This document shows positions 1 through 64,000 of a stretch of DNA of 64,000 bases, piece after piece. The notes under the pieces were generated by a model that searched no databases, was not told where the DNA came from, and saw only the letters and a list, made by a program, of their open reading frames with translations. Every line of letters begins with the position of its first letter. Positions within the stretch are counted from its first letter, which is position 1. Made by a program: the position numbers and the translations under genes. This DNA is from Botryllus schlosseri. Taxonomy: Eukaryota. The stretch is taken from assembly GCA_051294905.1 (NCBI GenBank), contig CM119371.1, positions 29,638,001 through 29,702,000 of the forward strand, written 5' to 3'.

Positions 1-843
1 AATGTCATATTTCACATTGCATAATTTTACTGCAAATGATCCCTGCAGACAAATATACCCAAAGCAACCCAGTTTGACGCACCAAGGACAGGGAATCAAT
101 TAGTTTTGATACGCGCGATCGATCAATATCGATGGCGCTAGCTTCTCAGTATATACATATCTTGTTAGAACGCATTAGCATCACATTTGCATTTAGCGTC
201 AACCGCGGAAGTAACATGAAGGATATTCCGGAGCGGGAAGATGAACATTGTCATTCTAAATATCAAACAAGTCTGAGCAGACACAGAGTGGTCTATCTAC
301 CATTACCTTGTCTAGTACACATGCTCTTTTCTCATGGAGTGGTACCGTACCGTTTCATAGATGCAATGCAAACTATTTAAGTTCAGCGGACTTATGTACA
401 AAATCGACCATATTGGAGCCTGTGCTTGAACTGAAAGCAGTAACGTATATAAAATGTGACTGACTCTCGGTTTTTGCTATAATGCTGGATTAATTACGAT
501 CACTAATCCAATTTGCCGAGATAGAGATTCACCTACGGTGTTTTTCTAATGTATCGCACTTTTGTAGCAAATTTGAATCTTATAACGAAGCCGCATTTTA
601 GCACAGTCTTCTCGACATGCATTTTGTTATTCTTAAGCGGATAATAGAGTACTTGTTGAATATATGACAGAAAATAATCAGATATCTAATACAAGTAATT
701 CAGTCGACTATGTACTCGACAGTAGCTATGACAACGTCGTAGAAGATTCGCATTCCTACAATGCAATGCCAGACAATGTTACGCGTAAAGATACCTGTAG
801 TAATCGCTAGGTAAATACGGTGTATGGAATCACACTACTATAC

Positions 844-998
844 CTGATAATTGAATAAAACCCATGATACAGACTGGCATCCAGCAAAGAAAATCAGATA
901 CAATAATCCTGGTGAGTTTACGTTGCATTGCAGCACGCCGTTTGTTTTTGTTGCTACCCACGCATGAAGATTTTGGGACCTTCCTATTGTTTGCCTTT
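844..998 (-). CDS. GPCR exon: ICL3-TM6
   Basis: KANNRKVPKSSCVGSNKNKRRAAMQRKLTRIIVSDFLCWMPVCIMGFIQLSG; acceptor tttaacAG, donor GTatag; LGR/RXFP-type SDFLCWxP motif. Confidence 0.92.
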
Positions 999-3900
999 CT
1001 GTTAAATACGATTCCACATTTTAAACTCTTCATAAATAATATTGCAATTTACAGCGATGCGATAATATATGCAGCTTGTACACTTCTATGCTAAGTTATC
1101 GTGGAATGCTATGAGCACAACGAAATGACTATATTTATTGCATATTTATCGCCCTATAAAAGAAGTTTCGTAAGGATATATCGAAATTTATCACCCCACA
1201 CGATAAATGTTGTACGACGCATCGTGCAATAGCTTAGGAAATATTTCAGTTATAGTCGACAACTCTGGATAAATAGTTAAATATTTTGATTCAATCGTGA
1301 AATACGATCATGCCTAGATATTGCTTTACTAAAAATATTGCTTTCGGCTAAATCTTTTCTTGTACTTATGCAAATGAAAATATATGTATTTGGGACTTGT
1401 AGGATATAAAATAGATCATTGCAAGTTCTCTTCTAGAATCATCTGTCACAATATACCGAACCATAAACGCAGTTGTTCAACCTTGCTCCGATAGAGTAGT
1501 TTGTTTGTCTTATTCACAACATTGGCGCTCATCAACTCATTAGGTCATTTGCGCCCACATAATAATTTTAGTAAGTAGTCTTTCGATGTATATTAGTCAG
1601 ATTACGGACTACTTCCATTCACACGCTCTTCTACCATCGGTCTCTATCGGTTTCCGTGCGTCCGTGCCTTGTCCTTTTGCTGCCAATTTCCGGCTCGGCT
1701 CAACTTCATTCTTTGCTTTTCGCAAACATTTTTGATATTTCTAATAAACCTCTTTCGGACAAGACAATGCCAATAAAAAGGGATCCTTATTGTGGGTATA
1801 TAAAAAACGTATTTACACTGTACCTGTACAACGCGACGTAGCACACGAGCATGAAGAAAAATGCAAGGAAGTTGATCAACAGCAGAACAAACGAGTACAT
1901 CCATGATACGTCGTCTTGGTCAGGAAACAGCGTGGGGAGGCAAACGGTATGGGTGGAATAGAATCCGAATTCATATTCCGGTTTTATGGGATTGCTTGGA
2001 TTGATCTGAGACATGAGTCCTCTCAATTTACTCCATTCCGTGCTTCTGTGTGAATTATTGACGATTTCTGAGATTTTGCGAATGTGATTGTTAAGTATGG
2101 ATGTGATTACGTGTCAACATCGTCTTGCGCTGTTCCGTTGTTCATCAAACGAAGCCAATTTATCAGATGTTTCTTTTCCGTTTGATTGACTTTTGTTTTG
2201 AACATCAGGGTGTCGTTGAACCTATGAAAAATCGAGATAGCTGAATTACTGATATGCTACATTTAAGCTCATTTTTCTCAACACAACATTATCCTGTCAG
2301 AGATTTTATCAAAAAGAAACCGTTTCAAAAATTATTTCATGCAACGAAGCCACTTTCAATGCAAACGATATGGAACTGGATTGTTTATGTGGGAATTCAG
2401 TCAATTTTCTTCTGCACAGTCGAGGTGTTTTCAAGACGGAGGTGCGAAGGAACCATCTTACACGGTTATCAGGTACGCAGCACTATTCTTCCTGTCCACA
2501 CTATCCAGGAGTGCTTAGCGACCAACAGGCAGCCACAATACTAGATTTGACTTACTACCTACCTCCCGATCAAGAATACGCTCTGTCATTATGCCACGTC
2601 GTTGGTCCTATTTATTTAGTTAATATAGACCAGTGGTCGGGAACCTTTTTCGTCTGAAGAGCCATGTTAGCCCTATATTTACCATTTTAACTCCCAAAGA
2701 GCCATACATGTCAATCTATTGTTACGTCACAATTGAGAATTCGTGACGTCATGGTAGTACTAATTCAAGCTCACTACATGTGACTCGTCGTGGGCGCCAT
2801 ATTTTCACTGTAAAAACTCGTAGGCTACTAATCATCCTGTGATAGCGCAATTCATCGTAAATAGCTAATGGTATATAATTCATTATACTACTTTAAATTA
2901 CTGTAGCTCTGATTCCGAAAATCTTAATATTGATCGACTTCTCAAATCGGCGGTAACATAAACGTTGCACTACACCAGTGGTTCTTAACCTTTTTTCCTC
3001 CAGCGCCCTCTTTCCAAAATTATCGTGCCCTAGTGCCCCCCACTCCATATTGTAAGGACTGTAATAAAGACAATGGGTAAGAGGTCGGGCTGTAACAGCA
3101 CATCGTCAGCCCCGCTAAAAACGATTGTTCTGCGCACCCCAAGCGCGACAAAACAAACTTCGCGTGATTTCGATGATTAGCAAAGTTTGTGTGACCAGGT
3201 CGACCTAGGCGCCAAAATTGTCTATAATGCATGAATGAATAGGAGGTAATTGCATATAAATTACGCTATTAACTTTTTATCCTATCAACCAACGTAGTCA
3301 GATTTACCAGTAGCGCCGAGTGAGCTATTGTATTGGAAAATGAAGGCCACGTAATTAATAATTAAACATATTCGGGCGTGCCCGTTGCTACAACTACTTC
3401 GTTACATGTTGTTATTTTGTTACCTATTGTCCGCTATATAGCACTGTTGGGATGACTCGAGTCAGACTCGAGTCACCTTTTCGTATGACTTGACTTGACT
3501 CGAGTCACTTAGCTAAAATTACTTGACTTGACTTGACTCGGCGTATCAAAAATGCGGATTGACTCGTGACTTAGAGCAAAATTCACGAGTCAATTTCGAG
3601 TCATCAAGCAATCGATGTCGATCAAAATCATCGTATCTTGAATATGTTCGGATTGTACGCGAAACGCTGGTGTAACCTATGAGAGCGACCAATCATTCAC
3701 TGATCGTTCGGTCTCTCACAAATAAATTGATCGCAAACGAAGTGATCGAAGCTTACAGCTTACGTTGTCGTAAACTAGTATAGTAAAGTAATTTAATAGC
3801 AGAATGTCTATTTCTGTTCTCTGTTCTTAACTTAACCAAACCTTTTGCTTTATTGAAATTGAATTCCAATATAGTGCGGAGGTTGGAATTGTATCATATC

Positions 3901-6900
3901 AATTTGCAAACGGGTAATTTATCGCATCTTATCAATTCGTTTCTCTATTCTCTATTTTGCAGTGGCGGCTCGTGACAATATCGGGTGGTGGGGCAAGGGC
4001 TGCGAGCGACTTTTATCAACATGACGTCACAATGGCGTTTTCCAACGTAAAAAAGTAACTTTATGATGGTCACATGAATTTCCCGACAACAGTGATTTTA
4101 ACGTAGGTGCCGCGAGAGGTTTGCCGGTGAGCCGTGACTTGAAGTGTGGTAACAAATGTTTTATTCATTTCTTTTTAATCAAAGGATTATTTTACAAAAT
4201 GTACGTGAACTAAGAATCGTCCCTATGCCACGAATCAAGTATCAGGTCATCCTTAGTAGCATGCGTTTTGATTTCATGGTAGAGTTATAGATTACGCAAA
4301 TCGATAGACCCTAAAATCCGACTGTCACCCCAAATTCGAAATCCGGATCCAGTCCGGCCAGGTAAAAAAACATTGAAATCCTGCTCCTGAACCGGACTGT
4401 GGCCATCTCTGGTTACGACCAGGTGATAATAGGCAACCAAAGCGGAGGCACCCGGCGTACGATTGGATCAATAGACTGGACAACTTCTAGACCTCTCATT
4501 TTCGCTCTAAAGGCAACTGCGTAAACTACGTACGGAATAAAGATTCAATACGATTCATGTTCGCACTTGACTTGACCTGACTAATTCCAATGACTAGAAC
4601 TCGAAAGATTGCGTAAGCCTAACTGGAAAGGTCAACGAGTTCGGACACATACGCAATTGTTATCTCATAGATTGGGCCTGTCATATTGAATCCAGAACAT
4701 CAATTTGAATGGTCTTTGAAGAACTAAGGACAGCAGCCTCGGAACTTCGGTCTCGGAACAACGTAGGACATTTTGGCCTTGAAACTGGAGACTGTGACAC
4801 AACACATACGGCTCACTGTCTATAAGTCTGCTGCGAAATCGCCGTTGGAAAATATATTAATATATAAATACATGAATAAAAGCCGTAACTTAGTATACTG
4901 TTACAAGAAATCATCGAGAAGTAGCATACGTAATCTCATAACCCATTCCGGTATGGTACACTGTCAAAATCAATGCAAACAGACGAACACCGAACTTTGA
5001 GTAAAATAGATCGAGGAATAGGCTGATCGAATGATCAGCTGTTAGCCGACATCGAAAATGAAATAGCTATCGCAATTGACAGGGGATTGTAAGCAAATGG
5101 TTTGAAGGCCACAATTTCACAGTGAAATGGACATTGGCGAACATAAAATTATGCGAATACTTGAATGCAAACCGAGAATCTTGGTTAGCTGTTTCATGCG
5201 ATCATCGAGATATACCATTGGAAATATCATCACCGATCTCGTTATGGAACGCAGACTATAGATTAGCACAGACCGACACCGGCTTTTGCGTGAGATCCGC
5301 AATGACGTAGGTAGGCTAAGTATCAGATCAGCGCGCATCTCTACCATACTCGACCTCGAAAACGAAATAACTGCCTCAATCATTGAGTGTCAACTTTAAG
5401 ACTTGGCACCGCGTTCGATACTAAAATCAAGACATACCGTGTGAAAGCTCATGACAGATCTAGGTATGGAACATCGTTAAAATCAATAGAGACCAATAAC
5501 GGCTTTTGCGTAAATTTGTTGGCGATAAATGAAGAGTCAGCTCTTACTCGAAACGAAATTACCACCCACATAGTTCAGTGACAAACTTAAAACTTGTTAC
5601 ATCGGTCGATACTAACACTTACCGTGCCAAATGTCATGACCGATCTCGGTATAGAACATCGTCAAAATCAATGGAGACCAATACCGGCTTTTGAGTAAAA
5701 TCCGTTTGCTGTACTATGTACATGATAGATCAGCACACACTGAACTTCGGAAACGGAATTACTACCATTATCTTTAAGTAGCAAGCCTAAAACTTGGAGC
5801 AGTGTTAAATACTACCTTCACGACATATCATACCAAGTTTCAAGAATTACCATGGTGCGAAACATCGTCAAAATCGACCTATACCAGCAAAGGTCGACTC
5901 AACGCATATTACGGTAACCGAGTTCAGATATAGATACGATTGTTACATCACACCTTAAGGGCGAGTAGGCATATTTGCCCCGGTTGCTCGGCCATTTTAC
6001 GAATAGGAGAGAGTAAATTACCGTTTCTTTATTGTGCGCGGCTTTGAGAGAATAGATAGTGAAAGCTTGTTATGAGCGCTACCGTGGCAAGCCCCGGCTA
6101 GGCATTCACAAAGCGAAAACACAGAAGAGAATTCGATTTTCGCAGAGACTTCGCTATGTATGGGCGTTTGCAAGCGAAAGCACAAGAAGAACGCGGGTTT
6201 CGCTGTGATCTCGGTATATATTGATTGCTGTGCGTCTATAAATGGTTAAATTGTTATTGAACAGAATTTTAGGTGGGGCAATGCCCCAGTTGCCCTATAG
6301 GACGAGCCGCCACTGCTATTTTGGCTGGTAACTATAATCCGAGGCTATGCAATTACTTACGTAGTTAAGCATTTCTGCGTGTATGTAAGCAATAAAGCGC
6401 CTTCTTTCGTTTATGTTTACCTCTATATTCGTTCATAGGTCCAGAATCAATAACCACTCAATCTGTATTTCAGACAGCTAGCAAAATGCAATGACGTAAG
6501 CATGCCTCATACTTCGAAATGACAACTTGACTTGAATTGGGACTTGACTCGTGACTTCACTTGACTTGACTCGACTTGACTCGAGTCACCTCCAAAATTC
6601 GAGTGACTTGACTTGAGTCGAGTCAAAATGTGCAATGACTCGTGACTCGAAGGTAGTGACTTGATCCCAACACTGCTATATAGTTAAAAGATATTGAAAC
6701 GCATAAACGTATTAAACTATAGTAAGCACATGATTTAAAATTGGTATCTCTTCATTGGCAAATGATTTTTCTCTGATGGATGTTATTTATCTTGTGGGGT
6801 GCAGATTACAACAACATGATAATTCGGCATGAACGATTTAAACACCTATGGACAATTAGACATATATATACATCGAAGTTTACGGTCAATATAAGGGCAA

Positions 6901-9900
6901 TCTTTTTGATGTGTAATTTATGGTAATGCACCGAAATAGTTTAAGGCACCCTTCGAGAACCCCCCCCCCCCTCTGATTGGGGTTTGAGTTGTAGCAGTTT
7001 CGGTTCTGTTGAGAGGTCAAAGTCCAGTCGGTCTTTTCGGAAAGGAAAGGAGGTAGTTCATTAGTTCATTTTTGTCCTTAATGTTTTTGCGCCATATACA
7101 CCGACTCACGATATATATACATACGATTGGGACGTTATAAATATTGTAGATATTTTGCGCTTTAATCGCGCTCGAGGACCCCCACTCGACTATCGCAAAC
7201 CATATAACAATTGTATGTGGTATAGTCAGGGTCTTAAAGAACAATCAGGTACGGTCTCATACCCTATGATTCGAACCATCACGAATTCACATCATTTAGT
7301 AATATTGTAAATATTTTACGCTTTAATCGTGCTCGAGGACCACTCGACAATAATAAACCATATAATAATTGTATGTGGTATATTCAGGGTCAAATCAGGG
7401 TTGGTATACGAACAATCGGGTACGGTCTCATACCCTGTGATTCGAACCATCCCGAATTCACATCTGCGAGTGGCAATACGGGGAAATTGATGGTATTGGA
7501 TCTTGTTTTAGTGTTTTCTGCGACTAAGTAAGTCAACTGAGAATGGAATTCATATATCTGCCACATGGAATTTAGCACTGTAACAAGTTATTAATTTTAA
7601 CATGAATGTGTTCCAAACAAAGCAACCCATACTATATAACATACATTTGGGGTTGTGGGCCACAACAGTAGATAGCATCATCCTTTATGATACGATGAAA
7701 AAATATTCTGACAATATAATTTTGTAGCTCTCAAATACCAGTATAGTAAGTCATTCATTTCGAGCACAAAGCTTCAAATATATTTTATGTTTATGAGGGT
7801 CTCACTCTCAGAAGTGATATACAGTGCCTCCTTCTTCGATTCCCTTACGCTGTGCGCTGCAGGACATAATACAGAGCTCGAAACATTTTGTTGAAAATAA
7901 CCCAAGCAAGCCTGACGTTAATGTTTTAACGTGAAATTGGCCATCTGAAGTACTCGCAATTCATTTTACATGAATTATAATAACCCATTACATTCATGAA
8001 AACATATGAAGCAAACATCGGCGCGCAGCGCGACCAAAAATTTCGAGATTTAACATGTTTTGTAGAATGTTAATTTGCTCTGAATACTCATTAAGGATAT
8101 GTCGTATAACTACATCATCTACTGCGAAGCCATTTTTCTTCAGCGCCCCCCATATCGCCCCCTGAGCGTTTCTGCCCCTTCAAAATCGCCAAGGGGCGCT
8201 GGAGGCAAGGTTAAGAACTAGAGCCCGACCGATTATCGGCTCGCCGATAATATCGAGTCGATATCACGGTTGGAGAGAAATATCGGTATCGGCCATTGGA
8301 GGTAAAAAAATATCGGCCATTTTCGTGACGTCACAACATGGTGGCAGTGAGTCAGAGAAGATGTGAAGTCGGTAAATTATAAAAATAAATGGTCAAGCTG
8401 CATATCGTGCATACTGCATACAGGGCAGTAGGCGTGCCTATGTGAAAAATATTATAGATCACTAACCACCGTTATGCCCCACTGACTTCGTGGGAATCCC
8501 CCTGCAGTGATCGATCACCAAAGACAGAGAGCAGCTGGATGGATAGTCGTCTGCAGAAGATCTCAATCACTAAGAGAAATGAGAACTTCAATCATGCTGG
8601 ACTGACCCTCGGGATGATAGAGAAAAGCGTCGCGTCGAAACATTTCTCTGAAGATAGTGCTATTGGTTCGGTACCAACAGCGAGAATTATACCAGTAATG
8701 TATGAAGTCGTCTGACTGAGGCCTACGGGGCCACCATGATAGGAAATATGCGAGCATAGAGGGCAAGAAAATCAAGCAACCGTAGAGTAAAGCCAGTAAT
8801 TGCTACGAAAATTTTTGATTCCATGATGGCATTGGCCAATTCTGGCAAACGAGCGTGAAATATTGATCAATTGATTGTTGAAATGCTGATCATGGTCAAG
8901 ACCCAAGGGCGATGGGTGGAGCAGTTGCAGACGTGGACAATGTGAGTTGTTTTGCACATTTTCTTTAGCTATTTGTTATTGATGTGCTGAAGGCTCCTGG
9001 TGCACTGCCAGAAGAATATCAATATTTGGTGGAACCATTGAAGGAAAGATCCCCTGCAAGGAAGCGGTGGAACCGAAATGAAGAAAGATTTACAATTGCT
9101 GTGTCACTAACTATGGTACCAAGTGAAAGACTGCTCACTGTGTTTAGTACTATATACATCATTTATTAAGACCACAGAAGTGCACTCCTTGGAGAAAGGG
9201 CCGAGAAATTGTGCTTCGTGAACTGTAATCTGCAACTGCTGGACTGGTGCTTTTGATATATTTTTATGGCTCCTAGATCATTTATTTCATGTTCAAGCAT
9301 ATCAATGGCTGTCAAGTTGTTGAAATGAATGCTCTGAGGTGTTAAATATGGGTCTTGAGCTAGATTCCATATCTTTTGAATATCGGCTGAATATATCGGG
9401 GTGATCGGTGAAGGTACTGGATATCGGTCTTATCGGTATCGGCTCAGAAATCCAATATCGGTCGGGCTCTATTAAGAACCACCGCACTACACGCTTACAT
9501 TTTAACGTCAGTACTAGAATGCTACTTATTAATTTGGACGTGGATAGCGAAAGTTGTTTGTAATTTGGATTTGTATTTGGAATGTCACTTCCAGGACAGT
9601 TTATTTCTCGGCGTAGATCAGGAAGACAATGTGTATTTGAAAACTAGATTGCCATATAGGCGTCCCCTTGTCTGCTATTCTCTTGATCAATCAACGCGTG
9701 GTGCAATCCGAGATTACGCAGCGCCCGATGCTGAGTACATCGAATTCGCGAGAGATATTGGCCGCTGGCGCTACAGCAACTTAAAGTTGAGGATTTCGCA
9801 AAGGGGTCCGAGCCCTTAAGCCTGGATACGCCACTGCCTTGACCACTCAAATACATATGTATGCTGCCACGAGAATAATTATTCTGGTCGTTAAGAAAAT

Positions 9901-12900
9901 TTACTAACAAGTTGCTTCAATATCGATAAAACTAAGTACAAAATTAGAAATATGTCTAAGAGCTATATCTTATACCCAAACGAGCCATATATGGCTCCCG
10001 AGCCAAATGTTCCCGACCACTGATATAGACTATAGAACTACGATGGTCAATTATGTATATCTTACATCGAGCTCAAATCACATTCCGTCGAATTCTATTC
10101 TATGTTGAATCAGTAAAACTTTTCGATGAACAGTGAACTCATTAGGTGAACCGTAGCATACGACGTTCAACATCAATATCGACTAAACCAGTGGTCCTTA
10201 AACGCCCAGGAAGCGATATGGGGGGAGCTTGCGTCAGGGGGCGATATGGAGGACGCTGAAAAAATGCAGTCTCAGTAAATGGTGTACTAGTGTAGTAGGG
10301 GCGTTATTATTAGGGATTATCTAGTAGAACGTTATCTCCCTGAGTTATCATTACAAATTAACAGCCGACAAAATCTGTTGGATCCCGTAATTTTTAGTAG
10401 CGATGCGCGCGAACATATACCGTTTTTTTTCGCAACGAGTTCCCATATGAATGCAGTGGTTTACTATAATTCGTTTAAAATGAATTCCACGTACTTTTAG
10501 ATCGACAATTACCCGTTAAGACACTCTTTTATCGCCGGATCGGGTTATTTTGTACAGGATGTTTCGAATTGAACCCAGCAGCTCACAACGCGCCGAAATT
10601 GAATAGGCACTGTGCTACTTCTGTTAGTCAGAGCCTTTTGTACTTGATAGACATTCTCTGAAGTTTTTTCGCCAAATGATCAACAAAAAATGCGTGTATT
10701 TGAGAGCTACAACATGAGATTTTCAGAATATTTCTTCATCGTATGATGGAGTATTTTACTGTTTAGTGATGTGACCCACAAGCTAATGTTCCCCTCAAGC
10801 TTCGCACGTGCGCAATTGCGCAGTGCTGAGACGGCCTCTGCGCACAGGAAATCTAAACTGCCCCCGATAAATCCGAAGTGATGACTTTTTTATAGTCGTT
10901 ACGCACTGTTGTCCATCGGACCGCGCAGTGAGTTGGTGAGTGCGCGCAGACTCGTGAAAAATTGGAGAGAACACTGCCACAAACTCACCTGAAGGTTATA
11001 TATTACGGATTAATTTATTGGAACAAGCCCTACATTCATGTTGAAGTTAATAACTGAGTGCATTACTATTTCAATGTGAGTGAGCAAAAAACTTTGCCAC
11101 ATTCTCAATTGATTTACTAGCTACCAAGTCAATGAATTATAACCCAATACTATTAACTAGCCTATTGTCAATCGGAGAGGAGAGGTGAGTTCGACCTCTA
11201 ATCCATTGCATTCTACTACAGTCTTTAAAATATGGTGGAGTTGAACGTAGCCTATAGGCAATTTTTGAAAGGGGGAGCTCGAGTAAAAATGTTACAAACT
11301 ACTGGACCAAACTATCGGAAGAGGACATTTGCAGATTCGTCCTTGATGTTTTGCGTCATACCCATGTTGCCTATAGTAAAACCATGATACACATACCCAC
11401 GATCTATTCTACTGCATACGAAATATCCATACCATCTGTGTGTGATATGCATATGCCGCTAGATAAGGAAGGTGCTGAGATAGCCTTGTAACGCCTTACT
11501 AGTTTGGAACTACAACGTTCTTCTGACCCGTCCTGGGACCGAATCCATGGCCGTCTATTCAAGAAGCCGGACGCTCCGGCATTCCGTCGTGTTTTATTTC
11601 ACTTTTAATCATGATATATGTATGAAATTAAATAACCATGCTAAGGAATCCCTGTATTTACGCTTGGTCTAGAGAAGATTGTTCCTCGCACGGTTTCGCG
11701 GAGACGTCAGCATTTGGGAGGAATTCCTGGTGTGTCAAAAAGCCCAGAGTGACAATCGTTCAGCCGAGTCAGGATGTCGACAGCAGAGACGAAGATACGA
11801 GTACATGAAAGACGAGAGTAACCGACGGTGAAAGATCGCCCAGAAGATTACGAAAAGTGAAGAAGACAATGACCATTACACATGTTACAGTTGTGGCGCA
11901 TGTGACGTTATCAGGCGACAAGCGTCACTGATATGTCAGTAAAACAAACAAACAAACTTACGATATATATTTCAGAAAGTAATCTTCGACAGAACTGATC
12001 ACCGGTATGCATCCAAGCATAATAGACATAATCCAGGAAATCGCGATTGCTATCATTGCTCTCTTTATGTTCGGAGTTGAAAATGGTCTATAATCAATGA
12101 AAGCATATATGACCTCCGAAATGCTAGAAACTGTCGATTTTAAATTTCTAACATGGAGTTAAAAAGCAGGGCTGCGGAGTCGGAGTCAACAGAGTCGGAG
12201 GTTCGCTCATTTTACTTTGATGGTGTCGGAGTCTCTTTCTAGAATGCATTGGAGTCGGATTCGTGAAAAAAAAAATCCTGACTGGAGTCGGAGTCGGCGC
12301 TTGTAAAAGTGCAATCGACTCCGACTCCAACTTCTTTAAAATGAAAACAAATGCTTTCAAAGTTCTCTTAAAATTGCTAATAACAAATAAAATTAGGTTT
12401 GTACGTACCAACAATCACAGTTATTTGTAACTTTATTGATAAAGCTGGACATTTATTGCAAATTGTAATTCAATTGGTTAGAGAAAAATTTCAACCAAAT
12501 CACGACCAACACAGAATTACGGATGCAGTCACAAATTGATTCATTGTTTTTGGAATTATACCATGATATTATGAAAAAGTGAATACATCGTCTGGTTTTG
12601 TAAGTAACAACATCACTCGTAACATTGATGAAAATATAACCAAACACTGCTTCTCACTTGATAAAATCTAATGTATTTATAGTAAATAGCTCAGCCATAT
12701 GGATTGAACAAATGTTGAGAAAGGGTGCAATATCCCTAGTCCATGAATACCTGACTAAGTGCATATAGACCAGTGATGCTCAACCGCGCCTCTCAGAGCC
12801 ACATGCGGCTTCAAGGTAGCCTTCTTGGGGCTCTGATTGACCTCTAAATATGCCATAATATACAATAGACGACAGTAGTGTGCCGCAACAGATTACTCCA

Positions 12901-15900
12901 TGTAACAAAAAAATTAGTTGAGCCGATTTTTTTGATATTTCCTATACCCTATTCCTGAGTAAAACATTTTGCTGGCATTCTTGTACCACGAGTATCGTTT
13001 AAAATGTCATTTTAAGCTTTTTAACCCTTCCGCACCCTGTTTTTCAACCTTCTTTATTAAATGCCCTTTTAGCTTGGACGTCACAATGATCCACCATTTA
13101 ATTCATAATAGGTGGTAATTAGTGACAATGAGTTTCTCAGTCTTAGGTAGTCATCATTGGCTACAGCAAGCAATCTCAAATTCCATTTCGCTTTGTTCTG
13201 TAAATGCACATATCGTGATCGTGGTGTACTGAGTTCAATCTTATCATTGGGTAAAGAAATTGTCAAAATTGTTTACAAAGTCAAAAAAATTTCAACCTGT
13301 ATTTCGTTTGTATCGTAGACGTTCTCACTGCCAATGAACCATAGCCTATATAAAGTCTATGGATGAACTTATCATTTAAAGTTTTACAACTTGTAGTCAA
13401 CATTGTTTAGACAACATTGTCAGAATGAAGCAGTGTTAGCACAACTTCAGTGTTGTCTGCCAACAACTGCTGCTGTTGAACTTTCTTTCTCCATTCTTGG
13501 CAAGCTACTTAGTAAGGCCGGACACTTTCTACACAGGAATGTAAGAAATCATCTTTCGTTGTACTACAACCGTTTTTGATTATTTCTACCATAACGCGTG
13601 ATGTAACGACTGGAATTCTTTATAGGTCCAGATTTCGTTAAAAGTATTTTATTTTTCATGTACAAATTTGTCAGTTTTTCGAGTCAAATAGGTTTTTCAT
13701 GCCAAACTACTTCGTAAGAACAGACAGTTTCAACCAGAAATGAAGATAAGTAGTAAAATTCTAACATTATGTTTGAAAACACCTAATTTACATACATGAC
13801 ATCAAAATTGAGTCAAAATAAAGTTTTTCAATGTCAGAATATGTCAAAATCTTGATTTTGTAGGTTAAAAAATCTCCACATATCACTTTGAAACAATTGA
13901 AATACAAAATATAGATAGAAGGATTTGTTATAACTTGAATTTAGCATGAAAATTGGAGACCAAGAAAAGATCTGAGCATTTCATATGATCTGCGAAACCC
14001 TCTGATGAAATTTGGATTGGCTTATGAGAGACCGGCATGCAACGTCATTTCCTATCAAATAATCTGGAAGGAACCCCGAAATCTTGTGGATGTCTGTTAT
14101 TTCTTTATGGTGGCATTTCAAAGTTCCGAAGAACTACAGAAATACTTCATATTGCATATCTTTCTAGGCCATCCGCTTAAACACCTATTCCGCATAACAG
14201 TAAGTTGTCACTGCCAAAATTATCAGGAAAAAAGCTCCAGAAGACTCAAAAGGATTTGAAGTTGTAACAAATGACTCCGATGACAACGACATCATCATCA
14301 TCATCTCTCGTATAGATATAAACTCAGAACCACCCTTCCCGAAACAACACGAATTTCATGGTTTCGTAAAACACGGAATTCACTAAATCAAATGCGGAAC
14401 TTTTGACTTCAAGGTTGCAGCTAAGGAACAAGCTAGATGTTCTTCAGCGAGAAAAAGGCATGTCCGATTTTCAAGTTGTTTCTCAGTGGCGGGTAGGCTA
14501 CTCTTTGGCTATGCAGCAATGTTGACAACCTATTTAAAGAAATAGGAATTGCTCATGACCGAAGACGGTGATAGCTATACCTAAAGTTCAAAATGAGTCC
14601 TCCATTGTACTGGAGATCAAGTTCCACCTCTAGTCGTTGGCCATTCTTTCCAAATCATAGAAGCTAACAAAATTAGGAAGTTTCTACTTGATAGTATTGA
14701 CTATGCCAGATTATATACGTATGACTGGTAACTCTGCCAAGATTTAAAAATGATTGACTTCTTGAAAAGATTTATTGAGGCAATACAGAACATTCTTGTT
14801 TTCTTTGTTTATGGGACTCCGGAGCTGAAACTGAACACTGTTCTCGAAACAATGTATGAAAATGGATTAAAATGTACATGGAAAAATGGAGAGGGTATGC
14901 CCTAGTCCAAATATGGGTGATGTAAGCGGGGAACATGGCGAAGTGTTTCAGCAGGATATTATGATTTGGGAATAAGATACTAAGGAAAGTGTTGTTGCAT
15001 CATGGTGGGGTTTTTTTTTGGTCCATAATACCAGAAGATGTCACGCAAAAAACAAACATTTCCGAAATTTTTTTGAACTGTTAGCATCCTTATATAATCT
15101 ATTGTAGCCGATATTTGTGCATATTATTTCTTTTTGTCCGTGTGTTTGGACGTCGAATAAGGAAATATGCTGATTATTACAGGGAAATTTTGGGCAAAAC
15201 GAGAAGTCAAAAAGTGTCTTTTCTCGAAGAGTGGGGATACTTCAGAATTGTTTTGTATTCTCGTGATAAGTTTAAAATCACAACATACAATATATGAAAA
15301 TTACTACTCAACTAAAAATGTATCAAAATTTTATTACATGGTGTTATCAGTTGAGCCGCGAATCTTTATAAAAAAAAAACGTATAAAAACTTTTGCTATG
15401 GCTGAAAAATATCCTTCCTACGTACTTGTTTGATAAACGGAACGGTCTAAATTCTGGTCTCAAAGTTTTCACTAGAAATATTATTATCGTAACGTCAAAA
15501 ATGATATCGAAAACACATTGACACTGTGAAAAACCAAGGTATCTAAGCAAGTTTTTGATCCGTTTTTTAATAACCAACTCATGTACAGTAACTCATTCCG
15601 CAAATCATGAGCACATTGTCCGGACTGCAGTTTGCACTACAACATCTAATCCAATAATATACTGTTTCTAACTTGGTGTTAGTTGTTAATTCAATCGGAA
15701 GCAATGAATCAAGCAATCTTTCAGCAGAAGACGAACAACTCATTGATTTACGAAATGTCCCTATTTTTAAAACTGTGTTTCCGGTGTCAGATCATACCTC
15801 ATTACTGTCTGCAATCGATGAATTGTTATCAACACCATCGTGAAAACAGATTGCTCAGAACCGATAACCAGCAAGGCGCCTAAAATGGAACAAGTGGTGC

Positions 15901-18900
15901 TGGTTCTCCATTTAATATCCACATTGCAATAAATGCCCTCGACTTCGATGGCCTTGATGCATATGGAAATGGTGTATATCTGTAACGGTTCGTAAGTAGA
16001 TATATAGACGTTGAAACAATGTAATCGTATTCGATTTCATACCCCCACGAGTAAGTCAGAAATGGATAGACTCAGGATGAGTAATTTGTTGACGTTTGAA
16101 TGCGATCGATCAAATCCTCGGCTAACGGAGTACACGATATCATGTGATGTTAATCCAGCTACGGTGGTACATCCGATGATAGCGATAATACCTGTAAAAT
16201 GACATTTTGCAATTTTATTTGCATTCCTATAGTATTTCCAGAGGAATTATTTGCTGTGAGGAAACTTCCAATTTATTTGAACTTGAAAGTAACCAATTCG
16301 AAGCTTTGTATTCGAACTCCATTTACCATGCTTGTGAGTAACTGGATTTGAAATTGAACTTGACTTGACGATGTCCATTCTCCAATGAAAGTTGAGTCAT
16401 TTAAAGCGGATTTGCATTGAATTGACAGTGCGCATGACGGTAAATGAATTCAGGACTTCGATCGCGACTTCATTCTTGATCAAGATGTGGATCCGAAAAC
16501 TATAAATCTGCACTGAATGGTGTTGTTCGGATAACCGTTTGCTACAAATCGAATGAAATTTCAATCTACCTAATTTTATTTTGTCATTCGAAAATTTTCA
16601 TTCGGGCATTTCTACCTTTTACACATGGCTTATAGTTAAGGTTGCTATTCTGGCGATACTGTGGCCGTAAAAGCAGAATTGTGCGGCCGTCAACTTGGAA
16701 TTTGGATTTACGAATTGGCTAGCAAATATTTAAAAGCTTTTAATTGAACTTTAAAATTTTCTTCGAGGTTGCCGCGACTTAGGGTGATCTGAATTTTCGA
16801 TTTTAATATAATATGGTTCCTGCATCTGAGCTCATCAGTGCATATGCATTTTGCGGAGGAAAATAATGTGCCTAATTAGGAAATATTAATTGGGAATCGT
16901 TTGCATCACACGGAAAACATTTCTCCTGTACCTTTGGGCGATTCCGATATAGTATCACTCAGACATGGGGTAATCGCGATTAGTAATCGTAATCGATTAC
17001 GACGATTACAGCATTTTCAAGTAATCGTAATCGCAATCGATTACATTCGAAAAAATTCCGAAGTAATCGTAATCGTAATCGACTACTTCCCATATCTAAT
17101 CGATTTCTTTGTGAAAGAACGATTACTTTTTATTTGTACAAGGACTATGACATAAACTGAACATTCGTGAACAAGGAAGATGTATCATACCAGGTTCATG
17201 ATAACACAAACGTCTGATTTTTAAATGTGATTGCTCATTATTACGTCAGAAGTAGCCTACTAGCTTTGCTAGTCATTGCGTAAGAAGTATCCACAGTAAA
17301 TAGATATTCGATGTACGTCACGTACATTCGCGTGATTGTAAGAACACCCGACGTGCTGTATATCAGGTTATCAACCCGTTCCACACGCCAGTACCCCGGA
17401 GCAGGATAATTAATCACCACTCTATCAAGTAACTTGTGTATTGATGTTTGGTTATGCAAACGCAGTTTGACCGTTGCTGCTTGGCGAGCAGTAGGCCTAT
17501 GTAGTACGCACGTACACCGGACAGAGATTTGAAATTTTGTACTCGTCAAATATAACATTACGGTTTCCACAACGAAGCAATAAAAATCAACGGTTGCTGA
17601 TATATATCACAACCGAGCCGTTTTTGCCGTTTCTCGTAGCGGCAGCTTGCCGTACATTATCTGTATTAAGATGAAGGCAGAATTATATGTTCTCTTCATC
17701 TTATTCCAATATTACTCTACTTGAAACATGCGCTAATCGTTATTTCATAATTCTTTACTCAACATTGGGACTTGCCGCCATAGCCATGGGCTTATATATC
17801 ATGTTAGCGTGGGTTGTAGACAGAATCAGGGCCGAAACAGCTATTCGTCCCCCAGTCCAAACGTTAGTCTTTGGCCCCCATAGGGTGATAATTTCAAGTT
17901 GAAGACTGAATTTCGTCAATAACATTGGTAATCGCATCACATTATCATTAGTTTTTATTCCGCTCTCTCTCTCTGCCCCCGATGGTCAGGTTTACCTGTA
18001 GAGCTGGGGACACGTAATTCATAATTATAACGTCTGTTATCTTGTCATAATTACTTTAGTGAATGTAGTTAATTCGTGATTTCCGGTATGTTATATAATC
18101 AAAAGATATTGTTGTAACCCTAACGTAGCAGACTAAAAGAAAAACCTTCGTGAGATGCACACACAAATTGTCATGTCTTTAATGCTCTGTGGGTGTCCGG
18201 GTGGCATTTGCATTGTGGGCTCGGATTGGAAGGACTGGACTATAGTAGTCACGCCCACCCAGCGCGGCTATTGACAATGGACACATACCCTCAGTTTCGG
18301 CTAAGGTCTTTCTTTAGTAGCACACTTCGTGAAGTCGCGTGTTGGTCGAAATTGCATATGTCTTTTGGTGTGTCGTAGCACGGTATTGACTGGAACCTAA
18401 ATGCCTATTGCTATAAATTAGGGTTGCATTTAAAACAAAAATAAATTTAAATCGAGCATGTTTACAACATACCCTTGTTTAAAACATGATTTTTTTTCAT
18501 GCTATTCCATTTTTTTTCAAGCCTTGACGTCACCAATGTGGATTGACATTGACAATTGAAAATATAGGGTAAATATAGCTCCTTTGACGAAATATCTGTA
18601 CTATAACTGTTTAACCGAATATTTTGAGGGGTTCCAACCATCTCATATCGATGTACGTCGGCCAAATCGGGTGGTAATTGTGGAAAGCTTTTACACAATT
18701 ATGACATAATTTTAAAACTTAAAAAAACACAATTTAGTTTTTTTTAAAGCCTTTGTTTAAAGCACTGTTTAAAACAAGTTTTAAACAATGTGTTTCAAAC
18801 AACCATTTGCTTCAACTGCATGCCTACTATAAATTATATATGCTTTTTTGTTGAAGGGGAGACGTATGCATTCCAAAATCAAGCTTATCTAGAGAGAATT

Positions 18901-21900
18901 TTCAAGTAAATTAAATCTTTCGAGAATACTCTATAATTTTTGTTGGTTTACGAAATACTATTGAGTCCCCCCCCCCGAGCTCGCTCCCCAGCCTATTGGG
19001 AAATTTGGGGTGCGGCAGTCATGGACCCGGTAAGAATGCAATTGGTTGGATGCGATAAATCATCTTCTATAAAAATGGGCAAGGGGTACATTATGACGTA
19101 ACAAGCAAATGACGCATCTTTTTTAAATGGGGTTTGTTATCTCATTAGGCCTTTTCAGCTTTCCAATATAACTTCCAAAATGCAAAATAAATGTAATCAT
19201 GAGTAATCGTGATTACTTTTCCAATGTAATCGTAATCGTAATCGACTACTACCTGATTTTGCTGTAATCGTAATCGTAATCGTAATCGCGTCATTCGGAA
19301 GTAATCGTAATCGCAATCGATTACATTCATGAAGTAATCACCCCATGTCTGGTATCACTATGCTGACAATCCTGGTAAGTGGTCAACATGCAACAAAGGG
19401 TTAAGTAGCAATGAACCCATCCGAAGATGCATGATCTTAATTTATATATGTGCCCTAAATTTATGAAGATACCGTCCATCTGCTACCTGGAAATCTGATC
19501 ACATTGGCGGAGAATGAATAAATAGTTGATAGTAATATGTGCTAGCCTATTACCAATAATATTGACGAAATGCATTCGTAATTAGGAATATATTTTCGTG
19601 CTCTCATAGCGTTGATATACTCGCGATTTTCGTGAAGTATAGCGAGCAAGCCGACATACATGAATATAGGAGTCTAGAGTTCGCTGTCACCTGTTCCGGC
19701 GCCGTCATGGAATATGTAATCTATAACGGACTTGCTACGAATATAATGTGCGCGCGTTTTGAGTAATGATATGCATGAAAGGGAGTGTCTTAGAAAACTG
19801 AATTGCTCCACGTCCAGTAGTGTTGCTGATGAACAGGGCGATTTGTTGACATGTCAAAATTGTAGCGGTAACTCAAAAAATTTGTTAAAATTGTTTTGCA
19901 ACCTGCATTTCGATTGTGTCGTAGATGTTTGCACTGTCGGTGAGCCTATCGTTTAATATTTTATATCTTGTAGCCTGCTGCTGTAGACGGCCCAGTTTCT
20001 GCTCATTGTGAATCATAAACCGCCAAATGAAACAAAGAGGTTGACAAGGTGTTATGTTCAACGCACCGCAATATCCTAACTGAAGCAAGAATGTGTGAGT
20101 ATTGCGTGGTCCTTATATCAAGAAGCGCATGATGAAAAATTGTGATGTAAACATGGTCAGAATGAAGCAACGCGGTGGGCCACCAGCAGTGTACGCACAA
20201 CGTCAGTGTTGTCAGTCAACAACTGTTGGTATTGAATGTTCTTTCCCCGCAATTGGCACGCTATACATAGTAAGGACAGACACATTCTACCCATGAATGT
20301 AGGAAAGTATCTTTTGTTGAACTACAACAAATTCCTAATATTTCTAGCATAATGCGTGATGTAACTACTGGAAATATTCATAGGTCCAGCTTTCACTTAA
20401 ATAAAGTTTTTGTGGTTATTTAGCATCCATCTGGTACATTACGACTGTCCGCTGTGATGCGGCCGTACCCAATATAGGTAATCGAGATGTGGTCGTGACT
20501 AGCAACAAAGGTTGGGCACCCCTGGCTTATAGTAAAACCAATACGAAATAAAATATAATGAACCTTGAATTGAATACACAACTGACAATATAGAGTAGGC
20601 CTTGTAAACAAGATCGAGTTTGATTCCTATTTCCTATACTAGACATGATTCAAGTATTCTCTGTCGACGGTATCGAGAGGTTCGATTTTTTAATTGTCGA
20701 TATGTCGCCCGCACTTGAAGAATGGGCTATTTTACCAGAAATTACTTACTGAGTATCCACACCAACGCCACCACACCCGTATATCTAATCAATGACGTCT
20801 CATCGGAAAACGCGCTAACTATGCAGCCTGGTTGACATTCGTCAGCTCCGGAGAGACAGTCGTGGTATCCGTCGCATACCTACAAAATCGAGAGTTTTTT
20901 TTTTATATCTGGACGTCTTTCACCGTAGCCTATGTTCTTGGATTGTTTGTTCAATAATATACGAATAACGGATGTTCGAATATATTACTATAGTGACTAG
21001 TAAGTACAGTGTCGCACGGATTGTCTGTAGAAAACCTTCATTGTTGTCCTTCTACGCCAGGGGCGGGCAACTTCTTCGATCGGCGGGCCATGATCTCGTA
21101 AAATGAAGTACTTGGCAGGCCGGATGACAAAATCGGTACATTATTCGCGTATTTATTCACCTATAGATGCAATAACTCGATTTAATGTAAACTTCAAGTT
21201 TAATGCGTAGACACCAAAACAGTATTTAATGGATTTATTAATATAATGTTCTTCAATAGCTGTTGAGGTCAATCAGACGTATGTCCAAAAATTAGAATTT
21301 TCACCAAGTCCTTGGAACTCCGACATGTCGGATGAATAGAAACCATTTAGTAAAGACTTGACGTGAACATCAGCTGTATTGTAAGTGTAACGCAGCCTTA
21401 TCTTGTTGTTAATGTTCAACGTCGATAATGTTTGCTTGCAAATGCATGTAGAGCCGAACAGAAAATGATATTTTCATGACCATCTTTCTCAGGTTGGAAA
21501 ACTTGGATTGATTCTGTGACGCATAAAATTTTGTAATATTTTGCAGGCCGCTCAACTTTTTGTCGCGGGCCGTATGCTGTCCGTCACTGTTCTACGTATA
21601 TTATTACAGGTCCAGGTGTGGATAATCATGCATCACAATAGGAGCACATTTAAACAAAATCTGCCACTACAATTACTGGATTGAAGAGGATTTCGTCAAA
21701 AGTTCTTGCTAAATCGCATCACGTGATTCCTGCCGGATTGGACGAGAACCGAAAATATGAACGACTGTACGACGTGTATCCAGGAATGAATGACTTATAT
21801 TCTGGTCCTCTAGGTATATAGAAACTGCAGTAGTCTTTCTCGTCCCAAGGCGAAATATATGTGACACCAATCTAGTCCAACCCATTAATCGATGTGCAAG

Positions 21901-24900
21901 CCTTGACGGACGATTTTGCCGGGCGATTTCCCGATCTACTTCGTTATTTTAGCCCAGAGGTTCTCAACGGCGGCCCGCAACATCGTCGATTATAAAAGTA
22001 ATTACTACTGATCCGGTATTGTTAAATATTAAGTTAACTGCTTAGCTGTTTCGTCGCACCGTTTCTGTTTTGTTTATTGATGACTGGTTTCTTGATATTA
22101 TCGAGTTGAAATTGGTACCGTTTTCATAATCGGTATTCGTCTGATGACCTCTGGGTTAAGAGATTCCAGCTAGGTAGTACACTTTTAAAGAGTGTTACAA
22201 CTGTTACATTCACCAACACTGACTCGAACAGATCTCTACGGGGAAAGGGAAATTAAACTCAGTGTGGAACAATAAATTAGCTTTCGCAGAAATAAATGGA
22301 AAACCGATGTGTCTTATCTGTCGAACAACAATTGTCGTAAAGAAGCGAGGGAGTTCAAAATGACATCAATGACGCAGTTCCTTCCGGAGTACATACATAC
22401 CCAGCTCTTCTTAGGAGAAAAACGTTGCTAATACAGTCTTGTACAAACTAGTGGAAACTAAAACTAGAACTAGTAAATTTTTCGAACTTACAAGTCACAA
22501 CTATATCTAGAACTAGAACTACAATGTTTTCAAAATCCGCAACCAGAACTAGAAGTACACACCTTTTAAAACTCGCAACTAGAACCAGAACTAGAGCTAC
22601 TCTCCTTTCAAAACTACCAACTAAAACTAGAACTAGAACTAATGACCTTTAAAATCCGTAACTAACTGAAAGGCAACTAACTATATCAGTGGCGCACAAT
22701 GTAATTGATGTATTAAATGTCCAGTTAGATGTGTGATGTGGTGGATTTTTGTTCTTTGTGACTCCTTGAAAAGTAGAGGTTCCCCGAAGGCTTGCAAAAT
22801 AGCGTTGGGAACACCTGGGCATTTTACGGCCCGCTGGGGAAATTCAGACTGCGAAAAGTTGCTTGGAATTTTGATCTATACATTTCAATGTGTACTAAAC
22901 CATTTGCTGTATACCGGAAACACGTTTATTTTGAAGTCTGTTTAGTGTTTTTTATCCACCGTGTTTATGTAGCCTGCATTCGTCGTATGCGTAATGTAGA
23001 TTCAAAATAATGTCTATATAACATAAACACGCAGTGACCCGGCTGAGGCTGCGAGAAGGCGAATTTCGGAAAACCTGCCTGTGAAACTGCCAACGCAACA
23101 AGACTATTTCACCAAGCTAGGCACTGCTCGGAATTTAGTGGCCAAGTTGCAATATCCCATATATTTTGTTGTCTCAATAAAACAGGGTTATCATATTTTG
23201 AGATCTGGAAAGGACACTCTTCACGGGCTGCAAAAGTTACTATAGCGGACGAGAAAGTTGGGTGGACTAAAAAAAAGAAAAATAAGGTCATTTTTCCGAC
23301 TTGACTCTCGAAATACCGTTGTCCGTATGATCGAACAACATTTCTCGTAATTCGTGGACTTTTTGGGCATTTTAGGCTAAAAAGTAGGTCAAATTGGCCT
23401 AAAAATAACGATATTCGGGAAGATATTGCTGAAAAAAGAACAATTTTGTTTTTTTATCATAGTTTTGAATAATTACGTGGGATAAATATTATTTTGGGGC
23501 ATTAGCTTTACCTTCCTTATTGTCTAATAGCAACACATCCACTCAGAATCTTTTGCTAACAATGTAATTCAGTGCTTTCAATTTAGAAATGATTATAAAT
23601 TAATACACCGCAAATTATAGTGCAAACTTTTCACTCATCCCGCCAACGTAATTCCAGCTTTCCATTCTCAGAAAAATAATTCCAAACCTCTGTCGCAGGG
23701 GTTCCAAGTCAATAAATTTTGAGAACCTAACTGATTTGGATTCCATTCTCCTAGACAACACATTAAAATTATTTTTATTGGAAATATCACACATAGAATC
23801 GACATTTCCAAGGGACCCTGTTTCGAATTTGAAATTGGAAAGAGATTTCGACCCCTAAACTCACCCGCTTGCTACGTCACTGTCAGTAGTGACAGCTCTG
23901 AGCTAACAATGGCAGTGCAGTGCAGTGCAGTGCAGTGCACATGCACGAACATCATTCAACAGAACACCGGTATCTCGATTCACGCAAAACGACGGCACGT
24001 GCTTACTAGTTGTTCCTCAACTAATATTTTTTCAAATGCAACTACCTAGTACTAGAACTAATGAATTTTAAAAATATCCAACTAGAACTAAAACTTGAAC
24101 TACTCACTTTTCAATATCCGCAACTGGAACTATAACTAGAACTACTCAATTTACAAAATCCACAACTAGAACTAGAATTGGAACTACTCAAAAAAAGTTA
24201 GTTATAGTTTACCGTTAACTATATAAAAGGATAGTTTGTACAAGTCTATGCTAATAGCTTAGTGTGAAGCCTAGCAATCCATATTTCGAAGCATTGTTAA
24301 AATTGCCGACAACGTTACACATCGCAGGCGGTGTTCAAAATGTACTTGGAATATTGCTAAGGCCAAGAAGTCAGCTTGAGATGATGAGATCCGAGACAAC
24401 TTTAACAGACTGCTGAGCGAATTGCCTGTTCCCGGAATTAAGCAATATGGGCAACATCACCAGGCAAATCTTGAAGCTGCTGTTGTCTGATTTAACCGTG
24501 TCCAAATGAATAACACCAAAATCAGTTGATCTTTTATCGCAGTTTCTGAAACAAGTTACTGCGTAGGCTACTTTAGCTAGCATCGGACGAATCCATCGAC
24601 TCCACGTACATTGCATAGCTAATAATCTGTGGGCATCTTCTCATAGTGGACACATTTGAAGAGTAAATGCTAGCAGGGCTAACGTGGGGACAAAGCTGAC
24701 TTCTGTCTGGGCTCCACGCTCCAGCCATGGTAGGAAAGCAAAAAGGGTTGGTTGATTGGTTCGCTCAAAAGACATCCCGAAACCTCAGACTTATTTTCCT
24801 ATCACTGTATTTTGCGTGAGCGGTGGAGAGCTCAAACTGACAATGACGTGACGAATACAATTGCCGTAATTGGCTCAAGCATTGAAACCGAGAGTTCAGT

Positions 24901-26262
24901 GGTGGAAGGATTTGAAGGTGCAAATGCCTATACTTGGCAATGCATATGCAACGCACGTTCCATGAAGTTTCTACCAATAGTAAGCTTATTTAGGAGAAAA
25001 ATCCGCATGATTTACTTACGAAACCAGAAGATAAAATATTAAGGCAAATAACAGCAACTGCAAACTTACGAACGTTGTCCATGAATGCTTTCGAATGCAT
25101 AAACAGGTAATAAGCGCCCCTATACGACTGGTACACACATTAAATTTAATAGAAGACTACGATTACTTGGTAATAATATTGTGCGGCCCGCAGCACTTTT
25201 TGATGGTAAAATGCGGTCCGTTATACATAGGAAGTTGAGAACCCCTGTTTTACCGAAACTTTATCTTAGCGTCATCTGGTCAATGAACCGTAATCCTCAC
25301 CGATGTTCCGAGAATATGCTGGTTGTCGCTGCGGTAATCATCATCACAATAGAAATACGTGCAATTGCAATCGGCTGTACATGGTAATTCAGTGCAATCC
25401 TAAAATGTAAGCTGAAGTCGATCGAAATAGTAGAATGCAACAAGAGGGTTGAAATAACTATATTCAAATTTACATAGCAATCGAATAGACTTTTATTGCA
25501 TTACCTAAGACAACAGATCCATGATTTCAGACGCAAAGCATCCGATGGTGACGATCATCATCAGAGGGTTATATTTCACGCTCCACAATTATGCAATATA
25601 TACTATACTTACAGACATGAGTCTCGGTACAGAATGTCGAAGAAGATATTTCATTATATATTTCGTGTCTACTATATTTACCTGATTTTTGCATTGTTTA
25701 ATCATCGACTGGTCCTGATATGTTACATTGTTACAGATGTGCCTGTATAGTGATATCACATTTTGATTAACTTCAGAACGGAGTGAAGATGAAGAAATGA
25801 AACTGCCATTGTTGCAATGTTTAACTCATTGTTACTGATATTACATTATCTTCGAGTGGTGGAAAATGATAAGCCAACGAATCGTTCATATGTTACACAA
25901 TGATATAACACTTTATGTAAGATTGCGAAACCAACGACTGTCGGACTTATATCTTATGTTACTAAAATATACCTGTAAGGTAAAAATGCTTTCATATGTT
26001 TTTTCTATTTCGTTTTATGTCAGAGTGGGAGGTGACGCTTACGAAGAACATTTAAGGAGTGTAAAGTAGAATGATTAAGAACTACTAAAAATAGATACAT
26101 CTGTCGTTCACTTATAAATATGATATCATGATTATCGTCCATCTCAGTAAGCAGAATAATTTCACTACTTACTTGATGTCGGAGGTGAGCCAGTCATACG
26201 AGATTCGTACTGCAGTACATGTGGTCCATCGACGAGAAGAATTAAAACTCAATGTCGCATAC
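844..26262 (-). CDS. Multi-exon LDLa-module class A GPCR (LGR/RXFP/GRL101-like 7TM), partial: join(26173-26262,25682-25742,25301-25399,20750-20879,16043-16191,15798-15979,11962-12087,2111-2221,1824-2045,844-998)
   Basis: Ten exons with GT-AG ends and matching phases give one open frame: Cys-rich region, LDLa (FYC..VCDGYHDCLSGADEC), TM1 (VVALVWILSIIAIIG), TM2 (LSLSISDLLVGIY), ECL1/TM3 (KWRTSTTCSILG..SEQSVFTMVLITIHRL..PF), TM4 (ISWIMSIMLGCIP), ECL2 (YSTHTVCLP), TM5 (INFLAFFFMLVCY), TM6 (IIVSDFLCWMPVCIMG). TM7 not found in 1-843. Confidence 0.9.
1824..2045 (-). CDS. GPCR exon: distal ECL2-TM5
   Basis: STEWSKLRGLMSQINPSNPIKPEYEFGFYSTHTVCLPTLFPDQDDVSWMYSFVLLLINFLAFFFMLVCYVALYR; phase 2/2 GT-AG. 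Confidence 0.92.
2111..2221 (-). CDS. GPCR exon: ECL2 insertion
   Basis: FNDTLMFKTKVNQTEKKHLINWLRLMNNGTAQDDVDT; acceptor tttcatAG, donor GTaatc; the 65-bp intron removes an in-frame TAA; phase 2/2. Confidence 0.8.
3960..6315. mobile_element. TIR element E with 8-bp TSD, nested in D
   Basis: TIR CAGTGGCGGCTCGT / ACGAGCCGCCACTG; TSD CTATTTTG (3952-3959, 6316-6323). Confidence 0.88.
4940..5880 (+). repeat. Degenerate ~185-290-bp tandem array inside element E
   Basis: Recurrent core ccgatctcggtatggaacatcgtcaaaatcaa..gacc..accggcttttg at about 4945, 5233, 5455, 5640 and 5850. Confidence 0.7.
7140..7462 (+). repeat. Tandem duplication of about 160 bp
   Basis: Two copies of ttttrcgctttaatcgygctcgaggacc..gtacggtctcataccctrtgattcgaaccatc..gaattcacatc. 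Confidence 0.8.
8219..9471 (+). mobile_element. hAT element family C with decayed transposase C-terminus, inserted in the right TIR of B
   Basis: TIR TAGAGCCCGACCGAT; TSD TTAAGAAC; ATCGG subterminal motifs; 9100-9230 reads VPSERL..FST..DHRSALLGERAEKLCFVNCNL (hAT dimerisation domain, frameshifted). Confidence 0.88.
10189..11150 (-). mobile_element. Truncated inverted copy of family B
   Basis: Starts CAGTGGTCCTTAAAC; reverse-complement similarity to about 7480-8210. Confidence 0.65.
11400..11590 (-). mobile_element. Possible decayed tRNA-derived SINE
   Basis: Minus strand has a B-box-like GGATTCGGTCCC after a tRNA-like head; degenerate. Confidence 0.3.
11962..12087 (-). CDS. GPCR exon: ICL2-TM4
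   Basis: PFSTPNIKRAMIAIAISWIMSIMLGCIPVISSVEDYFLKYIS; donor GTaagt; phase 2/2. Confidence 0.92.
12167..12335 (+). mobile_element. One end of a hAT MITE with GGAGTC/GACTCC arrays
   Basis: CAGGGCTGCGGAGTCGGAGTC start; partner end not found. Confidence 0.65.
13442..13579 (+). pseudogene. hAT transposase C-terminal remnant
   Basis: QLQCCLPTTAAVELSFSILGKLLSKAGHFLHRNVRNHLSLYYNRF* resembles the PTSxxVERSFS dimerisation motif. Confidence 0.7.
14400..15030 (+). pseudogene. Decayed DNA transposase, Chapaev3-type (CMC)
   Basis: 14907-15020 reads PNMGDVSGEHGEVFQQDIMIWE*..RY*GK, resembling the GxVSxExGERFHQDI..RYQG..M..YCW motif; superfamily assignment from memory. Confidence 0.55.
15798..15979 (-). CDS. 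GPCR exon: end of TM2, ECL1, TM3
   Basis: IYTISICIKAIEVEGIYCNVDIKWRTSTTCSILGALLVIGSEQSVFTMVLITIHRLQTVMR; WxxSxxC motif; phase 0/2. Confidence 0.93.
16043..16191 (-). CDS. GPCR exon: TM1-ICL1-TM2
   Basis: IIAIIGCTTVAGLTSHDIVYSVSRGFDRSHSNVNKLLILSLSISDLLVG; acceptor ttttacAG; 63-bp intron to the next exon; phase 1/0. Confidence 0.92.
17827..19029 (+). mobile_element. Family G element nested in F
   Basis: Ends CAGGGCCGAAAC..GGGGTGCGGCAGTCATGGACCCG; TSD GACAGAAT/GTAAGAAT (6/8); homologous to 50010-51153. Confidence 0.7.
18419..18826. mobile_element. Small hAT MITE (TTTAAA/AAACA motifs) nested in G
   Basis: TAGGGTTGCA / TGCATGCCTA ends; TSD CTATAAAT on both sides. Confidence 0.8.
20750..20879 (-). 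CDS. GPCR exon: C-terminal half of LDLa module, hinge, start of TM1
   Basis: VCDGYHDCLSGADECQPGCIVSAFSDETSLIRYTGVVALVWIL; LDLa CDGxxDCxxGxDE signature; donor GTaagt; phase 0/1. Confidence 0.93.
21058..21589 (-). mobile_element. Buster/Charlie-type hAT deletion derivative, family I
   Basis: TIR CAGGGGCGGGCAAC; TSD TTCTACGC/TTCTACGT; minus strand reads FSNLRKM..LFGSTCICKQTLS (GTF2IRD2/SPIN-like C-terminus). Confidence 0.82.
22434..24248. mobile_element. hAT MITE family J (AACTAG arrays) nested in the SPIN-like element
   Basis: TIR YAGWCTTGTACAAACTA; TSD TGCTAATA (22426-22433, 24249-24256). Confidence 0.88.
23913..23940 (+). repeat. (CAGTG)n microsatellite
   Basis: About five tandem pentamer units. 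Confidence 0.9.
25301..25399 (-). CDS. GPCR exon: Cys-rich segment and N-terminal half of LDLa
   Basis: DCTELPCTADCNCTYFYCDDDYRSDNQHILGTS; cattttAG / GTgagg; phase 0/0. Confidence 0.85.
25682..25742 (-). CDS. GPCR ectodomain exon
   Basis: HICNNVTYQDQSMIKQCKNQ; tatacAG / GTaaat; phase 2/0 bridges both neighbours. Confidence 0.7.
26173..26262 (-). CDS. GPCR ectodomain exon
   Basis: YATLSFNSSRRWTTCTAVRISYDWLTSDIK; ttttgcaacAG / GTaagt; phase 2/2. Confidence 0.65.
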
Positions 26263-27654
26263 CTGTTGCAAAATGTAGATTTCTTTATATCAGGGGTCGG
26301 GAGCCTTTTTTGTCCGAAGAGCCATATTCGCCCTATTTTTTTCAATTTCAACTCCTAAAGAGCCATAAGCCAATCAACTGTTACGTCACATTTAGAAATT
26401 CGCGACGTCACGGTAGCACTAATTCGAACTCACCCCATGGTATTCCTTGTGACCGCCGCATAATCTCTGTAAAAACTGGTATTTATTGTTCGAAAATATA
26501 GCTCGAAACGAGATGTATAGGCAGAGATGCGTCAAGTCTCATCACTGATAACGCAATTAATTGTAAGTAGTTCAGGATTTGTTATTACTGATTGACTGTC
26601 ACACTCATTCCGAAAATCTATATACTTATCGACTTCTCAATTCGGCGGTAATATAACGTTGCGCTGCACGTATACTTTTCATCGCAGGTATAATACAGAG
26701 CTACTTACCAATCATGAACGTGGATAGCTATGGCGTTATTTGTACTTCGAGTTTGTAATTGTGAATGCCACGTGAATGCCACCCGTTCATTTAGCACAGG
26801 GGTGGGCAAACTGCGGCCCGCGAAAGGCTCAAGAAACGTATTAAAAATATTGGTACAATGCGTACTAAAAATAGAATTACCGCAGGGACTTGGTTTAACT
26901 TTTTATTATTATATTTCACCACGATAATTATACGGTATATTCTCAGTTTAGTATATTTCATGGGTCGGCAACCCCCGACACGCGTGCCATTGTGGAACGC
27001 GAGATGATTTTTCATGGCACGCCAAATGATTTGACGCACACGATATATTAAAACAAGGGCTCTTAAAGTATGGGTCGCGACCAATGCAATGGATTGCTGA
27101 GGGTATAATTTGGGGTCACGATTGCACAAGAGGGACCTTTCAATATGTATGTGACATTTGTTTAATTACTTACAACAAAAACGTATTCGCGCTCCGCGCG
27201 ATTTGCTGTTGTGAGTTTGTGGATATATATAGGTTGGGCCCAATAAGCGAAACACGTGGAGAAGTCGTTACAACACTTGACCATGAAAATGCGCCGACTA
27301 TATACGCTAGATCAGGGGCGGGCAACTTCTCCCGTCGGCGGGCCGGATATGGGAAAAGGAAGCACTTGGCGGGCCGGATTGCAGAATATAAACAATATAC
27401 GTTAATCGCGTATTGATCCACGTATACAAGAATCAATTGTATTTAATGTAAACTTTACGTTTGAAGCATAGAGACCAAAAACAGTATTTTATGAATTTAT
27501 TTACATCAGAAGTCAATCAGACACCTGTGGTCGTTCAATATTGTCAACTAGTTTTTTGAACTCTGGTTGCATGTCGTATGCGGAAACCTTCGGTAAATAC
27601 TGCATGCGAACATCAGTTATATTGGAACTCAGCCTTCCTCGTTAATGTTCGTGG

Positions 27655-28490
27655 CAGTGTTGGGATCAAGTCACTACCTTCGAGTCACAAGTCATCTCGA
27701 GTCATTCCACATTTTGACTCGAGTCAAGTCAAGTCACTGGATTTTGGAGGTGACTCGAGTCAAGTCAAGTCACGAGTCAAGTCACTCGATATTTGGAGGT
27801 GACTCGAGTCAATTCGAGTCAAAGTCAAGTCAAGTCACGAGTCAAGTCAAGTTGAAATTTCGAAGTACCAGACATGATTCAAAGTCATTATATTTTGCTA
27901 ACTGTTTTAAATACAGATGAAGTACCCATTGATTCTGAATCGATGAACGATTAAAGAGTTGATAATGCGCGCGAAAGGCGTTGTATCGCTCACGCATACG
28001 TAGATCTGCTCAACTACGCCAGTATAGCGGTATAGCCTCAGTCTATCAGCCAAAATACAGGATAACATACCAAACCTCAGAAAGTTTAAAAATGATATGG
28101 TTCAATATCGTACCCATCTACATATCCATGATATACAATTATAAACGTATGACCGATATTCGTTTGATTTAAATTATATACAAGAGGGTTGGTTGAGGTG
28201 AGCAAGTTTACGAGAAAGTAAGCGGTTGTATAAGCTCTGATCACTGCGTTTGCGATCAATTTATTTGTGATATATCAATGGAGGTTCGGTAAGACGCACA
28301 ATCATTGATTCATTGGTTGGCAATCCGAACTTATACAAGATACAACGATTTAGCCGACATCGATTACTTGAAGACTTGAAATTGACTCGTAAATTTTGCT
28401 TCTAGTCACGAGTCAAACTGCATTTCTGAAGCGTCGAGTCAAGTCAAGTCAAGTCATTTTCCCAAGGTGGCTCGAGTCATTCCAACATTG
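27655..28490 (+). mobile_element. MITE family D copy
   Basis: CAGTGTTGGGATCAAGTCA start; AGTCA arrays; TSD GTTCGTGG/GTTCATGG. Confidence 0.88.
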
Positions 28491-28572
28491 GTTCATGGTC
28501 GAAAATGTATGTAGACCCCAACAAAGCAAGTAGTTTAATGTCCATCTTTCTCAGGTTGGCAAACTTGGACTC

Positions 28573-28830
28573 TGTTATGTTCTTGATCTTGTTCGAACAA
28601 TAACTCAATACGACGAGGTTGCAATATGAAATCAGTATATATTAACAGCAGAATAACTTTAAGACAGGCAACACGATCCAGAGTTCAGTTAAATGGAAGA
28701 CCACGAGACAACAGAACACAGGGTGTAAATGCAAGCACGACACACGAGGAAATAATGATTGGCTGTAATTACTAATCCTATAGAAAGAAAGAGTTGTACG
28801 ACACTAAAACGTAAATGCACGAACATAACA
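28573..28830 (-). repeat. 3' LTR
   Basis: TGTTATGTTC..GAACATAACA; three substitutions versus 38678-38935; adjacent PPT AGGGGAGGAC (minus strand, 28831-28840). Confidence 0.97.
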
Positions 28831-28864
28831 GTCCTCCCCTGTAAGTTGAGAGGGTTGCCCGAAT

Positions 28865-30037
28865 TTACGTAGGTCTGTAGAAATCGGTTGGCTTTCTGTT
28901 CCTAAGAGGATAACGTCTACCTGACGTACGGGCAGGACTAGCTGCGGGACCTTGTGCCCTGTTCCTAACCAATGGTTGCTCATCTTGTGACTGTTGAGGC
29001 TGAGCAACTTCCTGTGTGGCTGTATTATTGCCAGCTGAAATCAAGCGTGGTTGGAGTTGGTTCTTGCGCCTTCTCCAATACCCATGATCTGTTTTTATAA
29101 TGTACACAACACGCCCCAGTATTTCCGTCACCACGCCAGCAACCCACTTTGGTCCGCTTCGGTAACTGCGAGCGTAAACCGAGGAACCAATCTCGAAATG
29201 AGTGACTGATTGTCTAGGCGTAACAGGTTTCGATTTATCGAAGGGCGAGCACAAACTTAACAAACTGCGCGGCTGTCGACCATGTAAAATCTCGGCAAGC
29301 GTTTTCCAGTCTATGCCCGGGTGCGGTGCACATCGGTACGTAGCGAGAAGTGTTTGGAGCGCGAAGTTGAGATCTTTTCCCCCGTCGCAATTTTTTATTA
29401 ATCCAGCTTTTAAAGTCTGGACGAAACACTCCGCTTCCCCGTTCGAGGCAGGGTGAAAAGACGGTGATACGACATGGTTGATTGCCGAATTAGAGCAAAA
29501 CGTATCGAATTCATTCGATGTGAATTGCGGCCCGCCTTCCGTAACAATTGTTATGGGCAAGCCTTCGATAGAGAAGACTTCCCTCAAAGCGTTGACCACA
29601 CACAAGGTTGTGGTAGAACCGACATTCATTACTTTAACGAAAGGATACTTTGAATGCGCATCGACGATGACAAGAAACATTTTATTGTTCATTGGACCTG
29701 CGAAATCCAAGTGAAGTCGTTCAAAGCTTTCAGAAGTTTTTGGCCATTCGCGATACTGACGATCAGGCGCTTTCATTACCTTACGGCAAGCGTCGCAACT
29801 CTTCACGATATTTTCAATGTCGCGATTAATGGAAGGCCATGCGATGTAACGTCGAGTCATCTGCTTCATTTTCGCGATACCCCAATGTCCTTCGTGCAAC
29901 AATGATAAGACTCGCGAGCGAAGTGACTGCGGAATTACTACGCGAGGAAAACCATCAATATTGAACATGACTATGTCTTCGTGCAGAGAAAGCGAATGTT
30001 TGCGAGTCGAAAACCAAGAAAAATCATCAATGTTCAC
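28865..30037 (-). CDS. pol: Retrotransposon integrase part of pol
   Basis: HHCC (HEGHWG..CDAC), LHLDFAGP, IVTEGGPQF (expected D is E), HPASNGEAE; in frame with the RT ORF across the TAG at 30047. Confidence 0.9.
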   Translation of the reverse strand: MNIDDFSWFSTRKHSLSLHEDIVMFNIDGFPRVVIPQSLRSRVLSLLHEGHWGIAKMKQMTRRYIAWPSINRDIENIVKSCDACRKVMKAPDRQYREWPKTSESFERLHLDFAGPMNNKMFLVIVDAHSKYPFVKVMNVGSTTTLCVVNALREVFSIEGLPITIVTEGGPQFTSNEFDTFCSNSAINHVVSPSFHPASNGEAECFVQTLKAGLIKNCDGGKDLNFALQTLLATYRCAPHPGIDWKTLAEILHGRQPRSLLSLCSPFDKSKPVTPRQSVTHFEIGSSVYARSYRSGPKWVAGVVTEILGRVVYIIKTDHGYWRRRKNQLQPRLISAGNNTATQEVAQPQQSQDEQPLVRNRAQGPAASPARTSGRRYPLRNRKPTDFYRPT

Positions 30038-30046
30038 CTTTGGATT

Positions 30047-31741
30047 CTAATTACCATGAGTGACAGATAATTTTACTAGTTTCATGGTTTTGTCCTTCAG
30101 CGTCGCGTCGCGAATTTCATTGCGAGTTAACGGTAAGCCATCGAATGCCATATTCATAGCGTGAACGATCTCCGCGTTTTCACGAATTTCCAGTTCGTCA
30201 AACTCAGGGTCTGGACCCTTTGGTAGGCGAGATAAACCGTCGGCATTTCCGTGCTGACTAGTCGGTTTATAGCGAATATCGTATTGGTAAGCCATGGGCG
30301 TTAGTGCCCATCGCTGTAAGCGTTGCGCTGTAATCACGGGAATTTTCTTGTCCGGCGAGAAAATAGCTAAAAGCGGTTTGTGGTCCGTCACGAGCGTAAC
30401 TTTTCTACCATACAAGAACTGACGAAATTTAGTGACTCCGTAAATGATTGACAGAGCTTCCTTCTCGAATTCAGAGTAGGATTTATGCGAATCGGAAAGC
30501 GTTTTCGACGCGTGCGCGATCGGTCTCTCTTCGCCATTGTGCTCGATTGAGAGGACAGCGCCGATTCGGAATTGAGAAGCATCCGTGGACAAAATGAGCT
30601 GCTTGTTTACATCATAATGAGCTAACTGCGTAGCGTCGATTACGTCGTTTTTGAGAAAGCGAAAAGCAGCGTCACAGTCCGTATTCCAAATGAATTTCGC
30701 GTCTTTTTGAAGAAGACGGTACAAGACAGCGGCTTTATTCGTGAAATTAGGAATAAACGCGCGATAATAATTTACTTTGCCCAGGAATGCCTGTAGTTGG
30801 CGAACATCCTGAGGTTTAGGCAACTGTTTGATTGCTTCAACGGATTTGTGAGACGGGCGTTTGCCGTCCTTGTCAATTATGTGACCAAGATACTCGATAC
30901 TACTTTTGAAAAATTCACATTTAGCGAAGTTGACGGTGAAACCGTATTCGGTGAGGCGCTCAAAGAGTAGCGATAAGTTGCGAAAATGATCGCGTTCATC
31001 AGTGCCAGAAACGATTATGTCATCGATAAAACTAGCAACACCGGGTAAGCCGGCGATCATGGCATCAATACAGCGTTGGAAATTTGCGGGACTATATGCG
31101 ACTCCGAAACACATGCGTCGATAACGGAGTAGACCAAATTGCGTGTTGATGACACACAAATTCTTCGCATCATCATCTAATTCTAGCTGAAAATAAGCAT
31201 CGGCAAGATCAATTTTCGTGAATATACAGCCACCCTGTAACTTGTGAAGAATTTCATCCAAGGAGGGCAGGGGATGTTGATCTATCTGAATTTGTTGATT
31301 CAATGCTTTGAAGTCACCACAAATGCGTACTGAACCATTTGATTTAGTGACGGCAACAATTGGTGCTGCCCAATTACTGTAATTGATTGGTTCGAGAATA
31401 CCTTGATTGACTAATCTAACCAATTCGGTTTGAACAGCGATTTGCCTTGCAAACGGCAAGGGACGTGGCTTGTTAAATACGGGCTTGGCATTAGGTTTCA
31501 AGTGAATTGTCACCCTTGTCTTGGTGCATCGTCCTAATACATTAGAGAAAACGGAGGGAAATTTGGACTGAAAAGATACCAATTTGTCGTTCGAATCAGA
31601 AATGTCAATAGTATTACATGATTGCGATTTTACCATCTGCGAGGAAATTGCATCCAAAGCAGACGTTCCCTTAGCGGTCATGGAGAAAGCATCGCTCCAA
31701 TCGAGACCAAAAATGTTTTGCCCACGGTGTTCATCCAGAAC
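30047..31741 (-). CDS. pol: Retrotransposon RT-RNase H part of pol
   Basis: WAAPIV, RICGDFK, KIDLADAYFQ, FIDD, YLGH, TDAS, EKEALSI, TDHKPL, NADGLSR. Confidence 0.93.
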   Translation of the reverse strand, partial: VLDEHRGQNIFGLDWSDAFSMTAKGTSALDAISSQMVKSQSCNTIDISDSNDKLVSFQSKFPSVFSNVLGRCTKTRVTIHLKPNAKPVFNKPRPLPFARQIAVQTELVRLVNQGILEPINYSNWAAPIVAVTKSNGSVRICGDFKALNQQIQIDQHPLPSLDEILHKLQGGCIFTKIDLADAYFQLELDDDAKNLCVINTQFGLLRYRRMCFGVAYSPANFQRCIDAMIAGLPGVASFIDDIIVSGTDERDHFRNLSLLFERLTEYGFTVNFAKCEFFKSSIEYLGHIIDKDGKRPSHKSVEAIKQLPKPQDVRQLQAFLGKVNYYRAFIPNFTNKAAVLYRLLQKDAKFIWNTDCDAAFRFLKNDVIDATQLAHYDVNKQLILSTDASQFRIGAVLSIEHNGEERPIAHASKTLSDSHKSYSEFEKEALSIIYGVTKFRQFLYGRKVTLVTDHKPLLAIFSPDKKIPVITAQRLQRWALTPMAYQYDIRYKPTSQHGNADGLSRLPKGPDPEFDELEIRENAEIVHAMNMAFDGLPLTRNEIRDATLKDKTMKLVKLSVTHGN

Positions 31742-34048
31742 CAGTGATGAGCACCGGAGCGGAGTCGGAGTGGAGTCGGAGCGGAGTTTTTACAATTTTG
31801 TGATACCCGGAGTGGAGTCGGAGTTTACAACAGATATTTTTCTGGAGTTTTACGGAGTATTGTTAGTTTTGCCCCCGATATCTTTCGATAGCTTTGACCA
31901 GAAGACACTATTGATTACAAACCAAAACACAGACAGTTGACACCTTGTAAAGTTGTAATATGAACGGTAACATGCAAAAATGATTGACAAGTGCATAAAA
32001 ATCAGCCATCTGCACTGCAATTGGGGACTGGAGAGTAACCTAGTGATCTAGCAAGGCATTTCCGCTGAGCAGTGTCTGTAGTTCACAAACTTGAAGACAC
32101 CCAATATCGTTCGCAGCGCATCATTTTCTCCCTGCAATGAGATGCAGTCTTTGAATCCACTGCTGAATGTCACCATATTATGAGATAAGATCTCCAGAAT
32201 CTTCCACGTTGCTGTCATTGCAGTCTTCTATAGTCACATCATATTCCTCCTTGCGTATTTGTTTCGTGACTAATGTTCATGCTACCCCAGTAATTGTGCG
32301 AAACATTTACAATCAGCAACATACAGCGGGGCTTCCCTATGGTACAGCCTTTGGCTACCATGATTCTTCCAGCAAGTTGATGATCATAACGGAATATATC
32401 CCATTATCCTGATGACATTCAATATAGTAATAGGTCCATTTTGTGAAAATGTATTCCCAACGTTGGTATCAGTTGAAACAAGATAATATCCGATACCACT
32501 TTTGTGATAACTTTTCGCAACTTTCATCGTAGTTGCAATTTGCAGTGAGAGATATCGATAATAAGTGTTACATCAATATAACCTTTATATCTGTGAGAAA
32601 TATACATACAACAAGCAAGTATCTGGATGGAAACAATAATAACTTATGCAATGTGTTACATGATTTAATGACATTGCGACGAATTTTCGCTAGTAAGATC
32701 CGCTCACAGAGGCATACCAGCATCTAAGCCCGCTTTAAAGATTTCAACAATACATAAATCACTAAGGTAAGCTGATCTTACCCTGTAAAAACAGAATATT
32801 CCGAATTTCTGAACAGCCACACTAAATAAAACTACAACCGTCTGCTTTGCTCTGCTCGCATCAACTCAACTACGCTTACTTCAATATTGATTGACGTAGT
32901 CAGTCATCCAGAACTCTTCTGAATTTTCGTCATGTAATGTTTGATTGAGAAATGACTTTGATGTGATATGAAAAATCAGCACCGCAATCAAGTTTCTGCT
33001 GCTGGTCTGTCTCAAACTCCAAATTCCAGATATCATGTATCAGCTTCAAAATTGGAAGTCACTAGTCATTTAGTCAACTTCAAGGAGCGTCGATCGGTGC
33101 GTCAGTGATGCATCATGTATGTTTAGTGCAGTTCCATCAACTGTTTCATGGCGATGCGGAACTTGATTTACTGAAACCTGTGATGTGATCGTCGATTTCA
33201 GTGGTGTTAGTGGTAGTTAGTTCGAACTGACTGGTCTTCCTTCGTCGTTTTAATATAATGGCTGAAGCACCGTCGACGTCAAGTGGGTTACTCACTAAGA
33301 CGCAGAAAAAGAGTGACGTGTAGAACTGTGGAAGGATTTCACTCTGATGCTGCATGATAATAACGGCCAGTATACTGGGTTTACGAGATGTCAAAATTGC
33401 AATGTTCAGCTAAAGCATCACAAGTTGACAAGTGGTACGTCGCATCTTCGAAGACATATCGAAGCTTGTAAGAAGAATTGATCGCAGTTGAAATGCAAGT
33501 AAGCGAGTAATCAAAGGAGAAGGTGATCATGGGGAACACTGATCGCCGGGTGGAGAATACCGAAGAAGTGCCGGTTTGCCGTGGTGTTGTGCAGAAGACG
33601 TTTTGCCATCCAGATTTACGGTGAAACGTAAGTTCGATGAGGAGGCTTCATCTTTGAAGCAGAAGCTGTCAGAGGAGCTAAGAGTTGCTATCAAGTGTTA
33701 TGGGCTGGCTGGCATCACCACAGATATGTGGACCGATCTAAAGGGTCGCAGTTCTATTAGCTTGACTGTCCATTTTGTTGGAGAGAACTTGACTCTCAGA
33801 AGTAATGTTGCGACTGTTCGGCAATTCACGGATACTAAAAAAACTGGTATGAATATCAGACAGGCTATCGAAAACATCGATTGGGATTCTTCGACAATGG
33901 TCTGAATATATTTCGGGGACTGGACAAGATTCTTCGGGTTATCTCGGAGTCTGGGATTGAGATCCCCGGAGTCGGAGGGACTTTGCCTCAGAGACCAAAG
34001 TTGTCGGAGGGACTCGGAGTCTCGAAAAGCAGACTCCGCTCATCACTG
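31742..34048 (+). mobile_element. hAT (Ac/hobo-like) internally deleted transposon inserted in the protease region
   Basis: TIR CAGTGATGAGC; perfect TSD TCCAGAAC; GGAGT arrays; BED-finger remnant (TSGTSHLRRH, ~33430) and TTDMWTD..ISLTVHF (33576-33905). Confidence 0.92.
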
Positions 34049-34694
34049 TCCAGAACTACCAATTTTAAGCCAACTCGAACTTCCGAACCCACCTGCACGG
34101 TTACAGTGCAAATACCTTTCACTTTCAGTGGCTTGTCGCCATACGCTACGAAAGAGCAATGGTATGCTGAGAGTTTCGGAGAGCCCAAAGTTTTGTACGC
34201 AGTCAATCCCACCATGGCGGAGGGTGCACCAGTGTCCCACTGTGTCGGCAACGGAATGCCGTTGATGCTGGAGTTGGTCCAGAGCTGGTTTCCTACGCGT
34301 CGATATAGTTGATCGATGTCGAAGGAGAGGAGTGGCACTGAGCAGAAATTGACGCATGTGACCTATTGCGTGATACTAGGTTTGGTAGACATGCACACAG
34401 GTTTGATATGAGCTTTACGACCACATTTCAGACATACTGAATGTCGATATTGACAGTCTTTTCTCTGGTGATCGATGAAACAGCGGCTGCAGGATTTCAG
34501 TCTTTCTGGGAAGTTGCCTTGGTTGGATTTGGAAGGTTTTTTCCCCTTCTGATAACTTACCGTCATTTGGTTGACGACGGAAGTGTCTTTACCGCTACTC
34601 TCGCCTTGGATAACCCTGTCAGTTTCCAGCGTTCTCACGTATGTTGCGGCTACTTTGAGAACGTCGTCAAGGGATGGATTGGTTTGTGTTAGAC
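34049..34694 (-). pseudogene. gag C-terminus (two Zn knuckles) and aspartic protease fragment
   Basis: CSRCFIDHQRKDC, CLKCGRKAHIKPVC, in-frame TAG at 34363, then QWDTGAPSAMV; rejoins DEHRGQNIFGLDW when 31742-34048 is removed. Confidence 0.9.
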
Positions 34695-35864
34695 CAGAGG
34701 TCTCAAACACGCGGCCCGCCAGAGCATTTTGTGCGGCCCGCGACGACATTTTAGATTTTATTATTTTACAAAATATAAGTGTCACATATATATTTTCAGG
34801 TTATAAAGTGAAAATTCCCTCTTAAATTGCTCCGAAAGCCTCAAACTATTCATCAAACGTCCCTATCACGTCAATTGCAAACGCTAACATGCAGTGGAAC
34901 ATTCACTATTTCGCTAATTTCCTATTCATGATGACAAAACCAGACCCTTAGACTATTCTAGACTGAAATTTGTGAGTTGGACTTGGACGCGACCTTTCTT
35001 AGAATTACTCAGACTCGGGCTAACTCGATGGCAAAATGAAAATGACTCGAGTGGACTTGAAGTGACTCGGAATGCCGTGAATTTGTTAGAACCATGGACC
35101 CAACAAACTAGTCGCGTATCAAGGGATTAGTAATAGATCAGAAGGTCGCAGCTTGGTATTTCGCTAACTAAGCAAGTATAGTTATGGTAACCATTGGCAA
35201 TCTGTTAGTTACGTCTTTGGTCGCTAAACCATGTTATTAAAGGCCACTGAAAGGTACCGAGTACCGTAGTGGTACGCTCCAACTATGTAACAGGAATGGG
35301 CCGTTCGGCGTTCCGACATTTCAATCACTTGGACACATTCATTAATATATTTATATTATATTTGAAGATATTTGGCCATGAGATAAATAGCCAACTTATC
35401 AGAAGTATACACGAATCCTGGATTGGAATTACAATGCTCAACTTGAAAATGTTTTGATATCAGATCAGTCTCTATTATCAGTCTGTTGAATTCAAAATAT
35501 TCATAGTAGCTGAAAATTATAACCTGAAAGCTTTTATGATGGCATCATACATTTGTCCACCCATATGGTGTCTATATCTTATAGTTAATAAATATATCAA
35601 GTACAACAACAATTATATTCAAATAGTTATAAATGTGATGATTCTTTTCGTGCCAGGCCTAAATTGATACAAACGTAAATCACACTTTGACGATGTGTGT
35701 TTACTATCAGTCTGCTGGATCGGCTCACTTTCAACAGGAAAATTCATTCCCGCCAAGTAAGGCCTACTTAGAAAGACATAGAATACCCCTATAAATGCTG
35801 CGGCCCGCGGCGTCGTCAAAACTGGAAAAATGGCCCGCAAGCACATTTGAGTTTGAGACCTCTG
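34695..35864 (+). mobile_element. hAT MITE family K inserted in gag
   Basis: TIR CAGAGGTCTCAAAC; perfect TSD TGTTAGAC; close homologue at 45550-46742. Confidence 0.93.
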
Positions 35865-36109
35865 TGTTAGACAATGCCGTCTCACATCCGCGTGCGGCGT
35901 TTCTTTAATGATGAGATCGCGCATTAGCTCATCAACTTAGCTCTGATCACAGCCATCTCTTGAGCATATGAAGTTGCAATCTTTGGAGATTCCGCGTAGA
36001 GTAGCAATCCAATCGGCGTACGATTGTCCCGGTTGCATTTTACAGTTGTAAAATTCGTATCTGGCTGCTTGTACAATGTACATGTATGGAGTCCTTGAAG
36101 TGTGTAGAC
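35865..36109 (-). pseudogene. gag: gag central fragment
   Basis: VQAARYEFYNCKMQPGQSYADWIATLRGISKDCNF..*VDELMRDLIIKE; one stop and one frameshift. Confidence 0.88.
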
Positions 36110-38131
36110 CAGTGGTTCCCAAACTTTTTCGGTGTGAGGGCCAAATTTAGAATTTCAGAGTGCGATCGGGGCCGCACGAATACTACGGCTATGAAACGGA
36201 CCCAAACAGTCATCATGGCTACTTCGGAGTAGTTTTATTGACCTGGCGAGATTTTAAAACGGTACACTGTTTACCGCTACTTATCTGCTGCATTGGGTGT
36301 CCGTTGAGTGCATCAGCTTTTCGCGCCTAGGCGCGCGAAGTGGGAGAAATTTCTTTAGTTTCATGACTGAATCGGTCAATATGATCGGGAATTGCATGTA
36401 TTGCTATTAATTTTCATCCCGTCTCTGTTCACGTAATCTGGTCTACCGGTAGAGCTGAGTGAGGTTTGTTTGAAAAGGTATAGGCTCCCTCAATAGTAAT
36501 TAAACATCTCCGGGGGTATACCCGTTGGCAGCAACGTAACAGCACTTCTTTACGACCTAGGCAGGGCCCATAGGGTGATAAACTGACCCCGCATCACGTT
36601 GTTCGCTTTTGCCACGAAATTAAAGTTGTGCTGTTTAGTGAGACAGCGCGCGACGTGCGAATATTTCGATAATTCATGATAAAATTGGTGACTAAGATCG
36701 GGAATTGCATGGTTGTCCTCTCTGCCCACGTAATCAGATTTACCGGTTGAGCTGAGTGAGAGGTGTCTTTGAAACTGCAGACCCCGTAAAATTAAACATC
36801 TTCGGGCGGGCGGACCCCTAGGTATGACTTCTTTACATGATGTTATTTCGTGACCTCCTCCTGTCTGCTATATCAAAAAATGTAGAATTGCCAAAACCTA
36901 CTAAACTGAAAGATCACACGATTTCAGATTGGTATTTCTTCACTGGCATATAATTTTCTTTCCTGCGGGATGTTATTTGTCTTGCGAGGTTCAGATTGCC
37001 AAGACAATGAACATTCGGCGCCAGTCATTTAGGCGCGTATATGGACAATTAAACCTATATGTATTTTGTATATATAACGACGTTTTTGGTATTTCGAAGT
37101 TTTTGGTCAGCATAAAAGCAGTCCTTTACGGCCAAGGCTTTCTCGCTGCCGATTGTTCTGACACACTTCTTGGAGTCACATGTTACATTGCCTAAAACTA
37201 TATATGTCTTGGTGCGTTGTGGTGCGGTCATGGCCAACGCTGATATGCCCATTTCTATAAATCTTGCGTATTTTTTCTTGGGGAAGAGTACCCAATAATC
37301 AACATATGTGGCGAATTGAAAAATGTTTGAAAAAGTTACATAAATTTTCTAAAAATACTCTATAATTTATGCTAATTCACGAAATAATTTTGGGCCCTTC
37401 CCGAGCTCGGCCCCCCTCAATTGGGGGTTTGGGGTGCGGCAGTTACGGCCCTGACTATATAGGACTACCAATTATGCTGCTTTTAGCCGGCTAAGCAGTA
37501 TGCATCTCGTCGTATTCAACCGTGAGTCACGTGTTGCACATCTAGTCCTCATAGGGTTACCATACGTCCTCTTTCAAGATGATTTGTCCTCTTTTTTAAT
37601 TTTTTTTAAATGTGTCCTCGGAGGACGCCCAAATGTCTTCTTTTTTGGGGATTTTCGTCACATATAGGGCCCAATTCGACCGATATACATTAAGTCAGCA
37701 CTGTGGGAACGCTGCGGTGGCTATTTCGGGAGCTTTTTTCAGTCAACCACCTGTTAGTGTGAAAGAAAAACTGTATTTTCCGGGAGTTGAGCCTCTTTTT
37801 CTCTTTCAGTCAAGCGACCACGTAGTGGAAAAAATTTAACATTTTTTCAGGATTTTCCTCCGATATTGAAAGTTATCAATACCTATTTATATCTATAGCT
37901 ACTGCTCGTTCAACTGGAAAGTTAGGGCACATTGCATTGAAACAGCAGTGACGTAACGTTAGCAGTCTATACTCACAACTTTCCTGCAATTCTGTAATCA
38001 AAAACTACAGAGGCCAAGCCAAACAAGAGTATTTTATAAATATAAATTTCATTTTTTGTCATAAATCGATTTCTTAATATATTTTGGGGGCCGCAAGAAG
38101 GCTATCTGGGGGCCGCACTTGGGAATCACTG
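36110..38131 (+). mobile_element. Composite hAT element M inserted in gag, carrying a family G fragment (~36330-37453) and a TAGGGTTACCATACG end (~37552)
   Basis: TIR CAGTGRTTCCCAA; TSD GTGTAGAC/GTGCAGAC. Confidence 0.85.
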
Positions 38132-38627
38132 GTGCAGACAACTTCTCAGTAAACGCGTCGAAGGATTGCGCACTGACATCAGCAGCGCCAATCAAATTAC
38201 GTAGGAGCGAGTACGTTTCAGGTCCAACCCATGAGAGTAGACACGCTCTTTTCTTCTCCATATTGGAAATGCCGTAAATTGCAAGGTGGTGGTTGAATCG
38301 TTGCAGATATTGGTCCCATTTCTCCTTCGATTTTACGAACGAATCAAACTTGGGAGCGGTAGCTTCAGATGTTGAAGCACCGGGACTCGACCTCTGTGTT
38401 AACTGCGCCATCTCTGTCATGACTTTTGCCATTGCTTCGTCATGCTTTGCTTGCTGCTTCGCTTGTTGCTTCAAATCTTCTCTGTGCTGAGCATTTTGCT
38501 GCTCCAGCTGTGCCTGTTGTTGCTCCAGCTGTGCCTTTTGATTTGCCATGGTTTCTTCATGCTGCCTTTGTTGCTTCGCCATCATTTCTTGCTGCTTCTC
38601 TAGAAGCTTCAATATACTTGCTTCCAT
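38132..38627 (-). pseudogene. gag: gag N-terminus
   Basis: ATG at 38627; Q/E/K-rich coiled-coil-like stretch, then FDSF..EKWDQYLQRF..KRACLLSWVGPETYSLLRNL (Mag-like Gag). Confidence 0.9.
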
Positions 38628-38663
38628 GATATATGTTCGTTGCAGAAATAACTATGAATCAGA

Positions 38664-38675
38664 CGTCTGACACCA
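38664..38675 (-). promoter_or_regulatory. Primer-binding site, tRNA-Leu-like
   Basis: TGGTGTCAGACG begins 2 nt inside the 5' LTR boundary. Confidence 0.75.
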
Positions 38676-38677
38676 AT

Positions 38678-38935
38678 TGTTATGTTCTTGATCTTCTTCG
38701 AACAATAACTCAATACGACGAGGTTGCAATATGAAATCAGTATATATTAACAGCAGAATAACTTTAAGACAGGCGACACGATCCAGAGTTCAGTTAAATG
38801 GAAGACCACGAGACAACAGAACACAGGGTGTAAATACAAGCACGACACACGAGGAAATAATGATTGGCTGTAATTACTAATCCTATAGAAAGAAAGAGTT
38901 GTACGACACTAAAACGTAAATGCACGAACATAACA
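38678..38935 (-). repeat. 5' LTR
   Basis: 258 bp; 255/258 identical to the 3' LTR. Confidence 0.97.
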
Positions 38936-39260
38936 GATTCATTAAATTTATTGTCAATACTTTGAGAATAAAATTTCACTTTCAAAGTAAAAACTCTCGG
39001 CGGGCCGGTCAAAATCCCTTCGCGGGCCGGATCCGGCCGGCGGGCCGTATGTTGCCCGCCCCTGCGCTAGATCATGAAAATGCGCCGATCTCTGTATAAC
39101 ACAAACTGGTTGGAATTCATAAGATTTTGTCCGACATTGGATGCTCTGGAAAATATCGCCAGATGCCGTTGGGATGCTTTAGTCTAGGGACGTACAACGA
39201 GCGGGTACAGAACGATGATACACATGTGTGCCGCGAGACCGCGACACATGAAGACATTAA

Positions 39261-40205
39261 CCCTTTTGAAGGGGGGAGGGCATATTTTGCAGAATTGACC
39301 ATCACTTTTCAAATTCATACCGTGACCTCACCGTGACTTGAATATGGTCTGCTGAAGTTTAAAAGTGGGCGGAGTATAGCCCTCTACCGTTTCCGCCATC
39401 GATCGACACCCAATGACATGTCCAAGTTTTTTTATAAGACTGAATAAACAAAATTTTTCTCTAAAAAATCTCTCTCTCTTTCTCATTTTATAAGGCTGAC
39501 CCCCAGGATGGCGTCAGAGAGTCAAAAATGATGCTTCAGTGCGTAGCTGCCGTTGCCAGGTTTCGAACAAGCCGTCAACCATGTCCGTAAATCTCGCGGC
39601 TCTCCCGATATCGAAAAATCAAAAATACATGAAAAATTCACATATGGGCGTGGTCAGTTAGTGGTCATAATGGTCAAGTTCCAGGTAAATACCGAATCGG
39701 ACACCTACAGTCCCGTGTATTGCATGAAACAACGAAGAATACTTTCTCTTGTCATATCCGACCATTTTCAGGCATTGTTAACCAGTTTATGACTCATATT
39801 TCAGCATAAACTTGTACTTGAACTTGACCATGTTCTTGATAATCATCGAAGCGTGACCAAATTACCAAAACTCCTCAGAAACCTCCCCAAAACAAGGTTT
39901 GATGTTCGAAACGATGAAAAGTTGCACGGAATACCGTACAAGTTGACTTCTGATGTTCTGGCAGAATTTTCGACAAAAGTTCCCACTCGGAAAATATCTG
40001 GAAATCTTAGGTGATAACCGTTTTTTTCGGGTTTTCGTAATTTTTTTTTCGTTGCGAACTAAAAGTTTTTAGTAAGGTATCAAATGAATCGGAAAAATCT
40101 CAGCCTTCCAAAAAACCAAGTACCCGATGCAAACGGCGTGTCAGCACGAAGAAATCGGTCACAAAGGCATGCCATATCAGATATGATACACCCCCTTCAA
40201 AAGGG
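39261..40205. mobile_element. piggyBac-like non-autonomous element
   Basis: 15-bp TIR CCCTTTTGAAGGGGG; left flank TTAA, right flank degenerate TTGT. Confidence 0.7.
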
Positions 40206-41909
40206 TTGTTTCGGCCAACCTACAGCTGGGCAAAGTGGAGTGCCAAAAAGATCGACGGCGATTAAAGCTTGGTGAAAATTGACCGTCGCTGGCTAGCCAA
40301 AACTCACGATATTGATATGTCTGGTCGTCGAAATGAACAACGCTCGTAGGCGACCCAAATTCATTTCGTAAATAACCATCAAATACAGTCTTTCGGGCGG
40401 ATTTTATTGATCTTGAAAGAATTTCACGCGCTTGGCGCGATTTACTAACTCCTAATTTCTTTTTATAATGTGCCACCCCCCCCAAAAAAAATAATATATA
40501 TATATATATATATATATTTACCTATTAGACTACTTTGGTGGACAGTCCTGTTTTGAAGCAGTTGGGCGACAATTATCGCCAACAGAAGGAGACAAGCTAG
40601 GCGTCTTGAAATAACTCGATTGGTTTTGGAATATCGATTCCGCGCTTTGTCACTGGTGATTTGCGGTTTATATCGCAGCGTTTAGAATATACACGAAATG
40701 TCCTCCAACTGCGGTCGCCCTAATTTTTCCCAACTTTTGCAATATCTAATAGACCACTTTAGTGGACATTTGTTACTTAGGGAGACAATTCGCCATTTTG
40801 AATTACCAGACCATGACCATTGCTGTTACTGAACTTAGGTGGACATTGACGTCGTATATATATATATAGATATATAATTTTCTTTTAAATATGTACCGAT
40901 ATAAATGTATAAAAGGTACCGAAATGGATCCAACCGTGTAGGCAATTATTAAAGAATTGCAACCAAGTATCGTATCAAACCGTTGTCTGCATTAGTCTAG
41001 GAGTATGCACTGTGCAGCTCTAGTAAGCTAGCGACAAAAATGTATACCCTCCGCGACCAGTACTATGAGGATCACTGGCGTAAGCTATGCCGTTGTCAGC
41101 TGCAGATGAGCAGTGGGTAGGTGTCCTTACTTGGTGCGATAAATATGACAAACTGAAACATGTTTGACACGCTGGTTGGTAATATTGTGACATTTTTTGA
41201 CAATTTTAGACGCTGCATACGTAAGGTTGCCGACTCCTGATATTTTTATTTCATTGCTAGCGCGATAGCCCGACCGCAGCGCCCACCAATTTTAAAATTT
41301 TTCAACAGCTAAACATCGCAGAAAGTCAAAACGGAAATGACTTACGAATCACGAGTATATTCGCCACTCCAGCAAGTTTATTACTTTTAGTGCATGCTGT
41401 ACTCGAAAAACCCGATTCGCGGGTGTGTTCGTTCTCTTTATGTGCAGAAGTTTTTATATTTATAAAATCTATATATTGTAGTGGGAAAGTATTTGAAGCT
41501 AACATTGTTATGACGCTGTCAGCATTGTTTGTCCTGGAGTTGAACCAAAAGTAGAATCGCAGATCACAGTGATCACGGCTCACAGATTCAAAACTACATC
41601 CTGTTATAAGAATCGGGACAACCGACTTTTTTGAATATTGGTTATTGAGGTTGATCAGCTTCGGAAATCTCGCCAATATTTCTGACGCATGTACGATATC
41701 ATCGAACCAATGATTGGATTGTTTTAAATCAGTGGTTTCCAGCATGTGTTACGCGTACCACTAGTGGTACGCGAAGGTCTTCCAGGTGGTACGCGAGTAG
41801 ATTCTGTTTTTTTCGACCGACGGGACTCATTAGCTCAGGTGGGGTTGATTTTTAGTTTTTTGAAGTCGTCGTGCTGGGTATGGGCAATCCCACCAATGAC
41901 GACCTACGG

Positions 41910-44240
41910 CAGAGGTCTCAAACACGCGGGTCGCATGCCCGCGAGTCAGTCCATTTTGTGCGGCCCGTGACGGCATTTTGGATTTCGAAGTATTGGACAA
42001 TATTAACCTACTATTTTCTTTCAATTCGAGAACTTAAATTTGCTCTAAAACTACTCCAAAAGCCTGAAACTATTCATCAAACTTTACTATTACATCACTT
42101 TCAAAAGTTACTACGCAGTGGAAGATTACCTATTACCTGACATTACTTGTTTATGATGGTTAAACTGGACCCGTTGATGATTCGTACTGAAAATTGTGAT
42201 TTGGACTTGTGCACGACCTGTTGTAGCATTACTCGAACTCGGACACAATGGGTGATATGATAATATAAAAATGACTCTAGTCTAGTCGAGTCAAAAGATA
42301 CAATCAGAGAAGGACTTTTGTGACGCGGAACGCTGTGACTTGGTACAACCACGGACTTTGGTAATAACTTTGGCAACAACTTTGATAACGACTTTGGTAA
42401 TTTGACTTTGGTAATGACATGATCAATATCATATAGTTATCAGGAGTATACCCGAAACCCGGATTAGGCTGTACTGCTCCAATGCTCTGATATCAGATCA
42501 ATCTTTGTAAAATTCTACAATTCTACCTATAATTGCAGCACGTCTAATGACCGCTAGCTGCTAAATTATAACGCGACAGCTTTAACGGTGTCCTGATGCA
42601 TTTGTACTCTCGCATGGTGTCTACAACTAATTATTTTGAGAAGCTATGCCAAGTGGGGAGACCGGGGACAAAAGTTACACAGGGCAAATGTAACAATCGA
42701 CCTCACCGCTAGTAGGATGAAGAAGTCGCCTTCATAATTTGAGTGCACATGCGGTAGTTATGTCTTCTAATATGCCTGAAGTTACGTTGAGCTACGACGC
42801 GAAACTCAAGAATAATTTTTTTTTTAAAACGAAACTTTGGACCCTTCAGTAATTATTTTCTGATCTGGAATATTTTGTTCTGAAGAATAAAACCTCAAGT
42901 GGTTACAATGCAATATATGTGGCTGGAACAATGTTACCATCCGTCTGCCGTGATCATATGGAAACTAGGACTTGCATCGCCGGGAAGGCACCATCCTGAG
43001 ACATTAATCATGGTCGATCGTGTCAGAGGCAATTGTAACAATCTGTTACTTTTGTCCCGTTACAATATCTTTTCAATGCTGAATATATGTTGGTATAACC
43101 ATTTATCTACCGCATATGAATCTTGCAATAGCCAGAAGTTCATTAACAGAACAGAAACTACCTGGTCATACCAATTCTAACATGATCCTCTGTCGGAACG
43201 GCCATACAGAAGTGGTGATGTGAATCTTAGGGTCCGGTTATTTCCGTGATTCTACTACCCTATCTCATGTTGATCGACTTTTGATGTTTCGACCTTCAAT
43301 GGTCACTTAAGAACTTGCCCATGACTGAATCCTCATTCCCTGACTTTGAGCATGGCCCACCTATATTTTGTCATTTGGTGTGAACAATTTATTTTACTTA
43401 TGTACGGAACAGAAGAATACTATTAGCTTTGATGCCACACAAGGTTGTGCCCTCGTTTTGCTACACTATCATCGGCCCATTCAACAAAGATATTTGAGCT
43501 AGTCGGTTTCGCACCTTCGCAGGTGACCGAATGCCCAATGCACGTTATGCATGCTGAACTACAGCACCTTGGTAGAAGAGGCCGAATATGTGTAGGGAGA
43601 TGATAGAATGAATGTGTTTCTTGTACACTTTGAGTTCATGCAGAAGGCACGAAGGGTGATAATTTATTCAGATGATAAAAATGCGATGGGGCGTAGCCTG
43701 GAGAGTTAAAACTTCTCCTTTTTAGTTTAATTCAAGAGTACAATTTGTGCTCCCGTTATTGTTGTTCATTTTGTTTGTTTTTAGTTATAAATAACACTGT
43801 TACAATTACCCCGCATGGACGTAACAATTGCCCCTGGACATTGGACGATTTTCGCGATCCAAAATTTCCATGATTGATTATTGATTGAGTTCCATTTTAG
43901 TTTTTATATCAACTATCGAGTTGTTGGCTTCTTTATATAAAAGTTTGGAAATGAAATATCCACGAGAAAAACACGTATTGTTAGAAAATACAGAATGTGT
44001 TACAATTGTCCCCGGTCCGTCCAGCAACAACTTTATGCAAATATATAAAATTATTATTTTTTGGGCCAGGCTTGAATTCACAATAGTAAATCACATTTTT
44101 ACGATGCGTGTGGAATGTCAGTCTACAAGGTCCCGTCAAATAACGCCTACATTGAATTCTCCTATTATTGGTCCTGCGACCCGCGGCGCCATCAGAAGTA
44201 GGAAATTGGCCCGAGAGCACATTTGACTTTGAGACCTCTG
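41910..44240 (+). mobile_element. Diverged family K copy with a nested insert
   Basis: TIR CAGAGGTCTCAAA; TSD ACCTACGG. Confidence 0.88.
42654..44023. mobile_element. TIR element nested in K (superfamily unassigned)
   Basis: TGGGGAGACCGGGGACAAAAGTTACACA versus TGTGTTACAATTGTCCCCGGTCCGTCCA; internal TGTAACAA/TTGTTACA motifs; no clear TSD. Confidence 0.65.
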
Positions 44241-45248
44241 ACCTACGGGGAAGAGATCTATTGAAGCATTGGGATTCCTACCTAACCAAATTCCGTTTTA
44301 ATATATTTGACCACAGAAATTCCAAATGGATGCACTACAGAGATCATATACTGCGCATTAAAATGGGCGGTTTATTTTCTGCAATTTTCTGCAACGGCTG
44401 CAACCCTATTGACCACCTTCGGCGCGCGTAGCTTATACAGGTGGTACGCGAGCACTGAGTAAAACATAGAAATTGCACGTGGGTGGGAAAAGGTTGGAAA
44501 CCGTTGTTTTAAATTACCTTATATATTATTTTCATATCCTCACTATATATTCAAATACCGATATTGCGTTGTGGTTTATAATCCCAATTTTATATAATGC
44601 GGCCCGCCAATGGATCAAGATGTTGAATGCGGCCCGCAGGCTAAAAACTTTGCCCGCCCCTGATTCAGCGTCATAGATCAGGATTACAATGTGTACTTGA
44701 AAACTGCGTTTTGACATGGGCGTCGCCATGTCTGCTATGCACTTTGATTAATCAACGTATGTCGCAATTCAAGATGTCGAGTCGGGTACATAGAATTCGC
44801 GAGTGATATTGGTCGCCGGCGTGACAGTAACCTAAATTTGAGGATTTTGAAAAGAGGGGTCCAACCCCCTAAACCGGAAGATGGCATTGTCTTTACCTCT
44901 TAAAGGCATTTTATACTGCCACGAGAATAATTATTCTGGCCGTGAGTACAATTTACTAAAAAGTTGTTGCAATAGATCAATTAAGTAAAGAAATTATTGT
45001 TTGGCAAAGAACCATATATGGCTCGCGAGCCATAGGTTCCCGACCATTGCCTTATATCGACGATTACACAGGGCAACAATTTTTTTTTTACATCATGATA
45101 TGTAAGATAGATGCAGGGGTATATCAGGGGCACTGAGTCCGAAAAATGGCATTATTTTTGCCGAATTGGTTCTGTTTTTTGAGATATTGCCTCTTCCCAC
45201 ATATGTCATGAAAAATAGTATGTTTGTGGGTAATATAGGTTAACTCAC

Positions 45249-45303
45249 GCTTGAGGAAGTGAATATGGGCTTAGGCTAGTACTAACATGCGCTTTGTAGT
45301 GCA
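45249..45303 (-). CDS. Candidate upstream GPCR exon (tentative)
   Basis: ttcatcAG / GTgagt; phase 1/2; HYKAHVSTSLSPYSLPQA; first unique sequence beyond the 26291-45049 nest; no homology support. Confidence 0.25.
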
Positions 45304-45549
45304 CTGATGAAGCAATAGTTAGTTTTATCTTGAAAATTATCATTTAGAGACTATTTTTCCGACAGATTACGTCAATTACCACCCCCTCATTTGAGAAACA
45401 GAAAGAGTCAAATGATACTTATCTCATCACCGATGATTAGTTGGCTCAAATTTACCACGCTTCAGACGATTTTAATATGAGATACTGTCCCTTGCTTTCA
45501 TTTTCAAAATTTTTAAATACATTAAAAAATGAGTGGTGCATAGCTAGAC

Positions 45550-46742
45550 CAGAGGTCTCAAACTCAAATGTGCTTGCGGGCCAGTTTTCCCGTTTTGACG
45601 ACGCCGCGGGCCGCAGCATTTATAGGGGAATTCTATGTCTTTCCAAGTAGGCCTTATTTGGCGGGAATGAATTGTCCTATTGAAAGTGAGCCGATCCAGC
45701 AGACTATCAGTAAACACACATCGTGAAAATGTGATTTACTCTTGTACAAATTTAGGTCTGGCAAGAAAAGAGTCATCACATTCATAACAATTTGAATAGA
45801 ATTGTTGTTGTACTTGATATATAATAATTATGACATATAGACACCATATGGGCAGAAAAAATTATGATGGCATCATAAAAGCTATCGGGTTATAATTTTG
45901 CAGCTACTATGAATATTTCGAATTTAATAGATCGAAAATAGAGACTAATCTGATATCAAAACATTTTTAGGTTGAGCATTGTAATTCCAATCCAGGATTC
46001 GGGTATACTTCTGATGAGTAGGCTATTAATCTCATGGCCAAATATCTTCAAATATAGGAGCAGAAACAAATATAAATATAATATAAATATATTTATAAAT
46101 GTGTCCTAATGATTGAAATGTCGGAGCGCCGAACGGCCCATTGTTGTTACATCGTTGGAGCGTACCACTACGGTACTTGGTACCTGTAAGTGGCCTTAAT
46201 AACATGGTTTAGCGACCAAAGATGTAACTGACAGATTGCCAATGGTTGCCATAACTGCTTGCTTAGTTAGCAAAATACCAAGCTGCGACCTTCTGATCTA
46301 TTACTATTCCCCTGATACGCGATTAGTTTGTTGCATCCATGGTTCTAACAAATTCACGGCATTCCGAGTCACTCTGAGTCCGCTCGAGTCATTTTAATTT
46401 TGCCATCGAGTTAGCCCGAGTCTGAGTAATTCTAAGAAAGGTCGCGTCCAAGTCCAACTCAAAGATTTCAGTCACGAATCGTCTAAGGGTCAGGTTCCGT
46501 CATCATGAATTGGAAATATGGCGAAATAGTGAATCTTCCACTGCATGGTAGCGTTTGCAATTGATGTCATAGTGAAGTTTGATGAATAGTTTCAGGCTTT
46601 CGGGACATTTTAAGAGGGGATTTCGACTTTATAACCTGAAAAGATATATATGACGCTAAAATATTTTCAAATTATTAAAATTCTAAAATCTCGTCGCGGG
46701 CCGCACAAAATACTCTGGCGGGCCGCGTGTTTGAGACCTCTG
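45550..46742 (-). mobile_element. Family K copy
   Basis: TIR CAGAGGTCTCAAAC; TSD AGCTAGAC; reverse complement of 34695-35864. Confidence 0.93.
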
Positions 46743-46854
46743 AGCTAGACAGAGAAAGTGTTGTAATGACCTAAATTTGTTTTCCTACATATGTTACGAG
46801 GACACGTTGAACATGAAGCGGTTCAATATGTGAAATGTCACCAAGTGCACTTAC

Positions 46855-46961
46855 AAGGAACACTTAGCCATGACGTTGGAAGATCAGGATAAACGCCGGG
46901 CACCGCAAACGGTCCGCCTGCATTAGGCTGAAACTTCTCGCTTATGGAGTCAAGGTAAATT
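46855..46961 (-). CDS. Candidate upstream exon (tentative; acceptor uncertain, exon may instead end at 46927)
   Basis: IYLDSISEKFQPNAGGPFAVPGVYPDLPTSWLSVP; donor GTaagt; phase-1 end is compatible with the 45249-45303 candidate. Confidence 0.25.
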
Positions 46962-47259
46962 CTGATGCAATTTGTAATCCCCGTCGTTTTGTGCAAGTAC
47001 AAGAGCCATCATGATGATTGATATTTTTACATCAATGAGATGTAAGGTTGGAACAAAAACAAGAAGTCATAGCACTTCCTCAACATTGACTTTGCTTTAC
47101 AGCCAATTATACGCTCCTAATTGGCTACGTATAATTGCTGTCATAGTCATCATTTTGACCTAATACATCAGCCATTATTACTCTAGTAGTATTATAGGCT
47201 ATATAATTTCATACTCTCCTTGCCTTTCAGTATACAGTTGTGTGCCCTCTTTTTTCAGG

Positions 47260-48695
47260 ATAATTCAGAACCAACCCAATCATACATCTTGACACTCAAG
47301 AGACCAAGTGGACGGTGCACTTCGACGGGCTAGTGATAAATGACGTGGTAGATTTCTCATATGCTTTGGCTTTGTGTCACTGCATCGGGTATTCAATATC
47401 CAGTTCGGCGCGGTATGAACAATACTCTACATTTCTTGTCCATCCGCTTTGCAAAAATGAAAGGGCTGCGTATGCCGTCTGCAGTCGCTTCAATGGGTGA
47501 TAAAAATTGATGTGCAGTTTTGAAATTCATTTGATCATTGATATACAAATTGGTAATTTATGAAGTAGTTTTGCTTTTTGGGGTGCTAAAGTAGATTTTG
47601 CTGAACAATGCTGTCTGACTCTTTTTCTCTTGAGCTACTCTCTCGTTTCGCCAGACAGCATTGTTGCGTCCCAATGCTAATCTCCATAACGATGAAAAAT
47701 TCGAGGCTGATTGTGGGAGTTCCAGGGCCACGAGCGGAATAAAATTTATATTTTAAAAATCAGTGCAGAGTCAGCTTTCGATTGATACCCGTTTTACCAA
47801 ATTTAATGCTCGGCAAGCCTGTCAAAAATGACCGTCAAATTGCCTGTAGCCAAATGGAAATTGTGACGTGATACAATTTCACTGAGGCGTGAGATTTGCC
47901 TGTGTCGACACCATATAGGACACTATGATGATACATTACGAGCATAGTGCACTATGTCTTGTCGTTAAGGAATAATACATCAACAACAAAGACAGTACAA
48001 ACATGTCGTGTATCATGTCATGTTATATTTATATTACGGGATTTCTTGCATTTTGCTACTACCTCGTATGCTATACTCACGGATGATACTTGACCAGTGG
48101 CATCGCGCAAGTTAAGCTGAAGATCCAAGTCCAAGTATACGTATTTCTTTTTCGTGCCATACGAAACGTCTGCAGATCTATACGAAAAACAGCAATGAGA
48201 AGAACTGAAAAATTTGCAAGTTAATTTCATGTTCTACTGAAATGAATCAGCCTCAAACTTCGAATTGTGATAAAATTTGGGGTTGTGACGCAACAACTCT
48301 GTCTGGCAAAACGACAGTGCAGCTCAGAAGAAAGGGCCAGACAGACAGTATTGATGCGTCACAATCCCAAACTCGATCACAATGAAAAATTCGAGAATAA
48401 AATTCGAGAATAAAAATTCGCAGGATAAAATGTATATTTCCGTAATCAGTTCAGTAGCCGCTTTTTATTGATACCCGTTTCATCAAATTTGGAGCTCGGC
48501 AAGTCGGTCAAAAATGGCCGGAAAATTGCCTTTGGCCAAATGGAAAGTATGACGTACCCCAAATGCAGTGAGGCATTCAATCTCGCTGTGTCCAAATCCA
48601 TATAAGACACTATTACTTTGTTTCCATGCACGTCCGACGGACGGCCGAAATGCCATGACGCATGCGTTGTAGGCTACATGTCGGCCGTGTTTCCA
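47260..48695 (+). mobile_element. Decayed CACTA/EnSpm-like element with direct and inverted subterminal blocks
   Basis: Blocks 47610-47930, 48245-48350 (inverted) and 48340-48640 match each other and 54430-54670; frameshifted VHFDGLVIND..ALAL/RVFNIQF remnant at 47315-47440. Confidence 0.45.
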
Positions 48696-50009
48696 TGACC
48701 AGGCGTAATCCGACCGTGACTTGGCCGAACTAGGTAGGCGACTAGGCGTCGTCTACTAGGCGAAGCGTTCGCGATGACCTTTTTGGCCTACCTACTCAGT
48801 AATCATTTCGCCACATCACAAGATTGCTATAAAATGAGTCGATAGGAATGAGCAGAGACAACTTGTACCGCTAATTAAACCAAAAAACCCGCCCTAACCT
48901 GGAACACATAGGCCTAAATTGAACATGTTGAATGGACACGATGAACCAAGTGGTTAAAACCAACAGAAGATAAAATAAGATTGAAGAAGATGACAATTAG
49001 GTGGCATACTTTCAGTGTTTCTCAACCCCAAGTCCACGGACTCAAATGAGTCCGTGAAAGGGCCTGGATAAGTCCGCGAGCACAGGAATCTTAGGTAACT
49101 TAATCGGAACACACGTCGAAAAATCTTCAACCTCGTATTTTTCAATGGAAAGACGCTTGTCTCGTTGTGAATTTGTAAAGTTGGGTGATTTTATATTGAT
49201 AAAACCTTAGAAACGACCATGGTTCCGAATTCAGAGGACTACGGACATAGGTTTAGCTTGAGCAAGTTGAAAATCCTCGAAAATGTTCAAATTTTGAAGT
49301 TTTTCATCCACTTCCGATATAATTTCGGAACATGTAATTGACGGACCTGCGGGACTCGTGCACTTTAGGACAAATCTCACTACAGTGGAGAAATTGTGTT
49401 TTGGTCCGAAATTACGTGAGCCCGTCCCGCTCCGGGTTCGTCAAACTCCGATTTGATAATTAGGTTCCGCGATTCGCAAAATACCACTCTTGAAATGTTA
49501 GTCAACTTAATAGCCGTCATATCAAATGCAAAGATACCTCAAATATGTGACTGGCGCCTGGCAGTACTGAACTTGAATAGTGCTTTCAGAACTACATTCA
49601 GTGCAGTAGAATTTATTAACTCAGAGACTTTTCGCGTGTCCCTTATCAAGAGTTAACGGCGAATGAGAATGAGTTTCTATACAATCTTAAAATATTCCAT
49701 TAATATATACCGCTAATTGTCTGTGTAATATACATTCATGGCTCATGATTTGCAATGACTGTGATGTAATACTGTTCCACTCGGTAAGTCTTCATTGTTC
49801 TTGCTATGATGCATATTCTTGCTGTGCACACTGTATACACTGTGTATTGTATACCTGTACTATGCTTGGATGTTTGCTGCTGATTTTCCATAATTTTTAT
49901 CTTTTGTTATTTTTATGTACATTGGTAAACTGCCATAATCGTTAGTATTGATAGACTTACAACTTGCCATATTTGCTCATTTATAACTCCGATGGGTGGC
50001 CACTGAATC

Positions 50010-51153
50010 CAGAGCCGTAACAGCACTTCCTCAGGTTACCCCCAAAACGTTGATCTTGGGTCCCCCATATGATGATAAACTCTACTTCTGCGGGGCTTGG
50101 CCCCCCAGACCTCCTCAGGCTATACGCAGTTCACCGCTACTTATCGTTTACACTGGGGCCGTTTGGTCAGTCAGCTATTCCCGCCTATAATTCATGACTG
50201 GATCGGTCAATATGATCGGGAATTGCATATATATTGCCATCAATTTTTATCCTCTCTCTGCTCACGTAATCAGATTTACAGGTAGAGCTGAGTGAGGTGT
50301 GTTTGAAAAGGTAGGACCCCTCAATAATAATTAGACATTTTCGTGCGCATACCCGTTGGCAGGAACAAAACAGCCCTTCGTCAGGCCCCCCAAAATAAAC
50401 TGTGGTCTTGGGCTTCCATAGGGTGATAAAGCTACCCCCAATCACGTTGTTCGCTTTTGCCACAAAATTAGTCGTACTGATGAGCAACCCAGCGCGAAGC
50501 GCGAAAATTTTCGATCATTCATGATAAAATCGGTCAATAAGATCTAGAATTGCATATATATTGCTATCAATTTCTTGTCATCTCTGCTCACGTAATCAGA
50601 TTTACCTCCGGTCTGCTGTATAAAAATTGAATCGCCTAAACGTAGGCTACTAAACTAAAAGACGCACACGATTTCAAATTGATATTTCTTCACTGGCATA
50701 TAATTTTTCCCTGCGGGATGGTATTTGTCTTGTGAGGTTCAGATTACCAACACAGGAACATTCGGCGCCAGTCATTTAGGCGCCTATGGACAATTAAACG
50801 TATATGTATTTTGTATATATAACGAAGTCTTCAGTCAGCATAACGGCATAGTCCTTTTCAGCAAAGGTTTCTCGCTGCCGATCGTTCTAGCACACTTCTT
50901 GGAGTCTCATGTTATATGGCTTAAAACTTGATTGTATATGTATTGGTGGGTCGTGGCGCGGTAATGGCCCAATACCGAATAATAAAGACAAATGCCATCT
51001 TGAATTCGCGCGCAGCGCGAAAAAAATTTTAAAAAATTGCATCTATTTTAAAAAAATACTCTATGATTTATGCTAATTCGCGAAATAATTTTGGGCACCT
51101 TCGAGCTCGCCCCCCCTAAATGGGGGGTTTGGGGTGCGGCAGTTACGGTCCTG
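50010..51153 (+). mobile_element. Family G element, complete
   Basis: TIR CAGRRCCGTAAC; TSD ACTGAATC; internal direct repeat. Confidence 0.9.
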
Positions 51154-51829
51154 ACTGAATCTAAGACCTTCCTGTCCCCCGTCGTCTCACAATCCATACC
51201 AATTTACATGTTGTGTTTGTTGGTAAGATGAATAAAAGCATACTGACTGACTGAACGTCTTCCGTGTATTGTATAATATGATTTCTCTGCTGACTACTGC
51301 CGACTTTGCGTTCCTTTTTATTATTGCATTGTTACGTCATATTTTGCCGATTTGTTTTGGTGTTCGTTGAATGTCTTTCTATATGCCTTTGAAGATTATT
51401 GTGCCGTTAACTCTTGATAAGGGGCACACGAAAGGCCTTCAAGTTAATAAATTATACGAAAATGCATGTAGTTTTGAAGGCAATATTAGAGATATCTATC
51501 TCAATAAGCGATGTCACAGGCAAAACGGATTGGTTTGCATACGTGTAGAATCTTCTTGGTTTGACAACATAAACATGTGAGATATGAACCCTTATTATCG
51601 CCAACTGGAATTTTTCAAAATGCCTTACATTTATGTCCGAGGTAGACTACTATAAAAATTGTTATAAGCAATTCTATCCTGGTCATATACTCAACAATAG
51701 TTTTGGTCGTATTGACTTGAATTTATTACCCATGGACTCGGAATTTTGCACTGAGTATTCACATACCCTAACCGCAGTCGAAGCTAGCCGTGAAATCGAG
51801 TTATTTTATTTATTAATAGTAGCATGTTG

Positions 51830-52803
51830 CAGTGTTGGGATCAAGTCACTACCTTCGAGTCACGAGTCATTTCGAGTCATTGTACATTTTGACTCGAGTC
51901 AAGTCAAGTCAATCGATTTTCGAAGGTGACTCGAGTCAAGTCAAGTCACTCGATTTTTGGAGGTGACTCGAGTCAAGTCGAGTCAAGTCAAGTCAAGTCA
52001 CGAGTCAAGTCACAATTCAAGTCAAATTGCCTTTTCGACGTATAAGGCATGGTTACGTCATTGCATTTTGCTGGCTGTCTGAAATACAGATTGATGTGGT
52101 CATTGATTCTGAACCGATGAACGGATATAGAGTTTAATATACACGCAAGAAGGCGCTGTATCGCTCACATAGGCATATACGTAGAACTGTTCAACTACGT
52201 AAGTAATTGCATAGCCTCAGTTTATAGTTACCAGCCAAAATTGAGAAACGAATTGATAAGATGCAATACATTACTCATTTACATATTGATATGATACAAT
52301 TCGAGCCTACACCAATGGTTGAGGAGTATATAAACTATATTCGAATTCAATTTCAATAAAACAAGAGGTTTGCTTAAGGTATAAGATCAGAAAACAGAAA
52401 TGAATATTACGCTATTAAAATACTTCACTGTTAGTTTACGACAACGTAAGCTGTACGCTTCAATCACTACGTCTGTGGTCATTTTATTTATGTGAGACAT
52501 TGGAGGCTCAGTGAAACACACGATCATTGAGTGATTTGTCGCTCTCACGGGTTACACCAGCGTTTCGCGAACAATCCGAACATATGGAAGATACAGTGAT
52601 TTTTATCGACACCGATTACTTGATGACTTGAAATTGACTCGTGAATTTTGCTCCGAGTCACGAGTCAATCCACTTTTTTGATGCGCCGAGTCAAGTCAAG
52701 TCAAGTCATTTTTGCAAAGTGACTCGAGTCAAGTCAAGTCATACGACAAAGGTGACTCGAGTCTGACTCGAGTCAAGTCATGACTCGAGTCATCCCAACA
52801 CTG
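51830..52803 (+). mobile_element. MITE family D copy without TSD
   Basis: Both TIRs CAGTGTTGGGAT intact; flanks GCATGTTG and CTATGCAG differ. Confidence 0.9.
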
Positions 52804-52863
52804 CTATGCAGTGCACACGTTTCGGCGCGATATGCGCTGAGTATTATTGTACTCAGTATTAAA

Positions 52864-53316
52864 GTCGACAGATGTGGAAAGACAAGTTTAGAAAGGCTTC
52901 TTTGACTCAATTTTGGGCAAATGTGCAGTCGATGGAGCATGCGGGTCTTTCAGATCTTTGCGAGCAAGCTGCAACAGCTCTTTTGCCATTTCCAAGCATA
53001 TACCTACCTGTGTGAAGCTGACTTTTCAACTCTGACGATGATCAAAAGAAGTATCGCAATAGACTTCAACCGGAAGATGGCATCCGGTGTACATTAACAA
53101 CCATATTACCGGAATTCGATGAACTTATCAAGCAGCTTTAAGGACAAGGCTCTCATTGAGTGTGTGTTGAGTGGAAAACCGTGCTAGGTTTTTTCGTTGA
53201 AACCGCATTAAACTCTCTTGCATAGAACATATTTTCCGTCAATATATAGCTTGAGTCCGCGGATATATAGGCGAGCTTGAGAATATTCCGCGGGTCAAAA
53301 TGGTTGAGAGCCACTA
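52864..53316 (+). pseudogene. Charlie/Buster hAT transposase C-terminus and right end
   Basis: SLTQFWANV..ALLPFPS/TYLCEADFSTLTMIK/KYRNRLQPEDGIRC..GQGSH*; ends GGTTGAGAGCCACTA. Confidence 0.85.
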
Positions 53317-53770
53317 GTATGTGGGCGATACAAATATGGGATATCGTGGTTCAATAATTACGAGTGCAGACTAATAGCTTGTTGTCTAGCTACTGGTAAT
53401 ACTGTTTTCTCGTCGATTCAGAGGTGGTCTCCAAGTCTCTTGTTAATGACTTGCTTACCAGGGGACTGTGAATAAGTTTATAAGTTAACCGAGTTTGTGT
53501 TCAAACCGTAATTTGTATCCATACAACAGAAAACAAACCCTCGAAGTCGAATTGTGGCAGCAGCGTCTGTGAGCAGATCACGAAGAAGATATCGGTACGC
53601 TACGGGTGATTCGCAGTAGTACCGGTGTTGCTAAATTCCGTTGCAATCATAACAGTTAAACTTCTGGTTTCTCAATGCGTCCAAGATCGACCCGGAGTGT
53701 CAGCCATGGTTAATTTGGTACGAAAGTGTATTGTAAGTAGCAAATAGCAATCAGCTGAGCGAAGATGCCG

Positions 53771-54818
53771 CACCAGTATGGCCGAGTGGCTAAGCCGCCG
53801 TTTTCACTCCGACGTGGGTGTATTGCGCAGCAATAATTCTCTCGTTCGTCGGCCGACTGGCCAAGCCGCCGTTTTCACTCCGACGTGGGTGTGTTGCGCA
53901 ACAATAATTCTCTCGTTCGTCGGCCGAGTCTCTCGAAAACGGGCCCATCGGCCGTGCATGGAAACGCAGTATTGGACGGAAAGATCTCTATACGTTGAAC
54001 GATAATGCGCGAAAATTCGTCAGGTCCTAATACATTCTGTAGACCCATTTCTACCTTTACATGTCAAGGAAAGGCTGGTAATTTGTGCTCGCTCCTACCT
54101 AAGCGCATAGAAGAAGTATCAACATCGCAACGTTTCTCTGCGATAGCCTTGGACAACTCGAAAATTTTCAGCTTTCCCAAATTAGATTAGTCTTAGATTA
54201 TTTGCATTTCGATCTAATTTAGTGAAATTAGACAACTAGAAAATGTTCAGCTTTTCCAGATTAGGTTAGAATTGGATTGCTGGCATTTCGCCCTAATTTA
54301 GTGAAATTAGACAACTAGAATTACACGTCTGCTCTGCGACGCGATTGCACTTTTAAACACCTGCTCATTGCCGCGACGCCAGCCTAGCACTCTTATCTCA
54401 CTCTCGCCGCGCAGCCGCATCCTTGCTCGCTACTCTCTCGTTTCGCCAGACAGCATTGTTGCGACACAATATCAATCTCCTCAACAATGAATAATTTGGG
54501 GCTGATTGTGGGGGTTCCAGGGCCAACAGCCGAATAAAATTCATATTTTCGCAACCAGTACAGAGTCAGCTTTCGATTAATACCGATTTCATAACATTTA
54601 ATGCCCGGCAAGCCGTGAGATTGGCTTGAGTCGACACCATATAGGACACAATTACTACGTTTCCATGCACGGCCGATGGGCCCATTTTCGAGAGACGCGA
54701 CCGACGAACGAGAGAATTTTGTTGCGCATGCACATTGTACAGTTGTAGTACACGCACGTCGGCCGACTCGTCGGTCATCGAGAGAATACTTCGGCTTGGC
54801 CGTTCGGCCATGCTTGCG
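53771..54818. mobile_element. Long-TIR foldback element, CACTA-like termini
   Basis: CACCAGTATGGCCGA versus reverse complement CGCAAGCATGGCCGA; inverted arm 53895-53970 / 54653-54728; internal 71-bp (53780-53921) and ~79-bp (54152-54320) tandem duplications. Confidence 0.7.
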
Positions 54819-55046
54819 CTGTGTCTTCGATTAGCTAATTGTTATTTGAACAGCTTCTTGGAGGTACAGAACTTCAAAATACAATTGAATAGTATATGCA
54901 TATTGAAATGAATCCGAATATTTTCGGCTGACACTCGTCAGGGGTAATCGTCAGCAACTAGTGGAGAATTCAAAAGAACAGCGTCTATCAACAATCGTAG
55001 CACCAACTATGACGTCACCAACACGAAATGTCGAATACGAGAGCGT

Positions 55047-55485
55047 TCAATGTACTATTTTCAGATGATACACGAACTCTTTTTGTTGACCCAGCCTTGG
55101 CTGGTGTATTTTGATATAAGTCGACTCCAAGGCACACAAATGAAAGTGTGAGCGACCCTTTCCGAGTATGCGAAATCTGTCGTCTCGACAGTTTTTCGCA
55201 CAGGCAGGATTATCCAACAAGTGTTTGCCAATTGCAGAATTTATGGCCTTTGATTGTTCCGCATCAATCTTTAGCGGATGAGTTAAGGGGGAGCTTTTCA
55301 CCAAGCGAGAATCTAGGAAAATGCTGATTTATGAGTTCCTGCAGGCGCTTTGACGTTCTTCCCACGTAGCCACGTTGCGTTGTCGTGAAAATCACGTTGG
55401 TCTTCACTGTGTCGTAACACTTACTGACCGCTGAAATCAATTTCTTTTCAAGTTGTTGCAAGTTGCAGTTGTTGTCTGACAACAC
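55047..55485 (-). pseudogene. Penelope-like retroelement GIY-YIG endonuclease remnant
   Basis: YVGRTSKRLQELINQH and SAIGKHLLDNPAC..FRILGKGRS.FHLCALESTYIK.HQPRL..QKEF; frameshifted, GIY half and RT missing. Confidence 0.85.
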
Positions 55486-55642
55486 TCAAGTTGTGCGTAC
55501 ACTGCTGGTGACACACCGCGTTGCTTCATTCTGACAATGCTGTCTACATCAGTGGTTCTTAACCTTTTTCCAAAGATTGTTAATTACCAGTCTAATGCAC
55601 ATAGTTACTACCCTGTAACGGTTCATATAAGATGGTACACAA

Positions 55643-56040
55643 TAGAGCCCGGCCGATTATCAGTTCACCAATAATATCGACTCGATAGATCACACTTTGT
55701 AAGAATTATTGGTATCGGCCATTGGAGGTGAATAAATATCGGCAATTTTCATGACGTCATAGCATGGTGATAGAAAGTCCAAAAACTCTAATATTTGACC
55801 GCCAGACTGAGAATATTGATACATTTCACATTCTTACACTTTACAGGTGTCCAGACGCAGCCATTCTAGTTTATTTCCTATCCAAGTATAGCAATGATTG
55901 TGAAACAATTCTGAAGTTTTTCAAATGTGCGTTCAAGGTAGATTCCACGTCTTTTGAATATCGGCTGAATCTTTATGGGTTATCGGTGAAGAAGTCAGAT
56001 ATCGGTATTGGCCCAAAAATCCAATATCAGTCGGGCTCTA
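55643..56040 (+). mobile_element. Internally deleted family C copy
   Basis: TAGAGCCCGGCCGAT..GTCGGGCTCTA; matches the ends of 8219-9471; TSD GTACACAA/TTATACAA. Confidence 0.82.
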
Positions 56041-56699
56041 TTATACAATACAATGAAAACTACCAATTCTGCACCTTGTGATCAGCTGGTTACAGAATAC
56101 AAGTTTTTAGTGAATGGTATATAGGTAGCTCATTATAGAGTTACCATGAACTTCTTTCATTTCAGACAGAAAATCTCAGCCTTGCAAAAGGAGCTGCGAC
56201 GACATAGGATCTCAGCTGATGCAGGCCCAGATTGAGGATGAAGAAACATTCTTTAGAAAGCAAGAATTCCAAATCCGGATAAAAGAGCATGAGATGAAAA
56301 TGGTAAACATTGATTGGAACTTGAAAATGAATGTTATTCCGCCTCACTGCCAAGTCACAATAGTAACATTTCATCTCACATTTCGGTCAATTTGAGTAAA
56401 TAGGGAACCCTTTTCTTGCCTTAATATTTATCTGCAGTGTAATTTGTGAGGTAATTCTTCTATTGTGCCTTTGATATGTAATGCAAAATAATTTCTTCAT
56501 TTTTTATTTTCATACCAGCAAATAATTACTGTCTTCTTATTTTCCAATAAACATTATCTGAAATATGTATTGATTGGATTATCAGAATAAGTTCTTGCGT
56601 AAGCGGATCCAACTTCACATGCGAACCTCTGTAGCTTTCTTAGAAGTAGAGTCAATATCAGGAACTGGCAGATGGAATGGTTTTGGTAGCGAAACTGCA

Positions 56700-57213
56700 A
56701 TGATTGCTGAAATGGTGTTCTCATTTCGCATATGATCTAGCTATTCTAGCAGCATCTGGAAGCACTGTTCGAGAATCTCGAAACATCGCTCCATTGGCGT
56801 ACGAGTCTTCCAACAATAGTTGTTTTTCTTTAGTAGATGGTGGTTTGTTAATGAAGTCATCAGGTGTAACCTTCGTCTTCCAACATAATATACCATTGTA
56901 TTTCTTCTGACCGATTTGGTATTTGTTATATGAAAGTATTCGCGATGCGCACCATCATTAAGTCATGTCATCGGGATATGGGTAACCTGATGACATGGGG
57001 AACTTCAGTGCAGTGTCTGCTTTGGCTTGAAGTTGTCTGATTGATATCAAACAAGTCCTCATCATGGGTTCGATGCCAATAACTAGTTGCAAAAAATCGC
57101 AGCACACAGATTAATTGCATCATGGATGCAAAGTGTGGCACCGGACCCTCAACTGGGGGTTGTCTTTGATCATATTCAATAAAATCAACGTAGTTCTCGT
57201 CGAAAATCTGCAT
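56700..57213 (-). pseudogene. PIF/Harbinger (HARBI1-like) transposase remnant
   Basis: QLICVLRFFATS..DLFDINQTTSS; LEDEGY (cf. LGDSGY); KTRTPMERCFEILEQCFQML (cf. RxxVERxFGxLKxRF). Confidence 0.75.
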
Positions 57214-57899
57214 CGATGACCGAATTCCTTATCTGATTAATGGATCCAATATGTCTACCAAGTGATGCCTTGTCAAAGCCAATGTACTCTCGTCGTCGGA
57301 TATCCATACTGCAGTAATAATTACCGTATCAGTTCGTGATGCCGTGCTGCTTATAGAACTATGTATGTATGTAATTGCTGCAATAGGGTAATGAATTACG
57401 GTAGTTTTACCAGGAAACGACGGTATAAAAAGAACACAGCTTAAGTCGCCCATATCAAGTACGGTAGGCTACCCACAAGCAATATAAGCAGACAGTAATA
57501 ATTACAGTACCAGTTTGCAATGCCGTCCTTAGAACTTATAACTGTGAATAAACTACAGAGTAATATGCATTAAAGCTGCAAAGTAGCCTAATATAAATTG
57601 CAGAAGTCTACCTAGGAAACGACGGCATTCATAGCACAAGACCAAAGTCGACGCCATTTCCAGTCAGCATTGTCAAAGCAATATTTAGTATGAAGTCGAT
57701 GGGTTGATCCTTCACCGGATCACTACATTCTGCGTCATTTTGATGCAACTGCGTCCTATATCCTGCATTTGTAAATCCACTTATTTAGCACGAAGATCCA
57801 ATGTTTTGGTGTGCGGATCATCTACTGTTAAATCGGGAGATCTTGGAACTCGCAGATTAGGCGAAAATCCAGGATGTTTTTACTCAGCTTTTTGGCCTC

Positions 57900-58046
57900 C
57901 ACCATAAGGGTGTTTACATTACATGCGATTTATACCTTATACAGGTGGATAAATACGCGCTTAATGTATGTATACTGTAATCCGGTCCGCCAAGTAATTC
58001 ATTTTCCCATGTCAGGCCCGATGAGCGGAGAAGTTGCCCACCCATG
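57900..58046 (+). mobile_element. Fragment of family I (one end)
   Basis: Reverse complement matches 27313-27450. Confidence 0.7.
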
Positions 58047-59132
58047 GGGTCTTTGAATTGAACTTTCAATAGCTCCATACAACATGTGTCATATTGAAAT
58101 GTTCCCAGGGCCAGAGACACGGAAATTTGTCAACTAGCATAGGGACGCTCCGATTAGAACGGTTTTAAGTTTTTGAAAATGCCTACCGTATCACTGCATA
58201 GCGAAATGAAAATTGATTCACCGACCTTCTTTATGCTGATCGATTTCTTCAATGTCACGTATCGGATTCTCTGTACGCGAAAGAAATATATGATTCAGGG
58301 TTTTCAAATATATGGTGACAGTTGAAGTATGTAGTGTTTCGACGGCACACTGGTTTTATTATTGAATGTTTCATCATACAACAGATATGACGAGAATATA
58401 AATTAGCGTTACTCAGATATTGCAGACTTTGAAAAAGTGGGGATCATTTTTGATGGAATTGAAATACCCTATGCATTTGAGAGAGCACCTATATCGAAAC
58501 GAGTGACTTATTAATTGCTTATTCCATTACAACATAACTAACTTACGATGTAAGAAATATGAGATATTAACATCTATATGGCACACCTAGTTCCAAACTG
58601 GGCGCCAGTGACCTGGACAATGAGCTGCATCTAGTGACTGCATCTAGTGACAAACATAATATTAGTGACAGAGCTCGCTCATCTGATGCAAATTTAAATA
58701 AAAAATGTTTAGGACATACTCAAGACATCGTGTTTATATTCCAGTTATAGGTCCGTAACTTAAAAGGGAAATGTACCGAAATATTTTCAAACATGAGCTC
58801 TCGGTGAGAGTCTGACGGTATAGCATGGCGATTCAGTCTAAAAATGAAGTTCTGTATACCTCGAAATATTGGTTTTAACTGAGACCAGAACCAGTTTAAA
58901 GAGGGTATAAAACATGGTGAATATTTTATCATTGTTTGTGCTCAACTTCCACATGACACAGTGTTTTGTCAATGGTATAATCACGGTGATGGATAGAACG
59001 AGATACATTTAGGAATTCATTGTTTGTTTGTTTGTTGTTATTAATTTGTCCCGACGAATCCGAACTTACGCAAAATAATTTACGAAATGGTGTTGGTGTG
59101 GCGAAAAAGGTTTTGAAAACATTGGCCTATAG

Positions 59133-60045
59133 CAGTGGTCGGGAATCTAAGAATCTTTTTGGGTATAAGATATGGCTCTTTGCCAATTTTTTTTGTACTG
59201 AATTGATCAATATTGCAGTGACTTTCTGGCAAATTTTCACCACGGCTAGAATAATTATTCTTGTGGCAGTGTCAACATGTCTTTGAGCGGGAAAAATAAT
59301 GCGAGTTTCAGGTTTAGGGGCTCGGATCCTCCGTTTTCAAAATCATCAAATTTTAGTTACTGTCACGCTGGCGGCCAATATCACTCGTGAATTCTATGTT
59401 CCCGACTCGAAATCTTGAATTGTGCGATGCGTTGATTGATCAAAGAGCATAGCCGAAATGGCGACGCCCATTTCAAAACGCAGCTTCAAATACACATTGT
59501 CTTCCTGATCTAAAGTGCGAAATGAGCTGTTGTGGATATGACATTCACAATTACAAACTCGAATTACAAACAAGTCCATAGCTATCCATCACGTTCTTGG
59601 TTGTTAAGTATAGCTCTCTGTTTTACCAGCGATAAAATGTATGCGTGTAGCGTAACGTTATGTTATCGCCGAATACTTTGAGAATTGAAAAGTGGATATG
59701 TATTTAGATTTTCGGAATCAGTGTGACAGTCACATTCGATTAATATCAGTTATACGAAATTCTAAGCTACTTACGATGAATTGCGTTGTCAATGATGAGA
59801 CTTTGCCCGTCTGTGCCTTACCTCTCGTTTCGAGCTTTATTTCCGAACAATTAATTTCAGTTTTTACAGAGAAAATATGGCGCACACGAGGAATCCCATG
59901 TAGTGAATTCTAATTAGTGCTAGCATGACGTCACGAATTTTCAATTGTGACGTAACAGTTGACTGGCATGTATGACTCTTTGAGAGTTGAGATGGAAAAA
60001 TCAGGCCAATATGGCTCTTCGGACAAAAAAGGTTCCCGACCACTG
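59133..60045 (-). mobile_element. Family A element, uninterrupted
   Basis: TIR CAGTGGTCGGGAA; TSD GCCTATAG. Confidence 0.93.
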
Positions 60046-61394
60046 GCCTATAGCGTCTTAGAGAAGATGGTTAGGGTATGTATCAGCATCTTTGAGCGAT
60101 CGCGTTAGTTATCTGGTTTCGTGTTTATATTTTGTTGATAAATTTGGACATATCAAATGACTACAAAATAGTATTCTTACTGCTATAATCTCGACAATGC
60201 TTTTCCTCTCGAACACCGTCGCAGCCTGCACTGAAAAACAAAGTTTTACTTTCATTTTAATATGTCCAGAATATTACTTTGAAATTGCTCAAGTCAAATC
60301 TCGTAAGAGGTTATCGGAAAAATCAAATACGCTAGAGCCAGGGACTGCGTGACAAAATGGACCACAATGTCACCTGGACGATAATGTCACTAGCGCGATT
60401 TTGAGAGACAGAGGGCGATAAAACGAAGGGGTCAATTGGGACAGTCAAGAAAACGAATGAGGCGATAGGTCGGGGTAAAATGTTGGATCTTCCAGCGGTG
60501 AATTGTATCTGACTACTTCCTTGATTTCTCGACAAGTTCAATTGATGAATAGAAAATGTTGATTGAAATGCGGCCCTATGCTTGACTCATTCCAGCCCGC
60601 TAGAGCTGAAAAGGATGATACTGGCGACAACTGCTTGATATTGCAGCTATTGAACTATATATCACAGATGTGGGCAAACTGCGGCTCTTTGAGCCTTTCA
60701 TTGCGACTTTTTAATGACTGCACATGCGTTTCGCCATTTCGCTTCAGAGGTTTAACCAGATTATAAAATGATTCTTTCTATCCCGTATTATTTATTATGG
60801 TTTGTTTAAGTAACACTTTTAAAATTTAGAGGAGGAGGCACGACTTCTCAATTGATCTCCCGAATCCCGTTGAGATAAACGTTTCACCCGCTACAATGAT
60901 GCATGGTCAATGGTCATCAATCAATATTAAATCATTGTGTACAACAGTAAACGGGATAATCAATCACGGTAATGTAGATCACGGCCATTCCCGGGATAAC
61001 AATGATGAATGCTGCTCTTCCGTTTGTAATGTAAAGGCTGGCAATAACAGCATTTCGGCGAAGAAAATGTCGTTGTCGATAATTGCAAGTATAGAAAGTA
61101 TGAACAGGCAATATAACTTTTAAAGCAGAACGGGAGGAAGAGTTTATTTTCTATTTTAATACTTGAGGCAAGGCCATATCTTCAAGATTCGTTCAATAAT
61201 TACTAAGCTAGTAATTTGGAACGTCATTGCGAAACGAAACGTCAGTACGAAACCAACACACCAAAACCTCGCCACGTGTTACCCAATGGAGACAGATTTA
61301 CGGAGTAATAAGTTACCGAGCTGAAATCTTCCCGAAATTCTCATCGGCAATTAAAAGAACTGTTCAGTAGTACAAGAGAGCGGGAGAGGGTACG

Positions 61395-61470
61395 GGCCAA
61401 TCAACGTCGAGTATTTTGTTACGTGATATCTCTTAGCCAATCAGAATGCAAGACAATGTGGGCGTGGCTC
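61395..61470. promoter_or_regulatory. Candidate promoter-type motif cluster: two CCAAT boxes and a GC/KLF box
   Basis: GGCCAATCA (CCAAT 61397) and AGCCAATCAG (CCAAT 61437), 40 bp apart; GGGCGTGGC at 61460; motif evidence only. Confidence 0.35.
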
Positions 61471-61553
61471 CCATACGAGAGAGGTTTTGGTTGCGTGAGA
61501 GATTGCCTAGTTCCAGCCTAGTAACGCTGAGAAATGTTTACGTAATTATGAGC

Positions 61554-61988
61554 CAATAATGATTACGTCATTATGATTGCGTAGTTGATTGCCTTACAAC
61601 GACTTTGCATGATGCATTGTCCAATACGTCATTATGATTGCGTAGTTGCCTTTATGATAGCGGCATGAGATATTGCCCAAATAACGTAATCATATCTTAG
61701 CTGGGCCGCTCTCTGCTAAGGCAACTACGCAAATGACGTAATCATTATTGTAAATTTACCGCCGCCACCGTCACGCTCGCTATTAATAAATTGTCGCGTC
61801 GCACCGCCCGGCCGCTCGCTATTACACATTTGTCGTGTCATTACCACCCGGTCGTTCGTAAACACTTTATTCTACATAATTTCAATGATTAATTAAAATA
61901 ATTTTAATAACTCTCACAAACTAATATTGCAGTTGAAGCATGTGCAATAATGATTACGTAATTATGATTGCGTAGTTGATTGCCTTAG
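61554..61988. repeat. Four copies (three direct, one inverted) of a ~33-43-bp TTACGTMA-containing unit plus a ~40-bp tandem repeat
   Basis: caataatgattacgtmattatgattgcgtagttgattgcctta at 61554, 61621 (partial), 61717 (inverted) and 61945; ccgctcgctatta..ttgtcg unit at ~61760-61860. Confidence 0.85.
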
Positions 61989-62758
61989 TTATTACGAGAT
62001 TGGTATTCAAATGCTCTCTCGAATTGAAAGACATAACGTACCAAGAGGAAAATAATATTGTGTGGACTAGAGCATAATGAAGACGCTCTCAGAAGATTTC
62101 AATATTGGTTTATTCGCAATCATATGCTCATGTATGCGAAACTGTTATTGCTTTTACATCGCAAATCAAAAAAGGGATTCTGATATCGAGACAGTGTACC
62201 AAGATCTCAAGGGAGCTCTACGCGTAGTTCTGAACGATTAGTAAATGTGCTTGTTCGTTTATTACTTCAAATAAACTGCACATGTGTATTTGATTGTGTA
62301 AAATGTGTTATAAAAGTCAGTCGACGGAAGTGAATAGACAAGTCTGAACCTGTCTATATTGCAGCATATTAGAGATAGATTGTGCAATAACCTCTAAATA
62401 CAATACGGAGAGTACTGGACTTGAACAAATCGTCGCTAAGGCTACACATGGGTTAAATTACACTCAAAAGCTACGCAAGTAGCACGCAATAGCTTAAGTA
62501 GTAGAATAACCACTTTTATGATCTTCCTTCACTATTATGCAACTAATGCAATCGCAACTAGTAGATGATTGCACAGTGCTGTATATAGCTATAATTCAAT
62601 TTTCCATGAAAAAACGCATATTACCGCCACAGCGCCGCTATTGATTATTGGGGATTTATTCTAATAATATCGAATATTTGCTTTGATATTCATAATATAT
62701 AAAGCTTACGTCGTTGAACAACCCTGATATGGTCATACCGCGAAAGTAATCCCTAAAT

Positions 62759-64000
62759 CAGTGGTTCTCAACCTTTTGGGCCCGCGGACTTTTCTCAAGC
62801 TCGCCAATATATCCGCGGACTCAAGCCAGTGTTGGGATCAAGTCACTACCTTCGAGTCACGAGTCATTTCGAGTCATTGCACATTTTGACTCGAGTCAAG
62901 TCAAGTCAATCGATTTTCAAAGGTGACTCGAGTCAAGTCAAGTCACTCGATTTTGGGAGGTGACTCGAGTCAAGTCGAGTCAAGTCAAGTCAAGTCACGA
63001 GTCAAGTCACAATTCAAGTCAAGTTGTCTTTTCGAAGTATGAGGCATGATAACGTCATTGCATTTTGCTAGCTGTCTGAAATACAGATTGAGTGGTCATT
63101 GATTTCGAACCGATGAACGAATTTAGAGTTAAATATACACGCAAGAAGACGTTGCATCGCTCACATATACGTAGAACTGCTAAATCTCAGTTTATTGTTA
63201 CCAGCCAAAAAAAGAATAGATACGAATTGAGAAGATGCAATACATTACGAATTTATAATTCGATATGATACAATTCGAGCCTGAGCCAATGGTTGAAGAC
63301 TATATAAACTGTATTCGAATTCAGTTTCAATAAAACAAGAGGTTTGGTTAAGGTAAAGACAGAGAACAGAAATTACTTTACTATATTAGTTTACGACAAC
63401 GTAAGCTGTAAGCTTCAATCACTTGGTTTGCGTTCAATTTATTGGTGAGGGAACAATGGAGGCTAAGTAATACGCACGATCGTTAAATGATTGGTCGTTC
63501 TCACGGGTTACACCAGCGTTTCGCTAACAATCCGAACATATTCAAGATACAATGATTTTAATCGACACCGATTACGTGATGACTTGAAATTGACTCGTGG
63601 ATTTTGCTTCGAGTCACGAGTCAATCCACATTTCTGCTACGCCGAGTCAAGTCAAGTCAAGTCATTTTAGTAAAGTGACTCGAGTCAAGTCAAGTCATAC
63701 CAAAAAGGTGACTCGAGTCTGACTCGAGTCAAGTCATGACTCGATTCATCCCAACACTGACTCAAGCTATATATTAACGAAAATTAGGTTTTTTGATTTC
63801 TATCCAAGAGAGTTTAATACGGTATCAAGAAAAAAATCAAGCACTGTTTTTCACTCAACACGCACTCAATTAGAGCCTTGTCCTTGAACTTGTTTGACAA
63901 GTTTATCGAATTCCGGAATTATGGTTGTTAATGTAGGCCTACATCTGATGTCATCTGCCGATTGAAGTCTATTGCGATACTTCTTTTGATCATCGTCAGG
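62759..64000 (-). mobile_element. Charlie/Buster element (same family as 52864-53316), runs off the window
   Basis: CAGTGGTTCTCAACC end; reverse-complement match to 53030-53316. Confidence 0.85.
62827..63759 (+). mobile_element. MITE family D copy nested in the Charlie element
   Basis: TIRs intact; perfect TSD ACTCAAGC. Confidence 0.93.

Follow-up and report, generated by a model that had tools for sequence, protein, structure and literature searches.

The window analysed here, a stretch of 64,000 nucleotides of Botryllus schlosseri DNA, carries on its minus strand a gene that almost certainly belongs to the ascidian LDLRR-GPCR family, in which LDLa modules are joined to a relaxin-receptor-like transmembrane region without intervening LRRs. 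This family was described by Kamesh et al. 2008 (PMC2396169), whose available text reports 14 LRR-less LDLa receptors in Ciona, states that the ligand is not known, traces the family ESTs mostly to blood tissue and haemocytes, proposes lipoproteins or large complexes as ligands, and terms the family a Ciona lineage-specific innovation. In the literature searched, the term 'LDLRR-GPCR' is found in that paper only. The Botryllus gene is one further copy of this already described family, and the LRR-less architecture itself is not new. The original prediction had mentioned LRR-less LDLa GPCRs reported as orphans in ascidians, with which the available text of that paper agrees, and had ranked the gene as the best candidate for uncharacterised biology, a ranking that was overrated, as the architecture is that of a published, expanded family. 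The overall explanation that we lean towards is a relaxin-receptor-type GPCR of this family that functions as a self-restrained sensor.

The gene model consists of ten predicted exons running from position 26262 to 844 (Table 1), with GT-AG boundaries at all nine introns and consistent phases. The joined chain is 441 codons long through TM6, contains no stop or frameshift, and encodes six hydrophobic segments. The two most upstream exons were called by splice scores and phase, with homology that is weak or absent. In the case of candidate exon 1, comparison with Pfam and with the relatives gave no significant match; a CUB identity is unsupported, Pfam being negative and the best blastp hit, within the CUB domain of P0284, having an E value of 1.7. 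Within the whole model, candidate exon 2 aligns in register to the penultimate LDLa module of both P0020 and P0017. The acidic D-x-S-D-E motif of this penultimate module is lost in exon 3, and the last LDLa lacks its third cysteine, as is the case for 59 of 61 pattern-matching relatives. No TM7 exon was found in positions 1-843, and neither a start codon or signal peptide exon nor an upstream ligand-binding LDLa array was found within the window. For the region beyond 26262, tblastn of 166 proteins, an LDLa HMM, N-terminal blastp against a reversed null and splice scoring gave nothing convincing, a weak match near 27030 (E 0.01) being at the null level. Short exons are hard to detect, and tblastn overlooked even exon 3.

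Table 1. Predicted exons of the receptor gene and the neighbouring retrotransposon (positions in the window)
Feature	Position	Strand	Description
Candidate exon 1	26173..26262	-	Phase 2-2; ectodomain piece, low confidence; top splice score among 19 candidates in 25400-28570
Candidate exon 2	25682..25742	-	Phase 2-0; N-half of degenerate penultimate LDLa; splice score ranked second of 19
Exon 3	25301..25399	-	Phase 0-0; end of penultimate LDLa and N-half of last LDLa
Exon 4	20750..20879	-	130 nt, AG acceptor and GT donor, phase 0 to 1; LDLa C-half, hinge, TM1 start
Exon 5	16043..16191	-	Remainder of TM1 (Cys for Asn1.50), ICL1, TM2
Exon 6	15798..15979	-	ECL1 and TM3; Cys3.25; H-R-L at DRY position; preceded by 63-nt intron
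Exon 7	11962..12087	-	ICL2, TM4, beginning of ECL2
Exon 8	2111..2221	-	First half of ECL2 insert; phase-consistent, aligned with relatives in model
Exon 9	1824..2045	-	Second half of ECL2 insert, C-L-P-T plug motif, TM5; preceded by 65-nt intron
Exon 10	844..998	-	ICL3 and TM6; Asp6.44 and Trp6.48 retained; ends in phase 1
LTR retrotransposon	28573..38936	-	2.3 kb upstream of exon 1, same strand as gene; RVT_1, RNase H and integrase domains in 31789-28868

Exon 4 runs from the C-terminal half of the last LDLa through a hinge that contains a cysteine and on through the first half of TM1, confirming the central claim of the original prediction that a single LRR-less exon encodes both the LDLa half-module and the start of TM1. 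This arrangement is supported by a family-built LDLa HMM, which scores the exon at 21.7 bits (E 2.6e-5) where the reversed window reaches 7.6 bits at best, and by alignments of the whole exon with Styela clava P0017, P0018 and P0020 (41-45% identity, E 1e-5 to 1e-9). A fourth Styela protein, P0021, is 31% identical to the exon, and the last two LDLa modules match P0020 with an E value of 5.5e-13. In the domain check that had been suggested, the Pfam Ldl_recept_a match (positions 21-37, 14.3 bits) falls under the 24.1 cut-off for what is a half-module, and the LDLa assignment draws on the family HMM and the alignments. Neither intron flanking exon 4 contains an LRR motif on either strand, and only two isolated matches to an LRR pattern occur in 25400-64000, the 5' end of the gene not being among the exons found. 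The same junction is common among related proteins: in 103 of the best 150 relatives, the LDLa ends at most 60 residues from TM1 without an LRR motif, at a median distance of 35 residues, which is also the distance in the Botryllus gene.

Family membership is evident from a relaxin/INSL3-receptor-like transmembrane region, an LDLa module, an LRR-less junction and a tree grouping with ascidian members. From TM1 to TM6 the gene is 39-43% identical to family members; for instance, it is 41% identical to Styela P0020 over 420 columns (E 1e-103). All three trees, which took in no RXFP1/2 and no cnidarian, placozoan or sponge LGR, place it within a set of Styela paralogues, with support of 100/99 and 100/97 in two of them. 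The suggested 7TM phylogeny thus groups the gene with Styela paralogues and apart from GRL101, in trees that lack RXFP1/2. The Styela paralogues P0020, P0018, P0017 and P0025 (XP_039271686.2), annotated as GRL101-like or uncharacterized, share 39-43% identity over ~400 residues with the Botryllus protein, and have the junction, hinge, insert and C-L-P-T motif in common with it. They differ in having 2-8 LDLa modules by pattern, whereas in the window the array could be followed through its last two modules, and none is a one-to-one orthologue. In Ciona, the relative P0032 corresponds to ci0100153810 of Kamesh et al., in the LDLRR/LGR-like cluster, and ci0100144713 and ci0100148400 have the same last-LDLa and hinge pattern as the Botryllus gene. 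The Ciona LDLRR-GPCRs, as presented in the available text of PMC2396169, likewise have an RXFP-like 7TM with LRR-less joining of LDLa to TM1; unlike in them, position 1.50 of the Botryllus protein is Cys and its penultimate LDLa is degenerate.

Among solved structures, human RXFP1 (PDB 7TMW) is the top sequence match of the relative P0018 (E 2e-23), and a wide fold search with P0018 returned RXFP1 with a Z score of 29.5 (rmsd 2.0, 258 residues aligned), with TSHR tied within 1 Z. In addition to the 7TM fold, the hinge, the ECL2 cysteine, Asp6.44 and Trp6.48 are shared with RXFP1, a type C1 LGR. RXFP1 differs from the Botryllus protein by the LRRs that separate its LDLa from the hinge, by a short ECL2 and by a C-F-P-L motif. 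Of the type C1 hallmarks, the LRR block between LDLa and hinge is absent from the Botryllus protein, as is a short ECL2 with C-phi-P-phi, and the I-S-x4-L-L hinge is present as F-S-x4-L-I. GRL101-type receptors of molluscs (type C2 LGRs) are similar in their several LDLa modules, hinge motif and orphan status, but their hallmark, an LDLa array followed by LRRs, does not describe the LRR-less junction here; they also have an ECL2 of 15-20 residues (15/15) and D-R-x (16/16), and lie apart on a 100/100 branch. The automatic names 'relaxin receptor 1-like' and 'GRL101-like' carried by family proteins are misleading.

The absence of the LRR block is accompanied by an ECL2 insert of ~65 residues, such that the distance from TM4 to the ECL2 cysteine is 87 residues, compared with 15-20 in GRL101-like receptors. 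The insert scores 14 bits against a tunicate-like insert HMM, and is skipped in two of the three Ciona family models examined. In an AlphaFold model of P0018 (pLDDT 92, pTM 0.87 over ectodomain and 7TM), it is folded as strand-helix-helix-strand. A known fold was not found: an Atlas search gave no usable feature match (TM <0.5), and whole-model fold searches were dominated by the 7TM. The plug motif that follows the insert, which counts 67 residues in the Botryllus protein, is C-L-P-T rather than the C-phi-P-phi of LGRs as defined in the accessible part of 10.1101/2022.01.22.477343. Neither the insert, the four-cysteine last LDLa, the hinge nor ctenophores are mentioned in the available text of Kamesh et al., and the insert and the ctenophore relatives described below are not described in the literature searched, which covered few subscription journals. 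The insert, the RXFP1-type hinge and the ctenophore relatives were also missed by the original prediction. The ECL2 insert likely stands in for the LRRs.

How such a receptor might be controlled is suggested by its hinge. The F-S-x4-L-I sequence aligns with I-S-x4-L-L of RXFP1, in which I396-S397 and L402-L403 are reported, in the accessible portions of 10.1101/2022.01.22.477343 and 10.64898/2026.06.10.731386, to be autoinhibitory or required. According to the former, the hinge and LRRs of RXFP1 keep the 7TM off, and once freed of its ectodomain the receptor reaches 70% of its maximal signal. The retention of the inhibitory residues makes hinge-restrained self-activation likely, and we tentatively propose, with somewhat less confidence than for the overall explanation, that LDLa modules sense a large ligand to relieve this restraint. 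The folded insert and the four-cysteine last LDLa would form a rigid cap that replaces the LRR block, a role that the predicted fold of the P0018 insert fits; the contact between LDLa and insert is itself a prediction. A lipoprotein, large protein complex or microbial surface would bind, probably on blood cells, the more distal LDLa modules, and binding would shift the hinge and TM7, releasing the hinge lock, after which TM6 would open for the G protein. Activation was originally predicted to differ from that of relaxin receptors. This holds insofar as LRR-based, relaxin-type activation is impossible where LRRs are absent; what replaces it is a proposal. Only part of the RXFP1 switch is retained, as the plug is C-L-P-T in the Botryllus gene and, in ctenophores, C-L-F-K in 17/20 with a shortened hinge. 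Equivalent ECL2 residues are also reported to be dispensable in TSHR and LHCGR. Counting against the mechanism in this particular copy are the Cys at 1.50, a penultimate LDLa without its acidic motif, and the upstream LDLa array that was not found.

The signalling of RXFP1 stripped of its ectodomain could alternatively be taken to mean that the 7TM of an LRR-less receptor is unrestrained and constitutively active, with the LDLa modules serving localisation or turnover. In keeping with this reading, the family as a whole has lost the acidic residue at 3.49, F-R-L being the commonest sequence there and H-R-L that of the Botryllus gene. However, the inhibitory hinge pair is the most conserved part of the ascidian ectodomain, Asp6.44, reported to stabilise the inactive state in RXFP1, is kept, and the extent of the expansion, together with the variability of the ectodomains, would point to a role in recognition; we regard constitutive activity as improbable. 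Less probable still is that an ascidian insulin/relaxin-like peptide is the ligand, binding through LDLa and ECL2. The proximity of the 7TM to RXFP1 among solved structures favours such a ligand, but relaxin binds LRRs and linker (10.1101/2022.01.22.477343, in the part available), the LRR surface that would bind it is missing from the Botryllus protein, and the accessible text of PMC11863921 reports RXFP/LGR3-type receptors to be lost in urochordates.

Hinge-restrained sensing supposes a working receptor, and the copy in the window is probably functional. There are nonetheless signs that it may be decaying, namely a Cys in place of Asn1.50 (Asn in 148 of 150 non-gap rows), an upstream LTR element and spliced reads that were not seen. 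The LTRs of the element (28573-28831 and 38678-38936) are 98.8% identical over 259 bp, indicating a young insertion that may sit in an intron or have severed the 5' end of the gene. Two raw RNA runs, sampled to 6% and 13%, showed no coverage in any bin containing exon 4, 5 or 6, the species and tissue of these runs not being established. Across four sequencing runs over 11500-27300, none of the 15 joints listed was an exon-exon joint, a further 101 lying outside the listing, so that the suggested check for RNA over the junctions, although carried out on partly read runs, did not return the expected reads. Three small-share contig sequencing runs were repeat-dominated in the regions compared (X1, X2). 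Together with the degenerate penultimate LDLa and the upstream LDLa exons and start that were not found within the window, these features would fit a decaying or 5'-truncated paralogue in a birth-and-death family, from which no working receptor is made. This is a minority reading, rather unlikely in our estimation, given the open frame with its GT-AG introns described above, the retention of 16 of the 17 near-invariant family positions that could be tested, an end branch (0.81-0.83) that compares with a median of ~0.7, the difficulty of finding short exons, and the partial RNA sampling. The original description of the gene as intact is not borne out, as neither TM7 nor the 5' end was found, Asn1.50 is replaced and junction reads were not seen.

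Relatives outside the ascidians were found in ctenophores, where a clade in Mnemiopsis and Pleurobrachia has an LRR-less LDLa-TM1 junction, an ECL2 insert like the ascidian one and loss of the acidic residue at 3.49. A profile-profile comparison matched the tunicate and ctenophore inserts with a probability of 91% and a score of 29.3 over 62 columns, the highest null scores being 13.7 for 100 column shuffles, 19.7 for 100 block shuffles and 11.1 on reversal. The ctenophore length of 81-90 residues (20/20) is the same as in ascidians, as is the predicted order of helices and strands. The ascidian and ctenophore receptors are thus probably of common origin, judging from sequence comparison. The alternative, that LRR loss and ECL2 expansion occurred twice or that the ctenophore records are contaminants, draws on a core identity over 248 columns that is no higher between tunicate-like and ctenophore proteins (25.6%) than between tunicate-like and GRL101-like ones (26.9%), on single-sequence HMM tests of the insert, in which 0/20 ctenophore proteins exceeded 10 bits, no better than shuffles, and on the restricted sampling of LGRs in the trees. 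It is unlikely in view of the insert profiles, lengths and structure order, of named records from two species (Mnemiopsis KAL5261440.1, Pleurobrachia EukProt P000015), of a 100/100 ctenophore clade on a long stem in two trees, and of Ctenophora being the commonest phylum in two Atlas match sets. The main text of PMC4079206, PMC11797021 and PMC12716839, as far as available, does not describe LRR-less ctenophore LDLa receptors.

Assuming a common origin, LRR-less LDLa receptors with an ECL2 cap might constitute a fourth LGR-like kind, one family confined to tunicates and ctenophores, a suggestion that we make with some hesitation and under which ECL2 would do the job of LRRs in signalling. Such a patchy range could reflect either presence of the class in the last common ancestor of animals, with loss in all other lineages, or animal-to-animal gene transfer, the latter being a doubtful prospect. 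The Botryllus gene has at least 10 predicted exons, unlike ctenophore-type metagenome loci, in which the match lies within one ORF in 17/21; few introns and a long stem in the ctenophore clade would be in line with transfer by way of a retrocopy. Ctenophores nested inside ascidian sequences in two trees, one of which involved a long, compositionally odd row (P0118), but ascidian monophyly withstands the AU test (p 0.384), and so no direction of transfer is claimed.

Within its published family of orphan receptors the Botryllus gene is unremarkable, and its value lies at the level of that family. As LRR removal activates RXFP1, a natural family that lacks LRRs and keeps the inhibitory hinge is well suited to examining what restrains relaxin-type receptors, with the ECL2 insert as a specific candidate for the lock that replaces the LRRs. 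Should the family prove restricted to tunicates and ctenophores, it would be informative about the early evolution of GPCRs and about the transfer of genes between animal phyla.

The receptor gene occupies the minus strand of the window as a chain of ten predicted exons (table), all bounded by GT-AG and consistent in phase, that encodes 441 codons without a stop and six hydrophobic segments; neither an exon for TM7 nor a further 5' exon beyond 26262 was found within the window. Exon 4 spans the C-terminal half of an LDLa module, the hinge that links it to TM1 and the first half of TM1, and so LRR exons cannot intervene. That one exon carries both the LDLa end and the TM1 start, as the original prediction had observed, is confirmed by canonical splice sites, a family HMM and Styela clava alignments. 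With Pfam LDLa, exon 4 matches over half a module and below the threshold (14.3 bits), and against an LDLa HMM built from the family it scores 21.7 bits, compared with 7.6 bits for the reversed window; alignments to three of four Styela proteins span the exon with 41-45% identity.

Features of the receptor gene model and the LTR element, in window coordinates
Feature	Position	Strand	Remarks
Exon 1	26262-26173	-	rests mainly on splice score
Exon 2	25742-25682	-	rests mainly on splice score
Exon 3	25399-25301	-	GT-AG, in-phase chain
Exon 4 (LDLa C-half, hinge, first half of TM1)	20879-20750	-	canonical splice sites
Exon 5	16191-16043	-	GT-AG, in-phase chain
Exon 6	15979-15798	-	GT-AG, in-phase chain
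Exon 7	12087-11962	-	GT-AG, in-phase chain
Exon 8	2221-2111	-	GT-AG, in-phase chain
Exon 9	2045-1824	-	GT-AG, in-phase chain
Exon 10	998-844	-	GT-AG, in-phase chain
LTR retrotransposon	28573-38936	-	259-bp LTRs, 98.8% identical

The window model matches P0020, a Styela protein, at 41% identity over 420 columns (E 1e-103). A profile search with an E cut-off of 1e-30 gave 1,093 representatives, the best 150 of which were analysed; the other 943 may include other phyla. In 103 of the 150, the LDLa end lies within 60 residues of TM1 and LRR motifs are absent, the remainder comprising one with LRRs, 22 not scorable and 24 outside the strict junction pattern. By eye, these 24 mostly have a worn LDLa end at the same place, the exceptions being P0125 (GRL101-like) and P0156 (no clear LDLa module). 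In the last LDLa the third cysteine is missing from 59 of 61 pattern-matching rows and also from the window protein, a trait of which the literature searched gave no description. A look-up of 20 representatives gave a name for 14 (6 Styela, 3 Ciona, 1 Clavelina, 2 Pleurobrachia, 1 Mnemiopsis, 1 scallop), and 'tunicate-like' is used here as a tree label only.

In phylogenetic trees built with a molluscan outgroup only, the window protein nests among Styela paralogues, both in FastTree (158 of 163 rows) and in IQ-TREE (support 100/99 with 41 chosen rows, 100/97 with 24), a placement that points to a stolidobranch ascidian as the likely source. The accessible text of Kamesh et al. 2008 (PMC2396169) describes 14 Ciona receptors, the LDLRR-GPCRs, which combine 1-10 LDLa modules with a relaxin-receptor-like 7TM and have no LRRs; the majority of their ESTs came from blood tissue. 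The window gene is thus a further member of an already described orphan receptor family: the original prediction is borne out in what it observed and in part in how it read it, the junction being a trait already known from the family.

Decay of this particular copy is unlikely, even though Asn1.50, present in 148 of 150 non-gap rows, is replaced by Cys, the acidic motif is gone from the penultimate LDLa, and the 5' LDLa array is missing, with a young LTR element lying upstream. Two RNA runs, each read in part and not established as matching in species and tissue, also have zero depth in the bins with exons 4-6. On the other side, the 441-codon frame is open and 16 of 17 testable near-invariant family positions are kept.

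The LTR element has a domain order that we take to be of Ty3/Gypsy type. A stop near 30047 parts its RT/RNase H frame from the integrase frame, and two gag-like regions are visible by eye (38651-38052 and 34800-33991); it is possibly nested or rearranged. One copy of a 1.2-kb inverted duplicate (34695-35864 and 45550-46742, 88% identity) lies within it. Between exons 3 and 4, matching low-complexity blocks on opposite strands (22504-22664 and 24019-24190), possibly the two termini of a DNA transposon some 1.7 kb long, yield false exon candidates with high scores, and a 9.7-kb intron holds two tandem copies of about 160 bp (7140-7293 and 7301-7464).

Counted between the proline of TM4 and the cysteine of the disulfide, ECL2 of the window protein measures 87 residues. 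The median in 121 tunicate-like rows is 84 (115 have at least 74 residues; six are short), whereas LRR-type rows have 15-20 residues (15 of 15 measured) and RXFP1 has the short form. In an AlphaFold model of P0018, a Styela protein (97-row alignment; pLDDT 92, pTM 0.87), the insert folds as a strand, two helices and a strand.

A clade of 20 rows that includes Mnemiopsis and Pleurobrachia records shares the LRR-less junction with the ascidians; all 20 have an ECL2 of 81-90 residues, and none of the motifs listed for them has an acidic residue at 3.49. Between the ascidian and ctenophore insert profiles, the match has a probability of 91% and a score of 29.3 (nulls at most 13.7 in 100 column shuffles and 19.7 in 100 block shuffles), and the insert elements of P0153, a clade member modelled at pLDDT 77, follow the order of P0018. 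An independent listing, the Atlas, contains LDLa-plus-7tm_1 clusters in which Ctenophora and Chordata are the commonest phyla, and 21 of 57 metagenome loci score best on the ctenophore profile, 17 of them holding the match in one ORF. Counting against a close link, single-sequence insert HMMs score no better than shuffles between the two groups, and the core identity of tunicate-like rows to ctenophores (25.6%) is not above their identity to GRL101-like receptors (26.9%). Ascidian monophyly is not rejected by the AU test (p 0.384). Neither insert nor ctenophore group is described in the portion of the literature searched, which includes passages of PMC4079206, PMC11797021 and PMC12716839.

Several further records bear mention. 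The very long ctenophore models P0028 (Pleurobrachia, 5042 aa, 12 matched stretches) and P0065 have many such stretches, which suggests tandem receptor arrays fused by annotation. Two members of the ctenophore clade have additional domains at the N-terminus, P0149 (Mnemiopsis) one of F5/8 type C and P0154 three SRCR stretches, which hint at pattern recognition. The tunicate-like metagenome loci L020-L022, L040, L042 and L050-L052 each lie largely within a single long ORF and are possible retrocopies, found alongside multi-exon loci (L039, L044, L047, L054). The Ciona protein ci0100148288 (Kamesh supplement 1), which is not among the rows of the trees built here, bears LRRs and a short ECL2, and its position 3.49 is likewise not acidic; it is a candidate sister of the LRR-less family.

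The closest solved structure is RXFP1, which Foldseek ranks third, after TSHR entries. As reported in the accessible portion of 10.1101/2022.01.22.477343, ECL2 of RXFP1 acts as a plug in the orthosteric pocket, I396 and S397 in the hinge are inhibitory, L402 and L403 are required, and the 7TM without its ectodomain gives 70% of maximum signal. A 2026 preprint, in the part available (10.64898/2026.06.10.731386), confirms hinge inhibition and reinterprets ECL2 as transducing the signal. At the hinge the window protein keeps F-S-x4-L-I, and it also keeps the cysteine and proline of ECL2 as well as Asp6.44 and Trp6.48, but unlike RXFP1 it is polar at the second plug position, in the ECL2 cysteine motif, as is most of its family. 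Tentatively, the folded insert together with the hinge and the last LDLa would form a cap in place of the LRR block, to be released when distal LDLa modules bind a large ligand; a constitutively active receptor is less likely, as is one that binds a peptide. We keep this mechanism tentative because we infer the LDLa-insert contact and because the ligand class is that proposed in the available text of Kamesh et al. 2008 (PMC2396169). It is the ECL2 insert and its ctenophore counterpart, not the junction, that are worth following in this family.
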